A DNA stretch of 64,000 bases, taken from NCBI GenBank assembly GCA_041662245.1, contig JBAZSW010000003.1, positions 45,798 to 109,797 of the forward strand. The letters run 5' to 3'. Below the pieces are notes generated by a model that did no database searches, was not told where the DNA came from, and saw nothing but the letters and a program-made list of their open reading frames with translations. This document shows, in pieces, positions 1 through 64,000 of this stretch. How positions within the stretch are numbered: the stretch's first letter is position 1; each line of letters begins with the position of its first letter. This DNA is from Parcubacteria group bacterium (lineage in GTDB: Bacteria; Patescibacteriota; Minisyncoccia; Moranbacterales; UBA9337). The translations under genes were made by a program, and so were the position numbers.

Positions 1-1553
1 TATTAATTTTAATCCCGTTTATTTCCATTTCTGCCAAAATTTCAATTAGAGGCATTTCTATTTTTTCAAAAACATTTTTTAGATTTTTTGATTTAGAATA
101 TTTCTTTTGACTATTTGAAATTTCTTCTATTTTTTTAAACAAAATTCCTCTCAATTTCCAAAGATAATCTACTCTTTGACATAATTTCTTAGCTTCTTCT
201 TCTCGAGAAAATCCCAATAAACTAATTTGACCCAAATCTTTATCACTAAATTCTTCGCCTAGCTCAGCCATAATTAACCTTTCTAATTCTATTTTTTCTC
301 CTGATTTCAAAAGATAATCTGCCAACATCACATCAAATTCAATTCCCTTTAAAATAACTCTCTTACTTTTTAATAATTTATAATCATTTTTTAGATTCCA
401 ACCTGTTTTTTTTATATTTACGTCTTCTAAAATAGGCTTTATTTTTCTTAAATTTTCATTGTCTAATTCCAAAAAATAAGCTCGCCCATTTTTCCAAGAA
501 AAGGCTACTTGGTTTTCCCTAATGCTCAGAGCAAATATTTTTTCTTTTCCTAATTCTTTTATAAAATTATCTATTTCATTTTTATTTAAGATTTGATATT
601 TAAAATCCTTCACTCCTTCTTTAGTCACATTCCTTTTTGGATTATCATTGTTGGTTAATCCTTTATCATCACCCTGAAGTCTTTTGATTAAACTATAAAA
701 ACCCAATTCTCTGAAAAGATTAATTAACTTTTGTCTGTCAAAATCATGTGTCTTACATTCTTCCAATTTAAAATCAAAAGACACATCGATCTTGATTGTA
801 CCTAATTCTCTAGAGGTAAAAGCTAACATTTTATCTTTTTCTAGTCTATCTCTTGTTGCGCCTCTTATTTTAGCAATATTTTTATAAACTCCCTCCAGAT
901 TACCATATTCTTTAAGCAAATTTATTGCCCCTTTTTCTCCAATTCCTTTCACTCCAGGGATATTATCACTTGCATCACCCCTTAACCCCTTATAATCCTT
1001 AAGTTGGTCAGGAGAGAGTCCTCCATATCGCTCAGAAACCGCTGGTGCATCATATAAGATAGCTTTGCTTAATCCTCGGCTCATGGTATAAACTTTGGTT
1101 TTATCATTTACTAATTGCAAAGTATCCATATCTCCTGTTACAATAATTGTTTCCAATTTATCACTTCCTTTATTGGTCTTACTGGCGATAGTTCCAATCA
1201 TATCGTCAGCTTCAAAGCCCTCTTTTTCATAAATTGGAATGTTAAAAGCCTTAACCACTTCCTTTACCCTTTCTATTTGACCATATAACTCATCTGGAGC
1301 TTTTACCCGAGTAGCTTTGTAATCTTTGAATTGTTCATGTCTGAAAGTCGGCCCTTTAAGATCAAAAGTTGCCACAATATATTCTGGTTTAAATTTATCT
1401 ATTACAGCCAAAAGTGTCGAAGCAAAACCATAAACTGCGTTTACCAATTCTCCTTTTTTAGTAGTAAACGGTGGCAAAGCATGAAAAGACCGATGGATAA
1501 TAGCATTCCCATCTAAAAGCACTAATTTTTTATTTACTTTCTTAGTTTTTCTC
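1..1553 (-). CDS. polA: DNA polymerase I, N-terminal part (5'-3' exonuclease + 3'-5' exo region); truncated at window edge
   Basis: Reverse-strand translation from ATG at 1551-1553 reads MRKTKKVNKKLVLLDGNAIIHRSFHALPPFTTKKGELVNAVYGF..., the classic PolI 5'-nuclease N-terminus. Open to position 1. Absent from the ORF track because it is partial. Confidence 0.85.
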
Positions 1554-1596
1554 ATATCCTAAGTATAACCATAATATCTAAATTATACAAAAAAAT

Positions 1597-1636
1597 AATG
1601 ACGGCAACACATTGCATGTCTTCCGTCATTTTTTAA
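1597..1636. terminator. Hairpin aatgacgg-N18-ccgtcatt followed by a T-run; bidirectional terminator-like
   Basis: Perfect 8-bp inverted repeat with T6 on the plus strand and a T-rich tract on the minus strand, directly after the stop of the 66-aa minus-strand ORF. Confidence 0.45.
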
Positions 1637-1652
1637 ATCAATCCATATCCCT

Positions 1653-1853
1653 TTAACATTCTCGAACCTCAAAGACAAAATTGATTGAGGCAGAGCTTCT
1701 AAATAAGGGTAGTTGATCAGATGCTATTTCAATAGAATAAGTGTCTCTCTTAATATTTTGGAGAAGAACCCCTTTTCTTTCCGCTAATATTAAGGCCGAA
1801 TTAAAATCTCCTTTACTGGCAAACTTCACACACTTACTGCCACCATTTCTCAT
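1653..1853 (-). CDS. hypothetical small protein (66 aa)
   Basis: ORF only; no recognisable motif. Confidence 0.25.
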   Translation of the reverse strand: MRNGGSKCVKFASKGDFNSALILAERKGVLLQNIKRDTYSIEIASDQLPLFRSSASINFVFEVREC

Positions 1854-1887
1854 AATCTCAACCTCCTTTTTTAAATAAAGAACACCC

Positions 1888-2160
1888 CTATAATCGTTTT
1901 ATTGTTGTTACGTTAAACTTTCCGATCATTCCCTTGTCTGGGTCTTCAAATTTTTGAAGTAAATTAGCTGGAATTAAAACCGTATTAGGAACTATATTGT
2001 CATTTTTGCTCTCATCTTCATATAACACCTCCCACAAAATATCACCCACATCAATCCAAAACAATGCATTTACGTAACTTTTTTCACTTTCAAAACAAAG
2101 AGCACAGACACTTTCAGGATTTCCTAAATATCCCCAAATTAGATCTGAAATTTTTATCAC
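1888..2160 (-). CDS. hypothetical acidic small protein (90 aa), GTG start
   Basis: AAGGAG Shine-Dalgarno 7-8 nt upstream of the GTG. TTGACA -35-like hexamer further upstream. No recognisable domain. Confidence 0.45.
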   Translation of the reverse strand: MIKISDLIWGYLGNPESVCALCFESEKSYVNALFWIDVGDILWEVLYEDESKNDNIVPNTVLIPANLLQKFEDPDKGMIGKFNVTTIKRL

Positions 2161-2327
2161 GTTTATTCTCCTTTATTCTTTATTAATATCCAAATAACTA
2201 ACCAAAAAAACCTTGTCAATCCTCAGTATATCATTATTTTTAAATCATTACAAAAAATTATATATTTAATTAATTGTTTGTCTACCATATATATCGGAAA
2301 AAATTTGAATTTTGATATTTATTTATA

Positions 2328-3143
2328 TTATTTTTCCAATTCTACATTTTCGATTACTACATCTTCTATGGGATGGTCAGCATGATCACTTTCATGACTA
2401 ACGGTTACTTTTTCTATTTTATCCACTGTATCCATTCCTTCAATTACTTCCCCAAATACAGTATGCTTACCATCTAAATCAGGTTGTGCTAAAGCTGTCA
2501 AAATAAAAAATTGCGAACTATTGGTATCCTTTCCAGAATTAGCCATAGCCAGTGAGCCTCTGGTTAACTTATGACTACCAATCTCGTCTCTAAAGGCATA
2601 ATTAGGTCCACCCTTACCATCATCTTCCCATCTGTCATCTTTAGAATTAGGATCTCCTCCTTGAATCATAAAACCACTTATCACTCGATGAAATTTAGTC
2701 TTATCATAAAAATTATTTTCAGCTAATTTTATAAAATTTCCCACAGCCAAAGGAGCTTCTGACATATAAAAATTTACTTTTATATCTCCAAAATTAGTTT
2801 TAATTATCGCTTTCGTATATTTATTAGAATAAGTCAATAAATCTTTTTCAATATCTGTATTCTCTGATATTACAGGAGCTATTTCTTTTTTTTCAGTAGT
2901 CTCTCTCAACTGCAACTCATAACTTGCCTGATCTATAGCTTGCTCCAATTGAGCTATCCCACTATTATCTTGAACTGGTTTATTATTATTTAAATAATCT
3001 TCTTTTACATTTATTTTATTAATAGGACTAACTTCTTTGTTATTGCCATTTAAATCATCTTCGGGAATAATAAGACTGCATCCTCCTAATAAAAATGTAC
3101 TCAAAAGCAATATTAAGAATAATTCTATTTTACCCATTGTCAT
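2328..3143 (-). CDS. peptidyl-prolyl cis-trans isomerase, cyclophilin type, lipoprotein
   Basis: Lipobox LLGGCS. Cyclophilin core FHRVISGFMIQGGDP...FFILTA...HTVFGEV. Confidence 0.85.
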   Translation of the reverse strand: MTMGKIELFLILLLSTFLLGGCSLIIPEDDLNGNNKEVSPINKINVKEDYLNNNKPVQDNSGIAQLEQAIDQASYELQLRETTEKKEIAPVISENTDIEKDLLTYSNKYTKAIIKTNFGDIKVNFYMSEAPLAVGNFIKLAENNFYDKTKFHRVISGFMIQGGDPNSKDDRWEDDGKGGPNYAFRDEIGSHKLTRGSLAMANSGKDTNSSQFFILTALAQPDLDGKHTVFGEVIEGMDTVDKIEKVTVSHESDHADHPIEDVVIENVELEK

Positions 3144-3148
3144 ATATT

Positions 3149-3595
3149 TTATCGTGAAATAAAAGATACTCTTCGTCTATCTTTATCTATTAATTCAAAA
3201 TTTAACCACACAGCTCTAAAAGGAATAATATTTTTTATTTTTTCTGGCCATTCTATTATAATAATATTCTCTTTATTTCCAATCAGTTCCTTCCATCCCA
3301 AATCCAAAATATCTTCACTTTCTACTCGATAAGTGTCAATATGATAGATATTTTTAACTTTATATGAATTCTTCTTTAGGGAATACTTTTTCATCACAAT
3401 AAAAGTCGGGCTAGTTAAAGCTCCTTCTGCGCCTAGAGTTTTCAGAAACCCTTGAGTAAAAGTAGTTTTCCCTGCTCCCAATCCACCTTTCAAACAAATA
3501 ATATCGCCCCCTTTAACATTTTGAGCAAATTCTTTACCCAATTTAACAGTTTCTTGAGTATTTTTTGTAATCACTTCCTTAAAATCTTTAAACAT
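3149..3595 (-). CDS. tsaE: tRNA t6A37 threonylcarbamoyladenosine biosynthesis ATPase TsaE
   Basis: P-loop GGLGAGKTTFTQGF, size 148 aa, YjeE family layout. Confidence 0.8.
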   Translation of the reverse strand: MFKDFKEVITKNTQETVKLGKEFAQNVKGGDIICLKGGLGAGKTTFTQGFLKTLGAEGALTSPTFIVMKKYSLKKNSYKVKNIYHIDTYRVESEDILDLGWKELIGNKENIIIIEWPEKIKNIIPFRAVWLNFELIDKDRRRVSFISR

Positions 3596-3640
3596 ATTAG
3601 CATTTTAGCATATCAATAAAATAACATTAAAAAAAATCCA

Positions 3641-3722
3641 AGTCATCAGTCATCCGCAATAAGCCACCAGAACACTTTTAACTTCGATGATTGATGACTT
3701 ATGACTAATGATTCAGTGACTA
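3641..3722 (+). repeat. copy A of an ~80-bp intergenic element with 12-bp terminal inverted repeats (AGTCATCAGTCA ... TGACTtATGACT)
   Basis: The 20-mer agtcatcagtcatccgcaat (3641-3660) is the exact reverse complement of 29828-29847. The internal tract ttttaacYtcgatga is shared with copy B. Confidence 0.5.
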
Positions 3723-3730
3723 TTCTTTTA

Positions 3731-3773
3731 CTTTATAAACTTTTATAGCTTTATGAACTTTAAAAACTTTGGT
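3731..3773. repeat. tandem AGTTYATAA-type 9-mers (reading on the minus strand) immediately after the comM stop
   Basis: ctttataaacttttatagctttatgaacttt. The same motif family is seen at 7877-7896, 26021-26045 and 49691-49712. Confidence 0.35.
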
Positions 3774-5300
3774 TCACTCATTCTTAAATCTATATTGAAT
3801 ACTTTCTGCAATATGCATCGGGGAAATATTTTTCTCATCAGATAGATCCGCAATAGTACGCGCTATTTTTATAAGACGATAATAAGACCTAGCACTTAAT
3901 CCCATTTTGGTAACTGCATTTTTAAGCAATTCAATTGAATCTGATTTTAGTGGACAAAACTTCTTTATTTCATTAGAGGACATCTCGCTATTAGTTATTT
4001 TTCCTGTCCCAAGAAACCTTTCTTTCTGAATTCCTCGTGCTCTTTCTATTCGTTCTCTTATTTCAATACTACTTTCTCCAGAATTCTCTTCTTGAAGCTT
4101 TTCAAATTTTAACCGAGGAACTTCAATTTGTAAATCTATTCTATCTAAAATTGGTCCTGATATTTTTCTCTGATAATTAGCTACTTGAGAAGGTGAGCAA
4201 GAACACATTTTTTCTGGATCAGTAGCATTGCCACAGGGACAAGGATTCATAGCAGCTACGAGAGTAAAACGAGCTGGAAAATTAAGTGTACCTTTAGCTC
4301 TTGAGACTGTCACTACTCCATCTTCCAAAGGCTGGCGTAAACTTTCCATCACATGTTTAGGAAATTCAGCAAATTCATCCAAAAACAACACTCCTCTATG
4401 AGATAGACTTATTTCTCCAGGCTTAGGATAGCTACCTCCCCCCACTAAAGAAACAGCACTGGCACTATGATGAGGCGATCGAAATGGTCTTTGGGTTATC
4501 AAAGGTTCGCTCTTAGATAAATTTCCCGAAATAGAAAAAATTTTTGTAATTTCTAAAGCTTCTGTAAGTGTTAGTTTGGGAAGAATCGATGCCATAGCTT
4601 TAGCTAATAAAGTTTTTCCACTTCCGGGAGGACCATTCATTATTACATTATGTCCTCCTGCAGCTGCTATTTCTAACGCCCGCTTAGCATGTTCTTGTCC
4701 TTTAATATGAGCCATATCTACCACAAAATCGCTATTTTCAAATAAAGTTTTTTGATTAATCTCAGGAAAATCTTCAATTATCTTTTCTCCAATCAGATGA
4801 GCAACTAATCCATACAAATTAGCAATAGGAATTATCTTGATTCCAACTACCACACTGGCTTCTCTGGCATTTTCCAAGGGAATAAAAATTTGAGAGAAAC
4901 CTTTCTTTTTAGCCATTAAAACTATTGGTAAAACCCCCTGTACCGGTCGAGCCGTTCCATCCAAAGACAATTCTCCAATAAAAAGCTTATTTTTAAAATC
5001 AAAATTTATTTGATTAGAGACCAAAAGAAATCCCAAAGCTATTGGAATATCATAAATAGGACTATTCTTAGGCAAATCTGCGGGAGCTAAATTAACAGTT
5101 ACTCTACCACACTGGTGTGGTGGTTTAAAACCGCTATTTTTTATAGCACTACTCACTCTATCCCTAGATTCTTTAATAGAAGTATCAGGTAGCCCTACAA
5201 TAGTAAAGTTATGCAATCCCTGAGTGAGCGTATCCACTTCCACCTCTACAATTTCACTATCCAATCCTATTGTGGCTGCTGAAAAAACTTTTGAAGACAT
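3774..5300 (-). CDS. comM: YifB/ComM family Mg-chelatase-like AAA+ ATPase
   Basis: N-terminal Lon-like domain, Walker A NGPPGSGKTLLAKA, C-terminal MCM-like region, 508 aa. Confidence 0.85.
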   Translation of the reverse strand: MSSKVFSAATIGLDSEIVEVEVDTLTQGLHNFTIVGLPDTSIKESRDRVSSAIKNSGFKPPHQCGRVTVNLAPADLPKNSPIYDIPIALGFLLVSNQINFDFKNKLFIGELSLDGTARPVQGVLPIVLMAKKKGFSQIFIPLENAREASVVVGIKIIPIANLYGLVAHLIGEKIIEDFPEINQKTLFENSDFVVDMAHIKGQEHAKRALEIAAAGGHNVIMNGPPGSGKTLLAKAMASILPKLTLTEALEITKIFSISGNLSKSEPLITQRPFRSPHHSASAVSLVGGGSYPKPGEISLSHRGVLFLDEFAEFPKHVMESLRQPLEDGVVTVSRAKGTLNFPARFTLVAAMNPCPCGNATDPEKMCSCSPSQVANYQRKISGPILDRIDLQIEVPRLKFEKLQEENSGESSIEIRERIERARGIQKERFLGTGKITNSEMSSNEIKKFCPLKSDSIELLKNAVTKMGLSARSYYRLIKIARTIADLSDEKNISPMHIAESIQYRFKNE

Positions 5301-5321
5301 TTAGCATTCGTAATTATGATT

Positions 5322-5741
5322 TTAATTATTTTCGTTTTTGGATCTCTTAAATATTATCAATAAAGCTCCCACCATAATAAATATATCCGCTAAATTAAAG
5401 ACTGGAAAAAACTTTAAATCAATAAAATCAATTATACAACCAAAATTATAACGATCCATTAGATTAGCTATTGCTCCTCCCAAAATGAATGCAATTCCCA
5501 CTTTATTGATAACAAAATCTTCAAAGTTAATTTTTTCCCAAAGATATGAGCATGCTACTATAAAAATTAGAGCTACCACAGGATAAAAAACCCAATTAGG
5601 AACAGAAAAACCGAAGGAAATACCTCCATTACAAATATAAAATCCGTCAAAATAACGGATTAAATATTTAGCCAGTTGATCAATTATAGCCAAAAAGAAA
5701 ATTAAAAAAATAAGTTTATATTTTTTTTCTATTTTTTCCAT
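5322..5741 (-). CDS. lspA: lipoprotein signal peptidase (signal peptidase II)
   Basis: Four TM helices. Motifs NLMDR, FNLADIFI. Confidence 0.8.
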   Translation of the reverse strand: MEKIEKKYKLIFLIFFLAIIDQLAKYLIRYFDGFYICNGGISFGFSVPNWVFYPVVALIFIVACSYLWEKINFEDFVINKVGIAFILGGAIANLMDRYNFGCIIDFIDLKFFPVFNLADIFIMVGALLIIFKRSKNENN

Positions 5742-5757
5742 TTTTCTTTGATTTAAA

Positions 5758-6117
5758 TTATTTACTAGCGCACTGCATGCACTTAACTGCCGATGGATTT
5801 GCTTCTAATCTTTCTATGGCTATTTCTTTTCCACATTCTTCACAAACTCCAAAACTATCACTTTTTATTTTTTCCAGAGAACGATTAATTTCCTTCAGTT
5901 GTTCTTCTAAATTATTCTCCAAAGCTACATTATCCACATATTCCTCGACCTCAGAAGCATTATCCTCTCTGTCGTCTCCAATATCTTCATAAACTGTTTC
6001 GTAATCGCCTTTATCTGAAGTTGGTTTAGCAATTCTCCCCAATTCTTCTTCTAATTTTCCTTTTTGCTCAATCAACATTTCTTCGAATTTCTTAATTTCT
6101 TTTTCATTTAAAATCAT
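5758..6117 (-). CDS. DksA/TraR family C4 zinc-finger protein
   Basis: Coiled-coil N-terminus and C-terminal CEECGKEI...CMQC zinc finger. Confidence 0.7.
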   Translation of the reverse strand: MILNEKEIKKFEEMLIEQKGKLEEELGRIAKPTSDKGDYETVYEDIGDDREDNASEVEEYVDNVALENNLEEQLKEINRSLEKIKSDSFGVCEECGKEIAIERLEANPSAVKCMQCASK

Positions 6118-6265
6118 ATTTTTATAATAACTCTTAATTTATCAGATAAATTTAAGGCTACTTTCAATTATCGTTTATATGTCTATACTATCAACTTAAC
6201 CAGATAATGTCTAGCGTTCATTTATTCTAACATATTAACACATCAACATTAAAGTAAAATCTATT

Positions 6266-6321
6266 TGTCATTTCGACCGGATGAATTTATGAATACAAGG
6301 ATTTGTGCAGTCGAAATGACA
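6266..6321. repeat. perfect 12-bp inverted repeat tgtcatttcgac / gtcgaaatgaca around a 32-nt spacer
   Basis: Seen directly in the sequence. It lies ~40 nt 3' of the U32 peptidase stop. No U-tract follows. It contains the recurrent TCATTTCGAC motif in both orientations. Confidence 0.4.
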
Positions 6322-6360
6322 TATTCAAAAAACTTAATAAGTTTACTTGCATCATTCGTA

Positions 6361-7764
6361 CTACTGCAAAACTTTTTTTCTCAACAAATTCATTTCCTTC
6401 ACATCTTTTTTATCAAACATAAAATAATAATTTTTTCCATGTCCACCATGAGCTGAAGATACCTCATTCATTTTGTCATCAAGCATTTTTAATATTTTTA
6501 TCTTAAAATTTCCTTTTCTGCTAACAATTTCTACACTGTCTTTATTATAAATCGCATTATGCACTTTCACTTCAAATAAAATCTCTGTTTTTTTTCTTTT
6601 TTTAATGATTTCCCCCACAAATTCAAATTCGCTCTGATTATGTGAATTTAAAAAATTATGTTCTGGTTCAGTATCTAATAGAAATCCTGTAGTATAGCCT
6701 CTGTGCACCAAATCACTCAAATTTTCTTGCTCTTTTTTAATTATTTTTTTTAATTGCTTATCTTTCTCAACAATTGCTCTTAAAACATTGCTATAAGACC
6801 TCGTCACTGTCGCTAGATAATAAACACTCTTGTTCCTTCCTTCAATTTTAAAAGAATCTACGCCTGCCTTAATCAATTCATCTAAATAACTCAATAAATT
6901 AAGATCCTTACTATTAAAAAAATAAGTTCCCTGTTTATCTTCTTCTAAATCAATTTCAAACTCCCCCCGATTATCAACAACTCGCATTTCCTTTATTTCA
7001 TTCTCCTTTTCACTATTCCCCATTCGTATATTCGTATTTAATTTGTAATTCGCAGAGAACCCCCATCGACAAGGTTGTGAGCAATCTCCTAGGTTAGCGC
7101 TCTTATCGCTCATCCACTTACTAAGAATGCAACGCCCTGAATAACTCATGCACATTGCCCCATGCACGAAATATTCTAATTCCATCTCAGGAACATGTTT
7201 TTTAATCTCCTTTATTTCTATCAAAGTCACTTCTCGAGCCAGAACCACTCTTTTTACTCCCTGCTGATACCAAAATTTTACCGCCTGCCAATTAGTGGCA
7301 TTTGCTTGAGTAGATAGATGAATTTCCGCTTGGGGCAGATACTCCCTTACTAGCATTAAAATCCCAGGATCACTTAATATTATTCCATCCATCCTAATAT
7401 TTTTCAGTTTTTTTAAATGACCCTCTAATTTTTTTAAATGAATATTATGCGCATAAATATTTAATGTTACATAAAATTTCTTTCCCATTTTATGTGCATA
7501 TTCCACACCTTTTTTTAGAGAATCAAAATCAAAATCGTTAATTCGAGCCCGCAGAGAAAAATCAGGCACTCCAGCATAAACCGCATCCGCTCCATAATGC
7601 AAAGCATATTTCATCTTATTTAAACTTCCCGCCGGCGCAAGTAATTCAATTTTACCGTGTATCTTTTTTACTACACCCTTCTTAATAATATTTATACCAA
7701 CTTTTCCAGAAGCTTTGGCGGGCAAGCCCGCTGGGGTCAGTAATTCAATATTTATTTTTTTCAT
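6361..7764 (-). CDS. peptidase U32 family protein (collagenase-like)
   Basis: IELLAPAG...YALHYGADAVYAG...FYVTLN motifs, 467 aa. Confidence 0.8.
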   Translation of the reverse strand: MKKINIELLTPAGLPAKASGKVGINIIKKGVVKKIHGKIELLAPAGSLNKMKYALHYGADAVYAGVPDFSLRARINDFDFDSLKKGVEYAHKMGKKFYVTLNIYAHNIHLKKLEGHLKKLKNIRMDGIILSDPGILMLVREYLPQAEIHLSTQANATNWQAVKFWYQQGVKRVVLAREVTLIEIKEIKKHVPEMELEYFVHGAMCMSYSGRCILSKWMSDKSANLGDCSQPCRWGFSANYKLNTNIRMGNSEKENEIKEMRVVDNRGEFEIDLEEDKQGTYFFNSKDLNLLSYLDELIKAGVDSFKIEGRNKSVYYLATVTRSYSNVLRAIVEKDKQLKKIIKKEQENLSDLVHRGYTTGFLLDTEPEHNFLNSHNQSEFEFVGEIIKKRKKTEILFEVKVHNAIYNKDSVEIVSRKGNFKIKILKMLDDKMNEVSSAHGGHGKNYYFMFDKKDVKEMNLLRKKVLQ

Positions 7765-7899
7765 ATAATAAAATAAATCTAATTTTAAAAAAGAATGAAT
7801 CTAGGTTCATTCCACTAAGTAATTTATACTAAAACAAACAAAAAAACAAATATTTTCAAACTTGCTTTCCTGAATACTTTACAAACTTTATAAACTATT

Positions 7900-9240
7900 T
7901 TACTCGTATCGCAAAGCATCCAATGCATGGATAGTTGCTGCTCTTTTGGCTGGCATAATTCCTGTTACTAAGCCCAAAAATCCAATAAAACAAACCAAAG
8001 CTAAAATAAAATAACCAGGGATATAAATAAAATCAATCGGAGCCATGCCTCTTTTGGCCGAGAAAAAATTAAAAACAAGATTTATTAATTCCGCAAAACC
8101 ATAACCCCCTGCAAATCCTAAGGCTCCTCCGACAAAACTTATAATCGCCGCTTCAAAAACAAACATTCGAAAAATATCTATTCTTTTCGCGCCCAAGGCT
8201 TTTAAAATTCCTACCTCCTTGGTCCTTTGTAGCAAGGAAACACTAAGTGTGTTTAGCATCCCCATCGCTGAAATAGACATAATAATTGTCCCAAAAACTA
8301 TCAAAACCACTCTAATTACCAAGAAAAACATATTAATATCAGTAACCACATCCACCACACTCTCTGTTACGAATCCTAATATTTCTATATTTTTTCTAAT
8401 TTCTTCAATACTTTTTGTTTTCATATCCACCGTCGCTTTTCCTGTCTGAGCTAAATCTATTCCAAACTTATCCCGTAAAAAATCATAATAAAAATAAGCC
8501 ACCACACTATCTTCATTATCTGTAACTCCAATAACTTCAGCCTCATTATTATTGTTTTGAATTCCATCTCTTTTCCCTGAATTAGTTTCATCAGAAAGAA
8601 TTATATCAAAATTTACCTTTTTTCCAACAACGTCTTCTCCGTTACTAAAACCTAAAATACTGGCTAATTTTTTAGAAATAATTATTTTATTATTTCTATC
8701 CGGATCATCCATTTTCCCATATTTCATGTTGATATTGATCAACTTCAAAAAATTATCAGTAACTCCAAAGATAATTACATCTGTTTGAGATTCCTGATAA
8801 TAGACTTTTCCCCCCGTATTAACTTCTACGGCTATATCCACTACTCCAGGAATATTTTTTATTTTATTAACATTTTCTTTATTTAAAGACACGAAATTAT
8901 CCAAATTCCCATTATTAATATCAATAATATTTTCTGGATTATTCTTAGTCACCTCATTGATAACCATTTTTTGCATACCAAATCCAAGACAAATTAGAAA
9001 TGTAACCACTCCAATTCCAATAGCCACTCCCCCAATAGTTAAGAAAGAACGTAATTTATTAACAAAGATATTTCTATAACCAATTAAAACAATAGAAGCA
9101 ATGCTCATGCTTTTAATTTTGTATTTCTTAATTGGTTTTTTATTTTTATTGTTTAGAAAGCCCAACATTTTTTTGGCATTTATTTTAAATCTAATATAAA
9201 TTTTACTACAAATACCCAAAAAAAGAAACTCCCTTACCAA
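7900..9240 (-). CDS. MacB/FtsX-family ABC transporter permease with a large extracytoplasmic domain
   Basis: N-terminal TM (LRSFLTIGGVAIGIG), ~200-aa periplasmic domain, three C-terminal TMs of the FtsX type. The true start is probably internal (M at ~9168 or ~9108). Confidence 0.75.
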   Translation of the reverse strand: MVREFLFLGICSKIYIRFKINAKKMLGFLNNKNKKPIKKYKIKSMSIASIVLIGYRNIFVNKLRSFLTIGGVAIGIGVVTFLICLGFGMQKMVINEVTKNNPENIIDINNGNLDNFVSLNKENVNKIKNIPGVVDIAVEVNTGGKVYYQESQTDVIIFGVTDNFLKLININMKYGKMDDPDRNNKIIISKKLASILGFSNGEDVVGKKVNFDIILSDETNSGKRDGIQNNNNEAEVIGVTDNEDSVVAYFYYDFLRDKFGIDLAQTGKATVDMKTKSIEEIRKNIEILGFVTESVVDVVTDINMFFLVIRVVLIVFGTIIMSISAMGMLNTLSVSLLQRTKEVGILKALGAKRIDIFRMFVFEAAIISFVGGALGFAGGYGFAELINLVFNFFSAKRGMAPIDFIYIPGYFILALVCFIGFLGLVTGIMPAKRAATIHALDALRYE

Positions 9241-9267
9241 AAGAACTAATCAATTTAAATTTATAAG

Positions 9268-10317
9268 TTATCTATTATTCACCTCTTCATATATAATATT
9301 AGATACTCGGGATATAATTTTTGATAAATCTTCAAATTTTTCTCCTTTGGTCATAACACAGAGAAGATATGGCCTCTCTGAATGATAGATTATTCCACAA
9401 TCATGAAGTTGTCTTACTATTTTCTTATTTTCATCTAAATATTCTCTCTCTCCAAATTTATGTGAAACCATTGTTCCACTAGGAACGCCAGCTATCAAAC
9501 CGTTTCGATAATCAACCGCAGATAACAGTGTTAGTGCTTGCTCTGACATACTCCTATTTAAATAAGAAGAATTATATAAAATTCTAAAAAAGGAAGCATA
9601 ATCTTTGGTTGTGATTAAATTATTAGGATCATACAAATTTGGTGCGCTTAATCCTAAATCGCTAAAAACTATATTCAAATCATCCGTATTTATATTTTGA
9701 AATAAAAGATTGGCTGCCTCATTATCTGAATATACTATCATTGCCTCAATTAAAGATGCTACAGTATATTTTTTTCCCACCTCAAGACTATTAGCTGGTT
9801 TTACTTCTTGTTTGTAAAATTCTAAAGAAGGCTTATCAAACGATATTTCCTTGTTAAATATATCGTAATTCTTTTCCGCATATTTATAATAAGTAATCAT
9901 CAGCGGAACCTTGAATAGACTAGCCGGAGAATATTTTTCTTGTTCGTTTATTCCAAAAGCTGGTCCATTTTTCAAATCTCTATAATATACAGAAATAGTA
10001 GTACCAGAATTTTTTGCTATTATATCCTCTTGAATTGTTTTTTTTATTTTTAATTCAGATGATTTGAAAATAGGAGAAGTATTTTTTACCTCGCACTCTA
10101 AAAGCGGGTCTATAAATTTATAGCCCGATTGACGAATTTCTTTATTTTGTTCGACGTTTTTTTCATAATTTTTTGAATTTTTTAATTCAGATTTTTTTCC
10201 AAATAAAAATCCCAAATAAAAAAAGAACATTAATAAAACTAAAAAAATAAAGAACCAAAAATATTTATTTCCAAAAGAATAGCTAAAATTATTCTCATTT
10301 TCTTTTTTATTTTTCAT
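9268..10317 (-). CDS. class A beta-lactamase / PBP-like serine hydrolase, membrane anchored
   Basis: N-terminal TM. S-x-x-K (ASLFKVPL), S-D-N (YSDNEAANLL), K-F-G variant of KTG (HKFGERE). Confidence 0.45.
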   Translation of the reverse strand: MKNKKENENNFSYSFGNKYFWFFIFLVLLMFFFYLGFLFGKKSELKNSKNYEKNVEQNKEIRQSGYKFIDPLLECEVKNTSPIFKSSELKIKKTIQEDIIAKNSGTTISVYYRDLKNGPAFGINEQEKYSPASLFKVPLMITYYKYAEKNYDIFNKEISFDKPSLEFYKQEVKPANSLEVGKKYTVASLIEAMIVYSDNEAANLLFQNINTDDLNIVFSDLGLSAPNLYDPNNLITTKDYASFFRILYNSSYLNRSMSEQALTLLSAVDYRNGLIAGVPSGTMVSHKFGEREYLDENKKIVRQLHDCGIIYHSERPYLLCVMTKGEKFEDLSKIISRVSNIIYEEVNNR

Positions 10318-10409
10318 TTTTTCTCAAAAAAATTATTTGACTGCTAAACTCATTCTACTATCCAAATAAAATCCAGTCAAAAACTATTATGCCTTACTCT
10401 GAATTTAAT

Positions 10410-11183
10410 TTATTGAGCTATTTCACTGATATCCGTTTTAGCAATATTGTCCATACTATGTTTATTAACTTCATCTGATATTATTTTGCCATCTACCATT
10501 TTTATAATTCTTGAAGCAAATTTATATTGATCTTGATCGTGCGTAACCATTAAAATAGTAATATTGAATTTTCTATTTATTTCCTGAAGCAAAGCCAAAA
10601 GGGTATCTCCAGCTTTTTGGTCTAAGTTTCCTGTCGGTTCGTCAGCAATAATAAATTTAGGATTAAGCAAAAGCGAACGGGCTAACGCAATTCTTTGTTG
10701 TTGTCCTCCAGAGAGATCATAAGGACGATAGTCTGCCCATCTACTCATTCCCACCAATTCTATTAATTTAGCAGCTTTTTCTATGCCACTATGAAAGGAC
10801 TCTCCTGCAATAACAGCTGGAATAGCCATATTTTCTATTACCGTTAACGATTTAATCCAGAAAGTCTGTTGAGGAATAAATCCCACCTTCTCATTTCTAA
10901 ATTGAGCTCTCCAATTTTTACTATATGCCCAGATATCTTCATCATCTATAATTATTTTTCCTTCCGTGGGTTCCTCTAAGCCATAAATAGAATGAAGTAA
11001 AGTTGACTTGCCGCAGCCACTAGGGCCGACCAACATCACAAATTCCCCTTCATATATCTTGGCATCAATTCCAAAAAGAACTTGAATATTATTTTCGCCT
11101 ACACGAAAACTTTTTTTTATTCCTTTTATTTCTACGGCTACGTTTTTATTCTCTATTTTTTCCATATTCCTGACGACAACCAT
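10410..11183 (-). CDS. ABC transporter ATP-binding protein (MacB/LolD/FtsE-like)
   Basis: Walker A GPSGCGKST, ABC signature LSGGQQQRIALARSL, Walker B IIADEPT. The start overlaps the giant gene's stop by 31 nt. Confidence 0.85.
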   Translation of the reverse strand: MVVVRNMEKIENKNVAVEIKGIKKSFRVGENNIQVLFGIDAKIYEGEFVMLVGPSGCGKSTLLHSIYGLEEPTEGKIIIDDEDIWAYSKNWRAQFRNEKVGFIPQQTFWIKSLTVIENMAIPAVIAGESFHSGIEKAAKLIELVGMSRWADYRPYDLSGGQQQRIALARSLLLNPKFIIADEPTGNLDQKAGDTLLALLQEINRKFNITILMVTHDQDQYKFASRIIKMVDGKIISDEVNKHSMDNIAKTDISEIAQ

Positions 11184-14100
11184 CCGAATTGTTTAGTTGT
11201 TGTTCCAATTATTATTTCTGCCGCTGATGATTTAGCTCCTTCTACTATTATAGTAGAGACTTTTGAATTTGTCATATTTCCCGCCGCATCAAAAACTTCC
11301 ACCTGATAACTATACATCTGTCCCACTTCCGCAGGGATAGTTATTAAATGATAAGTGTTTAATGGATCCTCTCCTGTAGATTGATCAAATCCTGAAACAG
11401 CAGCCCCTTTAGTATATTTAATTTTTAACGTAGTTGTTTCATTCGTCTCTATCTTAACATACATATTAGCTTGAGCGCTGCTACCTCTTCCTAAAACTTT
11501 TCCGATAGCTCTATTGACTACTATTTCTGGCGGACGAGAATCAGATTTGGTAGTTATCTTCTGCTCCACAGATTCAACTTCAATTCCATTGGCATCTGTT
11601 CCTAAAATAGTTAAGGTATATTCTTTGGCGGGATCCAAACCATTTAACTCTGCGCTGTGTTCAGTAACTCTTTCTTCAGTTAAATAATTATGCGGAGAAG
11701 CTTCATCGGATGATTTAAAATATAAATGAGTAGTAGCAGGAACATTAGTTTTATATTGCACAGATACCGCCGGCAAATCAACATTTTCCACATTCTGTAT
11801 TTGAATATCCGTTGCCATTGGCTTAATCGGAGTAGCAAAACTATATTGATCAGAGTTGAAACTATTTAAATCTCCGTCTATACAAGATACCTGAGCTTGA
11901 TAACTAGTTTCAGCATTCAATCCTATGACTTTCTGAATATGAGCTGAAGCGCCACTAGTTTCCTCAATGGTATTAGAAAGACTTCCTGCTCCATATTTCA
12001 AAGTACAAGTGGCTGAAGTATTAGTTTTCCAAGAAACATAAGCCGAATCAAGCTTTATGTCAGTAACAGTAAATTCTGATACAACTGGAGGTGGCAACGT
12101 AGTAAAATTACCAACTTCCGATGTACCAATATTTCCATCAGGATCGATATATTTCACTTTATAAAAATATTTGGTGTCTGCACTTAAACCATTCACAATT
12201 ACTTCGTGATCTGTCACACTGTCTACTTGACCATTAGTTTCCCCTAATGAAATAGTTTTTCCATATTCTATAAAAGAACTGGCTACACGACTAGTTCCCC
12301 AATTAAAAGTAGCTACAAATGATTGCGTTTTTACTGTTGGCTTTTGAATTAGAGCAGGGGCGGTAGTATATCTACCTGTAGGAATAATAGTAACAATACT
12401 CGAAGCAATTGATAAATTATTAGTATTATCCTTAGCTTTAATATAATAATAATAAGGCTTACTTTCCAATTCAGTATCCACATAAGCTGTTCCTGAAGTT
12501 GTTGCCACACTAGTGTATACTCCTGCTAATTCTGTAGAACGATAAATTACATATCCTTCAAAATTATCACTGCTCGCTCCTACAGGAGGAGTCCATTTAG
12601 TAGCTACACTATATTCTGCATTTTCTCTATCGGAAGTATCAAATATCTGAACATTAACCGGAGCACCAGGAGCAGAAGTATCTGCAGTAAAATCAGCATA
12701 AGCATACAAGCTATAGTCAATATTTCCCGCCTCATCCATGGCTACTACATAAAATCTATTAGATCCTTTTTGAGTAGCAAATGGGCCAGGTCCAGCGAAA
12801 GTAGAAGTTGTTTCGGTAACATTATAAGCATTGGGCAAAGTGTTAACTGCATAATAATATTTGAGCTTAGTTGGCTCACCAATAAATGATAATGGTTGGT
12901 CCCAATCAAAAGCAAATGAATTACCGGTTGAATAAGCAGGGGTTACTGTTAAATTCTCTGGCGGACTTGGGGCACTCGCGCTAAAATAATATTCTTGACT
13001 AATAGGAGCAGAAATATTGCCAGCATTATCCACAACTCTCAAATAAAACCAATTTTTTCCCGACTGATAAGCTCCTGTGGTGTGCATCGCGTTAGGAATA
13101 GCAATTGAAACATCAGTAATATTAGGAATATCAAACCAAGTATCAGCAATGTCTCCACCAGTTCGATATTGAATTTTCTGCACTCCCGAGTGAGCATCCG
13201 AAACATTGTTTTCCCATAAAAAAGAATAATTATCTGCCGCAGTAAATCCCGCTGGGGTGACGGATATATCACTAGGATTATTTGGAGAAGTATTGTCCAA
13301 TCTATAATTAAAAGCATTAAATGATCCAGCCGGTATCATATCAGCATCATCTACAGATTTAATTAAAAGATAATAATTTTGACCAGAAACCATGCTACTG
13401 GCAACATAATTAGTAGTTGTTTGATAAGCACCATCAACAAAAGCATCTGCGCTAGCATTTGTCCCAAAATAAACCCAATAACCTTTAACTCCCGAACCGC
13501 CCACTCCATCGCTAGCTCCCCCCACTACTTCATCAGCAGGCCATTCGAAATATGGACTAGTATATCCATACCAAGAAGCTGTATTAATGGAAGTCACTTT
13601 ATCTACTGCGCTATAAGCACTAACTATAGTTGGATTACTCGGAGCCAAAACATCTTGATAATAATTTATCTTATAATCTGTGACTAGAGGAGAAAAAATT
13701 TGATCACCCGAAAACAAATCTATTTTTACTTGGATATATTCATTAGCTGGACTGACAATATCATAATTATAATGACCCGCACCAAAATCTTTTTCATTGG
13801 AAACTAAATCCCAAGCTGACCAATCGGTTTGGTTATCTGAAGTTCGAGTATAAATATTAACACTTGTTCCTGTTGGTTTTGTATAATTGATATCTAAATT
13901 GGCCCAACGATAAACTGAAAGCAAATCAATCGCCTGCGAAATATAATTCCCTCTTTTTTCAAAGGCTGTTCCGTTGGTTTCAGAACCCACCACATAGCTA
14001 TACAGACCGTCTGGGTATGAATTAGTTCCTGTTCCCACAGTCGACCAAATTCTATTACTCGCACTATCTCCTGCCCCTCCAGTATTTACTTGTCCAGGAA

Positions 14101-17100
14101 AATTGGCAATTGTTTCCCAAGTATTTCCAGAAATATTATAACGATAATAAGCATTGGTATTAAGTCCTCTAGTCAAATACAAATATCCATCTCCGCCATC
14201 AGTCAAAGATGAACCAATTCCAATTGTCGCCGGAGTATTAGCTCTTTGAAGCCAAGTGCCAGCTGTCACATCATAACGCCAGAAAGTAAGTTGACTTTGC
14301 CCTCGAGTGGAATAAATATAGCCATCTTTATAAATAATTTTTGATCCATCTCCTTGGTTCCAATTTACAATCGTGGGAAGTAGAGCCGACCAACGTGATC
14401 CAGCTACCGCCGTAGTATCATAACGCCACCAATTATTACTTCCCGCTGTTCCACGAGTTAAATAAATGTAACGACTACCGTCATAAGTCATACTTGAACC
14501 AGTTCCCGTTTGAAGCGGAATTCTATCAGTAGCAATAACCTCCCAACTATTTGATGAAATTGTATATTTCATAAAATAATTATTAATACTTCCTGTTCTA
14601 GTAGTTCTAATTGCTCCAGGAGTAAGGTAAATCGCTCCTTCATCTTCATTATAAACCATAGCCGAACCAGTAAATATCCCTACTGGAGTTTTGGCCAATT
14701 TCGTAAATTCACCAGTCTGATAATCATATTTTCCAAAAGTATTGTCACTGTTTCCTCTTACTATATAAATATTATTATTTTCATCTTTAGCCAAATTAGT
14801 TCCGGCGTTAAAGCCAAAACTACTTCCACCACCAATATCTGCTGGTCCAAAAAATCCTTTTTGAGGAACTTCCCAGGAATTTTCATCAATATTAAACTTA
14901 TAAAAAGCATTTGAAGCCTCTCCTCTGATTGCATAAATATATCCTCCTGCAGCCTTTAGTGATCCTCCATAACCCACATAAGCTGGAATCATCGGCAATT
15001 CTGTCCAAGTATTAGAAGTCACGCTATATTTAAAGAAATTCTGACGTTGTTTACCGCTTAACATATAAACTGCATCAGTGTCCTCATCGTAAGTTAAACT
15101 ACCTCCGTTATAAATTCCTACTGGGGCTTTCTCCAAAGTTGACCAATGTCCCGTGCCAGTAGAATATTTTGAAAAATAGGGATAATTATTTCCTTGTAAA
15201 GCATAAATTGTGTCATTTCCATCATAAGCGGTATAAGACCCTTCATAAACTCTTTGCCCATCACTTTCATTGGGATTACCAAACTCCGCATTTTCCAAAT
15301 TGCTCCACACATTATTTTGAGTATCATATCGATAAAAAGCATCGTCATTTCCAGGAAGACCATAGATATAGCGGCTACCATCATATTGCAATGATCCTCC
15401 ATAAGTAAATACTTTAGAGGCATTACTTACTGACTCCCAACTATTGCTTCCGATACTATAGCGCCAAAAATCCGATTGGTCAGCTCCTCTTGTGGCATAT
15501 AAATACCCTTCAGGACCAGCTACTAGAAAACTTCCATAATAGACTGTCAGAGGAGCAGGTTGCAAAGTCGTCCAAACATCAGTAGCAATATCATAAGAAT
15601 AAAAAATATTGGAATTATTTCCATTTAAAACATAGATTTTATTACTCGACTCTACATAAGCCATTCTAGATCCATAACGGAATCCGGCTGGAGCATAAGA
15701 CAATCTCTTTTCATTCCAAAAACCATTGATTGAATTTAGTCTAAATGACCCGTCACTTTTAACGCTTACCTTATCCAATGTGCCAGATTGAAAATCTGCT
15801 TCACTAGTTTTCTCTTCTGTTAAATAGGGAGACACTCCTGAATAGTTATAAGTAAAAGCACTCCAAACAGTATCACTTATATTACCATCATTATCTTCAG
15901 TTTTAATTCTAAGATAATAATTACCAGTTTGCATTGCCATGTTAACCAAATATTCTGGATTAACCGTATACGATCCCAAAATTTCTGGATCAGCTCCGCT
16001 ATCAGTCCCAAAATAAACCCAATATCCATCTATTCCAGAATCATTATCAATGGCATCATTCCAAGTGAAATATGGGTGAGCATGTTTATATTCATCTCCA
16101 CTTAGCAAAGTGTCCCCACTAACTCTTTGGGAATAACCATTTATAATGTTTGGATTATTAGGATCATTATCTTCGCTATTATAAGATATTGTAAAATCAT
16201 TAACTGTAGGAGTACTGATTCCATCAGATGAACTTAAAGTAAATTTAACTTGAATATATCGATTTTCTGGCGATTGTATATCCGTTCCACTGAGAGTTTC
16301 CCAACTTGACCAACTATCCCCATCACTGCTAGTTCGTGTTTCGGTAACAATCGAAGTATTAGCTGGAATATTTTGATTAATCGCCAAAGAAGTCCACGAT
16401 GAGACATAAGACAAATCCATTTCCTCACTGATATATGTTCCCGTGGCTAGATAGTTACTGGCTCCTAAAGTATAGCTCCAAACATCTACTAATCCAAATC
16501 CAGGGGTGGCTAAAAAAGAGTTATTACCCATATATTCAAAAGACGCTCCATTATATGGCCCTCTTTCATAAACATATTTTTGATTAGCTGGCAAAAGCCT
16601 CCATGAATTGGTGGCAATTGTATATTCCCATGTTTCATCTTTATAATAACCCGCTATTGCATAAATTTTGCCATTATAATATGCCATATCTGTTCCATAA
16701 CTTTGTGCAAAAGACGTTGAAGTTAATTCAGTCCAATTATTATCTAACACATTATAACGTAAGAAAGCCGTTTCTCCATCTCCGGGCATCATATAAAGAT
16801 TATTTCCATCTGATTCTAGACGACTTCCGATATAAGACATATAATTCGCTCCTCCCGTGATAGAAGCACTGGTCATAGTAGTCCAACTATTGCCAGCAAT
16901 ATTATATCGGTAAAGATTATTGGTTCCATTACCTCGAGTCACATAAATATATCCGTCGCTACTATTATAAGTTGCTGCGCTACCATAACCCAAAGTTCCA
17001 AGTCCTGTGGTGCTAGCTGTGCTCCAAGAATTTCCAGCTACATTATAAATATAAAAAGCGGTAGTGTTGTTCCCCAATGGAATATAAAAGTTACCGTTAT

Positions 17101-18586
17101 AAAAAGTGCCTTTCGTATCATAGCTAAAACTCACTGGCGCATTAGTTAGAGTTGTCCAAGTATTAGTGGTTATATCATAACGATAAAAACCGTTTGATCC
17201 TCCCCTTAAAGCATAGACATAAGCCCCCGCTCCCGTTACTTTATTCCAAATAAAATCACTACCTGTTCCCACCGTAGCCGGCAAATCAGCTGGTCCTACC
17301 CAAGTCCCTGTCGCTCCACTATTAGGGTTAAATTTCCACAAATTATACGTTGCTCCACCTCGAATCGCATAAATAAGATTATCTGTCGGATTAAAAGTCA
17401 AAGAGGACATGTTATTAGTTTGTGGTGAAGTTGCTAGAGTTGTCCAATTATTAGTTGCAATATTATATCTTATGAAAGTATTGGTAGTATTCGAAACTAA
17501 AAAGTAAATACAATTATTATAATAAACTCCTTTTTGCTCACCGCTAAGAGCTACTGGAGAAGCTGTCATTGCTGGAGCTGCCACCCAATTATTGGCTACA
17601 ATATTATAGCGATAAAAAGTTGTCGTTCCTGATCCCCGAGTAATATACATGTAGCCATTATTGCCATATACCATATCAGCTCCACTCGTTAAAGTAGCTG
17701 GAATTGGATTTATTCCATACCACATATTTTCACCAACATCAAATCTCCAAAAATCAGAAAATCCCTGTCCTCTAGTTACAAACATATCTGTTCCATCAAA
17801 TTCAATTGAAGCTCCCGTATAAACAGTATCCAAAAGATCGGGTAATTTAGTCCAAACTCTATCTTCAATATTATATTTATAAAATTCCTTGGAAAAACCT
17901 CCAAAAATAAAATAAATATTCCCTGCGCCATCATAAACTAAATCACAACCATAATGAGTAGCCTGAGGTAAATCTTCTAATATATCCCACTTGTTTTCAG
18001 CTACATTATAACGATAAAAAGATTTATCTGCATAGCCTCTAGTGGCATAAAGATAATTATTTACCATCACTGAAGATGAACCAAAAGAAACAGTGTCTGG
18101 AGTAGGAGCCCAAGTTCGAGCATTCCAAGTTCCATCTGATTTTAATTGAATTGCGTCTTGAGAGCTGGTAGTACTCACATTTTCCAAACTGCCATTTTCC
18201 CATTCTTTTTGAGTAGTTACACTTTTCGATTGCGGAGCACTTAATACACTGGCACTATTAGAAAAAACTACCGCTGCCATTATTATTATTGTTCCTATTC
18301 TAACCGAAGACCACCAAAAAAATTTAAAGAATATCTTTATTAATTTGGCCAGAAAATCAACAAATTTAAAAACTATTTTTCTTGTTCTATATTTTTTACC
18401 CAGGCTCTTATTGTTTTTTAGCTCATATTGAGATAAAAATTCAGTCAATGAACTCGCTCTAGTATTTTTTATTTCAGCAATTTCTTTATTTTTTATTCTT
18501 TTTTTAAATAAAAATGCAAAAAAACCTTTCTTTGAAGAATTCTTTTTAGATCGAATTATTTGTGTTTGTTTTTTGTTTTTTAACAT
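11153..18586 (-). CDS. giant (2477 aa) membrane-anchored surface protein: basic cytoplasmic tail, one TM, many Kelch-type beta-propeller blades, C-terminal FN3-like domains
   Basis: An uninterrupted 7.4-kb ORF. Dozens of F/Y-R-Y-N-x-x-x-N-x-W-T/S-x-L blade motifs. Four C-terminal FN3-like modules (e.g. YKVKYIDPDGNIGTSEVGNFTT). TM segment WWSSVRIGTIIIMAAVVF. Confidence 0.8.
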   Translation of the reverse strand: MLKNKKQTQIIRSKKNSSKKGFFAFLFKKRIKNKEIAEIKNTRASSLTEFLSQYELKNNKSLGKKYRTRKIVFKFVDFLAKLIKIFFKFFWWSSVRIGTIIIMAAVVFSNSASVLSAPQSKSVTTQKEWENGSLENVSTTSSQDAIQLKSDGTWNARTWAPTPDTVSFGSSSVMVNNYLYATRGYADKSFYRYNVAENKWDILEDLPQATHYGCDLVYDGAGNIYFIFGGFSKEFYKYNIEDRVWTKLPDLLDTVYTGASIEFDGTDMFVTRGQGFSDFWRFDVGENMWYGINPIPATLTSGADMVYGNNGYMYITRGSGTTTFYRYNIVANNWVAAPAMTASPVALSGEQKGVYYNNCIYFLVSNTTNTFIRYNIATNNWTTLATSPQTNNMSSLTFNPTDNLIYAIRGGATYNLWKFNPNSGATGTWVGPADLPATVGTGSDFIWNKVTGAGAYVYALRGGSNGFYRYDITTNTWTTLTNAPVSFSYDTKGTFYNGNFYIPLGNNTTAFYIYNVAGNSWSTASTTGLGTLGYGSAATYNSSDGYIYVTRGNGTNNLYRYNIAGNSWTTMTSASITGGANYMSYIGSRLESDGNNLYMMPGDGETAFLRYNVLDNNWTELTSTSFAQSYGTDMAYYNGKIYAIAGYYKDETWEYTIATNSWRLLPANQKYVYERGPYNGASFEYMGNNSFLATPGFGLVDVWSYTLGASNYLATGTYISEEMDLSYVSSWTSLAINQNIPANTSIVTETRTSSDGDSWSSWETLSGTDIQSPENRYIQVKFTLSSSDGISTPTVNDFTISYNSEDNDPNNPNIINGYSQRVSGDTLLSGDEYKHAHPYFTWNDAIDNDSGIDGYWVYFGTDSGADPEILGSYTVNPEYLVNMAMQTGNYYLRIKTEDNDGNISDTVWSAFTYNYSGVSPYLTEEKTSEADFQSGTLDKVSVKSDGSFRLNSINGFWNEKRLSYAPAGFRYGSRMAYVESSNKIYVLNGNNSNIFYSYDIATDVWTTLQPAPLTVYYGSFLVAGPEGYLYATRGADQSDFWRYSIGSNSWESVSNASKVFTYGGSLQYDGSRYIYGLPGNDDAFYRYDTQNNVWSNLENAEFGNPNESDGQRVYEGSYTAYDGNDTIYALQGNNYPYFSKYSTGTGHWSTLEKAPVGIYNGGSLTYDEDTDAVYMLSGKQRQNFFKYSVTSNTWTELPMIPAYVGYGGSLKAAGGYIYAIRGEASNAFYKFNIDENSWEVPQKGFFGPADIGGGSSFGFNAGTNLAKDENNNIYIVRGNSDNTFGKYDYQTGEFTKLAKTPVGIFTGSAMVYNEDEGAIYLTPGAIRTTRTGSINNYFMKYTISSNSWEVIATDRIPLQTGTGSSMTYDGSRYIYLTRGTAGSNNWWRYDTTAVAGSRWSALLPTIVNWNQGDGSKIIYKDGYIYSTRGQSQLTFWRYDVTAGTWLQRANTPATIGIGSSLTDGGDGYLYLTRGLNTNAYYRYNISGNTWETIANFPGQVNTGGAGDSASNRIWSTVGTGTNSYPDGLYSYVVGSETNGTAFEKRGNYISQAIDLLSVYRWANLDINYTKPTGTSVNIYTRTSDNQTDWSAWDLVSNEKDFGAGHYNYDIVSPANEYIQVKIDLFSGDQIFSPLVTDYKINYYQDVLAPSNPTIVSAYSAVDKVTSINTASWYGYTSPYFEWPADEVVGGASDGVGGSGVKGYWVYFGTNASADAFVDGAYQTTTNYVASSMVSGQNYYLLIKSVDDADMIPAGSFNAFNYRLDNTSPNNPSDISVTPAGFTAADNYSFLWENNVSDAHSGVQKIQYRTGGDIADTWFDIPNITDVSIAIPNAMHTTGAYQSGKNWFYLRVVDNAGNISAPISQEYYFSASAPSPPENLTVTPAYSTGNSFAFDWDQPLSFIGEPTKLKYYYAVNTLPNAYNVTETTSTFAGPGPFATQKGSNRFYVVAMDEAGNIDYSLYAYADFTADTSAPGAPVNVQIFDTSDRENAEYSVATKWTPPVGASSDNFEGYVIYRSTELAGVYTSVATTSGTAYVDTELESKPYYYYIKAKDNTNNLSIASSIVTIIPTGRYTTAPALIQKPTVKTQSFVATFNWGTSRVASSFIEYGKTISLGETNGQVDSVTDHEVIVNGLSADTKYFYKVKYIDPDGNIGTSEVGNFTTLPPPVVSEFTVTDIKLDSAYVSWKTNTSATCTLKYGAGSLSNTIEETSGASAHIQKVIGLNAETSYQAQVSCIDGDLNSFNSDQYSFATPIKPMATDIQIQNVENVDLPAVSVQYKTNVPATTHLYFKSSDEASPHNYLTEERVTEHSAELNGLDPAKEYTLTILGTDANGIEVESVEQKITTKSDSRPPEIVVNRAIGKVLGRGSSAQANMYVKIETNETTTLKIKYTKGAAVSGFDQSTGEDPLNTYHLITIPAEVGQMYSYQVEVFDAAGNMTNSKVSTIIVEGAKSSAAEIIIGTTTKQFGWLSSGIWKK

Positions 18587-18628
18587 TCTTATTTAAGATA
18601 TTATTTTAATATCCTCAAAATATTGCTT

Positions 18629-18826
18629 TTAGCTATATAATCGAGACATTTCGCTCACTAATCTTTTCATTTTTTCTACATCATATTTACTATAGATTCT
18701 CCATCCTCGACTATCTCTCCTAGGCGCGCCTATTCTACCTTCTTTTTCCCAACGGAAAATAGTCGACTTATCTCGGTCGATTATCTTAGAAACATCTTTT
18801 ACATAATAAATATCTTCAAATATCAT
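18629..18826 (-). CDS. excisionase/MerR-family helix-turn-helix DNA-binding protein (65 aa from an internal Met)
   Basis: YYVKDVSKIIDRDKSTIFRWEKEGRIGAPRRDSRGWRIYSKYDVEKM matches the HTH_17/Xis-type pattern (..STIYRWIKEG..P..GRWRI....L). Sits 42 nt upstream of the giant gene. Confidence 0.5.
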   Translation of the reverse strand: MIFEDIYYVKDVSKIIDRDKSTIFRWEKEGRIGAPRRDSRGWRIYSKYDVEKMKRLVSEMSRLYS

Positions 18827-18988
18827 CTTTTTAAACTTAGGTACCCATATAAGTATATCCACTATAGGTACTATATGTATGCTAGCCAAATAAAAAAGCG
18901 AACTGCCGGAAATCGGCACTTCACCCTACTACATGCTTATTATAGCACACAATCACTACTCAGTCAAAAAACATCTTCTATCCCCAAG

Positions 18989-19008
18989 TTATCCACAGTT
19001 AATTAACA
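18989..19008 (+). promoter_or_regulatory. TTATCCACAGTTAATTAACA: perfect DnaA-box 9-mer within a 20-nt motif shared with 51028-51047
   Basis: Direct reading of the sequence. Minus-strand reading is TGTTAA-N5-TGTGGATAA. Confidence 0.3.
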
Positions 19009-19268
19009 CACCCTTTAAAATTAAAAGTTTTTGCCACTATTCTAGCCACTCTTACTGTTGTAAGGTTGCCCGCAATGCTAGTTTTTACTATCATTTTCGA
19101 TATATCCACATTTTTTAAGTTATTTTTAATTAAAAGATTATCCATATTAACTAATAACTTTTCACTTAAATTTAGATCTCCCTCCCATTTTAATTCATCT
19201 ACTATCTCCTTTTCTCTCATTAAGTATAATATTGCCTTATTTTCTCTTATTTCTAATGTAATATTCAT
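18999..19268 (-). CDS. degenerate, truncated TsaB/YeaZ-like protein (N-terminal domain only, 89 aa)
   Basis: Co-linear with the TsaB N-terminus: LSEKLLVNMDNLL ~ HAEHLLPMIDELL, and SIAGNLTTVRVARIVAKTF ~ GPGSFTGLRIGVATAKGL. Confidence 0.35.
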   Translation of the reverse strand: MNITLEIRENKAILYLMREKEIVDELKWEGDLNLSEKLLVNMDNLLIKNNLKNVDISKMIVKTSIAGNLTTVRVARIVAKTFNFKGCVN

Positions 19269-19272
19269 ATTT

Positions 19273-20025
19273 TTATTTATTTATTTTTCCCCAATTAATA
19301 TTCCAAGGATCAGTCTTTCTCTTTGGCGCAATTTGATTGTGTCCCAGAATATAGCTTATCTCATATTTATTTTCCAGATATGCTATTAAATCATTTACTG
19401 CCACATATTGCTCTGAAGTAAATTCATCTTCTTCTATATTCATTAATTCTACTCCAATAGAAAAATTATTTACTCCCGTTCTTCCATCAGGCATCCTACT
19501 CTCTCCGGCATGATAGGCGATATTTTCATCCTTAACCAATCTAAATATTTCTCCTTTTCTATCAATTACATAATGTGGAGCTACTCCATATTCTTTATAT
19601 TCTAAGATAAGTTTTTCTAAACTATATTTATCTCCACCTAAGGCATTATAAGAAGAATGTAAAATGACAGTATCTATTTTCCTTCCATTAGAATAATCAA
19701 ATCCCCAAGATACCAATTTATCCTTTATTGCTAGACTATTTTTTAAATCTTTTTTAATTTCTGGCTTTATTTCTTCTTCTACCGAAATACCATCTGAATT
19801 TTCATTCTCAATAACTTCACTTTCCGCAACCGGTTTTTGAATATTGTTTTCAACTTCAACCACGGATAATTTTTCTTTGGGTTCTTTATCTTCTTTCAAG
19901 GGGACTTCCAAGGATTTGTTTTCATAAAGTAGGGCTTTCTGAGGAATTTTTAAATAAAAAAATCCCCACCAAGCCAAAGCCAGGGCAAGGATTAAAACTA
20001 AAATTGAACCTATTTTTATTTTCAC
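19273..20025 (-). CDS. N-acetylmuramoyl-L-alanine amidase (Amidase_2/PGRP fold), membrane anchored
   Basis: N-terminal TM. IDTVILHSS...YHAG...GVELMN...LGHNQIAPKRKTDP. Confidence 0.75.
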   Translation of the reverse strand: MKIKIGSILVLILALALAWWGFFYLKIPQKALLYENKSLEVPLKEDKEPKEKLSVVEVENNIQKPVAESEVIENENSDGISVEEEIKPEIKKDLKNSLAIKDKLVSWGFDYSNGRKIDTVILHSSYNALGGDKYSLEKLILEYKEYGVAPHYVIDRKGEIFRLVKDENIAYHAGESRMPDGRTGVNNFSIGVELMNIEEDEFTSEQYVAVNDLIAYLENKYEISYILGHNQIAPKRKTDPWNINWGKINK

Positions 20026-20091
20026 ATTTTTTATTTAAGTCAAGCTTTTGCACATTATAACCGCTTCATTTTTTAAAAAATTTGGTGTTTT

Positions 20092-20409
20092 TTAATTCTC
20101 TAAACAATCACAACTATCTATTTCTAAGCTATATATACCTCCCTCCATATTAATAACCTCTTTTCCAATATCATCAAGCAATTGAGCCACGTACCCACTT
20201 CGACTACCGCTTCGACAAACAAGAATAACTTTTTTGTTCCAATTAATATTATTCAGATTATTCATGATTTCTCCCATAGGAATAAGCTTGGAATTTTTTA
20301 TTCTCACAATTTTAAATTCTCCTTCCTCTCTCACATCCACTATTTCAAGATTTTGAAATTCTTTATTTATTAATTCTTTAAATTGTCTTTTATCAATAGA
20401 ATTTACCAT
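20092..20409 (-). CDS. single-domain rhodanese sulfurtransferase
   Basis: Active-site loop ILVCRSGSRSG. Confidence 0.75.
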   Translation of the reverse strand: MVNSIDKRQFKELINKEFQNLEIVDVREEGEFKIVRIKNSKLIPMGEIMNNLNNINWNKKVILVCRSGSRSGYVAQLLDDIGKEVINMEGGIYSLEIDSCDCLEN

Positions 20410-20412
20410 TTT

Positions 20413-21129
20413 TTAAGAGGCTAACATAGCTATTCTTTTATAATAAACATTGACATCAGCCACCCATTTATTGGCGGCTGCCTGACCTCCGGTGGCAGCG
20501 CAACTTCTCCCACATTTCCAAACCACCATCTTAGCTGGGGTATCAATATTCTGTTCTACTAATTCAGAAATTCTTCCACCAATAGCCCCAACTGCCTCTT
20601 CGGCGCTTCCGAAGCAACCATATCCCATAGCTACACCTTTAGAACCCATTCCCTTATATCCCCAGTAATTATAACATGTTTGTCCATTTTTCCAAGGAGA
20701 GTGCAATCCCCAACTGCTTTCCTTTTTAGCTATTCCCACAATTAAAGCTGCTATTTTTTTATCATATTTAGCTATAAAAGGAGCCATTTCTTCTATAGGA
20801 TGATCTTTTGTTATATTTCTAATCTCCCCTTCTAGATAGCTCATCTCTTCGAAATCTTCACCTTGAACACTTTTCGAGGCAAAAGTGTAATCTTCTATCT
20901 CATTCAAATTCCAATTATCATCTAATTTTAATTCAGCAACATGATTTAATCCGCTATTCCTAGCCTCAATATTGCCAAATACTAAATTTTTAACATAACC
21001 ACCGTAAAAAAAACAGCCCATAATGATTATCGCTATGGTTGTTAGCTTGTTACCTCTGTCTTTATACTTATTTTTTAATTTTTTAACTACTTTTTTACAA
21101 AAATCCAAAGGATTTTTACACATAAACAA
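20413..21129 (-). CDS. GH73-like glucosaminidase domain protein, membrane anchored, with Cys-rich C-terminal tail (paralog 1)
   Basis: GIAKKESSWG ~ glucosaminidase LESGWG catalytic motif. CYNYWGYKG ~ NNLFGIKG. C-terminal MVVWKCGRSCAATGGQAAANKW is shared with paralog 2. Confidence 0.45.
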   Translation of the reverse strand: MFMCKNPLDFCKKVVKKLKNKYKDRGNKLTTIAIIIMGCFFYGGYVKNLVFGNIEARNSGLNHVAELKLDDNWNLNEIEDYTFASKSVQGEDFEEMSYLEGEIRNITKDHPIEEMAPFIAKYDKKIAALIVGIAKKESSWGLHSPWKNGQTCYNYWGYKGMGSKGVAMGYGCFGSAEEAVGAIGGRISELVEQNIDTPAKMVVWKCGRSCAATGGQAAANKWVADVNVYYKRIAMLAS

Positions 21130-21160
21130 CTTTATTAATATTTACTAGCAACTGTTTCAG

Positions 21161-21193
21161 GACACAGAACCTATCATATCAAAGACACAGACC
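21161..21193. promoter_or_regulatory. direct repeat GACACAGAaCC ...(N11)... GACACAGAcCC, 32-64 nt upstream of the paralog-1 start
   Basis: Seen in the sequence. Start-to-start spacing is 22 nt (two helical turns). Confidence 0.3.
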
Positions 21194-21204
21194 CTGTCAA
21201 TGAA

Positions 21205-21213
21205 GTTATCCAC
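21205..21213 (+). promoter_or_regulatory. perfect DnaA-box 9-mer TTATCCACA (aagTTATCCACAg, the same 13-mer as at 18986)
   Basis: Direct reading of the sequence. Confidence 0.3.
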
Positions 21214-21400
21214 AGCCGAAATATTACTTCACACCCAAGCAAGGGAACGTTTTTGTCTAAAAGTTGAATGGCTTTTATAAAAATAAATCTCATATTAAAA
21301 AATAATCTAACATATATGAAAAAAAATTCCACAAACAAAAAAATCCTTATGAATAAAGGAATTTTTCGTATTGAATTTTGAAAAATTAATAAGCTTAATT

Positions 21401-22414
21401 TTATCTTTCCTCATTTAATCTTTCCAAAATCATATCTACATCTGAAATCCACTTATCAGCAGCTGCCTGACCTCCCGTGGCAGCGCAACTTCTTCCACAT
21501 TTCCAAACCACCATTTTTTCAGCTGTATCTCTACTATAATTTTCCACTAACTCTTCAATTCTTTTAGCAGTAATATCTACTGCTATTTCTCTATTTTTAA
21601 AACAAGAATGTCCGCCAGAACCCAATTCTTCGGTTTTGCCCCTATATCCAACATAATTATAACAGTCCTTTCCTTTTAATACAGGCACTCTTTTGCCCCA
21701 GTTGCTTTCTTTCTTAGCTATTGCAATATAAAAGGCTGCCACTTTAGGATCTTTCTTGAGAATATAGGGCATCATTTCTGCTATAGGATAGCCTTTAACT
21801 AATTCTTTAGCACGAATATTAAAATCTTTATCAGCCTCTGCCTTTAAATATCCAGCTATTTCTGCCAAATAGATATCTTCCTTCTCACTTGTCCATTCAT
21901 TTTTATTGATTGTTTCCGTATAAGCACCGGCTATTTCTTTGGGAGCAGCATCTTTTGCAGACACTCCTAACCCCAAATAACGATAGATAAAAGACATGGA
22001 AATCATTCCTATAATTATTGCCACCAAAATTGAAGCATTCCACAATCTTAAAATGGAAAACCTGCTAAGGAAAAACTCATATTTTTTAACGGTTACATTT
22101 TTTTGATAGTTGTCAAACCTTTTAGCAAATATCCGATATTGATAATATAAATAATCGCTATATTTAGCCTTAATTTTATTATGCTCTTGCATCGCTCTGC
22201 GATTTAAACTATCCAGCATCTTATTTTTAGTTCTAAATTCTACTAATTCAGCAGTCTTTCTATCATCACAATTAAAATATAAACAAGAGTCATTGGCAAA
22301 AAAAATATTTTGCCTCTTACCCTTAGAAAGCAAAAAACTTCCCGATTTTTCATTTCGAGATAAGTTAATTTTTTTTATTCTTTTATTATTTTTCGCATTA
22401 AAAGCACTATCCAT
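21401..22414 (-). CDS. GH73-like glucosaminidase domain protein with ~115-aa cytoplasmic N-terminus, TM and Cys-rich tail (paralog 2)
   Basis: IAIAKKESNWG, CYNYVGYRG, MVVWKCGRSCAATGGQAAADKW. Co-linear with paralog 1. Confidence 0.45.
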   Translation of the reverse strand: MDSAFNAKNNKRIKKINLSRNEKSGSFLLSKGKRQNIFFANDSCLYFNCDDRKTAELVEFRTKNKMLDSLNRRAMQEHNKIKAKYSDYLYYQYRIFAKRFDNYQKNVTVKKYEFFLSRFSILRLWNASILVAIIIGMISMSFIYRYLGLGVSAKDAAPKEIAGAYTETINKNEWTSEKEDIYLAEIAGYLKAEADKDFNIRAKELVKGYPIAEMMPYILKKDPKVAAFYIAIAKKESNWGKRVPVLKGKDCYNYVGYRGKTEELGSGGHSCFKNREIAVDITAKRIEELVENYSRDTAEKMVVWKCGRSCAATGGQAAADKWISDVDMILERLNEER

Positions 22415-22436
22415 CTTTTTCTAAAATTTAACTATA

Positions 22437-24215
22437 TTATTCTTTAGTAACTCTCAATATTTCCTCTATTGATGTTGTCCCTTCTGCTGCTCGGATAAAT
22501 CCGTCCTCTATCATAGTTAACACTCCCATTTCTGAAGCCTTTTTTTCAATGGTTTCCGCAGAAGCCGCTTGGGTAATCAACTTTTCAATTTCAGAATTAA
22601 TCTCTAATACTTCATAAATACCCATTCTTCCCTTGTAGCCTTCATCGTTGCATCTCTTACAGCCTTTGGGTTTATAAAATTTTATAGCTTCCCATCCCTT
22701 TTTTGCATCCACCTTATCTTTTAAATGATCTACCTTTGATAGCATCTCTAACATTTTTTTGGTATCGAAATTTTTCTCCAAAGTCTCCACTTCTTTTTTT
22801 TCTAAATTATATTCCGTTTTACATTCATTACAAAGTTTCCTTACTAAACGTTGAGCAATCACTACGTTGGTAGTAGAAGCTACCAAAAATGGCTCTGCTC
22901 CCATATCTAAAAGTCTAGGTAATGTTCCTGCGGCACTATTGGTATGCAAAGTCGAAAGCACTAAATGTCCCGTCATAGCGGCATGCATTGCAATTTCCAT
23001 AGTTTCTTCATCTCGAATTTCTCCAACCATTATAATATCTGGATCTTGTCTCAGCAAAGCTCTTAAGCTAGCGGCAAAAGTCAATCCTATTTTTGAATTG
23101 ATCTGAGTCTGATTAACTCTTGGCATTCTATATTCAACAGGATCTTCTACTGTACTAATATTAACTGTTGGGGTATTTAAAATATCCATTATAGTATAGA
23201 GAGTAGTTGTTTTTCCACTTCCCGTTGGTCCTGTTACCAGAATCATTCCGTTGGGCTTAGTAACTTCCCTATGGACGATTTCTAAGGCCTCGCCTTGAAG
23301 ACCCATCTTTTCTAAGGTTAAACCTTTTGACGTTTCGTCCAATAAACGCATTACCACTTTTTCTCCATCAAATATTGGCAAAATATTGACACGAAAAGAT
23401 ATTTTGTATTCATCATTGATTATTTTAAATCGACCATCCTGAGGAAGTCGATGCTCATCTAGTTTCAAATTAGCTAAAACTTTTATACGAGCAATAATCC
23501 CAGACATTATTTTTCTAGGTAAAGTCATGGCATCATGCAAAATTCCATCTATACGATATCTAACTCGCACTTCTTTTTCATCTGGTTCAATATGAATATC
23601 ACTGGCCGATTCAAGGATGGCATGTTTTATTAAAGTATCTACTACTCTTATAACTGGCAAATCCTCCGCTTCTTTTGACAATTTTTTATCTGAAGATTTA
23701 TCTATTTTTTCAGCAATAGCTCCTTTTGTTAAATTTTCTCCATCACCTTCTAGTCCAATCATGTCTCCAAACTCAGCCTTAAGACTCTTTTCATATTGCT
23801 TTAGAATATTAGATATGCCCTCTTCAGTGGTAAGGCAAGGCGTCACTGATAATCCAGTTTTCTTTTTTATAAATTCTATCGTTTGCAAATCGTCAGGATT
23901 CAACATTGCTACTTTCAATGTGCTATCCGATTTATCAAAAGCTACTATTTTATACTTTTTAGCGATTGGCTCAGGTATTATTTTTAAAATCTCCGGAGGA
24001 ATTGTTTCTTTACTTATGTCCACAAAGGGAGTTCCTAAAATATAGGCATACAATTTATCCAATTCTTCTTTCGAAACTAATTTTTTTTCCAATAATAATT
24101 CCCCCATTGGTCTTTTCTCTTTTTCTGCCAAATCAAAAATATCTTCAATCTCTTTTAAATCCAAGAGCTCACTATCTAACAAAAAGCCTTTTAATTGTTT
24201 ATTATCTACTCGCAT
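22437..24215 (-). CDS. pilB: type IV pilus / type II secretion assembly ATPase (GspE/PilB family)
   Basis: N-terminal T2SSE_N domain, Walker A LVTGPTGSGKTTTLY, Asp/His boxes, C-terminal tetracysteine CNEC...CKRC. Confidence 0.85.
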   Translation of the reverse strand: MRVDNKQLKGFLLDSELLDLKEIEDIFDLAEKEKRPMGELLLEKKLVSKEELDKLYAYILGTPFVDISKETIPPEILKIIPEPIAKKYKIVAFDKSDSTLKVAMLNPDDLQTIEFIKKKTGLSVTPCLTTEEGISNILKQYEKSLKAEFGDMIGLEGDGENLTKGAIAEKIDKSSDKKLSKEAEDLPVIRVVDTLIKHAILESASDIHIEPDEKEVRVRYRIDGILHDAMTLPRKIMSGIIARIKVLANLKLDEHRLPQDGRFKIINDEYKISFRVNILPIFDGEKVVMRLLDETSKGLTLEKMGLQGEALEIVHREVTKPNGMILVTGPTGSGKTTTLYTIMDILNTPTVNISTVEDPVEYRMPRVNQTQINSKIGLTFAASLRALLRQDPDIIMVGEIRDEETMEIAMHAAMTGHLVLSTLHTNSAAGTLPRLLDMGAEPFLVASTTNVVIAQRLVRKLCNECKTEYNLEKKEVETLEKNFDTKKMLEMLSKVDHLKDKVDAKKGWEAIKFYKPKGCKRCNDEGYKGRMGIYEVLEINSEIEKLITQAASAETIEKKASEMGVLTMIEDGFIRAAEGTTSIEEILRVTKE

Positions 24216-24239
24216 TTATATTTATTTTTATTTATCATT

Positions 24240-24617
24240 TTATCTTAGAGATAAAACTTCTTTTATTTTTTCTACTATTTCTCTTATTTGATAATCACCC
24301 TTCACTAAATAGGTTGTAGCCCCCAATTCAAGAGCTTTCTCTATATCATCCAAGCTTCCTAGATTAGTTAACAAAATAACTGGTATATCAGAAGTATCAT
24401 TATTGTCTTTAACTTCCTTCAATACTTCAAATCCATTTTTCTTAGGAAGAATTATATCCAATAGAATTATGTCTGGCTTACTAGTACCCACTAAAACGAT
24501 CCCCTCTTCTCCATCTGCAGCTACTGCAACACTAAAACCCTCCGATTCTAAAAACTCGGATAAAACATTCCTCAAGGTTGCATCATCTTCAATTATTAAT
24601 ATTTTTTTATTTTTCAT
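24240..24617 (-). CDS. stand-alone response-regulator receiver (CheY-like), no output domain
   Basis: ILIIEDD...D(53)IILLDIILP...K; 125 aa. Confidence 0.8.
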   Translation of the reverse strand: MKNKKILIIEDDATLRNVLSEFLESEGFSVAVAADGEEGIVLVGTSKPDIILLDIILPKKNGFEVLKEVKDNNDTSDIPVILLTNLGSLDDIEKALELGATTYLVKGDYQIREIVEKIKEVLSLR

Positions 24618-24656
24618 AAATTCACATTAATTTATTATTATTTAATTAAAAATATA

Positions 24657-25595
24657 CTAGGCAATTGGTAAGGAAAAATGAAACTCACTTCCCTCTCCTT
24701 CAATAGAGTGAAACCAAACCTTACCTCTGCTCCTCTCAATAATATTTTTCGCAATATATAAGCCCAATCCCGTTCCTCCCGTTTCTTTATTGGAGGCCTC
24801 TTTGCTTCGATAAAATTTATCGAAAACACGAATTTGCTCATTTTTAGGTATCCCAATCCCGCTATCTTTTATAGAAATTAATGCTTTTCTATTATCTTTT
24901 CCTACCTTTATTATCACACGTCCATTTTCTTTATTATATTTTATAGAATTTGATATAAAATTATCTAAAACCACTTCCATTCTTTTCTCATCGCCAATTA
25001 TTTTAGGCATATTATCATCTACCGTTAAATCGATATTTACTTTGTTCTTTTGTGTTAGCAGTTTATTTTTGTCTACCACTTTCCTTACTAAATCAACTAT
25101 ATCTATATCATCTCTTCTGGTGAAGAAATTGTTTTGATCCATTCTGGCTACATCTAATAAATCATTGACCATTCTGGACATAAGGGCATTGGAAGACTCG
25201 ATGTTGTTTATAATATTTCTTTGCTTATCCGTTAGCCCTTCGCTATATTTAGCTACTAAAAGTTCAATATCCCAACTTATGCCCGTAAGCGGGGTTTTTA
25301 ACTGATGTGAAACTATAGAGACGAACTCTGATTTGGTTTTATTGACTTGAGCTAATTTTTCCATGCTCCCTATGATGATATTTCCAATAGTCAGAATGGC
25401 TATTACCACCACGGATTCTGCTACTACTAAAAATTCTGTAGTTATATATTTCCTGGAAACGAAGAAAACTATTGCCATGACAGAGGCAATAATAAATCCC
25501 AATGCAATAAACAAGAAACTAGGCGCCTGCCAAAAACTAACCCCTAAACTATCTGCCTGCTTTTTTATATTTAAATCATTAACTATCCAACTCAT
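24657..25595 (-). CDS. sensor histidine kinase (2 TM, HisKA + HATPase_c)
   Basis: H-box SHQLKTPLT, N-box, G2 box GGTGLGLYIAKNI. Confidence 0.8.
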   Translation of the reverse strand: MSWIVNDLNIKKQADSLGVSFWQAPSFLFIALGFIIASVMAIVFFVSRKYITTEFLVVAESVVVIAILTIGNIIIGSMEKLAQVNKTKSEFVSIVSHQLKTPLTGISWDIELLVAKYSEGLTDKQRNIINNIESSNALMSRMVNDLLDVARMDQNNFFTRRDDIDIVDLVRKVVDKNKLLTQKNKVNIDLTVDDNMPKIIGDEKRMEVVLDNFISNSIKYNKENGRVIIKVGKDNRKALISIKDSGIGIPKNEQIRVFDKFYRSKEASNKETGGTGLGLYIAKNIIERSRGKVWFHSIEGEGSEFHFSLPIA

Positions 25596-25657
25596 TGATA
25601 AATTATTAATTTTTATCTACAACTTTTCGTTAATTATAACACAGAAAATTAACAAAT

Positions 25658-25690
25658 AAAAATCAACTAATTAATTAGTTGATTTTTATT
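25658..25690. terminator. perfect 30-bp palindrome AAAAATCAACTAATT|AATTAGTTGATTTTT; bidirectional intrinsic terminator
   Basis: Stem with flanking A-run and T-run. Lies between the small ORF (25734-25868) and the HK promoter region. Confidence 0.5.
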
Positions 25691-25733
25691 TATTTTATTT
25701 TAATCTATATAATATAATTTTATTGATTTTATA

Positions 25734-25868
25734 TTATATAATTCCAAAATTCATAAAAAATGTCAGCACCAAAAGAGGAACTAAAGACAACAGAATAGAA
25801 AACCTTCCTTCTTCGTTATGGTCTGACTCAAAAAGATCTTTGTTTAATACTGCTTTTATTTTTTCCAT
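25734..25868 (-). CDS. possible 44-aa small membrane protein (MEKIKAVLNKDLFESDHNEEGRFSILLSLVPLLVLTFFMNFGII)
   Basis: Translated manually (below the ORF-track length cutoff). Hydrophobic C-terminus. No other support. Confidence 0.2.
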   Translation of the reverse strand: MEKIKAVLNKDLFESDHNEEGRFSILLSLVPLLVLTFFMNFGII

Positions 25869-26076
25869 ATTTTTTTATTTTTGTTTTTAAATTATTGTAT
25901 AGGATGATGTCTAAAGAGTGTTTTTATTTAACTCATTTTATAGAACCAATCGACCATTTGGCTTAAAAAACAAAAAATGAATCCTCACCCCGAGAATTCA
26001 CCCTATCTTTATAAGGTCTTTATTTAACCTTACAAACTCATTATACACCATTTTAACTTAAAAGTCAAACCATTTT

Positions 26077-26487
26077 TTAATGCAACGGGCTCATTTTACT
26101 GAAACCTCCAGATTTAGAATTACCTCCAGAAAAAGTCTTTCCTGAAATACCCGTATATCCGCCTTTCCTATTTTCTTGTTCTCTGTCTCTATTGAAATTT
26201 TCTTCAGGTTTTTTATATTTGTGAGAACCTTTTATTCCCAAAGCTCTTGCTAAACCAGCCGTTTCTTTTTTATCCAAAGAATCGCGTCCATCAAAATGAA
26301 ATTTTCCCAAAATTCTACGTGCCTCATCTTTGGTAATTCCACCACCACTATATCTCCGAAACTGAGACAGCACTTCTTTCTTTTCTCCCAAATTATCCAC
26401 TACTTTAGCTATCTCTGGTTTTTTCAGGATTTTTAATATCTTTTTCTTCGAATCAACATCTCTTCTTCTAAATAACATTTTTGCCAT
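26077..26487 (-). CDS. hypothetical basic protein (136 aa)
   Basis: ORF only. Lys/Arg/Gly-rich. Confidence 0.4.
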   Translation of the reverse strand: MAKMLFRRRDVDSKKKILKILKKPEIAKVVDNLGEKKEVLSQFRRYSGGGITKDEARRILGKFHFDGRDSLDKKETAGLARALGIKGSHKYKKPEENFNRDREQENRKGGYTGISGKTFSGGNSKSGGFSKMSPLH

Positions 26488-26511
26488 ATTTTTAAAACAA
26501 ACATTTTTATT

Positions 26512-26850
26512 TTACTTTTTTCCAATCTGATGTAGTGCTGAATGTATAACTGACATTACTAAACTAAAAACCAGTGCCCACCAAAAACTATCCACTTTGA
26601 AACCATCTACTATTCGACTAGCCAATAAAACTAAACAAGCATTAATAACTAGAGTAAAAAGTCCTAAAGTAAATATATTAATAGGTAAAGTCAATATCAA
26701 TAAGATAGGCTTTAAAAAAACGTTAATTACTCCCAAAACTAAAGCCACCATAAAAGCCGTAAAAACACTATTCACACTCACTCCCGAGAGTAATTGTGCG
26801 CTGATAAAAACCGCCAATGTCATTACTGTCCAATTTATTATATACTTCAT
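26512..26850 (-). CDS. DUF360/YvlD-like 4-TM membrane protein (holin family IV-like)
   Basis: Four TM helices; GLFTLVINACLVLLASRIVDGF..FWWAL pattern. Confidence 0.6.
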   Translation of the reverse strand: MKYIINWTVMTLAVFISAQLLSGVSVNSVFTAFMVALVLGVINVFLKPILLILTLPINIFTLGLFTLVINACLVLLASRIVDGFKVDSFWWALVFSLVMSVIHSALHQIGKK

Positions 26851-26928
26851 ATTTTTATTGTTTTATTAAAAATTAGTAATCAATAATTGGCAACTGGCAA
26901 TTATTTGCGAGTTACTGATTGCTACTTA

Positions 26929-27402
26929 TTAATAATGATACCTTTTATTTTTATTTATAGCAATTGCTCGATAAAGTTGTTCCACCAAAATTACTCGCAC
27001 TAATTCATGGGGAAAAGTTAACTGAGATAGACTAATTTTAATCGCACTTTTGTAAGATAAAATATCCTCGCTAAATCCAAGAGCGCCACCTATCACAAAA
27101 ATTATATTTTCCAATTCATTTTCAAACAAAAAATTAGAAAACTCCTCTGATTTCAATTCTTTTCCGTTCTCATCCAAAATCAAAATCTTACTTTGAGGAA
27201 ACCTTCTTAAATAATCAACTATTTTTTCTCCTTCTTTTTGTTTTATTTTATATTTATTAGAATTATCAAAAAAAGGCTCAGGCATTATCTCCTCTACTTT
27301 TACATTAGCATATGGAGACAACCTTTTTAAATAGTTCAAAAAAGATTCGTTAAAATTTTTATCCTTGACTTTTCCCACTGCCAAAATTGTTATTTTAAGC
27401 AT
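26929..27402 (-). CDS. rlmH: 23S rRNA (pseudouridine1915-N3)-methyltransferase RlmH (SPOUT)
   Basis: ITILAVGKVK...FVIGGALGFSEDI...TFPHELVRVIL. Start taken at the internal MLKITIL; the ORF track extends to 27432. Confidence 0.7.
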   Translation of the reverse strand: MLKITILAVGKVKDKNFNESFLNYLKRLSPYANVKVEEIMPEPFFDNSNKYKIKQKEGEKIVDYLRRFPQSKILILDENGKELKSEEFSNFLFENELENIIFVIGGALGFSEDILSYKSAIKISLSQLTFPHELVRVILVEQLYRAIAINKNKRYHY

Positions 27403-27491
27403 AAATTTATAAATTTCATATAAACCAATCATATCAGAAAAAACTAGTTTTAAAAAGTTAAGCCTAGTCTTTAAATTATTAAAAACTAGGC

Positions 27492-28121
27492 TTATTTGAG
27501 CAACTCAAATTCTGCATCTGCCAATGATCGTAGTAGCTCCTCGTGAACTTCCATGATAGCTCTACGATATTGACAACCAATCTCTGCCGCCCTTACCGCC
27601 ATAGGAACTAAATATTCCCAAGTTTCCTCAATCTGTTTTTGCAATCTTTTTCTAGTAAAAAAATCATTTTCTTCAAGATGCTTGGTCATGTTGCGAAGAT
27701 TGTGGAGACGATCGGCTAATTTTACCAAGATTGTAACTGTATCTTCACTAATTCTAGCAAAATAAAAACGAATATTTTCATTTTTTATTCTTGTTAAAAT
27801 AAAGACTATCAGTTCCACATTTATCCCAAATCCTTCGTTAATATTATCCAACAAACTTAAGTTGATATTTTCTGGGACATCATGCAATAAGCCTGCAGCT
27901 AAAATATCATCATCTAAAATTTGATGAAAAATAAGAATCTGTGCCACTCTATAAGAATGAACGAATTCATCTCTTCCATCTTTTCTTTTAACCAAATTAA
28001 AAAACTCACGTGCGCAGTTAAGCGCCTTCATTGTTTTAATCAATTCGTTTTCTAAGGCAACTTTTTCTACATCCACAGCGTGCCAAGGCATTTTATCTCT
28101 GTTCTTTATCAAACAAATCAC
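27492..28121 (-). CDS. HD-domain (p)ppGpp hydrolase-like protein (Rel/SpoT-type HD, small alarmone hydrolase-like)
   Basis: HSYRVA...HDVPEN...LVKLADRLHNLRNM (Rel/SpoT HD signature). Confidence 0.6.
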   Translation of the reverse strand: MICLIKNRDKMPWHAVDVEKVALENELIKTMKALNCAREFFNLVKRKDGRDEFVHSYRVAQILIFHQILDDDILAAGLLHDVPENINLSLLDNINEGFGINVELIVFILTRIKNENIRFYFARISEDTVTILVKLADRLHNLRNMTKHLEENDFFTRKRLQKQIEETWEYLVPMAVRAAEIGCQYRRAIMEVHEELLRSLADAEFELLK

Positions 28122-28131
28122 CTCCTTTATA

Positions 28132-29136
28132 TTAAAGAACCCTTTTGATTTTTTGAATTAATCGATAACTCCAATATTTAATTGGATTAATAATAATATC
28201 ATAACTACCAGAAAATTCAACTGGCTGATTATTTTGTGAGAAGCCTCGTTTAAATCTAGTTACTCCCGCCCATTTCAACTCCCTCTCTTTATTTTCCTCA
28301 CCAATGCTTACTCCACCAAAATCATACCTTAAAGCACCTCTTTTTTTTGCTTCCTTTATCATTTCCCACTGCAAAAGAAAGGGAGCCATTACATTCTTAT
28401 TCTCATCATCTGATGCCCCATGCAAATAGGTAGCTGTTTCTCCATAAATAACCAGTAGTGCCCCTGCAATAACTACCCCCCTATAAGTAGCCAAGCATAA
28501 CTTCAAATTATCTCCAGAAATAGCACCCAACATCTCTCGATAATATATTTTAGGATGAAAACTGATATTTTTTCTATTTCCGGTTTTTTCAATTAAATTT
28601 AAAAAATCTTCCACTTTTTTATCATCAGGCCTCAAACCATTTAGTATTTCTATTTGAACTCCTTTTTTATTTGCTAATTTTATATTATATCTTGTCTTGG
28701 GTTTCATTTCAGATAAAATATCTTCCTCGTTTTTGTTTATATCAATAACAAAAATTTGTTTAGGCTGCATATCATGAGGAGCCTTAGCTATCTCATATTT
28801 TTTATTTTTTAATGAATTTTTTATTTTTTTATCAAAATTATCTATTCTAACCCAAGCAACCTTTTTGATTTTTGCTAAATTCATCAAATCCTCCATGACC
28901 CTGCCTAATTCTTCTTCCTTAATATCCTTATCGCTTATTGGACCACGAGGAACATAAAAATATTTTCCTATCAAAGGAAGCTGGTGTTCCAAAATATTTG
29001 ACCAGAATTTTTTATCTGATATATTATAATTTTTTATTCCAAATTTATTTTGAAAATTCATCCATTGATTAGATTGCAAAAATCCTCCATAAGGAGAATT
29101 TCTTTGGATAAATTCATCTCTATTGTTATTTAGCAT
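28132..29136 (-). CDS. FemAB-family peptidoglycan interpeptide-bridge aminoacyltransferase
   Basis: GGFLQSNQWMNFQNKFG N-terminus typical of FemABX. 334 aa. Confidence 0.6.
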   Translation of the reverse strand: MLNNNRDEFIQRNSPYGGFLQSNQWMNFQNKFGIKNYNISDKKFWSNILEHQLPLIGKYFYVPRGPISDKDIKEEELGRVMEDLMNLAKIKKVAWVRIDNFDKKIKNSLKNKKYEIAKAPHDMQPKQIFVIDINKNEEDILSEMKPKTRYNIKLANKKGVQIEILNGLRPDDKKVEDFLNLIEKTGNRKNISFHPKIYYREMLGAISGDNLKLCLATYRGVVIAGALLVIYGETATYLHGASDDENKNVMAPFLLQWEMIKEAKKRGALRYDFGGVSIGEENKERELKWAGVTRFKRGFSQNNQPVEFSGSYDIIINPIKYWSYRLIQKIKRVL

Positions 29137-29147
29137 AAACTTTTTAG

Positions 29148-29720
29148 CTATCTTTTTCCTATTTCTTTTAGAGCAAATTTTATTTTTTCTTCGACACTCT
29201 CAATTTCATTGGGGATCAACTTTAGCGCTTCCCTAGCTTGAAAAGCGTTATATCCCATAACTATTAGGGCGTCCATGGTTTCACTATCGGAAATGCTATC
29301 CCTTCTATCTTCTAATGATATATCCGCTACTTTATTTTGTAATTCTAAGATAACTCTTTCGGCTGTTTTTTTTCCTACTCCTGAAACTTTAGTGAGAAGA
29401 CTAGGATTATTATTTAAAATTGCGGTTCTGATTGAAACTGGATCAGCTATTGATAGAATTCCCATAGCTGCCTTAGGGCCTATTCCGGAAATAGATATTA
29501 ATAATTCAAACATTTCCTTTTCTTCAATACTTACAAATCCATATAAAGCCAAAATATCTTCTCTAACGTAGGTATAAATGAAAAAAGAACCTTCTCCCCA
29601 AGTGGCTATTTTTCCCAGTGTAAAATCAGTCAAAAAAACTTTATAACCTACCCCCGCTACATCCACGATGATCCATCTGTCCTTTGAATATTCAATTTTT
29701 CCAGTTAATTTTGCAATCAT
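29148..29720 (-). CDS. ruvA: Holliday junction branch-migration protein RuvA
   Basis: MIAKLTGKI...VDVAGVGYKV...GIGPKAA...VSGVGKKTAERVILEL. Confidence 0.85.
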   Translation of the reverse strand: MIAKLTGKIEYSKDRWIIVDVAGVGYKVFLTDFTLGKIATWGEGSFFIYTYVREDILALYGFVSIEEKEMFELLISISGIGPKAAMGILSIADPVSIRTAILNNNPSLLTKVSGVGKKTAERVILELQNKVADISLEDRRDSISDSETMDALIVMGYNAFQAREALKLIPNEIESVEEKIKFALKEIGKR

Positions 29721-29768
29721 ATTATGAAAAGTTATAGAGTTCTTAACGTTTTAAAGCTTACAAAGTAA

Positions 29769-29847
29769 TGATTTAGTCATCAGTCAAAAGTCATTTGTCA
29801 TCGAGGTTAAAATATATTTGATGACTGATTGCGGATGACTGATGACT
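29769..29847 (-). repeat. copy B of the ~80-bp element with 12-bp TIRs (agtcatcagtca ... tgactgatgact); orientation inverted relative to copy A
   Basis: 29828-29847 is the reverse complement of 3641-3660. Perfect 12-bp terminal inverted repeats at 29776-29787 and 29836-29847. Confidence 0.5.
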
Positions 29848-29918
29848 TTAAGTATTTCAATGTTAAATTGTTTTAATGCTAATATGTTGAAATGTTCTAT
29901 GTCTATCTTATCATTCTC

Positions 29919-29947
29919 TTGCCAAAAAATCCACTCTATGATACAAA
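29919..29947 (+). promoter_or_regulatory. candidate rpsT promoter: TTGCCA-N17(with TGn)-TACAAA
   Basis: Hexamers found by eye, 72 nt upstream of the rpsT ATG. Confidence 0.3.
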
Positions 29948-30018
29948 TAGTTAAGTAACTAAATAAGTTTAAATGATAATTCGCTGTTGGATTTTTCAAT
30001 TGCGAAAAAAGATAAAAT

Positions 30019-30285
30019 ATGCCAATCAAAGATTCAGCCAAAAAGTATATGCGAGTTACTGATCGCAAAACTTTAAAAAACAAGAAAACCAAAGGAACTT
30101 ATCGTAGTGCTATAAAAAAAACTCGCGAAGCTATCAATGCTAAAGATTTTAAAACAGCCTCTGAATTTTTAAAAAAATCAATCAAAGCTTTAGATAAAGC
30201 AGTTCAAAAGAAAGTTCTTAAAAAAAATACTGGTGCACGTTATAAATCCAGATTGAATAAGAGCGTAAAAAATATAGCCAAATAA
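30019..30285 (+). CDS. rpsT: 30S ribosomal protein S20
   Basis: MPIKDSAKKYMRVTDRKTLKNKK...TGARYKSRLNK: S20 pattern. Confidence 0.85.
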   Translation: MPIKDSAKKYMRVTDRKTLKNKKTKGTYRSAIKKTREAINAKDFKTASEFLKKSIKALDKAVQKKVLKKNTGARYKSRLNKSVKNIAK

Positions 30286-30291
30286 AAATTT

Positions 30292-30321
30292 AAAAAAGTG
30301 GTCCTGTCGACCACTTTTTTA
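30292..30321. terminator. intrinsic terminator AAAGTGGTC-ctgtc-GACCACTTTTTT; shared by convergent rpsT and holA
   Basis: 9-bp GC-containing stem, 5-nt loop, T6 tract. 7 nt after the rpsT stop and 14 nt after the holA stop. Confidence 0.7.
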
Positions 30322-30334
30322 TTTAAGAAATTAT

Positions 30335-31303
30335 TTATAATTTTGCTATCATTAAATCTAGTCCGAGCTTAATATCTTGCTTTCCTTTTTTGGCATTTCT
30401 ATCCACTTTTTCTAAATCCTTATAAATATTTCTTAATTGAAGCTGAGTAAATCCTCTCAATTGCTCCATCCCTTTTTGTACTACAAAAGGATGGAGTTTG
30501 ACTATTTTAGCTATCTCCTGATGATTAGTTTTCCCATAAAAATAAAATTCGCCTATTTTTAAAAGATTCCTAAACTGATAAATATACATAGACAAAATAT
30601 AAAAAGGATCATCTCCTTGATCTAATTGTTTATGCAACATCTCCAAGGCTTGTTTTTTATTTCCTGAAGAAATAAATTCTATCGTCTTAAATATATTGGC
30701 CTCTGCCTTTGAATTTATTAACAATTCAATCATGGTGTCTAACTCGACACCAATTTTATCTCCATTAATGAAATTAGTTATTTTTGTTATTTCATTATCT
30801 AAAAAAAACAAATTGTCACTTTTATTAACAATTAATTTTTCTATAATATTTAAAGGTATTTCTAAATCTAAAGATAAAAATTTATGTTCTATCCATTTTC
30901 TTAATTGAGCATCATTTAACTTAGAAAATTCTTCTTTTTTTGAATTATCCAATAACCACTTAAACATCTTATCATTTTTTTTAGGTTTTTTTTCTTCCCA
31001 AAAAATAATGATATTTTCCTGAGATTTAACGTCGTCAGCATTATTTAAAAAGAAATCGATTACTTCATTTTTAGAATAATCGTTTTCTTGAGTCAAAAAG
31101 TTTTTGACAATAACCAATGAATTTTTAGCAAACAATCCTCTTGATTTGATTGCTCTCTTAAATTCATTCCAAAAATCACCTTCCCTAAAATCAAAAACAC
31201 TCGAAGGAGCATTCGAGGTGTTTTTAGCAAAAAATTCCTTCTTTATTTGATTCAATTTATCGATTGAACGAAAATTATCTTCACCGTAAAGAAATATTAT
31301 CAT
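30335..31303 (-). CDS. holA: DNA polymerase III delta subunit (HolA-like)
   Basis: MIIFLYGEDNF N-terminus, 322 aa, AAA+-lid-like layout. Confidence 0.55.
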   Translation of the reverse strand: MIIFLYGEDNFRSIDKLNQIKKEFFAKNTSNAPSSVFDFREGDFWNEFKRAIKSRGLFAKNSLVIVKNFLTQENDYSKNEVIDFFLNNADDVKSQENIIIFWEEKKPKKNDKMFKWLLDNSKKEEFSKLNDAQLRKWIEHKFLSLDLEIPLNIIEKLIVNKSDNLFFLDNEITKITNFINGDKIGVELDTMIELLINSKAEANIFKTIEFISSGNKKQALEMLHKQLDQGDDPFYILSMYIYQFRNLLKIGEFYFYGKTNHQEIAKIVKLHPFVVQKGMEQLRGFTQLQLRNIYKDLEKVDRNAKKGKQDIKLGLDLMIAKL

Positions 31304-31320
31304 TTTGTTTATTCAATAAT

Positions 31321-32511
31321 TTAGCTAGCAGGAGTCCATTTTAAAACTTGTCCTGGTTCCAATATCTCTACCCAAATTTGGCCAGGTACAAACATTATTT
31401 CTTTTCCATTTTCATCATAAAAGAAAAGCTTACTTTCTAGTCTAGCTGAGTCTTTTTTCCAAGTTCCATGGTATTGCTTTCCGTTCATATAATAGTAAGC
31501 TTCACCACTATTGCTTTCATCATACCATGGATCGCCAATCTGTACGTTGTTATACCTTCCGCTAATGCTTTCTGCTCCAGTATTTTTTGCTTCCTCAACT
31601 CCATCCCAAGGATTTTTTAGCCCCTTACCAAGATAATCTTGGGTATTGGTAATTTGTTCTGACTTAGCGAACATTACTACTATGTTTTTAGGAGCTAACC
31701 TTTGTTTATTATTTCTATCTATATCTTCTACACCGCTCCAAGTTCTTAAATAAGTATTAGAATTTTTATCATAAGAATATTCCACATCATAAGGATTGGC
31801 AAAGGCCACCCTCAAAGTACTTCCATTAGCGCCTCGCTCATCACTAACAGCTTCTTTTTGATGAGGGTATCCCACAAAGTTAGTTTCTGTTTTTAATTTT
31901 AAATCCTTCATAGCTTGCAATGCCTTCTCTCCCGTAATGTGCCCCGAATCTTCCATTCTCATTTTCGGATCATTCTGCCAATCCCACCTATCACAATAAT
32001 TAGTATTCATACAGTCGATTTGATCTATTATATTTTTATTCAACAAGTCTAATGCAAAATGAGATCCTCCCCAATGAATAAAAAAAGCATTTACTGCTGC
32101 TGCCAAAGCAATATGGTCATGTCTGGCACTTCGCATCGCCCCAATTTCTTTTGGCATATCGCAAGAATACACGCCTAATAACCTAGTAACTGAGGAGGTA
32201 TAGGCAGGTAATTCAAAAACCATATCTGCCTGCGAAAATCCAGCAGCTGGTCTAGCTTGTAAATCTGATGGTTGCATTACTGCTATTGGACGACGATTCC
32301 AATTTTCACCACAAGCTAATCCAGAGATGGGGTTGATATTTTTATCATTAAGAGGTTCTACAGAAGCTTCAGTCTCTTTATTATTGTTTTCCGATACTAT
32401 TTGTGCTACTTTATTTTTTCTAAAAGTTTCCCTAAGTGTTGTAAAATAAACAATCACTCCTGCGACAACCACAACTAAAGTTGCTATAATTATCTTTTGT
32501 TTTTTACTCAT
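31321..32511 (-). CDS. DUF3048 (YerB-like) domain secreted/membrane-anchored protein
   Basis: Signal anchor. PIAVMQPSDLQARPAAGFSQADMVFE...TRLLGVY resembles the DUF3048 N-terminal signature. Confidence 0.5.
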   Translation of the reverse strand: MSKKQKIIIATLVVVVAGVIVYFTTLRETFRKNKVAQIVSENNNKETEASVEPLNDKNINPISGLACGENWNRRPIAVMQPSDLQARPAAGFSQADMVFELPAYTSSVTRLLGVYSCDMPKEIGAMRSARHDHIALAAAVNAFFIHWGGSHFALDLLNKNIIDQIDCMNTNYCDRWDWQNDPKMRMEDSGHITGEKALQAMKDLKLKTETNFVGYPHQKEAVSDERGANGSTLRVAFANPYDVEYSYDKNSNTYLRTWSGVEDIDRNNKQRLAPKNIVVMFAKSEQITNTQDYLGKGLKNPWDGVEEAKNTGAESISGRYNNVQIGDPWYDESNSGEAYYYMNGKQYHGTWKKDSARLESKLFFYDENGKEIMFVPGQIWVEILEPGQVLKWTPAS

Positions 32512-32784
32512 TTGTTTGTTATTTTAAATTATTTAAATGTTTCAAAAATTTACTTTCTACTGTCATTCCAGAAATTATACTTTCTCGGTGAGTTTACAAA
32601 CCGTAAAAAATTAACTTATCCGAAATCTCCGCTAAATACAAACCTCGAATTTATTTAAGCCTGAGATTCCACACAGATGATTTTCTAGAATGACAACAAC
32701 TATAAGTAACGCTTTAAATTTTTACTATATATCTTCTCTATTCGAGTTATTAGAGCGTTCCCCATTCGTGTCGCACTACTTAAA

Positions 32785-33684
32785 TTATTTCTGACATTTT
32801 TGACACAAAAAAACACTCCTTTGTCCCAATTTAATTCTTTCTACTATATTATCACATTTTTTATTTTTTGGGAGGGCCTGACTGGTAAAACATTTCTCAC
32901 CTTCTCTATTATAGACTTTTAAAACTTTTTGAAAACCACCTGGCTTTCCAGAGGTATCTCGATAATCGCTATTCGAGGTTCCTCTCATGTTAATCGCTTT
33001 TTTTAAAATTTTCTTAATTTGTTCAAATATTCGCTCTAATTCAACACTTTTTAATGTTTCCACTTTTCTTCTAGGATCTATTCCTGCTTTAAAAAGAATT
33101 TCACTTCTATAAATATTACCAATTCCCGCAATCAAACTCTGATCCATTAATACTATGCCAATTACGCTTTTTTGTTTCTTGGCTAAAATTTCTTGAAATT
33201 TCTTAAAGTTAAATTTTTTATCCATCGCATCAATACCTAATTTTTTTATCTCTGGCAATTCTTCTATTTTATCCGTATCCACCAAAACTATTTTTCCAAA
33301 CTTCCGCAAATCCGAAAACTCCATTGCCAACATTTCTTTCCCTTTCTTCAAATTCCACCTATGCCTAATATATTGATTAACCCGATCCCCAAAATAACTA
33401 CTTTCTAAATTTTTAATTTTTAATTTTTCATTTTTAATTAATAAATGTCCTGTCATCTTTAAATGCACATACACCGTTTTTCCGCCGCTTAAATCAATAA
33501 AAATATTCTTGCCAATTCTGTGCGCTCTCAAAATGTTTTTCCCCACGATTTCTTTTTTAAATTTTTCCAGACTTATGCCCTTAATTCCCTTTTTCCACTC
33601 ACTCCAAAAATCGACTACTTGGTAGCCAATTATTTTTTTGTTTAAATCCCTCACAATTGTCTCCACCTCTGGTAATTCCGGCAT
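32785..33684 (-). CDS. mutM: formamidopyrimidine-DNA glycosylase (Fpg/Nei family)
   Basis: MPELPEVETI N-terminus (Pro2/Glu3 catalytic), H2TH, C-terminal zinc finger CQKCQK. Confidence 0.8.
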   Translation of the reverse strand: MPELPEVETIVRDLNKKIIGYQVVDFWSEWKKGIKGISLEKFKKEIVGKNILRAHRIGKNIFIDLSGGKTVYVHLKMTGHLLIKNEKLKIKNLESSYFGDRVNQYIRHRWNLKKGKEMLAMEFSDLRKFGKIVLVDTDKIEELPEIKKLGIDAMDKKFNFKKFQEILAKKQKSVIGIVLMDQSLIAGIGNIYRSEILFKAGIDPRRKVETLKSVELERIFEQIKKILKKAINMRGTSNSDYRDTSGKPGGFQKVLKVYNREGEKCFTSQALPKNKKCDNIVERIKLGQRSVFLCQKCQK

Positions 33685-34160
33685 AGATTTTTATCTGTTA
33701 AAAAATTAGACCTCTAACCAAACTATACTAAATAAATACCTCTTAAGTCAAAAAAGAGCTACATATTTATATAAAATTAAATATTGAGGAAAGCAACTAT
33801 ATACTTCTTCCCATAAAAGTTTGGAAAAGTCTACGGCTAGACTTATTCAAAATTGAAACAGCTAAAAATAATAAAAACTGCTAAGAAATCACAAGATATT
33901 AAAAATACAATCATCTTATACCTATATTTATAATATTTATATTTGACTAAATATATTTTTTTACTTAGGTAATTGGTTACACGCCTAATGTACATAATAA
34001 AAAAATACTTTTTATTCCTCAATCTATTTACTATTTATCAGTATAGTTATATCTTTAAATTAAAGCTTAAGCCAATAAAAATCCGCCAATTTCTCAATTT
34101 AGTCATTTGGAATTTATTCGGAATTGGAAATTGAGTTTTTGACATTTAATTAAAACTGCC

Positions 34161-35483
34161 GTGCTTGAATTTCTCCTAAAACTATTTTTCCTCTACCTCC
34201 CTTTCCAGGTCGCTCTCAATCCAGCGGAAGGTTTCGATTTAGCTTCAGTAAGAATTATTATTCCCTTACTTTTTTTAGCTTGGTTAATCGATTCTTTAAA
34301 AAACAAAGAAATAATTATTCCCAAGGGGTTAACTTTTTTTCTCTTAATTTCATTTTTATTCTTAGCTTGTTTTTCTTTATTTTTTGCCAACAATCCGATT
34401 TGGGGATTAAGAAAGTTATTGTTTCTATTATCTATTTTCCCTCTTTTTTTTATTATCTATGGCATCTCTTCCTCTTATCCTTCAAAAATATTATCTTTGT
34501 TAAAATATACTGTCTGGGGTGCTTTTTTGACAGCTTCTATCGGAATAATTCAGTTTTTATTGCAATTTTTAGTTCCTCTCGATATTCTCTATTCTACTTG
34601 GGCAAAAATGGTTGTTCCTTTTTTGGGAAATTCTTTTTCTGAAGCCGTTTTGACTAACCCGAGTTGGCTGGTAAACATTGGCGGATATACTCTGCTGAGA
34701 GCCACTGCCTTCTTCCCTGATCCGCATATGTTCTCTTTTTATTTAAATATTTGCGCCTTAATTTCCTTGGGAATATTTTTTAGCCACACTAAAAATCAAA
34801 CATCATCTAATATTCTAACTCCCAATCGGGGGCTAGGTCGTCACATCTACTTAATTTTCTTTTTTATCTTAATCCTAGCCAGTTTTTTAACTTTTTCCCG
34901 TGGTGGTTATCTGGGATTAATTGCCGGTCTGTTATTTTTTGGATTTTTTACTTTAAAATTTAAAATAAAATATTTTTTTAGCAACGCCAACAGAGTGTTT
35001 TTATTAATTTTTATTTTAATAACATTCGGCTTAATTCTTGCTATCCCCAATCCCATTATTAATCGCTTATTTTCAAGCTTCAACCTTTCTGAAGGATCAA
35101 ATGTCGGTCGAATTCAAACTTGGGAACAATCTCTAAAAGTAATTCAAGACAACCCTATTTTTGGAACAGGTTTAGGAAATTATTCTTTGAGTATCAAGCC
35201 TTCAGCTGATTATCGCGAACCTATTTACTCTCATAATACCCTTTTGGATATCGTTGCTGAAACAGGTATCTTAAACGCTCTTATCTGGCTACTTCTATTT
35301 TTATTTGCTATCATTAATTTTACTCGGGATTTTATCAAAAAAAATGATTTTATCCAGCTGGGATTAGCCTCAGCTCTAATTTCATTTTCTATTCATTCCC
35401 TCTTTGAAACTGCTGTTTTTTCCGTTCACATTCTACCTCTTATTATTTTGATTTTAAGCTTAAATAACTCAAAACAAAACTAA
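34161..35483 (+). CDS. O-antigen ligase / Wzy_C family polytopic membrane protein (paralog 1), GTG start
   Basis: ~11 TM helices. FSRGGYLGLIAGLLFF and the periplasmic loop ...SHNTLLDIVAETGI (Wzy_C motif). Confidence 0.6.
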   Translation: MLEFLLKLFFLYLPFQVALNPAEGFDLASVRIIIPLLFLAWLIDSLKNKEIIIPKGLTFFLLISFLFLACFSLFFANNPIWGLRKLLFLLSIFPLFFIIYGISSSYPSKILSLLKYTVWGAFLTASIGIIQFLLQFLVPLDILYSTWAKMVVPFLGNSFSEAVLTNPSWLVNIGGYTLLRATAFFPDPHMFSFYLNICALISLGIFFSHTKNQTSSNILTPNRGLGRHIYLIFFFILILASFLTFSRGGYLGLIAGLLFFGFFTLKFKIKYFFSNANRVFLLIFILITFGLILAIPNPIINRLFSSFNLSEGSNVGRIQTWEQSLKVIQDNPIFGTGLGNYSLSIKPSADYREPIYSHNTLLDIVAETGILNALIWLLLFLFAIINFTRDFIKKNDFIQLGLASALISFSIHSLFETAVFSVHILPLIILILSLNNSKQN

Positions 35484-35485
35484 CA

Positions 35486-35516
35486 CCCTCTCCCTCTTGT
35501 ACTCAAGGGGGAGATG
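35486..35516 (+). terminator. GC-rich hairpin CCCTCTCCCTCTTG-tact-CAAGGGGGAGATG 3 nt after the ligase-1 stop; an alternative pairing with the downstream cagaggggg is possible
   Basis: Seen in the sequence. GC-rich island in AT-rich DNA. Only a weak T-tract (gggggttt). Confidence 0.3.
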
Positions 35517-35545
35517 CCGACAGGCAGAGGGGGTTTAATATATTC

Positions 35546-36778
35546 ATGACCAAATTACTCAACCCAATCTCCACCAAAAATTTAATCTATCTAACCATTT
35601 TTTTCTCTCCTGCCTATCTGCTAAGATTTTCCATCTTTGATATTCCTCTTAATGCTCTGGATATTTTAATAGTGCTGACTTTATTTCTTTGGATTTATGA
35701 AAATAATTTTAATTTATTTAAAAAAATAAAATATTCTCTTAAAAAAATATCTTCTTTTATTCTTCCAATTTCTCTCATTTTGATAGGGTTACTTATCTCC
35801 ACCTTTTTAAATGATAACTTTTTAAAAGAACTGGGCATTGTAAAAAGTTGGTTTATTTTACCTATTATTTTTGGAATTATTGTTTATATCGAGACAAAAA
35901 ATTCAACTGATTTTGAAAAAATATTAAATAGCCTTCTTTTTTCTTCTTTTTCGATATCTGTTATTAGTATTTTTTATTTAGTTTTTGATAATTTAACTTA
36001 TGACAATCGCTTAAGTGCTTTTTATTCATCTCCCAATCATCTCGCTATGACACTGGTTCCAGGAATTTTAATTAGCTTAGCGAACATTATCCAAAATAAA
36101 CAATCTAGATATTTCAAATTAGTTTTAATTATTCCTATTCTAATCTCTTTGTTTTTTACTCATTCATATTCAGCTTGGATTGCCTTATTTATATCTTCTC
36201 TTATAATAATATTTTTTAGTTCCGGCAAAAAAACAATTCTTTTTATATTTATAACAACGATTTTCTTTATTTTCTTCTTTGAGCACAATTCAGACAAGTT
36301 AAAATCACTCAACAATTCGAGCGCTAATTCCTCTTTGAGCTCTAGGATTGCCATCTGGAAGTCAGCTGAAAAAATTATTTATGATAATTGGCTCTGGGGA
36401 ATTGGCCCAGGGAATTTTCAAGAAAAATATTTATCTTATCAAAAATATTTTTATCCTTATCCAGAGTGGGCAGTTCCTCAACCTCATAATATTTTTTTGG
36501 CCTTCTGGTTACAAGCGGGCTTCTTTGGATTATTTGGCTTTGTATATTTAATAATTTTATGGTTTTTAAAAATAAAAAAAATCCTTATTTATTTTAAGGA
36601 TTTCACCAACAGAAGACCCTTTTTAATTATTTTATCTATTCTTTTTTATATTATTCTTCATGGCCTAACTGATACTACTTACTGGAAAAATGATCTCTCT
36701 CTAATTTTTTGGCTAATTATTTTTTTAGGACTATCTCTATCCTCACAGGAAATTAAATTAGATAGCAATTCTAAATAA
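35546..36778 (+). CDS. O-antigen ligase / Wzy_C family polytopic membrane protein (paralog 2)
   Basis: Multi-TM. Periplasmic loop ...AVPQPHNIFLAFWLQAGFFG. Confidence 0.6.
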   Translation: MTKLLNPISTKNLIYLTIFFSPAYLLRFSIFDIPLNALDILIVLTLFLWIYENNFNLFKKIKYSLKKISSFILPISLILIGLLISTFLNDNFLKELGIVKSWFILPIIFGIIVYIETKNSTDFEKILNSLLFSSFSISVISIFYLVFDNLTYDNRLSAFYSSPNHLAMTLVPGILISLANIIQNKQSRYFKLVLIIPILISLFFTHSYSAWIALFISSLIIIFFSSGKKTILFIFITTIFFIFFFEHNSDKLKSLNNSSANSSLSSRIAIWKSAEKIIYDNWLWGIGPGNFQEKYLSYQKYFYPYPEWAVPQPHNIFLAFWLQAGFFGLFGFVYLIILWFLKIKKILIYFKDFTNRRPFLIILSILFYIILHGLTDTTYWKNDLSLIFWLIIFLGLSLSSQEIKLDSNSK

Positions 36779-37876
36779 ATTGTTATTTTTTTTGTTTATA
36801 AAAAAAAGAAAGTCTTCATTTGGCGATATCACCAGATTAGTTGCGTCTAACTCTTCCTTTATATATTTTTCATCCAAGACTTTTTCTTTTTTTCCGCTAC
36901 CGACATTTACCTTCCAAAATATATCATTAGTTGAAAACTTATTATTTAAATAATCATTGGGCATTACTGAATTTTTGTCTATATTCTTAGGCAAGGCGCA
37001 ATAAACACTTTTATTATTTTTTGACCAAGCACATTTTGAAATCATCGTTGGCAGATTTAAATTCGTACAGTTATTATTTTTAACTTCACACACTTCTAAA
37101 TTCAAATTATTTCCTCCTTTTTGAGAAACGCTACTTCTCAAAAATTTCCCCCCATCGTTAGACCATAAATAATCAGAGCCAAATTTCATTTCTCCTATTT
37201 TTTCTAGCTCTCCTTCTCCAAAAGGGATAATTGTCATATTTGATTCCTTAAAAGCATCTGGCACAGACCAAAAAGAAGCCTTGGCTGACTCCGGTATATA
37301 GCTCATAATAATATCATCACTTTCCAATTTAGCAAGCTCCTTCCAATCGCTTCCATCTGGATTAGCGATATTTAGAGTTTTCTTTCTGCTAGCATAATCT
37401 TCATAAGAATACACAATTTTTTGGTTAAAATTCATCCAACTTAAAGCCTTCGTTTTTTTAATAAATTTTTCCTTATTTCCAAATTTGTATAGATAAAAAG
37501 AATCTCCCATTTTTAGAATGGCTTCTTTTTTATCATTGCTCCAAACTACCTTATCTAGCTTGCCAAAATCATCATTAGAAAGACGCTCCTTGATTGAACC
37601 ATCAAAAGAAGCTAACCAAAAACCTTTTTCATTATTATTATAATATTGTATTTTATCTCCTTTCAAATCCAATGTTAATCCTTTTATGTTTCCATCAATT
37701 ATTTTGATCACCTTTTCTAAAATAGGTGCGTTGCTCTTCTCTGAGTTATTATCTGAAATTTGGCTTGCTTTACTATCATTTTTTGCAGAGTTATCCACTA
37801 ATAAGAAATTATAGATAAAATAAAAACCACCTACCAAAAGAAACATTACCAATGAAATTACAAAAACTTTTTTCAT
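36758..37876 (-). CDS. secreted/anchored hypothetical protein, possibly beta-propeller (PD40/TolB-like)
   Basis: N-terminal TM/signal. Repeated D-G-S-x-W / SPNEDFLFF-type blades. The 3' end overlaps ligase-2 by 21 nt (convergent). Confidence 0.45.
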   Translation of the reverse strand: MKKVFVISLVMFLLVGGFYFIYNFLLVDNSAKNDSKASQISDNNSEKSNAPILEKVIKIIDGNIKGLTLDLKGDKIQYYNNNEKGFWLASFDGSIKERLSNDDFGKLDKVVWSNDKKEAILKMGDSFYLYKFGNKEKFIKKTKALSWMNFNQKIVYSYEDYASRKKTLNIANPDGSDWKELAKLESDDIIMSYIPESAKASFWSVPDAFKESNMTIIPFGEGELEKIGEMKFGSDYLWSNDGGKFLRSSVSQKGGNNLNLEVCEVKNNNCTNLNLPTMISKCAWSKNNKSVYCALPKNIDKNSVMPNDYLNNKFSTNDIFWKVNVGSGKKEKVLDEKYIKEELDATNLVISPNEDFLFFINKKNNNLFRIAI

Positions 37877-37897
37877 TTCTAAAGACCTCCATTAAGT

Positions 37898-40816
37898 TTA
37901 ATTATATTTTTTTTCTCCAAAAGATATCACTACTCCGGCAGCAAAAATTATTATGAATGTAGTCAACATTATTCTAAACATAAAAATCATTTGCTCTGGT
38001 ATGTTATAAGCTAAACCAGCCAATATCTTAGTAGCTTTTTTTGAGGCAGATTGATCTGCAGAATCAGTTACTTTTATTGTAATAGAATCAGATATTTTTT
38101 CTCCGGAAGTAACCACCTCTGACAATCCCCAATTTTTCAAAGTAGCTCTTTCTGAATCTGATTGCCAATATTCACCTTCGTAAGAAACATTTACCAATGT
38201 TCCGGCTGGATAAGAGGATAAATCTATCATTCCACTATCTTGAGCCACACCATTGACGTAATATTTAACATTCTTCAAGCTGCCACTAATCCAATTTGGA
38301 TAATAAGTGGGATTAATTGTAACAGTTCCGCTCCCACTAAATACTTTTTCTCTACAATTAGAAACCGTTTCATTTGAAGAAATGCTAGTATAAGTGCCCA
38401 AAGATGAACTGGTGTCAGTATCTCCATTTAAATCCTTACATTCTTCTCCTCTATTTAATCTATTGTTAGGACCCAATCCTATCATTGGCTCTACTACTAC
38501 AAAATTTCTAGTAACGGTTAATTTTTCACCTTTATTTCCAGCCACTGTCGAAGCAGGACTAACAGTATCATTGGCTATCACACTAATAACATGGCTATCT
38601 CCAGGGTTTCCCTCTAAGACAAAACTTACGCTATTGCCCTGTTTTGTTTCATCAGCGCCCAATGTTGTAATTTCTTTTCCATCTAATGTCCAAAGATAGT
38701 TATTAACACTACCTGAAGGAAGAGTAACTGTTATTATTTGATTTTTTAACACCTCGCAAGATCCTCCTGTTTGACAAATATCCGTATCCCCAGATTTGAT
38801 AGCAATTCCAGTGGTACTACTTTTATTTGGTTCCACTAATATGTCTCCCCTACCACTTCTTGTAGTACCTGTAGTACCTGTCCCCGTATCAAAAAATTCT
38901 TCACTTTCCACAAAAAATCTTAAAAAATCATAATCACCTATATCATTTAATTGCATTTCAAACTGATCCATGCCCAACCCTTCCAATGTGTTTATATTAT
39001 TCTTTTTTCTAAAATTAGCATCGTCACTCAATATAGTCCAGTCTTCTTTTGCTAAACGAAGATCTTCTCTATTGCCGTTAAATCCATAGATAGACCACTT
39101 ATAATAAATCTGATTATTATCTAAATTCTTATTACTAGTATCGACTGCTACTACTAAATTGTCACCCCCCATCTCTACTCCAGCACCATCTACTCCCAAA
39201 GATCCTACCGTTGGATTTTTTGGGTAATAATCCATAGCTACATCCATATTATCCGCTTGATAACCGTCAGCAGGAGAAACAAAATTAAACTCCAGACAAT
39301 TATCTATATTAACCATAGCAAATGGTATTTTTACATCATAACCTTTTATTGCCTCTGTATAATCATTCTTTTCTTCTATTTTACATTCGCTACCCTCCTT
39401 ATTGAAAACATTGTTAACCAAAGCAAATGTGATAGCGTTAGAGGAATCATCATGTTTAGTCCCCATATAGGATTGACCTTCTACTATTACACCTATTTGA
39501 TCTCCAGGAGCATAAGTCCAAGTTACTTTATCTGTCCCTATTCCTGCCACATTAGCTTCATCGGTGTTACCATTATTTGCCGTACTAGGATCAAGAGGAT
39601 CTGTTCCCCAAAAATTTTCTTCATCAGGACCAAAATCACCATCTCCCGTTGACATCCCCGGCGCAACCGCAAATTGATGTTCGCACTTTTGCTCCACTTT
39701 GGAATTTTCATAACTAGTTGTTTCACAATTAACATCTTTTTCCCCAGGATCACCAAGATCAAAAACACTTATTGCACCTGTTACGATCAAATTGCAATCA
39801 GGATTAATTAGATACATTTGGTCTGCTGCTATACAACGCACCGTTGTTCCTTCTGGGCAAGTAGTTTTTTTTGTTTCTGGATCACAAATTGGTTCATAAC
39901 CTGAATCCGTATTGGCATCAATACTTGCGGTACTAGTTCCATCAAATAATTCATCATGCTCCGGAACAGTTATACTCACACTAGTTGAGGACGACGATCC
40001 ACCACTACCATCATCTGTAGCAGTAGAATCACCGCTCCCCATATCTTGTTCAGGAACATGTATCGCCCCACTCATAATTCCACAACTTAAATTATAGGGA
40101 CTGCTACACATTAATGTTCCCTCGCAACTAAAGGTATCTGAGCTACCATTATCGCTACTACTAGCGGTGGCAATTTCATAATCCTTGCCTGAAATAAAAT
40201 CATGCAAATAGCAATAATCTGTTTCTTGAATATTTACTTTTCCTCCAATATGAGCGTTAAAGCTATCGTCATCCGTACTAGATCCATAATCTGCTTTTTC
40301 TTTTACAAATCCACTGTTGGCTACCGCTCTCATTGCTTCAACTTTCCAATCGTTTGCTTGGACCTGTCCATCACCATCAGAGTCACAAAGCTCAAAATTA
40401 GGATCACTCTGAGGAAGCTCTCTATCGCAACCCTTATGTTTAATATACCAAGTAAAATACATATTTTCCTTTCCTTCTTGAAAATATTTAGGAATGGCGG
40501 TTGCTGTTACTTCCTCTCCAAATTTTGGATTAGTCGGATTAAAAAATATATCCACTTCAGGAGCGGGACTTTTTTGATCAGAAACATTAAAGCTTTCTCC
40601 AAAATTTGTTATGGAGTCTGAATTTAAGTGATATCTTTCTTCCAACTGTTCTAACATTCCATTGGCGTTAATCGTAGAATCTCCATCGCTTCCCAAAATA
40701 CCACCCAAGAGACTATCCAATTCAGCTTGCGTTGGATGTATATTCATTAAAACAATCTCCAAAGAAACCAAGGAAATAAGAAAAATCTTTTTTATAATTT
40801 TTTTTATTTTTTTCAT
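37898..40816 (-). CDS. large (972 aa) Cys/Gly/Ser/Thr/Asp-rich surface protein with N-terminal signal peptide and C-terminal TM anchor
   Basis: Signal peptide MKKIKKIIKKIFLISLVSLEIVLMNIHPTQA. Many Cys pairs. C-terminal TM FRIMLTTFIIIFAAGVVISF. Confidence 0.55.
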   Translation of the reverse strand: MKKIKKIIKKIFLISLVSLEIVLMNIHPTQAELDSLLGGILGSDGDSTINANGMLEQLEERYHLNSDSITNFGESFNVSDQKSPAPEVDIFFNPTNPKFGEEVTATAIPKYFQEGKENMYFTWYIKHKGCDRELPQSDPNFELCDSDGDGQVQANDWKVEAMRAVANSGFVKEKADYGSSTDDDSFNAHIGGKVNIQETDYCYLHDFISGKDYEIATASSSDNGSSDTFSCEGTLMCSSPYNLSCGIMSGAIHVPEQDMGSGDSTATDDGSGGSSSSTSVSITVPEHDELFDGTSTASIDANTDSGYEPICDPETKKTTCPEGTTVRCIAADQMYLINPDCNLIVTGAISVFDLGDPGEKDVNCETTSYENSKVEQKCEHQFAVAPGMSTGDGDFGPDEENFWGTDPLDPSTANNGNTDEANVAGIGTDKVTWTYAPGDQIGVIVEGQSYMGTKHDDSSNAITFALVNNVFNKEGSECKIEEKNDYTEAIKGYDVKIPFAMVNIDNCLEFNFVSPADGYQADNMDVAMDYYPKNPTVGSLGVDGAGVEMGGDNLVVAVDTSNKNLDNNQIYYKWSIYGFNGNREDLRLAKEDWTILSDDANFRKKNNINTLEGLGMDQFEMQLNDIGDYDFLRFFVESEEFFDTGTGTTGTTRSGRGDILVEPNKSSTTGIAIKSGDTDICQTGGSCEVLKNQIITVTLPSGSVNNYLWTLDGKEITTLGADETKQGNSVSFVLEGNPGDSHVISVIANDTVSPASTVAGNKGEKLTVTRNFVVVEPMIGLGPNNRLNRGEECKDLNGDTDTSSSLGTYTSISSNETVSNCREKVFSGSGTVTINPTYYPNWISGSLKNVKYYVNGVAQDSGMIDLSSYPAGTLVNVSYEGEYWQSDSERATLKNWGLSEVVTSGEKISDSITIKVTDSADQSASKKATKILAGLAYNIPEQMIFMFRIMLTTFIIIFAAGVVISFGEKKYN

Positions 40817-40838
40817 TTTTTAGAATTTTAATTCGATA

Positions 40839-41507
40839 TTATTTAGTTAGTTTTAAATAAATAATATCACTAGCAATTAATACTATTATACTAAATAAAT
40901 AAGAATACACCAAAGATTTGCTTTTATAAGCAATCATTCCTGCCAATAAAGCCGTCATCATATAAAAAACATAATCCATTGATAATCTTCCCATCATATC
41001 CAAAAAGATCAAAAATAATAAAAATTGGATAAAAATAGTGTAAACATTGAATCTTTTCCCAAAATAAAACATTACAAATCCCCTGAAAAAAACTTCGTAC
41101 AAAAAAACAAACAAATTGACTATTAAAAATTCATAAACAAAAAGGTATGCGTAACTGTTTACCATATCATACTTACCCAAAAAATAATTTTGAGAGAAAT
41201 TAGTGTAACTGAAAATTATATAAAAAAATCCTCCCATTATCAAAAGACAGACCGGAAAAATAAAAAAACCTTCTTTCCATTTATTAATCTTAAATCCAAA
41301 ATTATTCAAATCTTCTTTTAAAATAACTTTTATGTAGAGAAGGGGAAGCAACAAAAAAACTACCAAGCCCAAAATCACTTGTTGAAAAGAGCCTTTAACA
41401 GTAAAAAAGGCAAACAGTAGCAAACAGATAAGAATTACCGATAATGTTGTTACTGTTTCAATATTAAATATTTCCTCTCTTTTTTTGCTTTTGTAATTTA
41501 TATCCAT
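40839..41507 (-). CDS. CPBP (CAAX protease/Abi)-like polytopic membrane protein, degenerate
   Basis: Six TM helices. YEVFFRG ~ EExxFRG motif 1. His motifs not evident. Confidence 0.35.
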   Translation of the reverse strand: MDINYKSKKREEIFNIETVTTLSVILICLLLFAFFTVKGSFQQVILGLVVFLLLPLLYIKVILKEDLNNFGFKINKWKEGFFIFPVCLLIMGGFFYIIFSYTNFSQNYFLGKYDMVNSYAYLFVYEFLIVNLFVFLYEVFFRGFVMFYFGKRFNVYTIFIQFLLFLIFLDMMGRLSMDYVFYMMTALLAGMIAYKSKSLVYSYLFSIIVLIASDIIYLKLTK

Positions 41508-41565
41508 TTATTTTATATTTTACCCATTTGAAGATATTTTTTTAATCCTAAAATACTTATATTTT

Positions 41566-42183
41566 TTAGTCCTCTCCCGCCTCTTGAACAGCCATTCTTT
41601 TTTCTGATTTTCTATCCACCAGCGACATCCAATAAATTATTCCCACCGTCAACATCTCAAAGGGAAGAAAGTTTAATCCAAATAAAACCCCTTCTACAAT
41701 TGTCCCAGCAATTAAAATTAGAAATTTTTTAGTCAATCTTCTGGCTACTTTCCTTTTTGACATTGTTACCCCATCAAATAGCAAGACAAATCCGATTGCA
41801 ATAGAAATACAAAAAGTTATAACAGTTCCAATAGCAGGTAACGATCCAATAAAAGCTAGATCCAATAAATCTTTCAAAAAAGCTAAGGCCATAGCTAATC
41901 CATAGACAAATACATCCATTATTCGAAATTCTGTTGGTGCCGTCACTAAATCTTTAGCTTTTCTGGCTGCGGCTAACGGTGCAGCAATTTTTGCTAATTT
42001 ACCCGTATATTTTTTCGTTTCTTTTTTCTCATTTTCTTTTCCATACAAACCTTCTCTCCTTCTGAATTTTTCAGACCCATTCATATTATCTCTAATTCCA
42101 TCTGCTTTATTTATTTTATTTTCAACGGTTTCTCTCCTGACTTGATTCAATCTTATTTTATTATTTATTTCTTCCTCTGCCAT
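41566..42183 (-). CDS. hypothetical membrane protein (charged N-terminus, 3-4 C-terminal TM)
   Basis: ORF plus hydrophobicity pattern. First gene of the T4SS-like block. Confidence 0.4.
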   Translation of the reverse strand: MAEEEINNKIRLNQVRRETVENKINKADGIRDNMNGSEKFRRREGLYGKENEKKETKKYTGKLAKIAAPLAAARKAKDLVTAPTEFRIMDVFVYGLAMALAFLKDLLDLAFIGSLPAIGTVITFCISIAIGFVLLFDGVTMSKRKVARRLTKKFLILIAGTIVEGVLFGLNFLPFEMLTVGIIYWMSLVDRKSEKRMAVQEAGED

Positions 42184-42284
42184 AATTTTGTTTTCTTAAT
42201 AATATAAAATCAAAAACAAGATTTCTCATTCATCCTATTATACATCAATAAAAAATCTATCCAAAACCTAACTCTCAATTAAAA

Positions 42285-44090
42285 CTAATTTTCTAATTCT
42301 TTCTTTGCCTCCTCTATTTCCAAAAGTTGTCTTGGATCAGAAGTAATAATCTGATCTTCACTGTAGGAAGCCACTACCTTTATCGCAGCGTGCTTATTGC
42401 CCGCAAAAAATATCCCCTCTCCCACATTGCTTTCCAACAATAAAAACTTTTCTTGATCAGTTAAAAAGAATGTTTCTTGAACTATATCAATAGCCGCCGT
42501 AGATTGCTTTAATAAAAACTGAGTGGAAGCATTGGTTACAATCGGTTTTCCATAACGAGAAGTCATAAAATCATTAACATCCTGAGTAATCGTGGTTAAT
42601 CCTGTATAATATTTTCTACATCTTTTAGCTATTCCAAAAAGAAAAGAAGCGGCATCTTCATGTTGCATCATTATCCAAGCCTCATCCACCACCACCAAAC
42701 GCCTTTTTATTTTTGATCGCATTTGATTCCAAATAAATTGCAACACTACATACATAGCAATTGGACGCAATTCCTCTTCCAGATCACGAATGTTAAAAAC
42801 TACCAACTGTTTATCCGTTTTTATATTAGTATGCTCATTCAAAAATCCAGAGAATATTCCTTCGGTATATCTTTCTAATTTAATTGCCAATGATTTGGCT
42901 CCGTCCATATTTCTTAAAACCTCATAGAGATCTGACATGGTTGGAAATTGATTTAACTCAATTAAAGAAAAATTAGTTTGTTCTGTAATATCTCGCACAG
43001 CATAAGTTTCTCGAATAGCATTATCTAATATAGAATTTTCTTCAGGAGTAAGATTTCCCAACATTATTCTTAAAAGTCCTACCAAATTAGCAATTGAATT
43101 TCTCAAGATATCAGAAGAATCTTCATCTTCTGATGCACTCGGTAAATCAAAAGGATTGAGGTGATATTTGGAATTAAGTGCTATTTTTATAAAACTGCCT
43201 CCTACTGTATCAGATAAATGCTTGTATTCATTTTCTGGATCAATTATTATTACATCCACTCCCATCATCATTGATCGAAGTATCTCCAGCTTAACGGCAT
43301 AACTTTTTCCTGCTCCACTTTTTGCGAAAACCACCATATTAGCATTTTCCATTTCAAATCGATCAAATAAAATCAAACTATTATTATGACGATTGATTCC
43401 ATATAATACTCCCGAGTTGGAAGATAGTTCCGCTGAAACAAATGGAAAAATAGTAGAAAGGGGCGAGGTGTTTAAATTGTTAGCAACGTCCAATCTGTCT
43501 TCATTCAATGGAATAGTAGAAGCTAGTCCATCTTCCATTCTAAAACTGGCTGGCTTGGCATAAACCATTTGCGCTTCCAATATAGCCTCAATACTATGAT
43601 GAACTCTGTTTAAATCCTTGGTGCTTTCTCCAAATATTGTTATATAAATCCCTACTCGAAAAAATCTTTCTGTTCCTTCTTGTAACCTCGTTCGTAATTC
43701 TTCTGTATTTTCCAAAGCAGACTCCAACATAGGATTCCTTACTTTTCCATCTTGAGCTTCTAAATTTATTCGAGACTGAATTTGAGTAGTAGTTTTCAGA
43801 AGTCCTTTCAATACTTTATTGCTATCCATAGGATGGATAAATATTGAAATATTTATTGGATGATCAATATTAATTATAGAAGAAAACCAATTGACGCTTA
43901 AAAACCTAGGAAAAGCCATAACAAAAATGGTTTTCGCAAAAGTTTCCCCAATTTCCAAATAGCTTGGCGCAACTCTAAAAGCCGCGGGTGAGATTAAATC
44001 TTTTATTACCGCCAAACCCTTTCGATACTCGTCCTCCTTGGCGATAACAGGGTCTATCGGTCGATTTCTATTTCTGTTATTTAAAAACAT
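42285..44090 (-). CDS. VirB4/TrbE/CagE-family type IV secretion ATPase (ATPase core)
   Basis: Walker A VFAKSGAGKSYAV, Walker B LVVVDEAWIMM. 601 aa. Confidence 0.75.
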   Translation of the reverse strand: MFLNNRNRNRPIDPVIAKEDEYRKGLAVIKDLISPAAFRVAPSYLEIGETFAKTIFVMAFPRFLSVNWFSSIINIDHPINISIFIHPMDSNKVLKGLLKTTTQIQSRINLEAQDGKVRNPMLESALENTEELRTRLQEGTERFFRVGIYITIFGESTKDLNRVHHSIEAILEAQMVYAKPASFRMEDGLASTIPLNEDRLDVANNLNTSPLSTIFPFVSAELSSNSGVLYGINRHNNSLILFDRFEMENANMVVFAKSGAGKSYAVKLEILRSMMMGVDVIIIDPENEYKHLSDTVGGSFIKIALNSKYHLNPFDLPSASEDEDSSDILRNSIANLVGLLRIMLGNLTPEENSILDNAIRETYAVRDITEQTNFSLIELNQFPTMSDLYEVLRNMDGAKSLAIKLERYTEGIFSGFLNEHTNIKTDKQLVVFNIRDLEEELRPIAMYVVLQFIWNQMRSKIKRRLVVVDEAWIMMQHEDAASFLFGIAKRCRKYYTGLTTITQDVNDFMTSRYGKPIVTNASTQFLLKQSTAAIDIVQETFFLTDQEKFLLLESNVGEGIFFAGNKHAAIKVVASYSEDQIITSDPRQLLEIEEAKKELEN

Positions 44091-44129
44091 ATTTAAATTA
44101 ATTATTTAGTTAACCCAATAATAAATTCC

Positions 44130-44816
44130 TCATTCCAACTCTATTGACTCCAAATCTTTTATAGCAGCAGCCGAATAAATCGATGGATTATAGGATGAAT
44201 ATAATAATTCAATTAATTCTTCGGTATTTAAAACTGTCGATTTAACTCCCAGCGAAGCTAATCCTGAAGAAATTTGATCTACTCTCTGCCATAATTGATT
44301 TTTATAAGTCTCAAAAATTTCTACTGATTCCTCTATTTGTTGTTTTGGATTAAAAAGACTCATTAATTTTTCCAAAAGACCATTCTCTAAATTTTCTACG
44401 GGATAAAATGGCACTACTACATAAAACTGTTTGGTCATTATTTGTGATATTTCCGTTAAATTTTTTATGAAGTTTGAATATTCAGAAATTTGAAGTCGCA
44501 TCAACTCACTGGTTTGTGTTTTTCTTTTCTTCTCTAATAATTCTAGATAAGGTTCTATGTCCAATTTTTTTGAACTAATCATAATCTGCACTGGAAAATC
44601 CAAAGAATTAATAAAATTTTGATAACCTCCAATTATTGCTTCTTGTTCATCTGACGATTTCAAATCAAAATTTATAGAAGAAACTAATAAAATTGCTCTT
44701 AATGATTTATTTTTTAAAACCACTAAATCATTTTTTACTTCTTCTACATTGATATATTTCTGAGTACTCATTGCCGATTTTTGTGATTTTTGATTTTTTG
44801 CGTGCATCAATTCCAT
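44130..44816 (-). CDS. hypothetical protein, possibly a split-off VirB4 N-terminal domain
   Basis: 228 aa directly upstream of the ATPase core, with a 39-nt gap and stops in all frames in between. The sum, 829 aa, matches the usual VirB4 length. Confidence 0.4.
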   Translation of the reverse strand: MELMHAKNQKSQKSAMSTQKYINVEEVKNDLVVLKNKSLRAILLVSSINFDLKSSDEQEAIIGGYQNFINSLDFPVQIMISSKKLDIEPYLELLEKKRKTQTSELMRLQISEYSNFIKNLTEISQIMTKQFYVVVPFYPVENLENGLLEKLMSLFNPKQQIEESVEIFETYKNQLWQRVDQISSGLASLGVKSTVLNTEELIELLYSSYNPSIYSAAAIKDLESIELE

Positions 44817-44927
44817 ATTTTTTATTTTTTTCGCTCGTCATTTCGAGCTTATCCACTAATTATATAATTTATGACACTCCTTTAGGATTTTAACTGTACA
44901 ATTTTAAAAAAATACCCGAATAAAAAG

Positions 44928-45356
44928 TTATTTTTTATTTATCTCATCTAAAATATCTGTTTCACTATCTAATATCTTAGATATGTCATAAATTTCTTTT
45001 TGTTTTGGCAAATTCTTATGCGCCACACTGTGAATCACTTCTTTTTTATATACTTTTTTCTCATCCAATACTTTTCCGTTTCTTTCCCACATATATACCT
45101 TTGGCCTGACAAAAAATAAAAACATTGAACCAATAAATTTACTTAATGGCTGACCATAGGGACGATAAAAAGCTAACCCAAGAAATAACAAGCTTACAGG
45201 AGATGCTGCTAAAAAAAAGTTTAACCTACTTCCTATAAAAATCCACATTAAAAATAAAACTGCTGCCAAACCGAACAGCCACAATAATTGCTTGGCAGTC
45301 AGTGGCCCTACAATTTGGTCTTCTATATCTATAAATTGTGGAACATTATAATGCAT
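44928..45356 (-). CDS. PrgI/VirB3-like small two-TM T4SS protein
   Basis: 142 aa. FIDIEDQIVGPLTAKQLLWL then two TM helices. Positioned upstream of VirB4 as in Gram-positive T4SS. Confidence 0.45.
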   Translation of the reverse strand: MHYNVPQFIDIEDQIVGPLTAKQLLWLFGLAAVLFLMWIFIGSRLNFFLAASPVSLLFLGLAFYRPYGQPLSKFIGSMFLFFVRPKVYMWERNGKVLDEKKVYKKEVIHSVAHKNLPKQKEIYDISKILDSETDILDEINKK

Positions 45357-45483
45357 AATTTTAAATACTCAATGTTCAATGTTTATTCAATATTCAACTC
45401 TCAATATCCCATAAATTAATTTGAATATTAATTTATTTTATTATTAAATGTGTATTGGTTATTGCATATTGGAATATTATTTT

Positions 45484-46611
45484 TTATTCTATTGGCTCTA
45501 TCTTTCCAAAAAAATTTTTAAGTCTTTCGTTTTCTACTTCTTGATTTCCCCTAAAGTTAGGCTTTCCCAAATCATTTTCTTTTTCTACGGGTAGTTGCTG
45601 CGGAGAAGAAAATTTTATATTATCCTGATTATTTTCTCCTAAATTTATACTATCAAAATCTTCCCTTTTCTTATTACCAATCAAAGTTCCGGCATTATTT
45701 TCTTTTACAAAATGCGAACTCTTTAAATCCCAACTGTTTCCCTGCACATGATTTATTACCGTCCCTTTATTTTCTTCATCTTCTCTAACTATTTTTTTTT
45801 CGTAATCTGGCTTTGTTTCTTCTTTTTTTTCTAAAATTGGTCTTGCATATACAGGTGCTTCTGTTTTTTTAATTAAAGCAGGAGCTATTCCTTCAAAAAT
45901 AACCTCTCTCTTGGAAGGATCTACTCGAAATAAAAATCCCTCATCTAATGATTTCAAAACATTGGATAGTCTTTGTCTATCAGCAGTATTTAAATTCTTA
46001 ACATTTTTACTGTGATAAAGATAACTGCTTCTTTTCATCATGTCTCGATTTCCTGCTCCTACAATCGTAAAATAATCTCTTGCCCAATTTCCAACTGTTG
46101 GTTTGACTATCTGACCATCCGATTCAATGGGAAAACTAGTTAATATTTGCATCTTAATCTCTGGATATTTTTCCATCGCTTGAGAAATTGTCATTTTCAC
46201 AGTTTGTGCTACCACTGGCTTAGCCGCATCTCTTTTTATTACTCTTTCTATAATATATCGAGAAATATTTTGCGCATCAGTTAAACTAATATTTGATTCT
46301 TTGCTTATCACACTAGCAAAATCTTCTAATTTCAATTCTCCAAAATAATAACTACGAATTGCTCGAGCAATCGGAGCCATTTGTAGTAGCTCCAGCTTAT
46401 AATGTGCTCCTACATTTTTTATTTTTTCTACTGTTTCATTGGAAGTTAGCTTATCTTTAATATTTTCTGGTAATTTAAGAAATTTTTCTTGTCGTTCTAT
46501 TACTTGTTTATCTGTTTCATCATCTGGACTTAAAGTTGTAAAAACAGCTTGAGGAATAACGCACCGCCTAAGCTGAATTTCTTTATTTAATTCTGAAAAT
46601 TTTATAGTCAT
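45484..46611 (-). CDS. hypothetical soluble protein in the T4SS-like cluster
   Basis: ORF. Start taken at MTIKFSELNK; the ORF track's start at 46650 would overlap the upstream gene by 20 nt. Confidence 0.45.
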   Translation of the reverse strand: MTIKFSELNKEIQLRRCVIPQAVFTTLSPDDETDKQVIERQEKFLKLPENIKDKLTSNETVEKIKNVGAHYKLELLQMAPIARAIRSYYFGELKLEDFASVISKESNISLTDAQNISRYIIERVIKRDAAKPVVAQTVKMTISQAMEKYPEIKMQILTSFPIESDGQIVKPTVGNWARDYFTIVGAGNRDMMKRSSYLYHSKNVKNLNTADRQRLSNVLKSLDEGFLFRVDPSKREVIFEGIAPALIKKTEAPVYARPILEKKEETKPDYEKKIVREDEENKGTVINHVQGNSWDLKSSHFVKENNAGTLIGNKKREDFDSINLGENNQDNIKFSSPQQLPVEKENDLGKPNFRGNQEVENERLKNFFGKIEPIE

Positions 46612-46630
46612 AAGTCTTAAGCATAAAAAA

Positions 46631-48565
46631 CTAAGCCCACATTCCGGCACCTTGTCCTTGCATATATTTGTCTCCTCTCATTTCACTAGTGAGTTTAGCT
46701 CTAGCACTAGGTGAATATCCATTAATGACATCCGTAGCACCACCCACAACACCACTTTTTCCAGGTATTGAAGCTGTCGCTACGATTCTTTCAATGTTCT
46801 GCTCCTTCCAATCATTCGTGTTTAATTTTGCAAATTCTTTTTTGGCTATATCAAAAGCAGCCCCTCCCGTTGCTCCAGTTCTTACTATCTCTTCGTTTAT
46901 TATTAAATCAACATTCTTTTTTCTTACGTTGCTTTCGAATAAATTTTTATAAACATCATTATCCCCAAGAACAGTCAATCCTTCTTGATATTGCTTAAGT
47001 GCTTTATCGGGATCTTTATCAAAACCTTTTGTTTCTGCTCTATGAAGAGCTAATGCCATTTTTTCAGCTTTGCTTCCGCTACTATCTATTCTATTTGTTT
47101 CAGCGTCACTTATTCCACTTCCTTCCTTATACTTCTTTAGATTCTCTTGAACTAGTTTTTCATTAGCACCCTTAACTCCAAGAAAATCTGCAGATTGAGT
47201 TTTTCTTGTAGTTGAAGCTGTTTTATAATTCTCACCCCAGCTATCCCATTTCGCTTTGAGTCCTCCTATGCCTCCAGAAATTCTATGTCCTGTCATTGTA
47301 TCAACACCCTTCCCTGCTAACCCCACTGTTCCCCAAGCTGCTTTTTGTCCATAAGATTTAATATTATTTCCTACTTTTTTTGCCATACCCATCGCCATCT
47401 CAGATCCCATTCCTCCCATTTTTTGAGAAATAGTTAATCCCATCCAAAGAAAAATAACTCCAATAATATGTATCGGTATCTCAGTTCCTGCTACATTAGT
47501 ACTACTACTCAATGTTCCTTTACTAAATAGAACCATCGTTATTAATAAAAAGAATGCCAATACCGGACCCATAAAAGCATACTTCAATAATTTATCCCAC
47601 CAGTCATTTGATATACTACTAGTCCCAGGAAAAAATGCGAACACAAAGCCAAAGGGTGATAATATTACCAAAACGATAAAAGCTATCATTCTTATTAATA
47701 AATTTATTGCCAAAGCCATTATTGTGACAGTGTAAATAAATAAAAGAACGATGCTAACAATTATTTGCCCTGTTGTATTTCCTGATGTAAAAGATGCTTC
47801 ATTATATTGATTTTTTAAAGTATCTCCAAATTTTAAAACTTTACCTATGTAAGCAGAAGAACTGGCGCTACTGCTATTTGGGAAAGCAACTTCCACTAAA
47901 AATCTCATTGCTGAATTAGAAAAATCCACTACGAATACTGCGATGGCATAACTAAAATTGACCAATAGCGCCATCACTACCAACATTATAATTATTTTTT
48001 TAAGATTATATTTTTCTACCTGAAAAATCGTACAAAAAGCAGAAAATAATAACAATAGCATAAAAAACAGATTTAATATGTCCCTTACTGCTGCCCACAG
48101 TTTGTAAACACTTCCTTCTTTAATCAAGTCTCCTAAATAATCTGTATTGAGAGCAAAATCCAGCAATTGTGCTGCTATAATTAATAATTTTGAAATCGCC
48201 CATAACACACTGTAAAGTAACCAATTAAAAACCCACAATGATCCTCCTTTTGCCACCGACGAAACACTAACACCCACAGAATTAAGTGCATTTTTTCCAG
48301 CTAAAAATGTACTTCCACCAGGAACTGCCATTAGCATTGAAGAAGTTTTTAGTCTTGATGCTATATCATCTATCCAATCAGCTTTTGCAGAAATGCCTAT
48401 TTTACTATTTGTGAAATTAATATTTAAAATCATAACTCCCAAAATCAAAAACAAACCTATTTTGCCGAAGGCTTTTTTGGATGGATTTTTTAGTGAGTTT
48501 TTTATCCTATTAAATAAATTATCTACAAACTTAATAGGACTATTCCCATTTTTTTTCATTATCAA
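46631..48565 (-). CDS. VirB6/TrbL-like polytopic membrane protein with long Gly-rich C-terminal extension
   Basis: ~7-8 TM helices in the first 400 aa. 644 aa. Confidence 0.45.
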   Translation of the reverse strand: MIMKKNGNSPIKFVDNLFNRIKNSLKNPSKKAFGKIGLFLILGVMILNINFTNSKIGISAKADWIDDIASRLKTSSMLMAVPGGSTFLAGKNALNSVGVSVSSVAKGGSLWVFNWLLYSVLWAISKLLIIAAQLLDFALNTDYLGDLIKEGSVYKLWAAVRDILNLFFMLLLLFSAFCTIFQVEKYNLKKIIIMLVVMALLVNFSYAIAVFVVDFSNSAMRFLVEVAFPNSSSASSSAYIGKVLKFGDTLKNQYNEASFTSGNTTGQIIVSIVLLFIYTVTIMALAINLLIRMIAFIVLVILSPFGFVFAFFPGTSSISNDWWDKLLKYAFMGPVLAFFLLITMVLFSKGTLSSSTNVAGTEIPIHIIGVIFLWMGLTISQKMGGMGSEMAMGMAKKVGNNIKSYGQKAAWGTVGLAGKGVDTMTGHRISGGIGGLKAKWDSWGENYKTASTTRKTQSADFLGVKGANEKLVQENLKKYKEGSGISDAETNRIDSSGSKAEKMALALHRAETKGFDKDPDKALKQYQEGLTVLGDNDVYKNLFESNVRKKNVDLIINEEIVRTGATGGAAFDIAKKEFAKLNTNDWKEQNIERIVATASIPGKSGVVGGATDVINGYSPSARAKLTSEMRGDKYMQGQGAGMWA

Positions 48566-48765
48566 AAAAATAATTTTTGTATTTATTTGAGCGAAACCGT
48601 TTTCCTTATTTTACCACAAAAACAAAGAAAAAATAACAACACGAAAAGTAATATTTTTCCTGAGTATAATTATAACAGAAATATAAGAATATACAAAATT
48701 TTTATTTTTCATAATTGTACTATTTTTATAACATATAAAAATAAGTCATGAAAATAAAATTTAAA

Positions 48766-48809
48766 AACCATCAAAGCTACTAATTCAAGCAATTGATGGT
48801 TATGTTTTT
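48766..48809. terminator. hairpin AACCATCAA-N18-TTGATGGTT + T-run; bidirectional terminator after the 73-aa gene
   Basis: 9-bp perfect stem. T5 on plus, T-rich on minus. Confidence 0.55.
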
Positions 48810-48820
48810 CAAACAAAACT

Positions 48821-49042
48821 TTAGAGAATCATCTGTCTCAGCCCCCAAATAGAGGAAGCGGGAGCTATAATGACTCCTAATATGAAGGATGCAATTATTC
48901 TATTAAAATAAGCATCGACATCATTTAACATCAAATTCGACATTGCCATATTTGCGACAACTACCGCTACCGCCAAAAGAAGCAGCGATGCAACAAATAC
49001 ATAAATTCCGATACTCTTTTTGGTTTTCTCTTCTTTACTCAT
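48821..49042 (-). CDS. small two-TM protein, VirB2/TrbC pilin-like candidate
   Basis: 73 aa, two hydrophobic helices, own terminator. Confidence 0.35.
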   Translation of the reverse strand: MSKEEKTKKSIGIYVFVASLLLLAVAVVVANMAMSNLMLNDVDAYFNRIIASFILGVIIAPASSIWGLRQMIL

Positions 49043-49165
49043 GGCATCCTCCCTCTTTTCAATGTTAGTGTTTTTTATATAAAATGTACTATTTTTCTCA
49101 GCATTATTTTAACACAAAATTGTTTACTTATCAATAAAAAGATATCCATCAAAATAAAACAAATG

Positions 49166-49205
49166 AAAACCGCCTAACACCAAAAAGGCATCGGGCGGTT
49201 TTTTG
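49166..49205. terminator. GC-rich hairpin AAAACCGCC-N19-GGCGGTTTT + T-tract; bidirectional terminator after the 107-aa gene
   Basis: Only strongly GC-rich stem in this AT-rich region. Immediately follows the stop at 49223. Confidence 0.6.
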
Positions 49206-49222
49206 ACTAACCATTGAAAGTA

Positions 49223-49546
49223 TCAACAGTTAGCAGCAGACGATTTGGCAGAAGAAGGTTTATTATTGGATATCTCAGAAGGAGAGACTACCCCATAAAT
49301 TTTCTTCATTCCGTTTATAATTAGCAACGGAGCACCTCCCCAACAGCACAGGGTTGCAAACATTGTTTTTAGTGGGTTGGCATCGTTCATAATTCCTTCC
49401 CAGGTAAACATATCTGCTGTGTAGTTCTGAACTGTGTTTGAAAGAAGCAGGGCGATGGCTAGAATCAAAATTCCAGCAACAACGGTGCTAATTCCATTCA
49501 TTTTTTCATTCATGCTTTCCTTTTCACTCATAACCGTACCCTCCAC
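49223..49546 (-). CDS. small two-TM protein, VirB2/TrbC pilin-like candidate
   Basis: 107 aa, two hydrophobic helices, C-terminal Ser-rich tail, own terminator. Confidence 0.35.
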   Translation of the reverse strand: MEGTVMSEKESMNEKMNGISTVVAGILILAIALLLSNTVQNYTADMFTWEGIMNDANPLKTMFATLCCWGGAPLLIINGMKKIYGVVSPSEISNNKPSSAKSSAANC

Positions 49547-49712
49547 TATTTTTTAATTTAAAAGTTAACTGCTAATTTAACGCCAAATTTAGCGTTAACT
49601 CACTATAGCAGAAAACGGTTTTTCTGTCAAGTCAAACAAAAAACAGCCTCCAAAAGAAAGCTGTTTTTATACTATGCATAATTTTATAAACCTTACAAAC
49701 TTTATAAACTTA

Positions 49713-50789
49713 CTAATAAATAAATCCTTTTATTACCCTACTATTAGTCGGGATAGTTCTTCTGCTAGTTTTAGCCCATCCTTTATAATTCATTTCTGAG
49801 ACAGTGATAGTTCCTTTGCCAACAGATTCTACGATAGCCACGTGTCCCCACCATGATTCAGAGCTAACCATGATCGCTCCCGCCGCTGGTGCTTTTCCCG
49901 TTTTATAACCTCGAGCTTTGGCATTATATAACCACGTTCCTGCATTCCCTCCCCATGGCACATATCTTTTTTGGGCCACATACCAAGTACAATAACCATA
50001 AGGAAATCTATGTCCAGTTCCTCCCTTTCCATCCAATTTTAATGTTCCTGAAATCTTAGGATCCCCACCCGTTGACGTCGCATAACTTCTTCTTTCAATT
50101 CCCAATGTGTCTGTCTGAACTGGCACAGGAATATCTTTCTGTCCCCCAGGGATAACTATTTCCTGACCCTCTGCAATTTCTCCATTAGCGGGAATATTGT
50201 CATTAAAAGATATTATTTTTTCTTTTTCCGCTTTATATTCCTTAGCTATATCATCTAAATTTTCTCCTTTTTTAACCACATGTGTCAAACCAGCTACTGG
50301 TAAAATAAAAATTTGATCCCCAGGTTTTATTTCATCCACATCTTCAATATCATTTGCCCAAAGAATAGTATTGGTTGTTATGTCAAATTTTTGAGCAATA
50401 GTGCTTACAGTATCTCCATCTTTAACTACATAAACTTCCACACCTCCATCTTCTTCTGGGTCTTTTAATACAGGACTCGAAGGGGCGCTTACAATTTTAC
50501 CCTCCACTGAATTTATTTGATTTAAATCATCCTCTTTGAATTCCGGATTAACCGCTTTGCTAGCTACAGAAATAGGACTTAATTGAGCTCGTTTACTATT
50601 TTCAGCTTCAATACTCATATCGTTTTTAATTCTGTCTTCGCCACTAGTTCTCCATTCTCCTGCTAAAAAGCTACCTGTCTTCCCTTGCGCAGCCATGTTG
50701 GTGATACTCACTAATATTGCGCCAGAGAAAACCACAGCCAAAGCAGAATATTTCCTAAAAAGGTATAATAATTTTACCGTTTGATGCAT
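49713..50789 (-). CDS. LysM-LysM-CHAP peptidoglycan hydrolase (VirB1/PrgK-like role)
   Basis: Two LysM repeats (YVVKDGDTVSTIAQKF..., HVVKKGENLDDIAKEY...). CHAP domain with Cys (GYCTWYV) and His (WGHVAIV). Confidence 0.75.
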   Translation of the reverse strand: MHQTVKLLYLFRKYSALAVVFSGAILVSITNMAAQGKTGSFLAGEWRTSGEDRIKNDMSIEAENSKRAQLSPISVASKAVNPEFKEDDLNQINSVEGKIVSAPSSPVLKDPEEDGGVEVYVVKDGDTVSTIAQKFDITTNTILWANDIEDVDEIKPGDQIFILPVAGLTHVVKKGENLDDIAKEYKAEKEKIISFNDNIPANGEIAEGQEIVIPGGQKDIPVPVQTDTLGIERRSYATSTGGDPKISGTLKLDGKGGTGHRFPYGYCTWYVAQKRYVPWGGNAGTWLYNAKARGYKTGKAPAAGAIMVSSESWWGHVAIVESVGKGTITVSEMNYKGWAKTSRRTIPTNSRVIKGFIY

Positions 50790-51027
50790 CTTTATAAAAA
50801 GAGCAATTTTTCTTTGTATATTATAAGTCTTTGTCTGAAAATTTTTACTTTTTACAAGAATCTTTTGAAAAAATCCTTTTATTTGTTTTTTACAAATACA
50901 GCAAAAATCCTTTCTTTAGTTCAAACTTTTAGAATTTTGCAATAAAAAAAGCAATTTTCATCAAATTCGAACTCTAATTTTTATACTCAAGCTATTATAT
51001 TATTAATAATCGTCAAAGTCAAAGCAC

Positions 51028-51047
51028 TTATCCACAGCTTATTAACA
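51028..51047 (+). promoter_or_regulatory. TTATCCACAGCTTATTAACA: perfect DnaA-box 9-mer within the shared 20-nt motif
   Basis: Direct reading of the sequence. 240 nt upstream of the CHAP gene and 158 nt upstream of xer. Confidence 0.3.
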
Positions 51048-51204
51048 GAATTTATATTGTTACTCACATTTAAAGGCATACCTGTTTGATAAAATTTTTA
51101 AAAGAAGTGCTGATTTTTTATAAATCTTAAATTACCATCTCAATATTTTATCTTCAATGCAAAAACACTAGCCTTTTATTATGTTAATATGCTAATATAT
51201 ATTT

Positions 51205-52122
51205 ATGTCGCACAATCATTTAGAATCATTAAAAAACGATTTTCTAGAGCATCTGGAAATAGATCTCAACAGATCTCAAAAAACTATCGAAAATTATGCC
51301 CATTATCTCGATCGTTTTTTGGTTTTCTCAAAAATATCTCAAGCTAAAGCTATTGATTTAAATCTGGTAAAAAAATATAGATTATATTTAAACCGATTAA
51401 CAGACGAAAAAGGCCAAGTCCTTAAAAAAATAACTCAAAATTACCACATTATTGCTCTAAGAAATTTTTTGAAATATCTAGCTAAACAAGATATAGTTAC
51501 TCTCTCAGCCGAAAAAATAGACGTTGGTAAAAATCCTCAGCAAGAAATGATTTTTTTAAATTTTGATGAAATAGAACGCATTCTCAATGAAGCTAATGGA
51601 AAAAACATAAAATCACTTCGGGATCGTGCTATTTTGGAATTGCTTTTTTCTGCGGGGCTCCGTGTTTCTGAACTTTCCGCTCTCAATATAGAGCAAATTA
51701 ATCTCAAGACACAAGAATTCAGCATAATTGGAAAGGGTTCTAAGATGAGAGTAGTCTTTATCTCTGATTCAGCTAAAATTGCATTGGAAAGATATCTTCA
51801 AGAAAGAATGGACATTGATCCGGCTCTATTTATCAGAACAAATAAAATTGGATTTACCAAAGAAGATGATCTTAGATTAACCCCTCGATCTATTCAAAGA
51901 ATTGTAAAATTTTATTCCAAGAAAGCTGGCATAATTAAAGATGTTCATCCTCATACCTTTCGTCATAGTTTTGCTACTGACTTACTCGCTAATGGCGCTG
52001 ATATTCGTAGTGTTCAAGCAATGTTAGGACACTCTTCTATAACTACTACTCAAATTTATACCCATGTTACCAACCAACAACTCCGTGATATTCATAAAAA
52101 ATTCCACAGAAAATCAAAGTAG
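51205..52122 (+). CDS. tyrosine site-specific recombinase (XerC/XerD-like)
   Basis: N-terminal SAM-like domain. C-terminal HPHTFRHSFATDLL...LGHSSITTTQIYTHV (R-H-R-Y). Confidence 0.8.
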   Translation: MSHNHLESLKNDFLEHLEIDLNRSQKTIENYAHYLDRFLVFSKISQAKAIDLNLVKKYRLYLNRLTDEKGQVLKKITQNYHIIALRNFLKYLAKQDIVTLSAEKIDVGKNPQQEMIFLNFDEIERILNEANGKNIKSLRDRAILELLFSAGLRVSELSALNIEQINLKTQEFSIIGKGSKMRVVFISDSAKIALERYLQERMDIDPALFIRTNKIGFTKEDDLRLTPRSIQRIVKFYSKKAGIIKDVHPHTFRHSFATDLLANGADIRSVQAMLGHSSITTTQIYTHVTNQQLRDIHKKFHRKSK

Positions 52123-52332
52123 CGTTATATCATTTCGACCAAATAAATTATTGTACTTAGTAATTTAGAAGTAGAAAAATTTCCAGTTGTATAAAACCCC
52201 GCTAGCCTCTATTTATTTAATATTCAACAAATCTCTCAAGTCCATATTTACTTCGCTCGAGATGATAGCCATAAACAACTCCTATTTAGAGGTTGTATTA
52301 AAATAATAATTAAAACACCTAGAACAATTAAA

Positions 52333-54474
52333 ATGAACTTACTCAAAGATCTCAATCCTTCTCAAAAAGAAGCCGTTATTTCTACCGATGGTCCTGTCTT
52401 AGTTATTGCTGGCGCTGGTAGCGGAAAAACAAAAACCCTTACCCATCGAGTAGTCTACCTAATTAAAGAAAAAAATATTTCTCCTCAAAACATTTTAGCT
52501 GTAACATTTACCAATAAAGCTTCTCTCGAAATGAAGGAACGTATAATGAGTTTGTTAAAATCAAATAATAAAAAATCTGTTGTTCTTCCTCATATTGGAA
52601 CCTTTCATAATATTTGCGCTAAAATATTACGCAAAGAAATTGACTCCTTGGGATACAAGAAATCTTTCAACATCTTTGATGATCAAGATCAGCTCTCTTT
52701 GATAAAAAGATCTTTTAAAGAATTAGAAATAAATAAAGACCAGTTTAACCCTCGTAGTATTTTAAGTGCCATTTCTAAAGCTAAAAACGAACTTCGTAGT
52801 GCGGAAATGTTTGAAATTAGTGCTAATGGCTATTATGAAGAAACGGTTGCTAAAGTTTATAAAAAATATCAAAAAGAATTGAAAGAAAATAATGCACTGG
52901 ATTTTGACGACTTGATTTTACTTACCGTAAAAATATTAGAGAAATTTCCTTCCATCCTAGAATATTATCAACAATTATTTAAATACATTATGGTCGATGA
53001 ATATCAAGATACTAATCACGCCCAATATCGTTTAATTAAATTGCTTTCCGATGGGCATAATAACATTTGGGTTTGTGGAGATGATTTTCAAGCTATTTAT
53101 GGTTGGCGTCAGGCCGATATCAAAAATATTTTAAATTTTGAAAAAGATTATCCTCAAGTTAAAGAGATAAAATTAGAACAAAATTATCGCTCTACCCAAA
53201 TAATTCTTGATGCAGCTGCCGAAATTATTGCCAAAAATGCTAATCAAAAAAATAAGAAAATTTGGACCGAGAAAAAAGGCGGTCATCTCATCACTTCTTT
53301 CGAAGCTTCTGATGAAAGAGAGGAGGCTCAATTCATAGTAAATGAAATCAAAAAAAATACAACAGCTTATTCGGATTTTGCTATTCTTTACAGAACCAAT
53401 GCCCAATCCCGAATTATTGAAGAAGTTCTTCTTAAATGTTCTGTCCCCTACAGAATTATTGGCGGAATCAAATTTTATCAAAGGAAGGAAGTGAAAGATA
53501 TTTTAGCTTACCTTCGTCTTATTCAAAATCCCAATGACTCCATCTCGCTAGAACGCATAATTAATGAACCCAAAAGAGGTATTGGGAAAGTCACTCTGAG
53601 TAAATGGATCTCTTTCGCTAAAAATAAAAAACTCAATCTTATTTCTAGCGGGCTAAAACTTAAAAACGAAAGAGAATTCAATAATAAAAAAGCTTTGGCT
53701 ATCTTTAATTTCTGTAATCTTATTAAAGAAGCTGGGCAGTTAAAAGAAAAGTTAACTCTATCTCAGCTCATTAAAAAAATATTCAAACTTTCTGGCTATG
53801 AAAAAGCGCTGGAGAATTTGGGCGAGGAAGGAGAAATCAAAATAGAAAATATCCGAGAACTTTTAAGTGTTTCCCAAAAATACAAAAATGATTTAGCCAC
53901 AGATTCTATTGATGTTTTTTTAGAAGAAGTCGCTCTTGCCTCCGATACTGACAAGATTGACCAAGATAAAAATTCTGTCCATTTAATGACTTTACATAGT
54001 GCTAAGGGCCTAGAATTTCCGATAATATTTATTACAGGGTTGGAAGAAGGTATATTACCTCATTCTCGAAGCATGCTTAATCAAAAAGAAATGGAAGAAG
54101 AAAGAAGATTGATGTATGTCGGGATAACTCGTGCTAAAGAGAAAGTCTACCTGTTGTTCACTACTCTTCGCACAATTTTTGGATCTACCCAATCCAATTC
54201 TCCATCTCGTTTTCTCGACGACATCTCGCCCCATCTTCTGGAAAATTTTTCTGAATCGGAGGATAATTTTTTAAAAAAACTTTTTACCCAGACATCCTCA
54301 TCTAAAAATGAAATTCCAAGAAAATATTCTGATGGTGAAAAAGTTTTTCATACCGAGTTCGGTCAAGGAATAATAATTTCTAGTGACAAAGAAATTGTAA
54401 CTGTAGTTTTTAAAAATGTTGGCATAAAGAAACTGTCTCTTTTGCATGCTAACTTAAAAAAAATAAACTCTTAA
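52333..54474 (+). CDS. pcrA: ATP-dependent DNA helicase PcrA/UvrD (SF1)
   Basis: LNPSQKEAV, AGAGSGKTKTLTHR, DEYQDTN, and the remaining helicase motifs. Confidence 0.85.
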   Translation: MNLLKDLNPSQKEAVISTDGPVLVIAGAGSGKTKTLTHRVVYLIKEKNISPQNILAVTFTNKASLEMKERIMSLLKSNNKKSVVLPHIGTFHNICAKILRKEIDSLGYKKSFNIFDDQDQLSLIKRSFKELEINKDQFNPRSILSAISKAKNELRSAEMFEISANGYYEETVAKVYKKYQKELKENNALDFDDLILLTVKILEKFPSILEYYQQLFKYIMVDEYQDTNHAQYRLIKLLSDGHNNIWVCGDDFQAIYGWRQADIKNILNFEKDYPQVKEIKLEQNYRSTQIILDAAAEIIAKNANQKNKKIWTEKKGGHLITSFEASDEREEAQFIVNEIKKNTTAYSDFAILYRTNAQSRIIEEVLLKCSVPYRIIGGIKFYQRKEVKDILAYLRLIQNPNDSISLERIINEPKRGIGKVTLSKWISFAKNKKLNLISSGLKLKNEREFNNKKALAIFNFCNLIKEAGQLKEKLTLSQLIKKIFKLSGYEKALENLGEEGEIKIENIRELLSVSQKYKNDLATDSIDVFLEEVALASDTDKIDQDKNSVHLMTLHSAKGLEFPIIFITGLEEGILPHSRSMLNQKEMEEERRLMYVGITRAKEKVYLLFTTLRTIFGSTQSNSPSRFLDDISPHLLENFSESEDNFLKKLFTQTSSSKNEIPRKYSDGEKVFHTEFGQGIIISSDKEIVTVVFKNVGIKKLSLLHANLKKINS

Positions 54475-55628
54475 ATAAATATTTGTTCTGTTTCATCCAG
54501 CGCCTTTTTTATAAGATCCTTTAACTTCAATGTTTTTTCTGCTATTTTAATTTCAGCTAAATTAGCCTTTGTTTCTGGATGCTTTGGGACAAAACGAGTA
54601 CAGCAATCCTCATGTGGCAATATAGATGTTTCATAAGTACCTATTTCTTTGGCTTTTTTTATAACTTCTATCTTATCAAATCCAATAATTGGTCTTAAAA
54701 TTGGCATATTTATTGCCTCATCAGTAACTACGATATTTTCTAGTGTTTGTGAGGCTACCTGAGATAGTACTTCTCCGGTGCAAAGCGCTAAATATTTTTT
54801 TTCTTGAGATAATTCTTGAGCTATTTTCATCATCAATCTCCTATAGAATAAAACTCTTAATTTTTCCGGACAATTTATAACAATCTGTTGCTGAACATTA
54901 GCAAAGGGAACCATAAAAACACTAGCCTTTCCTTGAAATTTAGATAGTGTCTTGGCTAAAGCCATTACCTTTTCATTAGAAGCTGGGCTTGTATAAGGCA
55001 AAGAATGAAAGTGGACAAAACTTACCTGTGCCCCTCTTTTTAAAAGATAATAAGCTGCTACAGGAGAATCAATTCCTCCAGAAAGTAATGCTAATATTTT
55101 TCCGCCAGTTCCCACAGGCAATCCTCCGGATCCAGAAAATTTTTCCACATAAATAAACGCCTTATTATTAGACACTTCTACAAAACATTCCAATTGAGCA
55201 TTTTTTAGTTTAACTTTTTTATTTGTTTTTTTAACAATAAATGCACCTATTTCTTTGTTTATTTCCGCACTTGTTAAAGAAAAGTTTTTATCTGATCTAG
55301 AAGCGGTTATTCTAAAGTTATCAAATTTTTTATCTTTTAACATTTCCCAACAAACATCTTTAAAACTCTCCATATTTTGAGCGGACTCCTTGGCGAAAAC
55401 AAAGTTAGCTATTCCAAAAACCTCCCTCAGAATTAAAAACTTTTTAATTTTTTTCTCATTATCAATTTCTATCAAAATTCTCCCTGCCAGCTTTCTTACT
55501 TGACCGAAATTCTCTGCCCCCACCTCTTTAGTTAATTTATTTTTAATATTTTCAATTAACTTTCTTTCAAAATAGTTTCTGTTCTTTCCCTTTAGGGCTA
55601 TTTCGTCATAGTGACATATTATAATCAT
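54471..55628 (-). CDS. thiI: tRNA 4-thiouridine synthase ThiI (THUMP + PP-loop)
   Basis: N-terminal THUMP domain. PP-loop LLSGGIDSPVAAY. Confidence 0.8.
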   Translation of the reverse strand: MIIICHYDEIALKGKNRNYFERKLIENIKNKLTKEVGAENFGQVRKLAGRILIEIDNEKKIKKFLILREVFGIANFVFAKESAQNMESFKDVCWEMLKDKKFDNFRITASRSDKNFSLTSAEINKEIGAFIVKKTNKKVKLKNAQLECFVEVSNNKAFIYVEKFSGSGGLPVGTGGKILALLSGGIDSPVAAYYLLKRGAQVSFVHFHSLPYTSPASNEKVMALAKTLSKFQGKASVFMVPFANVQQQIVINCPEKLRVLFYRRLMMKIAQELSQEKKYLALCTGEVLSQVASQTLENIVVTDEAINMPILRPIIGFDKIEVIKKAKEIGTYETSILPHEDCCTRFVPKHPETKANLAEIKIAEKTLKLKDLIKKALDETEQIFI

Positions 55629-55954
55629 ATTCTTGCATTTTAACCTTTTAGCATATTAATACGTTAACACTTTAGCATACTAACATTAAAACAAAAAGCA
55701 TAAAAACAACATACTGTACCAACTAACATCCATAATTACCCTTCCACTATTTATCCTCTCGACTGGATAAGCATTTGTACTCAAATATTTAGTAATGGAG
55801 AAATTTAACAACAAAATAAAGATTTCTACCAAAAGAAAGTCCTCGGCTCCACTGTCGTTATACCCGAAATGACAAATTGCTTTTTATATTTCCAAAATAT
55901 TAAATTTTTATATTTATACCCATTCGTATTTTATAGAAAATTTATAGAGAATTC

Positions 55955-55983
55955 TTGACAATTTATCTTAATAGTAATAAACT
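55955..55983 (+). promoter_or_regulatory. candidate perR promoter TTGACA-N17-TAAACT
   Basis: Perfect -35 hexamer at 55955-55960. A weak -10 at 55978-55983 overlaps a TAGTAAT half-site. Confidence 0.35.
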
Positions 55984-55988
55984 CTATT

Positions 55989-56003
55989 TAGTAATAATTA
56001 CTA
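55989..56003 (+). promoter_or_regulatory. Fur/PerR-type operator: perfect 7-1-7 inverted repeat TAGTAAT-A-ATTACTA, 4 nt before the perR ATG
   Basis: Seen in the sequence. Same architecture as Fur-family boxes. An extra TAGTAAT half-site at 55972-55978. Confidence 0.45.
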
Positions 56004-56006
56004 ATA

Positions 56007-56384
56007 ATGAACATGGCCGAAAGATTAACGAATCAAAAGCAGTTTATATTAACCTATCTTCAAAGCACGACTACTCATCCTACTGCTGAAGAAATTTATT
56101 CGAATGTGAAAAAAAAACTGCCTAGAATAAGTTTAGGCACAATATACAGAAATTTAGAAAATTTTTCAAAAAGTGGAAAAATTTTAAAAATAAATGGAAC
56201 AACTAAAAGATTCGATGGAAGTCTGAGTGATCATCAACATTTTATCTGTTGTTCTTGTGGCAAGGTTTATGATGTTTTTTATAAAATACCCAAAATACCA
56301 AATTTTAAAAATAGCCTTCAGAAAATCGGAAAGATAGAAAATTACCAAATTTCCTTTTATGGAAAATGTATCCAGTGTAAATAA
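56007..56384 (+). CDS. Fur-family metalloregulator, probably PerR-like
   Basis: Winged-helix N-terminus, HQHF, CCSCGKV ... CIQC. Context upstream of rbr/dfx. Confidence 0.7.
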   Translation: MNMAERLTNQKQFILTYLQSTTTHPTAEEIYSNVKKKLPRISLGTIYRNLENFSKSGKILKINGTTKRFDGSLSDHQHFICCSCGKVYDVFYKIPKIPNFKNSLQKIGKIENYQISFYGKCIQCK

Positions 56385-56501
56385 AAAAATAATAACTTTT
56401 TTGAATTCCTAATTTGTAAATTCACTCAACTACTATGCTTTAATAATTTAAAGTAATTATACGTTAGTAAACAAATACAAATTTATAATTCGCAAAAAAA
56501 T

Positions 56502-57089
56502 ATGCAAAAAACAATTAAAAATTTAACCAAAGCCTTTATCGGCGAATCTCAGGCCAGAAATCGTTATTCTATGTATGCCAAAATTGCTAAAAATGAGGGC
56601 TACGAGCAAATTTCAGCTATCTTCGAGGAAACAGCTAATCAAGAGAAGGAACATGCCAAACAACTTTTTAAACTTATTAATGAATTAAAAAAAGATTCAA
56701 AAGAAAATAACTATGAAGAAATTATAGTAGAAGCCTCTGCTCCTACAACCTTTGGTACTACGCTTGAAAATCTTAGAGCTTCTGCCAATGGCGAAAAATA
56801 TGAATACGAAATTATGTATCCCGAATTTTCTCTAATTGCCAAAGAAGAAGGATTAGAAAAAATTTCAGTTAAACTCTTGTCTGTCGCCAAAGCGGAAGCT
56901 CATCATGAGGAAAGATATCTTAAGTTACTCGCTACTTTAGAAAATGATTCAATTTTTAAAAAAGAGCATGAGAGTCAATGGATTTGTAGAAAATGTGGAT
57001 ATGCGCATACAGGAGTTAGGGCCCCCCAAAAATGTCCAGCCTGCGATCATCCCATAGCTTATTACCAAATAAAATGTGAACAATACTAA
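56502..57089 (+). CDS. rbr: rubrerythrin (ferritin-like diiron domain + C-terminal rubredoxin domain)
   Basis: ExxH motifs; C-terminal CRKCGY...CPACDHP. Confidence 0.85.
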   Translation: MQKTIKNLTKAFIGESQARNRYSMYAKIAKNEGYEQISAIFEETANQEKEHAKQLFKLINELKKDSKENNYEEIIVEASAPTTFGTTLENLRASANGEKYEYEIMYPEFSLIAKEEGLEKISVKLLSVAKAEAHHEERYLKLLATLENDSIFKKEHESQWICRKCGYAHTGVRAPQKCPACDHPIAYYQIKCEQY

Positions 57090-57107
57090 TTTTTTAATTA
57101 TAAAAAT

Positions 57108-57494
57108 ATGAATGTAAAAAACAAAAATGAAGTTTATAGATGTAGTATCTGCGGAAATATTACAGAAGTTATTCATGTAGGCATGGGGGAATTGGTTTGT
57201 TGTGGTAAGCCAATGGATTTATTAATAGAAAATTCTCAAGAAGCATCCACAGAAAAACATATTCCAATTATCACAAAGACTGAAACAGGAATTAGGGTTT
57301 CTGTTGGAGAAATTTTTCATCCGATGGAAGAATCACATTATATTCAATGGCTTGAAGTTATTTCCAATAATAAGTCTTACAAAAAATTTCTCACCCCCAA
57401 AGATTCTCCCCAAGCAGATTTTTGTTTGGATTATGCAGGAGATTTAGTGGTAAGAGCATACTGTAATCTCCATGGCCTTTGGAAAAATGCCTAA
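57108..57494 (+). CDS. dfx: desulfoferrodoxin (2Fe superoxide reductase)
   Basis: N-terminal desulforedoxin CSICGN...CCGKPM; SOR domain EKHIPII...H...C..HGLW. Confidence 0.8.
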   Translation: MNVKNKNEVYRCSICGNITEVIHVGMGELVCCGKPMDLLIENSQEASTEKHIPIITKTETGIRVSVGEIFHPMEESHYIQWLEVISNNKSYKKFLTPKDSPQADFCLDYAGDLVVRAYCNLHGLWKNA

Positions 57495-57620
57495 AGGAAT
57501 TTATGTCTGGAATAGAACAAGCCCAAAAGGCTTGTTTTATCTTGAAAAAAAGGACAAAATAAGCTAGACTAGCAACAATATCAACTTTATCCGTTACTTT
57601 TATATTTTTTGCAATAAAAA

Positions 57621-58910
57621 ATGTTAGCTAAATTTATTCAGAAATTATTTTATATTTTTATTTTTTTTCTTTCTTGGCAAACTGTTTTTATCTTAAGAGA
57701 AGTTAAAATAAATAATGAGAAATTCCAATATGGTACGCTTGGAATTTATTTTTTTGAACTGCTTTTGTCGGTTTGGCTCTTGCTAAATATAGTTTCTCTA
57801 AAAAAATGTTCCAATAAAAAAATATTATTTTCTGTTCTAATATTTATTGGCTATTCATTTCTGTCAATTTTTTGGGCTTACGACAAACTTCTTTCTCTGC
57901 ATCTTTTATTTCCCCTTGTTTTAGGCGCCTTGTCATTTTTAGTCTTACAAGAAAAACTATTAAATTTTAAAGTTTTTACCTTTTCCCTAATTCTATCAAC
58001 CTCCCTTCATGGGCTACTGGGTCTTTATCAATTTTTTACTCAATCTAGTTTTTCCAATAAATGGCTAGGAATATCAGAGCATATTGTTTGGCAAGGAGGC
58101 ACCTCTGTATTAGAGATAGAATCAGCAAGGTTCTTAAGAGCCTACGGAGGCATGCTTCATCCTAATATCTTAGGAGGATTTTTAATGATTGCTATCTTAC
58201 TTGGACTATGCGCCTACTTAAAATCCTCACCTAAAGAAAACTATTGGAAATATTTTCTACTAATTACTCTTTTGGTAAATTTTTCCGCTTTCTTAGTAAC
58301 CTTTTCTCGATCTGCTTTTATTGCCCTTTTGGCGGGATTATTTTTTATATTAACCTATTATTTATATCACAAAAAAATAGCGCAAGTTAAAAAGTTATTG
58401 TCATTTATTTTCATTTTTATTGTGATAGGAATTATATTTTTACTATCATTTTTTAATTTATTTTTTAACAGAATAACTATTAATTCTAGATTAGAAAGCA
58501 AATCTATTAAAGAAAGAATCGTTGCTATTAAAGAATCCCAAGAACTTATATATCAAAATCCATTTTTAGGAACTGGCATTGGAAATTATACTAGCGCCTT
58601 AATAAAAAACAAAAATGTCACAAAAGAAATTTGGCATTTTCAACCTGTACATAATATTTATTTATTAATCTTCTCCGAATTAGGAATCTTCGGTTTTTCA
58701 TTTTTTTTATTTATCGTTATTTTTATAATTTGGGATTTTTTTGAATCATTTAAAAAAGAAGATATCAATCGAGTTATTTTCTCTGTTATAATAGTTTCTC
58801 TTCTAATATTATCCCTATTTGACCACTGGGTCTGGACCTCTCATTCGGGAATTATTATTTTTTGGTTACTTCTCGGTTTTTCCAGAGAAAAAAATATTAA
58901 TTATGTCTGA
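57621..58910 (+). CDS. O-antigen ligase / Wzy_C family polytopic membrane protein (paralog 3)
   Basis: Multi-TM. Periplasmic loop ...FQPVHNIYLLIFSELGIFG. Confidence 0.55.
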   Translation: MLAKFIQKLFYIFIFFLSWQTVFILREVKINNEKFQYGTLGIYFFELLLSVWLLLNIVSLKKCSNKKILFSVLIFIGYSFLSIFWAYDKLLSLHLLFPLVLGALSFLVLQEKLLNFKVFTFSLILSTSLHGLLGLYQFFTQSSFSNKWLGISEHIVWQGGTSVLEIESARFLRAYGGMLHPNILGGFLMIAILLGLCAYLKSSPKENYWKYFLLITLLVNFSAFLVTFSRSAFIALLAGLFFILTYYLYHKKIAQVKKLLSFIFIFIVIGIIFLLSFFNLFFNRITINSRLESKSIKERIVAIKESQELIYQNPFLGTGIGNYTSALIKNKNVTKEIWHFQPVHNIYLLIFSELGIFGFSFFLFIVIFIIWDFFESFKKEDINRVIFSVIIVSLLILSLFDHWVWTSHSGIIIFWLLLGFSREKNINYV

Positions 58911-59703
58911 TAACCCAATACCTTAGCTTATAAAAAAATCTAAAGAATTTTAATATCCAAAGAAATTTTCGATTAAACCATTTCTCATAAAAATAATTTT
59001 GAGATTTGAAATACTCATTCTTTTGCTTGCTCTTTCCACAAGAGCTTCCTCCTTCTAGGTGCGCCACCTCGAAAAAAGGAAAATATATTACTTTTTTATT
59101 CATCTTTCTTATTCTTTTACATAAATCTACATCTTCATAATAAAGAAAAAAATTTTCATCAAAACCACCCTCTAATAAAAACAATTCTTTTTTTACAAAA
59201 AGACTCACTCCGCTAACCCAGTCTACTTCTGTTTTTTTATTGCTATTCCATAGCCTTTTACTTTTAGAAAAACCAAACTTGCTTCTTAAAATCTCAAAGA
59301 TATCCATATCTACTCCTACGCTCCATGGTTGAATTTTCCCTTCTTTCAAAACCTTAGGACCAATTACGCCTATTTCATTATTGGCATCAAATTCCTTAAT
59401 TAAATCTACTATAGTATCTGAAATAAAATTTGCATCTGGATTTAAAAAACATAAAATATCTCCTCGACTTTTTTTTGCCCCTATATTGTTCGCCCTAGAA
59501 AAACCTACATTTTCATTAATTTCAATAATATTTATCTTATTTAAATATTTTTCTATTTTTCCGAAAGATTCCAATTTTTCCTTATCATTATTGACCACAA
59601 TAATTTCAAAATCCAATTCTATTGCTTTTTTAGCAATAGATAAGATACACTTTTCTAAATATTTTTTACTCTTGTAATTAACTATGACAAAAGAAACTTT
59701 CAT
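58897..59703 (-). CDS. family 2 glycosyltransferase
   Basis: VSFVIVNYKSKKYLEKCILS ... DxD-like region. Confidence 0.75.
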   Translation of the reverse strand: MKVSFVIVNYKSKKYLEKCILSIAKKAIELDFEIIVVNNDKEKLESFGKIEKYLNKINIIEINENVGFSRANNIGAKKSRGDILCFLNPDANFISDTIVDLIKEFDANNEIGVIGPKVLKEGKIQPWSVGVDMDIFEILRSKFGFSKSKRLWNSNKKTEVDWVSGVSLFVKKELFLLEGGFDENFFLYYEDVDLCKRIRKMNKKVIYFPFFEVAHLEGGSSCGKSKQKNEYFKSQNYFYEKWFNRKFLWILKFFRFFYKLRYWVIRHN

Positions 59704-59721
59704 AATTCTATTTAAAAAAAA

Positions 59722-60555
59722 TTATCTAAATTCTCGGTAGGCTCTCCTGACGATAAGCGCTACTTTATTATTTTTGTTTTTCAATATATCCAATCTATTT
59801 TTTATCTTTCTTAATAATAAATAAACTTCTATATAAATTCTTAATAATAAATTGGAATTTTTTCTAAAAAATATAATACCGGAAATGACTAAAAAATAAA
59901 ATTTATTTAAGCTTTCCGCACTCTTTTCAAAATGGAAAACCTTAGCTATCGAAACTATTTTTAATTTGAAATTATTTTTTCTTGCCCGAAAGGAAAAATC
60001 TACATCTTCATAATATAAAAAGAATTTTTCATCTAGCAATCCAATTTTTTTAAAAACTTCTTTTCTAACAAGCATTGCACAACCTGTAATATATTGTGTG
60101 TATCTAATATCATTTTGATGTATTGCCTTCATTTTAAACCAATCTATTTTACCCCCAGAAAACCAAATGTTTTTACTTTTATCTTTATATATAACAGGAC
60201 TTAATATTCCGATGGATCTGTCTTTTTGAGCTGCAAAAACCAATTTATCCAAGGTGTCTTTTTCAACTAGGGCATCGTTATTTAAAAGGAACACAAAATC
60301 AGCCATCTTCTCCAACGCCCATTTTATAGCCACATTATTTCCTCCAGCAAACCCAATATTTTGACTATTTTTTATAAAATTAAATTTGCCAAAAGAAAGT
60401 TGTGCCTCCTCAAAAGAATTGTCTGCAGAATTATTATCTACTACCACCACTTGAAAGTTGGGATATTTTAATTTATAAACACTCTCTAGGCATTTTTTTA
60501 AAATATCTCCTCCATTATAATTTAAAATTATAACAAAAACCCTTGGATAATTCAT
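59722..60555 (-). CDS. family 2 glycosyltransferase
   Basis: VFVIILNYNGGDILKKCLESV. Confidence 0.75.
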   Translation of the reverse strand: MNYPRVFVIILNYNGGDILKKCLESVYKLKYPNFQVVVVDNNSADNSFEEAQLSFGKFNFIKNSQNIGFAGGNNVAIKWALEKMADFVFLLNNDALVEKDTLDKLVFAAQKDRSIGILSPVIYKDKSKNIWFSGGKIDWFKMKAIHQNDIRYTQYITGCAMLVRKEVFKKIGLLDEKFFLYYEDVDFSFRARKNNFKLKIVSIAKVFHFEKSAESLNKFYFLVISGIIFFRKNSNLLLRIYIEVYLLLRKIKNRLDILKNKNNKVALIVRRAYREFR

Positions 60556-60578
60556 AATTTAAATAGAAAATTTTGTTT

Positions 60579-61994
60579 TTAAGATGAAAAAATCAAACTT
60601 CTTATTTCCCTAACAGTTATCGCCCTCGTTAGCCAAAGAAATAAAACGTAAAATAAAACACTACCCACTCCCGTATAAATAAAATTTAAACGATTAAAAA
60701 CTATTAAAAATAGACCCATGGCCAAACCCGAAAAAAATATTTTTCCCCAGCCTTTTAATGAAAAATTATAATCCACTCTTTTATTGATAGCCCACATCGT
60801 CAAAACAACCACTAATAGTTCTGTCAAAACCGAAACGACAGCCGCCCCCATATAAGAATATTTTGGAATTAAAATAAAATTTAAACCTATATTGAAAACT
60901 GCGCAAAATGACAATATATACATCAGCTTCCCTTGCAAATTCGCTGCCAATAAAACACTATTGAAAAGATTTCCAAAAAATATAAAAGCTAAAGCAAATA
61001 TTAATATTCTCAAAACATTAGCCGAAATCAAAAATTGATTGCCTCCAATTATATTTATAACATCTTCTGCTAAAAATAATGTTCCTATAATCATAGGTAC
61101 CACCATAATAAGAAAAACTTTTACTGTTTTGTTTATAACCTTAGTAAAATTATTTTTATCAGAAAAAACATACATAGATAAAAGTGGTAAAATCAATCCT
61201 ACTATCATACCAGGGAAAAAAGTAATATTTTCAATTATCTTATAAGCCATATTATAAATCCCTACTGACTCACTTCCTTTTAAAAATGACAGCATAATCG
61301 TATCCATTTTAAAATAAAGAAAAGTAACAAATGCGGATATTCCTACGGGATAAGACATTTTTAAAAATTTTTTCCAATAATCAAAATCAAATTCTAAAGA
61401 AAATTTACTATATTTTCGACTCAAAAAAATTACCATAAAAAAAGTAAACATTGTACTCACTAAAACTGACATCATAACAGAAGTGAAACCCCAATCATTT
61501 TTAACAACCAAAATTACAAAAATTACTTGCAACACCTTTCCTATCAGCTCAGCTATCGTAACCTTGTCCATTCTTAAATTCTTCTGAAAAATTCCATTAA
61601 AAACCATGTAGGAAGAGGCAAAAACATAAGAAAGAGCTATAATTAAAATTCCTTTTTTAATTTCCTCCGGATATGGCAAAAATACAAAAAGAATTGGCAC
61701 TATAATGACTAAAAATGAGGCGCTTATTAATCTCAAAGCAAAAACATTACTCATTATTTTTTCCTCATTGGAATTTTTTCGAGAGATTTCTCTAGTTGCA
61801 ATAGAATATAAGCCCAAATCTAATATTGCTCCAAAAAAAGAAAAGAAAGCTAAAACAGTGGCATAATCCCCAAAACCATTTACTCCCAAATATCTGGTTA
61901 TAAAACCAATGTTAACCAGAGCTAAAATAGTTGAACATACTTTAGCAATAGTACTAGCTACTACATTATAGGCAATCTTTCGAGCAAGAGCCAT
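60579..61994 (-). CDS. polysaccharide/oligosaccharide flippase (Wzx/PST family)
   Basis: ~12-14 TM helices. MALARKIAYNVVASTIAKV N-terminus typical of PST flippases. Confidence 0.7.
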   Translation of the reverse strand: MALARKIAYNVVASTIAKVCSTILALVNIGFITRYLGVNGFGDYATVLAFFSFFGAILDLGLYSIATREISRKNSNEEKIMSNVFALRLISASFLVIIVPILFVFLPYPEEIKKGILIIALSYVFASSYMVFNGIFQKNLRMDKVTIAELIGKVLQVIFVILVVKNDWGFTSVMMSVLVSTMFTFFMVIFLSRKYSKFSLEFDFDYWKKFLKMSYPVGISAFVTFLYFKMDTIMLSFLKGSESVGIYNMAYKIIENITFFPGMIVGLILPLLSMYVFSDKNNFTKVINKTVKVFLIMVVPMIIGTLFLAEDVINIIGGNQFLISANVLRILIFALAFIFFGNLFNSVLLAANLQGKLMYILSFCAVFNIGLNFILIPKYSYMGAAVVSVLTELLVVVLTMWAINKRVDYNFSLKGWGKIFFSGLAMGLFLIVFNRLNFIYTGVGSVLFYVLFLWLTRAITVREIRSLIFSS

Positions 61995-62012
61995 TAATTA
62001 AAACAAAAAAAA

Positions 62013-62483
62013 TTATATTAATGATGCTGGTTTTATAACAATTCTTCTCTCTTCGCCATCACCGACACTCTCTGTTATAACTTCTTCATTATCGGCCAAA
62101 AGCATATGAACCAATCGTCTATTATAAGCAGACATTGGTCTCATGACAACAGCTTTTTTTTCTATAATTACCTGTTTGGCTAAAGATTTGGCCATATCAA
62201 TGACTGATGATTCCTGATCTTTTTTGTACGAATTGACATCTAAAATAAATTTAATGTTTTCATCTGTTTGTTTTCTCACTAAAAGTCTGACTATATGTTG
62301 CAAAGCTTGTAAATTATCTCCATTTTGACCAATTATAAAATTCCCTTCACTCTGAGTTTTTATATTGCAAATGAATTTGTTATCTTCTTCTGATTTAATA
62401 ACATCCACCTCACAATCAAAACCTATTTTTTTTAGTAAATCTTCCGTTACAGATCTTATAATTTGATTATTTTTTTTATCCAT
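62013..62483 (-). CDS. jag: Jag/KhpB-like RNA-binding protein (KH + R3H)
   Basis: R3H motif region MSAYNRRLVH; position downstream of yidC. Confidence 0.7.
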   Translation of the reverse strand: MDKKNNQIIRSVTEDLLKKIGFDCEVDVIKSEEDNKFICNIKTQSEGNFIIGQNGDNLQALQHIVRLLVRKQTDENIKFILDVNSYKKDQESSVIDMAKSLAKQVIIEKKAVVMRPMSAYNRRLVHMLLADNEEVITESVGDGEERRIVIKPASLI

Positions 62484-62487
62484 AGTT

Positions 62488-63240
62488 TTATTTATTTATC
62501 TCTTCTTTTTTAAAAATATATAATTGCTGAAGTACAGAAAAAAGAGTTGAGATCAGCCAATATATAGGCAATGCAGCTGCAAACTTAATTCCGATGAAAA
62601 GAGTTAAGGCCGGACCTAAAATCATCATTTGTTTATTCATAATCTCAGAAAAATCAGGATCTTTTGATTTATCGCCTGCTTTTTCCTTTTTGACTACTTC
62701 GCTTTTTTTCTTATTTTTAGCCATCATTAATTTTGTTTGCCAAAACTGAGCGGCAGCTGCCAAAATAGCAATAGGAATACTAGGTTTTAATAAATCAACT
62801 ACTCCCAGAAACACTTTATTTATTTCTCCTGGATTTTTTACAAAAGGATATAAATCCTTCCCATCTATCACCAATCCTGCATTTGAAATATTTATAATTA
62901 CTCTATAAATAGCAATTAAAAATATTAATTGAATAATTATTGGAAAACAACCAGAAAAAGGATTGACCTTATTTTCTTTATAAAAGATCATCACCTCTTT
63001 AGTTTGTCTCTCCTTGTCATTTTTATATTTTTCTTGTATCTCTTTTAATTTTGGCTGAATCTCTTGCATTCTTTTTTGAGACTGAATTTGTGTTTTAGAC
63101 AAAGGAATTAAAATTGATTTAAGTAATATTGTAACAATTATAATGGCTATCCCAAAATCTCCACCAGGGATAACATTGTAAAGAAAAATTAAAACATTAT
63201 AAAGAGGCTGATAAATTAATTCATGAAAAATAGTAATCAT
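62488..63240 (-). CDS. yidC: membrane protein insertase YidC (short Gram-positive type)
   Basis: PLSKTQIQSQKRMQEIQPKLKEIQEKYKND...NPFSGCFPIIIQ. Confidence 0.8.
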   Translation of the reverse strand: MITIFHELIYQPLYNVLIFLYNVIPGGDFGIAIIIVTILLKSILIPLSKTQIQSQKRMQEIQPKLKEIQEKYKNDKERQTKEVMIFYKENKVNPFSGCFPIIIQLIFLIAIYRVIINISNAGLVIDGKDLYPFVKNPGEINKVFLGVVDLLKPSIPIAILAAAAQFWQTKLMMAKNKKKSEVVKKEKAGDKSKDPDFSEIMNKQMMILGPALTLFIGIKFAAALPIYWLISTLFSVLQQLYIFKKEEINK

Positions 63241-63278
63241 AAGAAAAATAAAAAAATTTTGTTTTTATAACTTAAACA

Positions 63279-63419
63279 TTAAACAGCTAACTTTTTTCTT
63301 CCTTTCTGGCGCCTTCTTTTGATAACTTCTTGTCCATTTGTTGTGCTCATTCTTTCTAAGAAGCCGTGTGTCTTAGAACGCTTTCTCTTTTTTGGTTGAT
63401 ATGTTCTTTTTGTACTCAT
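63279..63419 (-). CDS. rpmH: 50S ribosomal protein L34
   Basis: Manual translation [46 protein letters not shown] (46 aa). Below the ORF-track size cutoff. Confidence 0.8.
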
Positions 63420-63548
63420 ATATTTTTATATACTATTAAAATAAATTATTTATTCAATGTTCTAAAATTATCATATATATAAGTATTTGTCGAGAGGTTT
63501 TGCTTTTTTGTTTTTAAAATGCTTTAATTAAAACATAACTACAAAAAT

Positions 63549-63884
63549 ATGCTCTCCAAAAAATATAAAATTATAAAAAAAGAAGATTTTAATTTGTTAT
63601 ATAAAAATGGTATTACATATCATTCTAAGCACCTTAAAATACTTATTTTACCAAATAACCTAAAAAGTAATCGTTTTTCAATTGTAGTTTCAAAAAAAAT
63701 TTCAGCTAAGGCAACCGTCAGAAATGCAACAAAAAGAAAATTGAAACATATTCTTCCATCTTTAGATACCTTTTTCCCTACAAAAGTCGATGCCCTATTG
63801 ATCGCGCACGCAGGAATAGGAAACCTAAAAACAAATATTTTAATAGAAGAAATAAAAAATATCATCAAAAGAATAACTTTATAA
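63549..63884 (+). CDS. rnpA: ribonuclease P protein component
   Basis: 111 aa. KATVRNATKRKLKHIL ~ RnpA RNR motif region. Divergent from rpmH. Confidence 0.7.
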   Translation: MLSKKYKIIKKEDFNLLYKNGITYHSKHLKILILPNNLKSNRFSIVVSKKISAKATVRNATKRKLKHILPSLDTFFPTKVDALLIAHAGIGNLKTNILIEEIKNIIKRITL

Positions 63885-64000
63885 AATTGCTTATATCCTA
63901 TTAAAATAGTATGCTATTTAAAAATTATAAAATGTTCCACGTGAAACAATAATAAGATCAATCCTCACTTCAGGCATTCCACCTTAAATTATCCTTGCCT

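Follow-up and report, generated by a model that had tools for sequence, protein, structure and literature searches.

The window, by which we mean the whole 64-kb stretch of DNA that was analysed, carries two copies of a short palindromic element, one in the spacer between comM and tsaE (copy A) and one in that between ruvA and rpsT (copy B). Pfam domains agree with the four gene names given in the original prediction, an earlier reading of this DNA (Table 1). The encoded TsaE is 63-67% identical to Moranbacteria/Moraniibacteriota proteins, with RuvA reaching up to 88%, which places the window among Moranbacteria. An exact match to the S20 protein of the window is not on record. A Logan contig of 5.8 kb is identical to the window.

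Both copies contain the 20-mer AGTCATCAGTCATCCGCAAT, which stands at 3641-3660 on the plus strand and at 29828-29847 on the minus strand, the two sites being exact reverse complements at precisely the coordinates predicted. Two matches to this 20-mer were found in none of 100 dinucleotide-preserving shuffles, and no third site occurs in the 64-kb window when up to three mismatches are allowed. When copies A and B are read in the same orientation, they align without a gap over ~82 nt, in the order AAGTCATCAGTCATCCGCAAT, 15 variable nt, TTTTAACYTCGATGA, 3 nt and ATGACTTNTGACTNATGA. The internal tract TTTTAACYTCGATGA, whose likeness had been pointed out before, is thus present in both loci at an equal 15-nt spacing. 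Taken alone this tract is not significant (two matches in 18 of 100 shuffles), and the weight of the relationship therefore lies on the ungapped co-linearity over 82 nt. The similarity runs ~50 nt past the end of the 20-mer, into promoter-like sequence. Moreover, the two copies lie opposite to each other on the plus strand, yet have the same orientation relative to the gene that they precede (tsaE and rpsT, respectively). The feature is real, beyond chance and a member of a repeat family.

Table 1. Genes, palindromes and flanking modules of the two element-bearing spacers in the window.
Feature	Position	Strand	Basis
TsaE	3149-3595	-	Pfam
Copy A, downstream module: GGA-T8, -35-like TTAATG 8 nt past the palindrome, extended -10-like TGCTAAAAT (3610-3602)	3596..3639	-	
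Copy A, heptamer palindrome	3640..3722	-	nhmmer E=9e-19
Copy A, well-preserved arm including the 20-mer	3641-3661	+ strand reading	
Copy A, core AAGCCACCAGAACAC TTTTAACTTC	3662-3685	+ strand reading	
Copy A, opposite arm, partly decayed, five heptamers GATGATT GATGACT TATGACT AATGATT CAGTGACT	3686-3721	+ strand reading	
Copy A, upstream module: four AT-rich boxes TTTTTAAAGT / TCATAAAGC / TATAAAAGT / TTATAAAGT, period ~9-10 nt, past the comM stop at 3774	3723..3770	-	
ComM-type Mg-chelatase/YifB ATPase	3774-5300	-	Pfam
RuvA	29148-29720	-	Pfam
Copy B, upstream module: boxes AAAAGTTATAGAG / TTCTTAACG / TTTTAAAGC / TTACAAAGT, against the ruvA start at 29720 (other strand)	29727..29774	+	
Copy B, heptamer palindrome, full-length, near family consensus	29775..29848	+	nhmmer E=1e-20
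Copy B, 5' arm AGTCATC AGTCAAA AGTCATT TGTCATC	29775-29802	+	
Copy B, loop	29803-29819	+	
Copy B, 3' arm GATGACT GATTGCG GATGACT GATGACT	29820-29847	+	
Copy B, downstream module: TAAGTATT, then TCAATGTTAAATTGTTTTAATGCTAATATG..., with -35-like TCAATG 8 nt past the palindrome and extended -10-like TGCTAATAT at 29877-29885	29849..29915	+	
Ribosomal protein S20 (rpsT)	30019-30285	+	Pfam

The element is an imperfect palindrome of ~75-85 bp whose arms are built of tandem heptamers, AGTCATC on one side and GATGACT on the other. Inverted 12-nt termini, AGTCATCAGTCA and TGACTGATGACT, are present as had been described, perfect in copy B and matching at 11 of 12 positions in copy A; the left arm of copy B had been placed one nucleotide off (the true positions are 29775-29786 and 29836-29847), and the picture of plain terminal inverted repeats gives way to one of arms made of 7-nt units. 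In copy B, each arm is 28 nt long and the two are 75% complementary. We call 'sense' the strand that ends in ...ATTGCGGATGACTGATGACTT (...ATTGCRGATGACTGATGACU). In all full copies the predicted sense fold has a 12-bp outer stem and a symmetric 3x3 internal loop (AAA versus GGA/AGA). Further in, a C/U mismatch separates two pairs from an inner stem of 10-16 bp, which closes a loop of varying sequence and length. A K-turn was considered for the internal loop and dropped, because the K-turn form is asymmetric. The hairpin of copy B is predicted at -31.3 kcal/mol, far below shuffled sequences (z=-5.4 and -6.2), and that of copy A, with its decayed 5' arm, at -22.9 kcal/mol, moderately below them (z=-2.2 and -2.7). 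Folding of both strands gives -21.8 kcal/mol for the sense and -18.9 kcal/mol for the antisense strand of copy A, and the sense RNA is the more stable one in 13 of 15 copies. One arm has been lost in several copies (partly in A, and in L131, L132a and L149; relatives are denoted by L numbers), and the hairpin is therefore not strictly maintained. Most members have a fixed number of units; compared with copy B, L125 has an additional AGTCAAA unit, and L124 forms a long direct array.

Around the palindrome, the spacers are usually laid out in the order stop codon, TAAAG boxes, palindrome, promoter-like AATGYT / TGCTAAAAT boxes and next gene. The upstream part of many copies consists of three to four AT-rich boxes of the form T(T/C)WTAAAG(T/C) with a period of ~9-10 nt. 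In copy A, exactly 8 nt separate the end of the last TAAAGT from the first AGTCA of the palindrome; CAAAGT (29761-29766) of copy B is equally far from it, and the spacing TAAAG(T/C)-N8-AGTCA is exact in A, B, L125/L135, L139, L145c and the flipped L029. On the downstream side of many copies, T(T/C)AATG and ATGCTAAWAT boxes, resembling a -35 and an extended -10 sequence, follow after 8-9 nt. In copy A, TGCTAAAAT ends 6 nt ahead of the tsaE ATG at 3595, and the arrangement TGCTAAAAT-N6-ATG recurs in L138; if these boxes are a promoter, as their likeness to the consensus suggests, their closeness to the ATG means that the tsaE mRNA would be leaderless. An orthologous version of the upstream module of copy B is found in L145 and L149, and the block upstream of rpsT (from ~29906) is kept by every relative, with the element or without it.

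Two copies in L145 have 48 identical nt in their downstream part. In the femAB-SPOUT spacer of L145 the entire three-part unit is inverted, and in L029 the interior of the palindrome alone is, an inversion that would fit recombination between the perfect outer repeats. TAAAG boxes occur without a palindrome in L141 and in the ruvA-femAB spacer of L149, and beside a different palindrome in L138. Therefore, the boxes are general building blocks of these spacers, not private to the element.

Further copies were found outside the window. An nhmmer profile built from 10 copies, run over 306 kb of related sequence, recognizes ~18 distinct copies, with A and B as the only ones in the window; the density is two copies in the 64-kb window and four in 20 kb of L145. 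Among the matches listed for the structural pattern scan described below, the true homologues, which share the non-heptamer positions, are L028 and L029, both of them Candidatus Moraniibacteriota MAGs. A metagenome scan with AGTCATCAGTCATCYGCAAT as the query returned 14 loci, ~10 of which are AT-rich CPR-like copies, three of them on one 597-kb contig, which has at least four in total. Copies from different genomes have in common the AAA/RGA sequences of the 3x3 loop and the motif ATTGCRG, neither of which belongs to the heptamers, and a loop motif, TTTTAACYT(C/T)GATGA, is found in A, B, L125 and L132. With ~15 further copies in related genomes and metagenome contigs, and flanks that are partly common to them, this is very probably a dispersed repeat family, which within the reach of the searches is confined to Moranbacteria-like Patescibacteria. 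A pair of isolated copies with unconserved flanks, which would have weakened the original prediction, is thus not what is found. A scan of viral contigs for the 20-mer gave no match, and there is thus no sign of a phage origin.

The 7-nt unit is of a class known from other bacteria. STRR heptamer repeats occur in heterocystous cyanobacteria and have no established function. Also without established function are the TAACTGA direct repeats of Beggiatoaceae, Cyanobacteria and Bacteroidetes (MacGregor 2015, PMC4679880) and the GAC(C/T)AAT repeats upstream of Nostoc recO (bioRxiv 10.1101/2022.06.06.494920). The reverse complement of TAACTGA repeats, read as AGTTATC, agrees with AGTCATC at six of seven positions, and AGTCATC is the C-variant of AGTCATT, which in another register is the GACTAAT of the recO repeats. 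All three kinds are intergenic and lie near gene ends or starts, as the element does, and the head-to-tail 7-nt units of the (A/G)GT(C/T)AT(C/T) class that characterize STRR/TAACTGA-type repeats are found here in both arms. However, most published cases are direct arrays whose length varies, whereas the Moranbacteria element has 2-4 units per arm; these form an imperfect palindrome of fixed design, in which non-heptamer positions are conserved and the loop is specific to the family. In the literature on heptamer-type repeats we found no published description from Patescibacteria.

A structural pattern scan of one genome per species places the element in a wider setting. Among the matches listed, inverted arrays of AGTCATN occur at at least 119 loci, mostly cyanobacterial, and extend over at least six phyla (Nostoc/Microcoleus, Bacteroidota, Gemmataceae and other Planctomycetota, Nitrospirota, Actinomycetota and Patescibacteria). 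The range of the heptamer class, earlier cyanobacteria, Beggiatoaceae and Bacteroidetes, is thereby extended to several more phyla. Among the 104 array loci in these matches that could be classified, 63 lie in co-directional, 35 in convergent and 6 in divergent spacers, and none in ORFs, compared with 62% co-directional, 19% convergent and 19% divergent for background spacers (chi-square ~21). The excess in convergent and the scarcity in divergent spacers amount to a bias for gene 3' ends such as REP-like repeats typically show. A function at 3' ends could underlie it, or insertions may simply be tolerated there.

Conserved synteny makes positionally equivalent spacers readable across the relatives. 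Between comM and tsaE, where the window has the element, L135 has a more symmetric variant, L138-140 have an unrelated, GC-richer palindrome (TGTCATTCCGAC...GTCGAGATGACA) and L141/142 are empty, with a bare spacer of 71 nt. At the ruvA / rpsT site, occupied by a full copy in the window, L145 has a diverged copy, L149 a 3'-truncated one from which exactly the outer 3' arm is gone, and L143 remnants of another palindrome family, while L144, L146 and L148 have no element. Three more copies in L145 occupy sites at which the window and other relatives have none; one such site, its ruvA-femAB spacer, contains ~225 nt of extra DNA where the relatives have 4-20 nt. Filled sites have gained more than the palindrome, since their extra DNA also takes in AT-rich box arrays, and the flanks are too diverged to place its exact ends.

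Sequence identities do not follow position. Copy B is 91% identical to L145c (L145 13549-13621) and to L129, which occupy different sites in other genomes, versus 72% and 68% for its own positional counterparts; likewise, copy A is 80% identical to L125, a copy downstream of a pyruvate-kinase gene in another genome, versus 70% for its counterpart L135c. Since the best matches are at non-orthologous sites, the family has not simply descended vertically site by site. The identities indicate that it is dispersed, homogenised or held to a consensus, and the comparison of equivalent sites shows, at the level of sequence, copies gained or lost, truncated and inverted at intergenic positions.

The view of the element as a REP/BOX-like dispersed palindrome has held up well, given the copies in relatives, their patchy presence at equivalent sites and their partly common flanks. 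The REP/BIME/REPIN repeats of Proteobacteria are short extragenic imperfect palindromes, dispersed in mosaic spacers, for which roles in termination, mRNA stabilisation and protein binding have been proposed (PMC3116915, PMC2817692, PMC3733652). Like the element, they lie at the 3' ends of genes, rarely in divergent spacers, and their copies within a genome are more alike than positional counterparts. In contrast to REP/REPIN, the element is longer (75-85 nt) and AT-rich, has arms of tandem heptamers that begin AGTCAT, occurs at a much lower copy density than these repeats with their tens to hundreds of copies per genome, has neither a GTAG nor a CGTC tag beside either end in A, B or the relatives, and is accompanied by no identified RAYT gene in the loci read.

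The Correia/NEMIS elements of Neisseria and the BOX/RUP elements of Streptococcus are small, non-autonomous, gene-adjacent and modular, with inverted termini and promoter-like boxes. They form long transcript hairpins. Correia elements, with inverted repeats of 26 bp and a duplication of TA, are substrates of RNase III and can act as terminators. Inverted termini, gene-adjacent location, promoter-like boxes, a transcript hairpin (here a predicted one) and modular build all recur in the Moranbacteria element. However, there is no sequence similarity, the 26-bp repeats and TA duplication of Correia elements are not seen, and the promoter-like boxes are found here without the palindrome too.

Another possibility is a true MITE or REPIN, in which a transposase encoded elsewhere in the genome (DDE or HUH/Y1 RAYT-like) recognizes the heptamer termini or the DNA hairpin and moves the element, any effect on expression being incidental. 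Such mobility would account for the terminal inverted repeats, for filled and empty sites among close relatives, for best matches at non-orthologous sites of other genomes and for the existence of both orientations and of decayed copies; the internal loop, which is conserved and asymmetric, could set one strand apart, as REP/IS200 hairpins do. However, of the MITE-like reading proposed earlier, a MITE in the strict sense is not borne out. We found no consistent direct duplication in the flanks of ~15 copies, and no target-site duplication at any of them, with the L145 ruvA-femAB spacer sharing only an uninformative TAA. At no filled site were clean ends at the inverted repeats seen, and the cleanest filled-versus-empty case comprises the ~225 nt including flanking box arrays, not bounded by inverted repeats. 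Among the called genes of the loci read (the 64-kb window and pieces of up to 20 kb of relatives, a small part of each genome) no transposase was seen. Together with the missing GTAG or CGTC tag and the low density of two copies in 64 kb, these results make transposase-driven mobility an unlikely account of the element.

All copies are intergenic, and none lies in an ORF. In ~12 of 15 independent contexts the element stands between the stop codon and the start codon of a co-directional gene pair; three contexts, that of copy B among them, are divergent, and none is convergent. Orientation is strongly biased, the sense strand having the direction of the downstream gene in 16 copies and opposing it in two (~13 versus 2 when shared sites are discounted). 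The downstream genes themselves, tsaE, rpsT, a dksA-like gene, femAB and a tRNA-Ser gene, are unrelated.

This orientation bias toward the downstream gene would also be expected of an operator or upstream-activator array, in which the heptamers bind a protein that controls the downstream promoter and the palindrome is a multimeric site, not a hairpin. Moreover, the 20-mer arm lies 8-9 nt before the -35-like T(T/C)AATG in A, B, L139, L145a, L145c and L145d, and the promoter-proximal arm is intact where the other has decayed (A, L131, L132a and L121), an observation that comes from a biased sample, since copies were found using that arm as the search pattern. However, a common regulator is hard to reconcile with unrelated downstream genes, a 7-bp repeat is out of helical phase and the spacing to the boxes is not kept in L125, L129, L028 and L133. 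The cassette is reversed in L145b and the interior of the palindrome in L029, L149 has lost exactly the promoter-proximal outer arm, and the same heptamers recur across six or more phyla, where they lie mostly at the 3' ends of genes. We therefore regard an operator array as distinctly improbable. Motifs of CtsR, CIRCE, LexA, the DnaA box and parS were also considered and rejected, as their spacing and sequence misfit and the downstream genes are unrelated.

Tests for a conserved RNA structure gave little in its favour. In an alignment of 13 copies, 90.6% of the cells are paired, but of the 29 pairs just 2 differ at both partners, a result equalled by 479 of 500 shuffles. G-U cells outnumber A-C cells in the sense reading (41 versus 21), a bias that vanishes when counted by columns (14 versus 13). 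Rfam 15 gave no match at gathering score in the whole window and nothing meaningful at either locus at E<=10, with weak chance matches near copy A; sub-threshold C/D-box snoRNA and miRNA look-alikes at copy B are due to the hairpin shape and to the CUGAUGA that the heptamers contain. A tRNA/tmRNA scan of the window found none. Covariation thus lends no support to the suggestion of a structured RNA, its two compensatory pairs being no better than shuffles. Nor is either palindrome called as an intrinsic terminator, by a scan that does find a canonical terminator with a GC stem and a T-run at 30291-30321. A U8 run follows three copies only (A, past a 3-nt spacer, L129 and L131), no U-tract stands after copy B, and L028 has a separate terminator of its own just upstream of the element. 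Across phyla, T-tracts are not enriched after the 119 listed hairpins, of which 4.2% are followed by six or more T, the same as in the control.

An independent small RNA gene, with TATAAAG(T/C) as the -10 box, a start at the first AGTCA and the hairpin and U-run giving an RNA of ~80-90 nt, would account for the copies in divergent spacers. It would draw on the TAAAG(T/C)-N8-AGTCA spacing, which at least six copies, the flipped L029 among them, keep exactly, and on U8 after A, L129 and L131; however, most copies lack a U-tract, TAAAG boxes stand without a palindrome in L141 and between ruvA and femAB of L149, and the same box stands ahead of a different palindrome family in L138. With no covariation, no Rfam match and a loop that varies in sequence and length (L133 has ~45 extra nt), we consider such a gene very unlikely. 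That the element is a functionless by-product of slippage or hairpin-templated repair, simple-sequence DNA arising repeatedly in AT-rich spacers and alike through its unit only, could appeal to a passage in PMC4679880 that names heptamer tandem repeats the commonest long simple repeats in bacteria and proposes slippage as their source, to a palindrome of another unit (AGATTTA) at the same site in L138/L139 and to direct arrays with the variant unit CGCAATC (L124), but it can be nearly dismissed in view of the non-heptamer parts common to different genomes (the AAA/RGA loop, ATTGCRG and TTTTAACYT(C/T)GATGA), the gap-free co-linearity of the window copies over 82 nt and the biased orientation.

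The reading that we put forward, with belief and doubt about evenly matched, is that of a dispersed palindrome of the REP/BOX/Correia kind, with a transcript hairpin that punctuates neighbouring transcription units. The element would spread, or be homogenised, as a selfish or neutral repeat. Transcription arriving from the upstream side would give rise to an interrupted hairpin of ~28-30 bp, which may act as punctuation between units, as a 3'-end structure that terminates or attenuates read-through, as an RNA-stabilising hairpin or as an RNase III site; any of these roles (terminator, stabiliser or RNase III site) would insulate the promoter that follows. The RNA-hairpin reading is drawn from the orientation bias, the greater stability of the sense strand in 13 of 15 copies, the excess of G-U over A-C cells and the place of the element between a stop codon and promoter-like boxes, and a simple transcript hairpin is, on the predicted folds, the most likely active form. 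The specific punctuation role is more tentative, and we lean slightly to moderately against it, because of the lack of covariation and of a canonical terminator, the rarity of U-tracts, three contexts without an upstream gene to terminate, the terminator that L028 has of its own and the loss of arms.

A broader proposition, which we think improbable, is that the AGTCAT(C/T) palindromes are one cross-phylum class with a shared cause. This cause might be a conserved factor that recognizes or generates the heptamer, a horizontally spreading element, or convergent selection for a hairpin with stop codons in every frame of its arms, and the Moranbacteria element would then be a fixed, streamlined derivative that was duplicated together with promoter-like boxes. 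If this were true, the element would be a portable cassette meaning 'end of one transcription unit, start of the next', as the insertion between ruvA and femAB in L145 suggests.

By itself, the element is ordinary, a small dispersed palindromic repeat that overturns nothing. It is an object of a familiar kind, and its novelty lies in the lineage and in the fixed heptamer-palindrome design with a box-flanked setting. CPR genomes are tiny and compact, and how they mark the boundaries of transcription units is almost uncharted. A repeat that is sited at such boundaries, oriented with transcription and subject to turnover between close relatives offers a handle on the unit boundaries of CPR bacteria, with defined sites to be looked up in metatranscriptomes and sequences with which termination, RNase III cleavage and protein binding may be tested.

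Palindromes of the same layout can be built from another unit. Downstream of pyruvate kinase, the related Moranbacteria-like locus L135 carries an AGTCATC palindrome, while L138 and L139, two further relatives syntenic with the comM-tsaE region, carry one made of a different heptamer, with four AGATTTA units followed by inverted TAAATCT. Site and architecture match, but the unit does not. A second palindromic repeat family, unrelated to the heptamer element (the dispersed intergenic imperfect palindrome with AGTCATC / GATGACT arms), has the termini TGTCATTYCGAC...GTCGARATGACA and, in some copies, the GC-rich core CTCGCCTCGC...GCGAAGCGGGCCGG. The comM-tsaE site holds this second family in L138-140 and the heptamer element in the window. 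Among the matches listed in the structural-pattern scan (L002-L120, one genome per species), AGTCAT(C/T) inverted arrays occurred in Cyanobacteria, Bacteroidota, Planctomycetota, Nitrospirota, Actinomycetota and Patescibacteria. Sixty-three of these lay between co-directional genes, 35 were convergent, 6 divergent and none within an ORF, against a background of 62% co-directional, 19% convergent and 19% divergent, and the listed matches showed no T-tract enrichment at the arrays.

Two further inverted structures were found in the window. In one, which lies ahead of a 44-aa ORF, the hairpin GGGTGAATTCTC..GGGTGAGGATTC and then a T-run come after a conserved promoter, TTGACTTTT...TGGTGTATAAT. This unit may encode a small RNA or act as an attenuator; its window copy had no Rfam match. 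The other is a spacerless inverted repeat of 22+22 nt, 95% complementary (AACAAATAAAAATCAACTAATT / AATTAGTTGATTTTTATTTATT).

Judged from sequence, tsaE appears to be leaderless in the window. An extended -10-like element, TGCTAAAAT, stops 6 nt 5' of its ATG and no Shine-Dalgarno sequence precedes the gene (3596-3612, -), and this start arrangement is kept in L138 (9975-10003). Upstream of rpsT, the block ATCATTCTCTTGCCAAAAAATCCACTCTATGATACAAATAGTTAAGTAA (about 29906-29975, +) is near-invariant across six genomes whose RuvA proteins are 78-85% identical. This block probably contains the true rpsT promoter, TTGCCA-N17-TACAAA, together with a conserved leader.

Nearly all genes of the window lie on the same strand, and its GC content is 31.7% over 64 kb. 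Neither tRNA genes nor Rfam matches at gathering score were found anywhere in the 64 kb. Within a 2477-aa ORF (11153-18586, -) lie repeats of roughly 135-141 nt, in families D1, D2 and D12; the orthologue of this ORF in L138-140 spans 2474-2478 aa, with faint Pfam matches to Kelch, beta-propeller and fn3.

Coordinates of repeats and inverted structures in the window and its relatives
Feature	Window	Relatives	Location
Second palindromic family, copies	6263-6324; about 52126-52265	L138/L139 9784 and about 18811-18850; L143 (remnants)	ruvA/rpsT spacer (L143)
Second palindromic family, half-sites	near 44836 and 55864		
AGATTTA palindrome		L138/L139 about 18380-18500	downstream of pyruvate kinase
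AGTCATC palindrome		L135 19164-19238	equivalent site
Promoter-hairpin-T-run unit	about 25975-26070 (-)	L144 about 13840-13960; L145 and L146 equivalents	
22+22-nt inverted repeat	25651-25694		inside 481-nt spacer
Box arrays	3583-3636; 55626-55695	many related spacers	

Spacers in the window and its relatives are composed of box arrays with a period of ~9-10 nt (TTTATAAAG, TTTTAATGYT and ATGCTAAAAT), which are present with or without palindromes. Possible readings of these arrays are clusters of promoters, curved DNA or series of protein-binding sites.

Follow-up and report, generated by a model that had tools for sequence, protein, structure and literature searches.

A giant Kelch/FN3 surface protein encoded beside a type VII ABC transporter in CPR bacteria

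Type VII ABC transporters, such as MacB, LolCDE and FtsEX, lack a transmembrane channel for substrates, and the partners or substrates on which they act lie outside the membrane. In FtsEX, cytoplasmic ATP hydrolysis moves an extracytoplasmic domain that grips a helical element of the outside partner; these partners include EnvC, PcsB, RipC and CwlO, whose genes are often found nearby. MacAB-TolC and LolCDE have permeases of the same family as the one described below and deal with substrates that are already outside the cytoplasm. With separate genes for the ATPase (YtrE) and a four-TM MacB_PCD permease (YtrF; PDB 9o9x), YtrEF operates in a monoderm without an adaptor and has been tied to cell-wall thickness and cell-wall stress in the literature. 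Giant repetitive surface proteins are served by a dedicated ABC transporter in type I secretion of RTX adhesins (LapA with LapBCE), where the link between the two resides in a conserved C-terminal element.

CPR/Patescibacteria account for a large share of bacterial diversity and live attached to other cells. These cells are thought to be monoderm, and an outer membrane is therefore probably absent. To our knowledge, their surface machinery is almost unknown. The locus presented here lies in a 64,000-nt stretch of DNA (the window) from a Parcubacteria-group (CPR) MAG. The four open reading frames delineated by a previous sequence-only reading of this DNA were all recovered, all on the minus strand, and are listed here with a small gene found upstream:

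18629..18862, minus strand: small, HTH-only gene of MerR type (Pfam MerR_1, E = 4e-8; 77 aa in the public gene call of locus L001)
11153..18586, minus strand: giant surface protein (2477 aa, 273 kDa, ectodomain pI 4.5)
10410..11165, minus strand: ABC ATPase (251 aa from a conserved Met; 257 aa from ATG 11183, 10410..11183)
9268..10317, minus strand: membrane-anchored, beta-lactamase-like serine hydrolase of the Beta-lactamase2 family (Beta-lactamase2, E = 3e-38)
7900..9168, minus strand: type VII ABC permease, MacB_PCD and FtsX (422 aa from ATG 9168; the ORF from TTG 9240 spans 7900..9240)

The giant and ATPase genes overlap, as previously claimed, but probably by 13 nt instead of 31 nt: ATG 11165, the likely ATPase start, encodes a Met conserved among ATPase homologues and was also picked by the public gene call. 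ATG 11183, from which the longer overlap had been counted, sits within the Gly-Trp codons (gGA TGG) of an invariant FGW motif of the giant protein. Since homologous permeases measure 419-423 aa, ATG 9168 (422 aa) is probably the permease start, not TTG 9240. The end coordinate initially given for the locus, 18826, had to be revised, as it reaches into the separate MerR-like gene. This gene occurs directly upstream of the giant gene in 14 related loci and, in the Moranbacteria-like clade, may be the first gene of the unit or its regulator. Upstream of it lies the region's best promoter-like site (18967..18939), such sites being no commoner here than in shuffled sequence. An Amidase_2 gene is also found near these genes in the Moranbacteria-like clade.

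From its N- to its C-terminus, the giant protein comprises a basic cytoplasmic tail, a TM segment, 12 Kelch blades, a jelly-roll, an FN3 domain, 12 further Kelch blades, a second jelly-roll, about nine FN3-like domains and a terminal amphipathic helix, encoded as follows:

18302..18586, minus strand: basic cytoplasmic N-terminal tail, residues 1-95 (26 K/R vs 5 D/E)
18239..18301, minus strand: single TM segment or signal-anchor, about residues 96-116 (hydropathy peak at residue 97; hydrophobic segment about 97-115)
16466..18073, minus strand: Kelch block 1, 12 four-stranded blades, about residues 172-707 (Pfam Kelch, blade motifs, AlphaFold2, Foldseek)
15842..16444, minus strand: jelly-roll beta-sandwich, then FN3-like domain, about residues 715-915 (AlphaFold2 secondary structure)
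13967..15664, minus strand: Kelch block 2, about 12 blades, about residues 975-1540 (sequence motifs alone: blade motifs and Pfam Kelch_3 at 1465-1498)
11237..13954, minus strand: second jelly-roll and string of about nine FN3/Ig-like beta-sandwich domains, about residues 1545-2450 (AlphaFold2, Foldseek)
11156..12415, minus strand: C-terminal cassette, residues 2058-2477 (phmmer)
11168..11224, minus strand: terminal amphipathic helix, residues 2455-2473 (AlphaFold2 helix at low pLDDT)

The propeller fold proposed for this protein is predicted with high confidence. Pfam Kelch models exceeded their cut-offs (Kelch_6, E = 3e-42, 141.5 bits for a cut-off of 25.3, as well as Kelch_1 to Kelch_4), and the AlphaFold2 model of residues 118-925 displays 12 four-stranded blades, a jelly-roll and an FN3-like domain (pLDDT 92.6, pTM 0.80), features that place the giant among the Kelch beta-propeller proteins. 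Foldseek searches with the Kelch block 1 model returned tandem propellers and the KLHL12/KEAP1 Kelch domains, with a target-normalised TM-score of about 0.7. In Kelch block 2, blade motifs occur at residues 995, 1040, 1084, 1184, 1228, 1386, 1435 and 1480, together with degenerate ones, and the motif count of the whole protein is 12 + 12, i.e., 24 Kelch blades. With this organization, the blades probably form two tandem pairs of six-bladed propellers, about four in all, a 6+6 split derived from blade counts and tandem-propeller matches, not from coordinates; the earlier figure of five or more propellers is an overcount. The FN3 modules held at the structural level: the model of residues 1625-2477 (pLDDT 86.9, with the low pTM expected for beads on a string) matched FN3/Ig strings in Foldseek, but the Pfam fn3 model scored marginally under its cut-off (24.2 vs 25 bits). 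The best fold matches of the giant, LRP6, the BT4663 sensor domain and ROS1/Sevenless, likewise have tandem beta-propellers followed by Ig/FN3 domains. With 8-17% identity, however, this similarity is confined to the fold level, so that no shared function can be deduced from it.

A basic tail followed by one hydrophobic segment agrees with the type-II-like topology put forward previously. In the translation, no lipobox Cys follows this segment, and the C-terminus (...AAEIIIGTTTKQFGWLSSGIWKK) has neither an LPXTG sortase signal nor a hydrophobic run of TM length. Homologues are conserved over their full length (2366-2672 aa, 37-83% identity) across CPR lineages, with 424 confirmed stretches in GTDB species representatives; the window giant is 100% identical to a Parcubacteria-group MAG protein. 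Two clades can be distinguished. Clade A giants have a long cytoplasmic tail and Ala-Pro after the TM segment, and are associated with permeases of 376-462 aa; Ser/Gly-Ala-Pro directly follows the TM segment clade-wide, including in the window giant. Clade B giants start with a short, cleavable-looking signal peptide with AxA-like cleavage sites, and their permeases (650-865 aa) carry an insertion in the extracytoplasmic domain. The type of anchoring thus appears to co-vary with permease length, which may be a phylogenetic coincidence because essentially two clades underlie it. The juxtamembrane motif FLSQYELKNNKSLGK (residues 50-64) is conserved within clade A, where a strict regular expression matched 28 of 73 homologues, with no match among the 47 of clade B.

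Both ABC genes display the hallmarks of the MacB/FtsX-fold (type VII) group, as the sequence-only reading had recognised. The ATPase (ABC_tran, E = 8e-34) has intact Walker A (GPSGCGKST), signature (LSGGQQQR), Walker B (IIADEPT) and H-loop (THD) motifs. The permease matches MacB_PCD (E = 4e-20, 73.3 bits, cut-off 27) and FtsX (E = 2e-19, 70.1 bits, cut-off 25.5). Its TM peaks fall at residues 43, 281, 335 and 387, and TM1 is separated from TM2 by an extracytoplasmic MacB_PCD domain some 220 aa long. Among solved chains, the permease is closest to B. subtilis YtrF (9o9x_C, E = 3e-26, aligned along the full length), with MacB and LolF/LolC next; wherever its orthologues at 50% identity or more are named, the names are those of CPR. 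The resemblance to YtrEF is nevertheless at the family level only, and the ytrGABCDEF operon has no giant surface protein.

Assignment to a described transporter was not supported for any of three systems. For FtsEX, the permease reached 23.9-29.8 bits with FtsX models whose cut-offs are 225-255, and the ATPase 165 bits with FtsE TIGR02673 (cut-off 264.85). For LolCDE, scores were 68.4 vs 362 (TIGR02212) and 211.6 vs 307.75 (TIGR02211), and the giant lacks a lipobox. For MacAB-TolC, the MacB equivalog gave 73 bits with the permease and 181 bits with the ATPase against a cut-off of 966, the two being separate genes here. LolD, DevA and MacB were the best NCBIfam models of the ATPase, all under their cut-offs, and the locus differs from MacAB-TolC and LolCDE in missing every equivalog cut-off, in having no lipobox in its giant, and in having no membrane-fusion (adaptor) gene of HlyD/BSH type among the neighbouring genes. 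Because the permease falls so far below the NCBIfam FtsX cut-offs and is nearest to YtrF and MacB, the analogy drawn earlier with FtsEX and EnvC, PcsB or RipC holds at the superfamily level only. Adjoining genes encode no M23 or CHAP coiled-coil partner of the FtsEX type; the conserved neighbour, at 273 kDa, combines Kelch and FN3 domains with one terminal helix, in contrast to the coiled-coil hydrolase activators, and the permease carries MacB_PCD.

Gene order around the giant proved to be highly conserved. Among the 68 assessable GTDB species-representative loci, i.e., those holding the C-terminus of the giant plus downstream DNA, 67 have the giant gene, the ABC ATPase and the MacB_PCD/FtsX permease in this order and on the same strand, across deep CPR lineages. 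The giant and ATPase genes are separated by -56 to +103 nt, or by about 400 nt where a 135-aa ORF (TM plus FN3-like) intervenes, and the permease gene follows, frequently with a 4-nt overlap. In the sole exception (L064), the giant is separated from the ABC pair by a second ORF bearing the tail, and in L065 the ATPase is fused to the permease, as in MacB. The previously proposed unit of giant and ABC genes is thus upheld in relatives, and the overlaps would imply their co-transcription. No description of this three-gene unit was found in the literature that could be searched.

Public annotation of these permeases reads "ABC-type antimicrobial peptide transport system", and YtrF, the nearest relative of solved structure, is part of an operon that cell-wall antibiotics induce (PMC12772383). 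On these grounds, the pair could be a conventional pump of the MacB/YtrEF type, serving efflux or resistance to antimicrobial peptides, next to the giant by inherited gene order and sharing no function with it. We regard this as very improbable: the triad persists in 67/68 loci with overlapping stop and start codons although other gene order is poorly kept between lineages, the neighbourhood has no adaptor gene, and the same ABC pairing recurs with unrelated cargo architectures that have only a C-terminal cassette in common (see below). Moreover, the giant diverges at the rate of its transporter, its identity to the window copy correlating with the corresponding values for the ATPase (r = 0.91) and the permease (r = 0.90); on average, identity to the window copies is 46.7% for the giant, 56.5% for the ATPase and 44.0% for the permease. 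Conservation is even along the ectodomain, and such even, slow and transporter-matched divergence is unlike that expected of a fast-evolving host-contact adhesin.

The cassette shared by these cargo proteins corresponds to the last ca. 410 residues of the giant, which are FN3-like and close with a conserved amphipathic helix (...FGW...). The helix motif, A-x-[END]-phi-phi-x-x-[TN]-[FL]-x-x-x-F-G-[WF]-[LI] with 4-8 further residues before the protein ends, occurs in 116 of 118 full-length homologues. A phmmer search with the cassette against 1.84 billion representatives returned 844 hits at E<=1e-30; in many of them, the match covers almost the entire query and stops at the C-terminus of the target. 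The cassette and tail are also present on large proteins of 500-6300 aa without Kelch repeats. For the non-Kelch proteins looked up, ABC_tran came next in 4/4, then MacB_PCD/FtsX where the contig goes on. In metagenome loci encoding non-Kelch tail proteins, the ABC pair came next in 14 of 22 assessable cases; the other eight, all from one subfamily, have a TPR protein next and no ABC pair in the 2-6 kb of downstream DNA that these loci covered, so the cassette is not always beside a transporter.

Our preferred explanation, to which we attach an even chance, is a three-gene CPR module in which a type VII ABC mechanotransmitter is dedicated to the giant through the C-terminal cassette. The giant would be exported by Sec and, in this clade, kept anchored by its uncleaved N-terminal signal-anchor. 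Its cassette and helix would be bound by the extracytoplasmic domain of the permease dimer, a conjectural contact involving a helix that has low confidence in the AlphaFold2 model. As in other type VII ABC systems, the ABC pair would turn cytoplasmic ATP hydrolysis into motion outside the membrane, so as to hold, deploy or move a propeller/FN3 fibre of about 270 kDa at the cell surface, with nothing crossing the bilayer. The propellers may bind a glycan of the cell's own envelope or the surface of a host. The ATPase would be translationally coupled to the giant gene, and the hydrolase would be an accessory cell-wall enzyme that joined the operon in this lineage. Type I secretion differs from such an arrangement in its fused six-TM exporters of another ABC fold, its adaptor and outer-membrane proteins, and its substrates without N-terminal signal, whereas the window giant has a signal-anchor (or, elsewhere in the family, a signal peptide) and no RTX repeats; no RTX or ABC_membrane Pfam match was found.

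LolCDE, HrtBA and MacB take their substrates from the outer leaflet or the periplasm, and the permease could do likewise in a Lol-like extraction. After Sec export, it would use ATP to pull the C-terminal helix, or the signal-anchor, from the outer leaflet and free the giant into the wall or surface layer, in a second secretion step for tail-bearing proteins. Several observations point in this direction, including the best ATPase score, obtained with LolD (211.6 bits, under the cut-off), the permease matches to LolC/LolF and MacB, the hydrophobic stripe on the tail helix, and the occurrence of the cassette on many different cargo proteins, like a sorting signal. Yet every cargo comes with an ABC pair of its own, adjacent to it and translationally coupled (1:1, or 2:1 in L064), which is more usual for a stoichiometric complex than for sorting machinery used in common; clade A giants keep a conserved cytoplasmic motif and a Pro after the TM segment, which argues for permanent N-terminal anchoring; and the giant has no lipobox Cys. 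Extraction is unlikely, though not negligible.

With dedicated mechanotransmission still the preferred reading, a broader and more tentative suggestion, leaning towards doubtful, is that the cassette and its "...F-G-W..." helix represent a sorting or anchoring signal new to the literature and read by a dedicated type VII ABC pair. This would define a new Sec-plus-MacB-type CPR route to mount or power very large surface proteins. The Kelch giant would be the best-conserved cargo of this route, and perhaps a structure central to the envelope or to host capture. Being conserved end to end across deep CPR lineages and paired with its own type VII ABC genes, the giant ranks in any case as a strong candidate for a core structure of these ultra-small bacteria, in the envelope or in cell contact. 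If true, the MacB/FtsX mechanotransmission family would gain a new kind of partner, giant propeller/FN3 fibres recognised via a C-terminal cassette, for which the tail peptide, the outer domain of the permease and ATPase-dead mutants offer testable handles.

The hydrolase gene was found where the sequence-only reading had placed it, and its product has the motifs reported (S133-L-F-K136, S197-D-N199 and K287-F-G, corresponding to the class A S70-x-x-K73, S130-D-N and K234-T/S-G), but its class A status was not retained. In an alignment with TEM-1, a Phe takes the place of TEM Glu166 and a Gly that of Asn170, some 15 residues are absent just before the omega loop, and the bla_class_A model gave 85.5 bits for a cut-off of 200. 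PBP-A itself lacks Glu166. Residues 93-291 match PBP-A of Thermosynechococcus (Tll2115, PDB 2j9o, E = 2e-8), which has the same SxxK, SDN and K-x-G triad without the Glu166 general base; the window protein differs in being anchored by an N-terminal TM segment, in having K-F-G in place of K-T-G, and in carrying conserved Cys/His motifs specific to CPR (QLHDCG). It is thus classified from its sequence as a putative PBP-A-like hydrolase without the class A deacylation residues. As it lacks these residues and lies among cell-wall genes, "beta-lactamase" calls in CPR resistome surveys deserve caution. Weak beta-lactamase and RNase activities were reported in vitro for some CPR class-A-like proteins (PMC9145738).

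The sequence-only reading had an FtsEX-like mechanotransducer controlling or exporting this hydrolase, with the giant as a co-operonic adhesin, a model we find improbable. The hydrolase gene does separate the ATPase and permease genes in the window/L001 lineage and in L085, but in none of the 68 assessable GTDB loci, close relatives included; where the giant is 71-78% identical (L008, L015, L033), the permease comes straight after the ATPase. Since it is inside the operon in two lineages only, the hydrolase is, on this distribution, best described as a late, lineage-specific insertion and not a core member. A promoter-like site in the spacer between the ATPase and hydrolase genes fits an inserted gene, such sites being common in the AT-rich DNA of this region. 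The hydrolase has its own N-terminal TM anchor and no coiled-coil partner domain, and the permease scores only 24-30 bits with FtsX models (cut-offs 225-255), which weakens hydrolase control further. In its favour, the Moranbacteria-like clade has the nearby Amidase_2 gene, and beta-lactamase-like genes lie beside the module in L002/L003, L006/L007 and six further GTDB loci, either upstream (L002/L003, L006/L007, L042, L074, L078) or downstream (L062, L068, L079). Some homologues are unlinked to the module, as in L087, but this recurrence in other arrangements leaves a loose link with the cell wall.

The four open reading frames (ORFs) proposed in the sequence-only reading are real, all lie on the minus strand and are each backed by Pfam:

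7900..9240, minus strand, permease ORF in its longest form (MacB_PCD, E=4e-20; FtsX, E=2e-19)
9268..10317, minus strand, Beta-lactamase2-family protein ORF, hereafter the hydrolase or bla-like gene (Beta-lactamase2, E=3e-38)
10410..11183, minus strand, ABC ATPase ORF in its longest form (ABC_tran, E=8e-34)
11153..18586, minus strand, giant protein gene, ORF of 2477 aa (Kelch_6, E=3e-42; fn3 match borderline only)

The window is AT-rich (G+C about 31%) with a negative, uniform GC skew, no tRNA gene or Rfam family match was found anywhere in it, and the four proteins recur at 100% identity in a Parcubacteria group bacterium MAG, on a contig up to 196 kb long. The giant gene (window 12001-18000) has a G+C content of 0.36-0.37 versus 0.30-0.31 in its flanks, which probably reflects a Gly/Thr/Ser/Tyr-rich composition and not a foreign origin, since close relatives have the same context. 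The claimed overlap between the giant and ATPase genes exists, but it probably amounts to 13 nt and not to 31, because the homologues share a Met that falls at ATG 11165, where the public gene call likewise begins the ATPase. The ATG at 11183, from which 31 nt were counted, falls within the Gly-Trp codons of an invariant FGW motif of the giant: F-G-W is encoded there as ttc gGA TGG, generating an out-of-frame ATG (window 11165-11183), and as relatives carry ATG, TTG or GTG at the matching site, gene callers that take the longest ORF make the ATPase six codons too long. For the permease, ATG 9168 is the probable start (422 aa), in keeping with the 419-423 aa of its orthologues. Promoter and terminator scans returned sites no commoner than in shuffled sequence.

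The giant is an acidic protein of 273 kDa; its first 95 residues, with 26 K/R versus 5 D/E, precede a single hydrophobic segment. Copies of a blade motif (F-Y-R-Y-[DN]...N-x-W) number 12 within residues 190-707 and about 12 within residues 995-1535. The AlphaFold2 model of residues 118-925, built with 31 homologues (mean pLDDT 92.6, pTM 0.80), consists of 12 four-stranded blades, then a jelly-roll and an FN3-like domain; among PDB folds it is closest to the tandem propellers of LRP6, the BT4663 sensor domain and AIP1 and to the six-bladed Kelch domains of KLHL12 and KEAP1, the latter with a TM-score normalised to the target of about 0.7. Together, the modelled blades and these matches confirm the propeller fold anticipated from the sequence. 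Instead of the five or more propellers suggested at that stage, the giant likely holds four, arranged as two tandem pairs, a number that comes from blade counts and not from coordinates. In the model of residues 1625-2477, about nine beta-sandwich domains follow one another and a helix (2455-2473) closes the chain; the pLDDT is 86.9 overall and low for the helix, and the fold matches are FN3/Ig strings.

Judging from its full-length homologues in a collection of 5.8 billion proteins (2366-2672 aa, 38-83% identity over 95-100% of the query), the giant is a member of a family and no one-off repeat protein. Among GTDB genomes, one taken per species, a scan confirmed at least 424 stretches, a minimum since it relied on three exact peptide patterns. 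Record titles include Moranbacteria, Parcubacteria, Woesebacteria, Shapirobacteria, Roizmanbacteria, Levyibacteriota, Pacebacteria, Berkelbacteria and others. Several records bear non-CPR GTDB labels (Gammaproteobacteria, Bdellovibrionales and others), but their giants share 51-89% identity with giants from CPR-labelled MAGs; these labels were therefore treated as errors and given no weight as signs that the family extends beyond CPR. Our literature search found no description of the giant family or of the module formed by the giant, ATPase and permease genes; the giant proteins of the Patescibacterium danicum paper are FhaB-type, non-conserved and different from the present one, and papers on giant proteins of CPR or Omnitrophota deal with other, poorly conserved proteins. 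We read the module as a variant of an already known kind, the type VII ABC system whose partner is extracytoplasmic.

ORFs were called in 77 GTDB loci and compared with the window proteins, 68 loci being assessable for synteny, that is, having the C-terminus of the giant and downstream DNA. The ABC ATPase is the next gene on the same strand in 67 of these 68 loci, at a distance of -56 to +103 nt, which widens to about 400 nt in the eight loci with an intervening ORF, and the permease follows the ATPase (67 loci), frequently with a 4-nt overlap. In the exception (L064), a second large ORF (DUF2341/LamG/FN3) bearing the same C-terminal tail as the giant lies between the giant and the ABC pair. 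In L065 (17456-20836), one 1126-aa ORF holds both ATPase and permease, a MacB-like fusion that could be genuine or an effect of assembly or frameshift. The intervening ORF of the eight loci (135 aa; L050 17101-17508, and L062, L063, L065, L069, L070, L072 and L077) overlaps its neighbours by 4 nt on both sides, combines an N-terminal TM with an FN3-like domain and belongs to one Microgenomates-like subclade, in which the longest permeases (about 850 aa) are also found. Across loci, the giants' identity to the window copy correlates with that of the ATPases (r=0.91) and permeases (r=0.90), the mean values being 46.7% for the giant, 56.5% for the ATPase and 44.0% for the permease; the rate of change in the surface protein is thus as low as in its membrane partner. 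Conservation is even over the whole length of the ectodomain, the cytoplasmic tail alone being variable. This slow, even divergence argues against the giant as a fast-evolving, host-specific adhesin and would be compatible with a conserved host ligand.

Two clades can be distinguished. Clade A (Moranbacteria/Parcubacteria-like, at least 43% identity to the window giant) combines a permease of 376-462 aa with a giant that has a long basic cytoplasmic tail, a conserved juxtamembrane motif F[LF]xxY[EQ][LV]xxxxS[LYF]G[KR] and Ser/Gly-Ala-Pro right behind the TM. Clade B (Microgenomates-like, at most 41% identity) has giants with a short classical signal peptide and AxA-like sites, and permeases of 650-865 aa whose extra length is an insertion inside the MacB_PCD domain, except in L046 and L051 (permease of about 400 aa). 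The pattern, behind which there are few independent events, fits a possible physical link between the anchoring mode of the giant and the permease outer domain. As identities for the giant, a T1SS substrate and an LPXTG-anchored protein each failed a defining feature.

The C-terminal end of the giant carries a tail motif (A-x-[END]-phi-phi-x-x-[TN]-[FL]-x-x-x-F-G-[WF]-[LI] plus 4-8 residues) found in 116 of 118 full-length homologues; no second tail-bearing ORF was found in the window. Searching 1.84 billion cluster representatives with the last 420 residues, the C-terminal cassette, yielded 844 matches at E<=1e-30, many of them other large, FN3-rich proteins (about 500-6300 aa) without Kelch repeats. 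Many of their alignments cover almost all of the query and stop where the target protein itself ends, on a tail of the same type, the strict tail pattern occurring in at least 52 of the top 150 matches. Four non-Kelch proteins carrying this cassette (762, 1017, 2003 and 3517 aa) all have ABC_tran directly downstream, followed by MacB_PCD/FtsX wherever the contig continues. A non-Kelch cassette used as seed for a metagenome scan led to 22 assessable loci, of which 14 have the ABC pair downstream and eight, all of one subfamily, a TPR protein in its place. The association therefore appears to run between cassette and transporter, with exceptions. A new sorting or anchoring route, defined by the cassette, is a tentative and rather doubtful proposal. 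The TPR protein (about 210 aa; L100 6555-7205, L103 6389-7012, L127 6388-7029) follows the tail ...IIANFEQTFGWM...; a bla-like gene lies 1.7 kb beyond it in L127, and an AcrB-type RND pump gene close to it in L103 raises the question of whether this TPR-linked tail subfamily is outside CPR.

The hydrolase was aligned with CPR homologues and with TEM-1. SxxK, SDN and K-F-G are all in place; relative to TEM-1, Glu166 is replaced by Phe and Asn170 by Gly, and the omega-loop region is shorter. With these replacements and a class-A score of 85.5 bits against a cut-off of 200, a true class-A beta-lactamase was rejected; the protein matches the PBP-A protein Tll2115. Its family is very large in CPR (more than 5000 matches), and its gene lies within the operon in the window and L085, upstream of the MerR or giant gene in L002/L003, L006/L007, L042, L074 and L078, downstream on the other strand in L062, L068 and L079, about 10 kb from the module in L004/L005, and unlinked in L087, while in the close relatives L008, L015 and L033 the ATPase is directly followed by the permease. 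This variable position designates the hydrolase, on comparative grounds, as an accessory gene, loosely but recurrently associated with the module, and not as the object of the ABC pair. The FtsEX-like control of the hydrolase put forward in the sequence-only reading is improbable.

The ATPase motifs are intact in translation, and hydropathy gives the permease four TM peaks and an outer domain of about 220 aa. The best NCBIfam models (LolD, DevA and MacB for the ATPase; ADOP, MacB and LolC/E for the permease) all score far below their cut-offs, and FtsX models reach only 24-30 bits with the permease. Among solved chains, B. subtilis YtrF is the nearest to the permease (E=3e-26, full length), with MacB and LolF/LolC next. 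Each specific identity failed a defining feature: division FtsEX by its FtsX scores, LolCDE by its NCBIfam scores, and MacAB-TolC by the adaptor gene, none being found near the module. By sequence affinity, the pair belongs to the type VII ABC superfamily, and not to FtsEX, LolCDE or MacAB as such. With the ATPase next to the giant in nearly every locus, an unrelated efflux pump is the least probable reading of all.

Lacking a transmembrane channel, type VII ABC transporters pass ATP-driven movement to an outer domain, whose target is a partner or substrate outside the membrane. On top of the observed gene order, coupling, co-divergence, architecture and common cassette, we consider it very probable that the ABC pair functionally serves the giant. 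In a specific docking-and-motor version, to which we give an even chance, Sec would export the giant, which in the window's clade would stay N-terminally anchored; the permease outer domain would bind the C-terminal cassette and its helix, modelled at low confidence, and ATP cycles would hold, deploy or move the giant fibre. The main rival, a Lol-like release step, is echoed by the Lol models and chains among the best matches and is on balance unlikely.

Other genes of the window include:

19273..20025, Amidase_2 gene
22437..24215, PilB-type ATPase gene
28132..29136, FemAB-family gene
42285..44090, minus strand, TraG/VirB4-type P-loop ATPase, type IV secretion set
46631..48565, minus strand, TrbL/VirB6-like membrane protein, type IV secretion set
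49713..50789, minus strand, LysM+CHAP wall hydrolase, type IV secretion set
51205..52122, plus strand, XerC/phage-integrase-type recombinase, next to the type IV secretion set
60579..61994, polysaccharide flippase-like gene

The block 18999-22414, upstream of the MerR gene and followed by the PilB-type gene, is kept with the module only in the Moranbacteria-like clade; besides Amidase_2 and a rhodanese gene, it contains an 89-aa ORF and two further ORFs without annotation (238 aa and 337 aa). With three paralogous Wzy_C membrane proteins (O-antigen-ligase-like, two being neighbours; window 34161-36778 and 57621-58910) and the flippase-like and FemAB genes, a large part of the window is given over to the cell envelope. 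Side by side at 36758-40816 lie ORFs of 972 aa and 372 aa that match no Pfam family, within a stretch of slightly raised G+C (0.366 at 38-40 kb). Finally, a conjugation-like type IV secretion gene set adjoins the recombinase gene (window 41500-52200), and a preprint describes the Patescibacteria T4SS as resembling monoderm conjugation machinery.

Follow-up and report, generated by a model that had tools for sequence, protein, structure and literature searches.

Three intergenic copies of the nine-base sequence TTATCCACA in a stretch of Candidatus Moranbacteria DNA are probably DnaA boxes, acting as operators of three promoters of the sigma-70 type. The stretch, 64,000 nucleotides long, is here called the window. 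Its layout suggests direct control by DnaA of three sets of genes, for a secretion system, for enzymes of the cell wall and for a giant surface protein. DnaA is already known as a transcription factor. No description of such a putative regulon in this phylum was found in the literature.

The host belongs to the candidate phyla radiation (Moranbacteria/Patescibacteria), and is not a Firmicute. It is uncultured and its genome is tiny. The window is an origin-proximal part of the chromosome, and its right end reads yidC-jag-rpmH-rnpA. Relatives with synteny here have a spacer of 1.1-1.6 kb next, and then dnaA. The origin of replication, oriC, would lie beyond the right end, with the window stopping some 1-1.6 kb short of dnaA and the three promoter boxes at ~15-47 kb from the predicted origin. 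Because the window's own dnaA region falls outside it, the comparison with oriC is drawn from relatives, with YidC identities of 84-85% and 62%. The idea that the sites themselves are the chromosomal oriC was rejected: GC skew is monotonic over the window, and each site has one to three boxes that abut a promoter.

The DnaA-box consensus used here is TTATCCACA (TTWTNCACA), 9 bp long. The window holds five perfect copies, all on its plus strand, against 0.73 expected from shuffled sequence; one shuffle in 100 also gave five. Three copies are intergenic, match the consensus at 9/9 positions and lie upstream of minus-strand genes, as had been noted earlier. The original prediction listed three perfect copies in all. 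Those at 18989 and 51028 were placed correctly, the one given as 21205 starts at 21206, and those at 5930 and 13026 were missed. The latter two are in coding DNA and probably arose by chance. A G flanks the box (TTATCCACAG), as at many sites that DnaA occupies in E. coli in vivo. All features are listed in Table 1.

Table 1. Boxes, promoter-like elements and genes, in window coordinates.
Feature	Position	Strand	Details
Perfect 9-mer	5930..5938		within an ORF, codons Val-Asp-Asn
2477-aa Kelch/fn3 protein	11153-18586		
Perfect 9-mer	13026..13034		within the 2477-aa ORF, codons Val-Asp-Asn
65-aa MerR/BldC-like protein	~18629-18826		small HTH protein
Sigma-70-like promoter	18939..18967	-	TTGACT-17-TATAAT with TG, 11/12
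Third, weak box	18978..18986	-	TGGGGATAG, 7/9; 2 bp downstream of perfect box (gene strand)
Perfect DnaA box	18989..18997	-	TGTGGATAA on gene strand; middle of three-unit head-to-tail array
89-aa ORF	18999-19268		
Second, degenerate box	19000..19008	-	TGTTAATTA, 6/9; 2 bp from perfect box
Amidase_2	19273-20025		
Rhodanese	20092-20409		
238-aa protein	20413-21129		
Sigma-70-like promoter	21173..21200	-	TTGACA-16-TATGAT with TG, 11/12
Perfect single DnaA box	21206..21214	-	5 bp upstream of -35
Histidine kinase and response regulator pair	24240-25595		response regulator at 24240-24617
VirB4-like	42285-44090	-	T4SS run
TrsD/TraC-like	44130-44816	-	T4SS run
One-mismatch copy	44849..44857	-	TTATCCACT (AGTGGATAA in site listing); 32 nt from start codon
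PrgI	44928-45356	-	T4SS run
VirB6-like	46631-48565	-	T4SS run
LysM-CHAP	49713-50789	-	first gene of T4SS run
Sigma-70-like promoter	50994..51022	-	TTGACT-17-TATAAT, 11/12
Perfect DnaA box	51028..51036	-	5 bp upstream of -35
Second box	51039..51047	-	TGTTAATAA, 7/9; 2 bp from perfect box

The one-mismatch copy at 44849 had been proposed as a fourth member. One-mismatch copies are frequent in the window (34 observed, 21 expected), no promoter was found downstream of this one, and in L158, a relative with 88% identity in the downstream protein, the orthologous spacer lacks it. It is probably a chance occurrence outside the system. The proposed tie between the motif and hydrolase or secretion genes accordingly holds for three operons and not for the fourth site.

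In the intergenic part of ~600 kb of Moranbacteria-related sequence, 26 boxes were counted where permuted 9-mers average 0.58 and none of 600 reached 26, although many of the counted copies are orthologous, so that these statistics overstate their independence. The coding part shows no such enrichment, with 9 copies where permuted 9-mers average 6.1.

The three intergenic boxes share one orientation, and each lies directly upstream of the sigma-70-like promoter that scores highest in its region (11/12 in all three cases). The gap to the -35 element is 5 bp at 21206 and 51028, and 21 bp at 18989. Three of the ten best promoter-like sites in the window have a perfect box at most 45 nt upstream; at the other seven, the best box has at least three mismatches. 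Of 53 strong promoter-like sites in 542 kb of Moranbacteria sequence, 14 are accompanied by a forward box with one mismatch or none. A reverse box at this threshold is found at none of the 53, the best having two mismatches. All 14 sites with forward boxes fall in the orthologous groups of the window's three promoters.

Box, -35 and -10 stand out as conserved islands in relatives whose flanking proteins are ~52-70% identical and whose surrounding DNA has diverged. The 5-bp offset is kept in nearly all lineages, and is 4 bp in one. The genes downstream of the three sites are not homologous to each other, and the flanks are unrelated past ~35 nt. The same arrangement, box-N5-TTGAC-spacer-'-10', also precedes dnaA (L049) and LysM/M23 hydrolase genes (L146, L074) on unrelated metagenome contigs.

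At 51028, the promoter is upstream of the LysM-CHAP gene, with which a minus-strand run of type IV secretion system (T4SS) genes begins. This run also contains other promoter-like sites of 10-11/12 and a terminator-like hairpin. The two boxes here follow the double DnaA box pattern, TTATCCACA-GC-TTATTAACA. In orthologous promoters the box is perfect in L163/L164 and L165, has one mismatch in L158, L159 and L166, and is missing in L160. Where retained, its distance to the -35 is 4-5 bp, even at a LysM-CHAP identity of 69%. The L158 equivalent of the second box reads TGTTGATAA (8/9), and both of its boxes carry one mismatch. Given this and the absent box in L160, DnaA control of the T4SS promoter would not be universal.

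The promoter next to 18989 appears placed to drive the gene of the small MerR/BldC-like protein and that of the 2477-aa Kelch/fn3 protein. The perfect box is invariant in the orthologous sites (L002-L007), and the three-unit array is preserved at this promoter in relatives. The perfect and second boxes again fit a double DnaA box, in the same orientation and 2 bp apart (TTATCCACA-GT-TAATTAACA). The second box overlaps the stop codon of the 89-aa ORF, and reads TGTGGATTA (8/9) in relatives; equivalents of the third are TGTAGATAG, TGGGGATAT or TGTGGATTA.

At 21206 there is a single box, which does not fit the double-box pattern. This is the best conserved of the sites. CTGTGGATAACTT is kept in six relatives (one has TGTGCATAA), with DNA further upstream not alignable. 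The promoter there retains CTGTG(G/C)ATAACTT, TTGACA and the -10, while the 238-aa protein falls to 52-54% identity. By its position, the promoter seems placed to drive this protein and the rhodanese, and also Amidase_2 and the 89-aa ORF. The 238-aa gene had been labelled GH73; it has no Pfam, NCBIfam or PDB match. Being a single box counts against 21206: of 32 such consensus boxes in E. coli, only 13 are occupied in vivo (PMC11317965).

The origin loci of relatives connect this motif to DnaA. In three of them most perfect boxes flank dnaA: 4 of 4 in L155 (in 20.7 kb), 3 of 5 in L161 and 2 of 2 in L162. The 20-nt double box (TTATCCACAG-N-TTATTA...) recurs in the dnaA-dnaN spacer, as a consensus box with a 6-7/9 box 2 bp away. 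These copies, TTATCCACAGTTTATTAG and TTATCCACAGGTTATTAAG, match the window's TTATCCACAG(C)TTAWTTAACA. One assembled genome (L004 and L161) holds both the promoter boxes and the boxes flanking dnaA. The DnaA of L155 (457 aa) and that of B. subtilis (8btg) align along their whole length (E 1e-106). Domain IV of the relatives' DnaA retains PRQ (..PRQI..) and RDHTT..HA (..RDHTTalHA..), which we take to be residues that contact bases.

The original prediction had named DnaA as its alternative reading, and the exact 9/9 core and the boxes and double boxes around dnaA in relatives support it. Its 20-nt extension is present, as TTATCCACAGTTAATTAACA at 18989 and TTATCCACAGCTTATTAACA at 51028; the copy at 21206 lacks the second unit. 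The 11-bp periodicity it described is real, and a double DnaA box spaced by 2 bp appears to account for it better.

In the proposed mechanism, DnaA would bind the boxes through its domain IV. Each of the two double boxes would take a DnaA dimer, and on the single box DnaA might sit beside RNA polymerase. Binding would tune (i) the LysM-CHAP and T4SS genes, (ii) the cell-wall operon of 238-aa protein, rhodanese and amidase, and (iii) the small MerR/BldC-like protein with the 2477-aa Kelch/fn3 protein. Expression of the three operons would then follow how much DnaA is present or which nucleotide it carries, and so the replication cycle. As to the direction of the effect, we tentatively favour that DnaA at low occupancy activates the promoter or stabilises RNA polymerase, because the box is outside the core promoter and its 5-bp offset is almost always kept (4 bp once). 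Repression may set in once DnaA-ATP oligomerises, as in E. coli nrdAB. The three promoters are near consensus, and so may do without an activator.

Alternatively, the boxes could do no more than bind DnaA near the origin, for titration or as a reservoir, much as datA and the clustered DnaA boxes of B. subtilis do. Free DnaA would then be buffered once initiation has taken place, and any promoter effect would be incidental. We consider this unlikely. Consensus boxes do bind both nucleotide forms of DnaA, and every site has the origin-proximal position that pure titration also predicts. In E. coli, DnaA boxes are in conserved excess close to oriC, which has been interpreted as titration (PMC12371093). 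Titration needs no fixed orientation or offset, however, and at strong promoter-like sites the boxes with at most one mismatch are all forward (14, against none in reverse), with the 5-bp offset kept in nearly all lineages; nor do one to three boxes per site form a cluster. The titration and promoter-operator roles are not mutually exclusive.

A dedicated factor other than DnaA might instead recognise CTGTGGATAAST, for example the 65-aa MerR/BldC-like protein, possibly regulating itself. Its gene is directly behind the three-unit array at 18989, it matches MerR_1, and BldC binds direct repeats as head-to-tail multimers (PMC5859096). This is nonetheless very improbable. The match to the BldC subfamily is far below threshold (18.5 against a cut-off of 77 bits), two of the promoters hold just one or two units, and the motif equals the DnaA consensus exactly, with most perfect copies in the origin loci of three relatives flanking dnaA. 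A BldC-type operator was rejected on its period as well: it repeats every 9 bp, with AATTNNNN(C) as the unit, and here the period is 11 bp with TGTGGATAA as the core.

The original prediction preferred a response regulator of the WalR/OmpR type, which would control peptidoglycan hydrolases through TGTTAA-N5-TGTGGA direct repeats. It drew on the 11-bp head-to-tail periodicity at two sites and the cell-wall enzymes among the downstream genes, and a histidine kinase and response regulator pair is indeed nearby. This reading is now largely refuted, and we give it very little credence. The host is not a Firmicute, and the sole response regulator in the window is a receiver domain without a DNA-binding domain. 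The half-site TGTGGA breaks TGTWAH at positions 4-5, with the first half fitting at two sites, and 21206 stands without a partner. Conservation covers the full 9-mer with its flanks, which fits DnaA rather than a hexamer repeat, and the identical motif flanks dnaA in relatives.

That the boxes are chance AT-rich 9-mers in AT-rich intergenic DNA, or resemble each other through a duplicated promoter cassette, is scarcely credible: one shuffle did reach five copies, and the coding copies and 44849 do look random, but chance would not give the intergenic excess, the boxes kept while flanks diverge or the strict position and orientation relative to promoters, and a cassette does not fit the non-homologous downstream genes and unrelated flanks.

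If DnaA does act at these promoters, the meaning could be wider. In candidate phyla radiation bacteria, genomes are tiny and recognisable regulators few. The T4SS of Patescibacteria may, by one proposal, take up DNA or other macromolecules, and the single one tested experimentally was essential for epibiotic growth. To our knowledge, almost nothing is known about its control. It is possible, and we offer this tentatively, that in Moranbacteria, and perhaps in Patescibacteria at large, DnaA is a master regulator that couples replication initiation to the machinery for host-dependent acquisition: the chromosomal T4SS, peptidoglycan hydrolases and the giant adhesin-like protein. This would be a functional counterpart of the control of E. 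coli DnaA over nucleotide supply (nrdAB, purH). A 2025 survey found that Patescibacteria T4SS genes adjoin dnaA and proposed gene dosage; the word 'promoter' is absent from that paper (PMC12102498). DnaA control would add a second reason for this location. Genetics in this phylum is just becoming possible. A conserved candidate DnaA operator at the T4SS and two cell-envelope operons makes control by the replication initiator a cheaply testable hypothesis, and the box is a defined cis-element for reporter or EMSA work, with TGTCCATAA as an example of a point-mutant form of TGTGGATAA.

The nearest known system is the set of double DnaA boxes in E. coli (nrdA, purH, polA, nrdD, dnaA, rpoH), where DnaA in vivo binds mainly pairs 2-3 bp apart, the consensus box often being followed by G (Stringer, Fitzgerald and Wade 2024, PMC11317965). 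There, consensus TTATCCACA stands head to tail with a 5-8/9 box at 2-3 bp, and 18989 and 51028 have the same structure. The E. coli targets are nucleotide synthesis, repair and replication genes bound in vivo, whereas the window sites are known from sequence, precede T4SS, cell-wall and giant surface protein genes in a candidate phyla radiation host, and include a single box 5 bp from its -35.

E. coli nrdAB is activated or repressed by DnaA through high-affinity boxes in its promoter region, with RNA polymerase stabilised at low occupancy and repression at high DnaA-ATP (PMC8203912); box positions and target functions differ in the window. Operators of WalR (TGTWAH-N5-TGTWAH) and the OmpR family share the 11-bp head-to-tail periodicity and the downstream cell-wall hydrolase genes, but here the conserved half is off consensus, 21206 is a lone unit, the host belongs to a different phylum and the window encodes no such regulator. 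In P. aeruginosa, gidAB-parAB (oriCII) is regulated by DnaA boxes directly before an origin-proximal promoter, linking initiation to another cell-cycle process (PMC13438810). Those boxes are inside an origin element, while the window sites are no part of an origin and lie ~15-47 kb from the predicted oriC. Like datA and the box excess near E. coli oriC (PMC12371093), the window has high-affinity boxes close to the origin; unlike titration sites of that type, they come as one to three boxes with orientation and spacing locked to a promoter.

The three intergenic copies of the perfect DnaA box TTATCCACA, which reads TGTGGATAA on the gene strand, each precede the best sigma-70-like promoter of their region. 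The genes lie on the minus strand; all three promoters score 11/12. From this layout, its conservation and the match to the boxes that flank dnaA in relatives, we infer that DnaA binds here and modulates promoter output. The box is not a general promoter element, since 7 of the 10 best promoter-like sites in the window lack a good one. A perfect box is found at most 45 nt upstream of the other three; the seven have at least 3 mismatches. In 542 kb of Moranbacteria sequence most strong promoter-like sites also do without: 14 of 53 have a forward box with no more than one mismatch, and these fall without exception into the same three groups of orthologous promoters. Reverse-oriented boxes at that threshold occur at none of the 53, and the best reverse match has 2 mismatches.

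Features of the window and of compared loci (positions are in the window unless a locus is named)
Feature	Position	Strand	Sequence or remark
Box copies within ORFs	5930, 13026	plus	TTATCCACA
Probable true start of MerR-like gene	18826		ATG (65 aa), not GTG at 18919
Terminator-like hairpin	18904-18918	minus	TGCCGatttcCGGCA + T-run; between 18967 promoter and MerR-like gene
Box, MerR-like/Kelch operon	18997 to 18989	minus	TGTTAATTA-ac-TGTGGATAA-ct-TGGGGATAG-N10-TTGACT-17-TATAAT; perfect box to -35: 21 bp
Gene of 238-aa protein	20413-21129	minus	
Box, 238-aa cell-wall operon	21214 to 21206	minus	cTGTGGATAA-cttca-TTGACA-16-TATGAT; gap to -35: 5 bp
Gene of 337-aa protein	21401-22414	minus	
Histidine kinase gene	24657-25595		
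Rejected further site	25613		TGTAGATAA
Extended -10 promoter	~25630-25650	minus	TTTTTGTGNTATAAT; no -35
One-mismatch copy	44849		
Leader element, LysM-CHAP/T4SS operon	~50975-50993	minus	AAGTATAAAAATTAGRGYT; immediately past -10
Box, LysM-CHAP/T4SS operon	51036 to 51028	minus	TGTTAATAA-gc-TGTGGATAA-gtgct-TTGACT-17-TATAAT; gap to -35: 5 bp
rpmH	63279-63419	minus	
rnpA	63549-63884	plus	
Palindrome, 16 bp	63933-63948		TGTTYCACGTGRAACA; extreme right edge
Palindromes in relative L155	8109-9295		11 copies in 1.2 kb
Palindromes in relative L161	8753-9296		7 copies
Box in L024, distant Moranbacteria genome	1602-1610		perfect; 7 bp upstream of TTTGCA-N-TACAAT
Boxes in metagenome contig L049	35-90		cctgtggatca tgtggacaag CTGTGGATAAC; TTGACA 5 bp downstream

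At the promoter of the 238-aa gene, CTGTG(G/C)ATAACTT, TTGACA and the -10 form invariant islands in seven lineages, among which protein identity goes down to 52-54%, and the DNA upstream of the islands cannot be aligned. Relatives retain the three-unit array of the MerR-like gene promoter, with an outer unit closer to the consensus box than the window's, TGTGGATTA. At the LysM-CHAP/T4SS promoter, L163/L164 and L165 carry a perfect box; in L158 (TGTGTATAA, next to an 8/9 partner), L159 (AGTGGATAA) and L166 (TGTGGACAA) the box deviates by a single base. Wherever present, it is separated from the -35 by 4-5 bp. L160, where the protein is 58% identical, has no box.

Some other elements were seen around these operons. 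Relatives keep the hairpin in front of the MerR-like gene, L007 with a compensatory change; it may be an attenuator. The leader element AAGTATAAAAATTAGRGYT is invariant in six lineages, one of them L160, where the DnaA box has been lost; this element may serve as another operator or act at the RNA level. The rest of this leader of about 200 nt is conserved in close relatives only. A C-terminal domain (..IAKKES[SN]WG..VVWKCGRSCAATGGQAAA[ND]KW..) that is widespread in Moranbacteria loci is common to the paralogous 238-aa and 337-aa proteins. They had been labelled GH73, a name that finds no backing in Pfam, NCBIfam or PDB sequences, where the domain has no match. Upstream of the histidine kinase gene, TGTAGATAA was considered as a further site and rejected, as relatives do not keep it. 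The operon of this kinase, a response regulator and PilB has an extended -10 promoter that is kept in more than 10 lineages and is preceded by a terminator hairpin. The L024 box (60% PilB identity) and its promoter-like site lead into another cell-surface operon, encoding a 249-aa protein with a signal peptide and a membrane protein of 359 aa.

The core of the conserved sites is the exact DnaA-box consensus, and the dnaA regions of three relatives carry it too. In L155 (YidC 84% identical to the window's) all 4 perfect boxes in 20.7 kb flank dnaA, two in the dnaA-dnaN spacer and two upstream of dnaA. In L161 (85%) this holds for 3 of 5, two in the spacer and one upstream, and in L162 (62%) both perfect boxes are just upstream of dnaA. 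The spacer copies, TTATCCACAGTTTATTAG and TTATCCACAGGTTATTAAG, share a 20-nt pattern with the two extended copies of the window. L004 and L161 belong to one assembled genome, which thus has the motif beside dnaA as well as at two of the promoters. The DnaA of the relatives aligns over its full length with that of B. subtilis, and its domain IV retains the motifs PRQ and RDHTT..HA.

The right end of the window is formed by jag, yidC, rpmH and rnpA, and in syntenic relatives a non-coding stretch of 1.1-1.6 kb and then dnaA-dnaN-dciA come next. This means that the window is the first ~64 kb to one side of the origin. The minus strand carries nearly all genes, and the GC skew stays near -0.3 from end to end. 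Housekeeping genes (ruvA, holA, fpg, rlmH, pcrA, thiI) are interspersed among type IV pilus and T4SS genes, the latter being PrgI, VirB6-like, TrsD/TraC-like, VirB4-like and LysM-CHAP. Given this chromosomal mixture, and as a megablast search of PLSDB with 46 kb of the window gave no plasmid match, a plasmid or ICE origin was rejected. Scans of the window for tRNAs and Rfam families gave no match.

At the right end, rpmH and rnpA are divergent instead of forming the usual operon, likewise in L155 and L161. The palindrome TGTTYCACGTGRAACA is repeated in the rnpA-dnaA spacer of these two loci, occurs once in the window and is absent from L158, L159, L160 and L162; this repeat may be specific to the origin.

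If DnaA is the binder, the boxes could in principle do nothing but titrate it near the origin. This is compatible with the location, and origin-proximal titration fits published work (PMC12371093), but it leaves the strict orientation and spacing unexplained. We lean towards a contact-dependent effect of DnaA on RNA polymerase, either activation or stabilisation, because the box stays clear of the core promoter and because nearly every lineage keeps the 5 bp between box and -35 (one has 4 bp). The sign is not settled by sequence. Repression would be possible once DnaA-ATP oligomerises from the consensus box across weaker neighbours.

A dedicated factor other than DnaA is conceivable, for example the adjacent 65-aa MerR/BldC-like protein. 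The sharing of DnaA's exact consensus would then have to be coincidence, and BldC repeats are 9-bp units of the AATT type.

The original prediction preferred a response regulator of the WalR/OmpR type. This reading fails on several counts: the host phylum is wrong, the only response regulator in the window is just a receiver domain, the consensus is unmatched, and one of the sites is a single box. The window does not come from a Firmicute. Metagenome-assembled genomes of Candidatus Moranbacteria (Moraniibacteriota) encode proteins that share 83-89% identity with the window's PilB-type ATPase, and 100% identical copies of its YidC and LysM-CHAP are on a 196-kb contig labelled 'Parcubacteria group bacterium'. 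DnaA, named in the same prediction as the alternative, is what the exact core and the boxes flanking dnaA point to; the proposed comparison with the dnaA/oriC region, located in relatives, turned up the same motif and 20-nt pattern.

Chance as the origin of the three intergenic copies is excluded. The window has five perfect copies of TTATCCACA, all on the plus strand, where 0.73 are expected, and five were reached in 1 of 100 shuffles preserving dinucleotide content. In about 600 kb of pooled Moranbacteria-related sequence, intergenic DNA has 26 copies versus 0.58 for permuted 9-mers, an enrichment of ~45-fold that none of 600 permuted 9-mers reached, with the caveat that many pooled copies are orthologous and so not independent. 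Coding DNA is not enriched (9 copies versus a mean of 6.1). The two copies within ORFs, which both encode Val-Asp-Asn, are likely chance; they had been missed at first, while the three intergenic ones had been reported correctly except for one base (21205 for 21206). The 20-nt extension described for two of these is real, TTATCCACAGTTAATTAACA at 18989 and TTATCCACAGCTTATTAACA at 51028. A fourth, one-mismatch site at 44849 did not hold up: it lies 32 nt from a start codon with no promoter downstream, and it is missing from the orthologous spacer in a relative that shows 88% identity in the downstream protein. One-mismatch copies are frequent in the window (34 observed, 21 expected), and this one is likely a chance match too.

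A metagenome scan with CTGTGGATAASTNNNTTGAC, a pattern of box-N5-TTGAC, found at least 120 loci, where by rough estimate ~200 chance matches are expected in a collection of that size. The matches listed are heterogeneous, many being coding (GyrB 'VDNSIDEA') or from high-GC organisms. Dominated by chance and coding matches, the scan is anecdotal support only. Among the matches listed, low-GC contigs with a proper -10 have dnaA (L049), a LysM-M23 peptidase (L146), a LysM protein (L074) and mraZ (L057) downstream. The L049 site has three DnaA boxes at intervals of ~10-11 bp, and the ORF downstream of them has a Walker A motif and an N-terminus resembling that of DnaA; the architecture of this promoter is that of the window's sites. 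About 14 high-GC contigs among the matches listed (L041, L050, L051, L060, L067, L070, L084, L121, L129, L133, L134, L139, L148, L150) share a homologous intergenic segment, ..TTTCTGTGGATAACTTTGTTGACAGCTTG...AATCAAGGCTTT.., with no plasmid match and no dnaA gene nearby on these contigs.

It is established that DnaA can act in transcription as a regulator, that boxes can be paired as double DnaA boxes, and that boxes can precede origin-proximal promoters. We found no description of a DnaA operator on a Patescibacteria T4SS promoter or envelope operon, and a literature search on 'DnaA box' and Patescibacteria returned no paper. A 2025 survey did note that Patescibacteria T4SS genes are close to dnaA and attributed this to gene dosage; its text never uses the word 'promoter' (PMC12102498). 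The idea of a DnaA operator is readily testable.

In E. coli, ChIP-seq shows the preferred in vivo target of DnaA to be a 'double DnaA box', with boxes 2-3 bp apart and the consensus box often followed by G (PMC11317965). The 11-bp periodicity, correctly noted early on and then ascribed to WalR/OmpR, matches this spacing. Repression via DnaA-ATP oligomerisation across weaker boxes has been described for nrdAB (PMC8203912), and the array at 18989 has such weaker neighbours beside its consensus box.

Follow-up and report, generated by a model that had tools for sequence, protein, structure and literature searches.

The locus considered here raises the question of whether two tandem genes of an uncultured Moranbacteria-type (Patescibacteria) bacterium, lying between an amidase gene and the gene of a pilus assembly ATPase, encode peptidoglycan-cleaving enzymes, and whether such enzymes serve the pilus. 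To our knowledge, little has been established about the way in which Patescibacteria build, remodel and divide their walls, and the majority of their envelope proteins carry the label "hypothetical". The original prediction for the window (the whole 64-kb stretch of 64,000 nucleotides analyzed here) described an island with two paralogs resembling glycoside hydrolase family 73 (GH73) that carry a private Cys-rich tail and would open the wall for a pilus or secretion apparatus. Its open reading frame coordinates match exactly, and all genes of the locus are on the minus strand (Table 1). The label "island" does not fit, as the GC content is 0.30–0.34 at the locus versus 0.27–0.37 across the window, and the arrangement is a conserved chromosomal neighborhood. 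The NCBI version of the short form, with 236 rather than 238 aa, would begin at the ATG at 21123.

Table 1. Coordinates of the genes and sequence features of the locus within the 64-kb window.
Feature	Coordinates	Strand	Basis or remarks
89-aa ORF (orf89)	18999..19268	-	function not assigned by Pfam; travels with Amidase_2
Amidase_2, membrane-anchored or secreted	19273..20025	-	PF01510 E 1.3e-24; domain residues 114-240
Single-domain rhodanese, 105 aa	20092..20409	-	PF00581 E 3e-14
Short form (paralog 1), 238 aa	20413..21129	-	ORF list; 566 homologs; AF2 model m07ad246aa4ef
Short-form GH73-like domain, residues 90-238	20416..20862	-	pLDDT >90 for most; E137, C152, C172, C206, C210, W222, D225
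Short-form tail MVVWKCGRSCAATGGQAAANKWVADV, residues 201-226	20452..20529	-	remodeled GH73 YATD region and start of last helix
KKESSWG, short-form putative catalytic-Glu motif (E137)	20707..20727	-	hhalign to FlgJ LESGWG
Short-form TM segment, residues ~29-50	20980..21045	-	AF2 helix 25-50; hydropathy, N-flank 6 K/R
Intergenic spacer between long and short form, 271 bp	21130..21400	-	sequence
Long form (paralog 2), 337 aa	21401..22414	-	ORF list; 1356 homologs; family HMM E 2.2e-61
Long-form GH73-like domain, residues ~195-337	21404..21832	-	52% identity to paralog 1 domain; E236, C251, C271, C306, C310
Long-form tail equivalent	21437..21514	-	motif coordinates
KKESNWG, long-form equivalent (E236)	21695..21715	-	motif coordinates
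Long-form TM segment, residues ~119-151	21962..22060	-	hydropathy scan, max KD19 2.01, N-flank 4 K/R
Long-form N-terminal region, predicted cytoplasmic, residues 1-118	22061..22414	-	alignment of homologs
PilB-type assembly ATPase	22437..24215	-	T2SSE E 8.6e-134, MshEN
Stand-alone receiver, upstream of PilB	24240..24617	-	Pfam, context
Histidine kinase, upstream of PilB	24657..25595	-	Pfam, context

Both proteins are predicted to be membrane-anchored, as first proposed, through one hydrophobic segment each (hydropathy, and AF2 for the short form). Because this single segment has a positively charged N-flank, the positive-inside rule predicts an N-in/C-out topology for both. The short form consists of a short basic N-terminus, the TM segment, a disordered linker and a GH73-like domain, and the long form of an N-terminal region predicted to be cytoplasmic, the TM segment, a linker and a GH73-like domain. 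In each, a flexible linker of only about 40–50 residues would carry an extracytoplasmic lysozyme-fold domain. About 118 residues precede the TM segment of the long form, in agreement with the cytoplasmic N-terminus of ~115 aa noted earlier. Long-form homologs share a conserved block in this region (LFSKG..FFTEDSxLYITP..KWDSLSxR), which could act as a handle for regulation or localization; its AF2 model is of low confidence (pLDDT 67.5, pTM 0.30), and PDB and Pfam searches gave no match to it.

Structure prediction revealed a lysozyme-like alpha+beta fold with its best structural scores against solved GH73 (PF01832) structures, namely the Ecd09610 glucosaminidase domain (8yxk), LytB (7pj3), FlgJ (5dn4/5dn5), TM0633 (4qdn) and AtlA (7qfu). 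An hhalign comparison of the family profile with FlgJ (E 9e-5; in a second run E 2.3e-5 over 103 columns) placed E137 on the GH73 Glu. As in GH73, this Glu belongs to an E-S-x-W-G motif that closes the central helix, and Y-N-x-x-G-x-K comes next after an equal interval. Characteristic of GH73 is an invariant general acid, a Glu close to the C-terminal end of this helix (PMC4752226, PMC4633669), and Glu occupies the position in all 382 aligned members of the present family. S138, N154, C172, C206, C210, W204 and W222 are likewise invariant, and C152 is kept in 381 of 382.

Sequence similarity of the window proteins to GH73 lies below every curated threshold. The PF01832 model matches neither of them even at E<=1; it appears below threshold in 13 of 44 relatives (best E 6.5e-4), among which no other family recurs, and none of the listed homologs of either form carries a precomputed Pfam domain. 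Clustered at 50% identity, the family comprises about 300 representatives, which make up a closed group, and query coverage is 90–100% in nearly all of the 120 listed long-form homologs. We consider it fairly probable that both proteins are a distant, unannotated offshoot of GH73 with an extracytoplasmic lysozyme-fold domain, a degree of confidence that covers the fold, the pair, the putative activity and the housekeeping role jointly.

The putative active site departs from that of typical GH73 enzymes. YATD is a highly conserved GH73 motif, the Asp of which is essential in LytB (PMC4633669). It is absent from both window proteins, where the family-specific loop CAATGGQ stands in its place in an alignment of low local confidence (hhalign); in the same alignments, the TGG subfamily has no YATD equivalent, and the GHxP subfamily, with CAGH(D/S)P, keeps only D-P. 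The extended mobile beta-hairpin of GH73 bears a second catalytic Glu (FlgJ E223, Auto E156), but it is not universal in the family, and the hairpin carboxylate is missing from some GH73 enzymes (PMC4752226). Compared with FlgJ, the hairpin here is ~17 residues shorter, with a gap over the TTEY segment (again at low local confidence), and per-lineage 80% consensus sequences hold no conserved acidic residue between YNYWGY(K/R)G and the C-F motif. The invariant W204, W222 and D225 and the four invariant Cys have no counterpart in FlgJ. Since YATD is missing and the hairpin truncated, the putative activity may be weak, changed or lost. LytB, an active single-carboxylate GH73 enzyme, needs only one essential acidic residue (PMC4633669). 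With E137 and E236 retained as putative general acids, the two proteins, if active, would most likely cut peptidoglycan glycan strands by a single-carboxylate, substrate-assisted mechanism, as proposed for LytB. That the same fold and role might go with another chemistry, that of lytic transglycosylases or muramidases instead of N-acetylglucosaminidases, we regard as unlikely.

The two genes are paralogs, as originally stated (BLASTP 52% identity over 131 aa, E 2e-44). Of the 80 related loci sampled for synteny, 64 have two or more copies on the same strand, and the pair is widespread among genomes of related species. Identities are 0.65 between long forms, 0.55 between short forms and 0.45 between the two classes, and 126 of 128 sequences have their nearest neighbor within their own class. 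These values rule out a recent local duplication and define two ancient orthologous lineages. Long and short form together appear to be an ancient tandem pair specific to Moranbacteria-like Patescibacteria.

Functional assignments of the adjacent amidase and rhodanese genes were borne out (PF01510, 87.4 bits vs. a cut-off of 26; PF00581, 53.7 vs. 22.2 bits). Amidase_2 has an N-terminal hydrophobic segment (hydropathy), matches endolysin and amidase PHROGs and scores below the cut-off of the AmpD model (E 2.9e-26; 92 vs. 143); its His123 (LHSS) and His229 (LGHNQ) would be consistent with a Zn site. The rhodanese starts 3 bp past the stop codon of the short form and has the active-site loop CRSGSRS at residue 65 (CRSG[SAG]RS in 19 of 21 related copies). 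No TM segment or signal peptide was found in it by hydropathy, and it looks cytoplasmic. A Pfam scan of orf89 gave no match; the gene occurs at 20/80 related loci, usually just after Amidase_2. The ATPase has clear T2SSE and MshEN domains, as expected of PilB, but falls below the cut-off of the TIGR02538 equivalog (587.2 vs. 675.65 bits) and is therefore assigned to the PilB/GspE family with its subtype left unspecified.

Lytic enzymes dedicated to wall-spanning machines include FlgJ for flagella, and VirB1, EtgA, BfpH and R64 PilT for secretion systems and type IVb pili. The present locus resembles them, in this clade only, in placing a small lysozyme-fold enzyme beside a component of an envelope machine. 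The long form starts 22 bp past the PilB stop codon, the two genes are probably co-transcribed, and the structurally related FlgJ opens the wall in this way for the flagellum (PMC4752226). A specialized role in opening the wall for a type IV pilus or another envelope-spanning apparatus, as originally suggested, is nevertheless quite improbable. PilB directly precedes the pair at only 10 of 80 related loci (with the full HisK-RR-PilB-long order at 8), whereas Lgt precedes it at 47, where PilB is not adjacent. Among the window ORFs scanned, Pfam recognized no other pilus gene (PilC, PilM, PilT or pilin), and a T4SS cluster ~26 kb away has its own LysM-CHAP hydrolase. Apparatus-dedicated enzymes would be expected within the gene cluster of their apparatus and to be inherited with it; the membrane-anchored tandem paralogs lie outside any pilus gene cluster and are conserved, as an ancient, lineage-wide unit, independently of PilB. 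Moreover, unrelated genes stand between short and long form in one close relative, and a scan by consensus alone placed the region's best sigma-70-like promoter match in the spacer upstream of the short form (21200-21173, TTGACA-16-TATGAT with a TG extension). The pair is not specifically tied to the neighboring pilus gene. In the clade of the window, it would have come to lie between HisK-RR-PilB and rhodanese-Amidase_2-orf89.

The "private Cys-rich tail" is not an extra module. The paired motifs KKESSWG/KKESNWG and CYNYWGYKG/CYNYVGYRG are present as quoted in the original prediction, and so is MVVWKCGRSCAATGGQAAA(N/D)KW, from which one Ala had been omitted. The tail occupies the place of the C-terminal AGYATDPxYAxKL motif and last helix of GH73 (hhalign, low local confidence), and C152 and C172, two of the four invariant Cys, lie outside it. 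Nucleotide identity in the tail reaches 87–93% between the two window copies (8/10 at third positions), and concerted evolution of the copies is seen across 64 genomes; the tail is probably a gene-conversion tract between long and short copies. The four Cys are located at the beta-lobe and the remodeled loop, where, as two disulfides or as a metal site, they may fix the trimmed elements in place and could render any activity redox-sensitive.

Relatives provide a candidate partner for such chemistry. At 31 of 80 loci, the gene directly upstream of the pair encodes a 136-aa protein with a TM segment and a glutaredoxin/thioredoxin-like domain, and 30 of these 31 copies have CPHC or CSHC; no such gene was found in the 64-kb window. 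This recalls extracytoplasmic thiol-disulfide systems with DsbA-type CPHC thioredoxin-fold oxidoreductases, a likeness that consists in genomic association and in candidate substrates with four invariant, by predicted topology extracytoplasmic, Cys. The rhodanese with its CRSGxRS loop directly downstream of the pair (20/80) is comparable to the periplasmic rhodanese PspE, but the window copy has no export signal. A bolder reading, to which we give as little credence as to the pilus role, is that long and short form constitute an obligate heteromeric autolysin in which the four Cys act as a gate through their redox or metal state. That state would be set by the CPHC neighbor in most lineages and possibly by rhodanese-linked sulfur chemistry here, and the YATD-replacing loop would co-evolve between the two subunits as their interface or as a reader of a lineage-specific peptidoglycan feature. 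If true, these ultrasmall bacteria, which may do without the usual regulators of autolysins, would control wall cleavage by a thiol switch.

Lower still we rank the possibility that the domains are catalytically dead or altered and serve as regulators or as scaffolds that bind peptidoglycan, one conceivable task being to activate or position Amidase_2 or other hydrolases. The lost YATD motif, the shorter hairpin and the lack of a second conserved carboxylate would fit, and two diverged copies kept together are often a sign of an enzyme and regulator pair. Pseudo-enzymes, however, usually lose the conserved pattern of catalytic residues, whereas the putative general acid, the Ser after it, N154 and the motif aromatics are (nearly) invariant in both lineages, and single-carboxylate GH73 enzymes are active (PMC4633669). 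Least probable of all is that the targets are host cell walls, attacked by an epibiont or parasite, possibly with pili pulling cells together. Despite the adjoining PilB in this clade and the extracellular amidase downstream, the N-terminal TM tether and short linker confine the enzymes to the envelope of the cell that makes them, partners of a targeting, toxin or immunity-like kind are absent, and their usual neighbors, such as Lgt and YkuD, are housekeeping envelope genes.

The membrane tether, the widespread pair and the envelope-gene neighbors (Lgt, the CPHC thioredoxin-like ectoprotein, an EamA-like protein, and the L,D-transpeptidase YkuD at 15/80 loci) together make a housekeeping role the most likely one. 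Staphylococcus aureus SagA and SagB are TM-anchored GH73 enzymes, of which SagB governs the length of strands and their release (bioRxiv 10.1101/2020.05.21.109470). The window proteins share with them, by prediction (AF2, hydropathy), a single N-terminal TM helix and an extracytoplasmic GH73 domain, as well as the presence of two paralogs of this kind in a genome and, presumably, action close to the membrane (bioRxiv 10.1101/2020.05.21.109470). In the SagB-SpdC nascent-strand release complex, the polytopic partner SpdC sets the position of cleavage; a polytopic protein is also encoded beside the pair in relatives, the EamA-like membrane protein (42/80; a sub-threshold match with multiple hydrophobic segments), which is not in this window; a CAAX-protease-like SpdC homolog was not identified. 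In contrast to SagA/SagB, the family has its own cysteine quartet, sequence relationship is not detectable outside the GH73 core, and the ~118-aa cytoplasmic domain of the long form would have no room in the SagB construct, with a soluble part of residues 32-284 (bioRxiv 10.1101/2020.05.21.109470). By analogy, the most likely task of the pair would be a housekeeping one, in which it processes the cell's own peptidoglycan near the membrane during growth and division.

Because both the enzyme class and the membrane-anchored arrangement have precedents, this is not a new kind of system. The link to pilus biogenesis, attractive as it is, finds no support in this analysis, which draws attention to the cysteine quartet, the thioredoxin-like neighbor and a putative active-site loop that undergoes concerted evolution in the two copies. 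About 300 clusters (50% identity) of unannotated proteins are now placed in the GH73-like lysozyme fold, which provides a basis for a new Pfam/CAZy subfamily seed.

The locus comprises five co-directional genes on the minus strand, in the layout of the original prediction, and the Amidase_2, rhodanese and PilB families proposed for three of them were verified by Pfam searches. The other two, a short form and a long form, are paralogs with 52% identity across the C-terminal 131 residues (E 2e-44), and the motifs originally quoted for them were found in both. The long form starts 22 bp after the PilB stop codon, and the 271-bp spacer upstream of the short form carries, at 21200-21173, the region's top promoter-like match in a consensus scan (putative; 11/12 with a TG extension). 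A horizontally acquired island was rejected on the grounds of composition (GC of about 31% throughout the window, with no break at the locus) and synteny. An NCBI protein from a "Parcubacteria group bacterium" MAG matches the short form at 100% identity, and relatives of the short form carry the labels Moranbacteria or Moraniibacteriota.

Features of the locus and of the surrounding window
Feature	Coordinates	Strand	Remarks
Beta-lactamase2-family protein	9268-10317	-	between ABC/FtsX-like transporter genes
Giant ORF, 2477 aa	11153-18586	-	N-terminal TM-like segment; just downstream of a MerR gene
orf89, 89 aa	18999-19268	-	no Pfam match; weak phrog_33764 (function unknown), E 1e-4
Amidase_2	19273-20025	-	PF01510, E 1.3e-24 (Pfam)
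Rhodanese, single-domain	20092-20409	-	PF00581, E 3e-14 (Pfam)
Paralog 1, short form, 238 aa	20413-21129	-	
Tail tract of short form	20452-20529	-	residues 201-226
Lipobox-like IIMGC	21013-21027	-	short-form residues 35-39
Paralog 2, long form, 337 aa	21401-22414	-	
Tail tract of long form	21437-21514	-	
PilB-type ATPase	22437-24215	-	T2SSE, E 8.6e-134 (Pfam)
Phage_holin_4_2 family membrane protein	26512-26850	-	
FemAB-family peptidyltransferase	28132-29136	-	
Wzy_C (O-antigen ligase-like) paralog	34161-35483	+	
Wzy_C paralog	35546-36778	+	
Patescibacteria-type T4SS cluster	37898-50789		
Large ORF, 972 aa, one of several	37898-40816		no Pfam match; T4SS cluster
VirB4/TraG-like P-loop ATPase	42285-44090		T4SS cluster
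TrbL/VirB6	46631-48565		T4SS cluster
LysM-CHAP wall hydrolase	49713-50789		T4SS cluster's own
Tyrosine recombinase/integrase	51205-52122		follows T4SS cluster
Wzy_C paralog	57621-58910	+	
Glycosyltransferase and flippase genes	58897-61994		

Neither paralog matched Pfam or NCBIfam even at E<=1, nor PHROGs, and phmmer and profile searches against PDB sequences returned nothing significant; a profile search of PDB gave a weak FlgJ match (E ~0.5) exactly over the motif region. The short form had 566 homologs and the long form 1356, all named ones being "hypothetical", and no Pfam domain occurred in them among the matches listed. When 1.84 billion cluster representatives were scanned exhaustively with HMMER, a closed family of 309 matches emerged, 283 of them at E<=1e-10. 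When members were scanned individually, PF01832 was the sole recurring Pfam family (13 of 44 members, best E 6.5e-4, always below threshold), so the glucosaminidase domain originally proposed was detected, at sub-threshold level, in relatives and not in the paralogs themselves. Structure prediction bore the proposal out for the short form: its AlphaFold2 model, from an input alignment of 44 sequences, has a TM helix (residues 25-50) joined through a disordered linker (50-88) to a domain of high confidence (90-238; pLDDT mostly >90), for which the top five PDB matches in Foldseek are all FlgJ. The N-terminal region of the long form was modelled too poorly for a fold search (pLDDT 67.5, pTM 0.30), and its PDB profile search gave noise only. 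Among the papers searched, none mentions both the Candidate Phyla Radiation and GH73.

Profile alignment extended the likeness to the residue level. The family profile matched E. coli FlgJ over the motif region (hhalign, E 9e-5) and a 24-sequence FlgJ-domain profile over the whole domain (E 2.3e-5, 76% probability, 103 columns). The family motif K-K-E137-S-x-W-G aligns with L-E-S-G-W-G of FlgJ, the position that contains the invariant general acid of GH73 (PMC4752226, PMC4633669), and C-Y-N-Y-W-G-Y-K-G aligns with S-Y-N-L-F-G-V-K-A. The family lacks an equivalent of about 17 residues from the FlgJ β-hairpin, the second Glu (TTEY segment) among them. The "private Cys-rich tail" of the original prediction is not an added module, because it occupies the place of the FlgJ YATD motif and last helix; it instead represents the catalytic domain's own last motif and helix in remodelled form, with W-K-C-G-x-S-C-...-K-W located where FlgJ has ...A-G-Y-A-T-D-P-x-Y-A-x-K-L. 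In separate alignments, both of low local confidence here, a subfamily with an A-G-H-D-P tail places its D-P onto the D-P of YATDP, whereas the T-G-G-Q subfamily, to which the window's proteins belong, has no YATD equivalent. The conserved or invariant status of its two residues made W222-x-x-D225 a candidate for such an equivalent. It was rejected since the K-W pair coincides with FlgJ K-L in the two hhalign runs and by the helix positions of the model, which places it within the last helix, past YATDP. The family has the fold and the catalytic Glu of GH73, whereas it remains below the Pfam threshold and has neither the YATD motif nor the carboxylate of the hairpin, a combination that argues for a new, divergent variant of GH73-like enzymes rather than a plain member.

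Thirteen residues (E137, S138, G141, P145, N154, G157, C172, W204, K205, C206, G207, C210 and W222) are invariant across 382 members, and C152 and D225 are present in 381 and 361 of them, respectively. C152 and C172 flank the shortened β-lobe, and C206 and C210 form a CxxxC just ahead of the remodelled loop; FlgJ has Ser and Val at the positions of the first two and no counterpart for the others in the alignment. In 31 of 80 related loci, as also at L004:4308-4718, a TM-anchored 136-aa protein whose domain is glutaredoxin/thioredoxin-like (Pfam Glutaredoxin E 4e-4, slightly under the cut-off) is encoded between Lgt and the long form. It carries CPHC in 21 and CSHC in nine of the 31 copies, which makes it a candidate extracytoplasmic thiol-disulfide oxidoreductase beside proteins with four invariant cysteines.

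A scan of species-representative genomes gave 433 encoding places, and neighbourhoods were counted in the 80 loci retrieved. These loci are labelled Moraniibacteriota, Paceibacteria, Parcubacteria or Patescibacteria, besides generic "bacterium" and many "uncultured Bdellovibrionales" bins. MAGs of the latter name (L022, L024, L025, L028, L029, L033 and other "binchicken" or SRP-numbered records) carry the pair in the same synteny as labelled Moranbacteria, and their organism labels are probably wrong. At least two same-strand family copies are present in 64 of the 80 loci, in the order long then short, the N-terminal probe lying, where it matched, just upstream of the first copy; in one 73%-identical relative, four unrelated genes lie between them. 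Identity is 0.65 between long forms, 0.55 between short forms and 0.45 between long and short, and in 126 of 128 cases the nearest neighbour had the same class, while in none was it the partner from the same genome. Judged from these comparisons, the long and short forms are ancient orthologous lineages.

The commonest gene order is Lgt (47/80), the 136-aa protein, long form, short form, a 314-aa protein with a weak EamA-like match (42/80) and, at a greater distance, a YkuD L,D-transpeptidase (15/80); neither the 136-aa nor the 314-aa partner was found within the 64-kb window. The window's order, HisK-RR-PilB-long-short-rhodanese-Amidase_2-orf89(-MerR), represents one sub-clade, with rhodanese in 20, Amidase_2 in 18 and orf89 in 20 of the 80 loci. 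In two loci, L065 and L088, Lgt and the thioredoxin-like gene lie upstream and rhodanese lies downstream. They may represent intermediates between the two gene orders, and each also has a third full-length copy of the family between the short form and rhodanese (L065:8468-8866, L088:9212-9604). The rhodanese of the window has no export signal, yet its gene lies 3 bp from that of the extracytoplasmic short form; it shows a sub-threshold match to NCBIfam "rhoda_near_glyco" (E 2.3e-10), and a C-x-C (DSCDCLEN) stands at its C-terminal end. A hydropathy scan identified an N-terminal hydrophobic segment in the amidase and none in rhodanese or orf89. The latter, usually found just after Amidase_2 in related loci and here starting 4 bp after its stop codon, could be an amidase partner or regulator.

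Passage of a pilus through the wall, originally proposed as the role of the pair, finds no support as a family function, since PilB lies directly upstream in only 10 of the 80 loci, all of one sub-clade. No further pilus genes were recognised by Pfam among the window ORFs scanned. Co-expression with PilB may occur within the clade. Lipidation of the short form was considered because of the lipobox-like IIMGC (Cys39) and because Lgt is the commonest neighbour. The motif follows a basic N-terminus and also occurs in close relatives. As a family feature it was rejected, Cys39 being missing from most aligned members and AlphaFold2 showing a continuous TM helix; if it occurs, lipidation would be clade-specific. 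A recent phage origin of the pair was dismissed given the ancient chromosomal synteny and the lack of a close viral structure or sequence: the best viral Foldseek matches to the short-form domain, annotated GH73, were all weak, and tblastn of the family domain against 50,697 phage records gave only a chance dUTPase match.

The tails of the two forms showed an unexpected feature. Over 12 variable tail columns in 64 genomes, same-genome long and short forms are identical at 0.495 versus 0.378 for shuffled partners (z 5.3, which is not a probability, as the permutation ignores phylogeny), whereas the excess over the remaining domain columns is only 0.013. Tail variants differ by lineage, and the copies of each lineage share their own variant. 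The two tail tracts of the window have 87-93% DNA identity (8/10 at third positions), compared with 37-73% (3-7/10) for the rest of the domain; outside the tracts, protein identity is about 50%. The pattern points to gene conversion, to co-adaptation of the active-site loop or to a combination of the two.

Elsewhere in the window, the T4SS cluster fits the Patescibacteria system described previously (PMC12102498). The giant ORF contains many Kelch/β-propeller-like and fn3-like repeats by eye, and the protein encoded directly after a family member in another genome (L005), 1782 aa long, has faint fn3 matches. Two of the three Wzy_C paralogs are in tandem, and together with the nearby glycosyltransferase and flippase genes they suggest an extensive capacity for surface glycan or protein glycosylation. 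The Beta-lactamase2, Phage_holin_4_2 and FemAB genes are further envelope-related genes.

The best-supported reading is that the long and short forms would be GH73-like peptidoglycan glycosidases, a pair particular to this lineage, that are tethered to the membrane and act on the membrane-proximal part of the cell's own wall, for which SagA/SagB of S. aureus offer an analogy (bioRxiv 10.1101/2020.05.21.109470). The pair is predicted to cut with a single catalytic Glu, as has been proposed for LytB (PMC4633669), and the cysteine quartet, considering the thioredoxin-like neighbour, would serve to stabilise the trimmed β-lobe and the remodelled loop or to regulate them.
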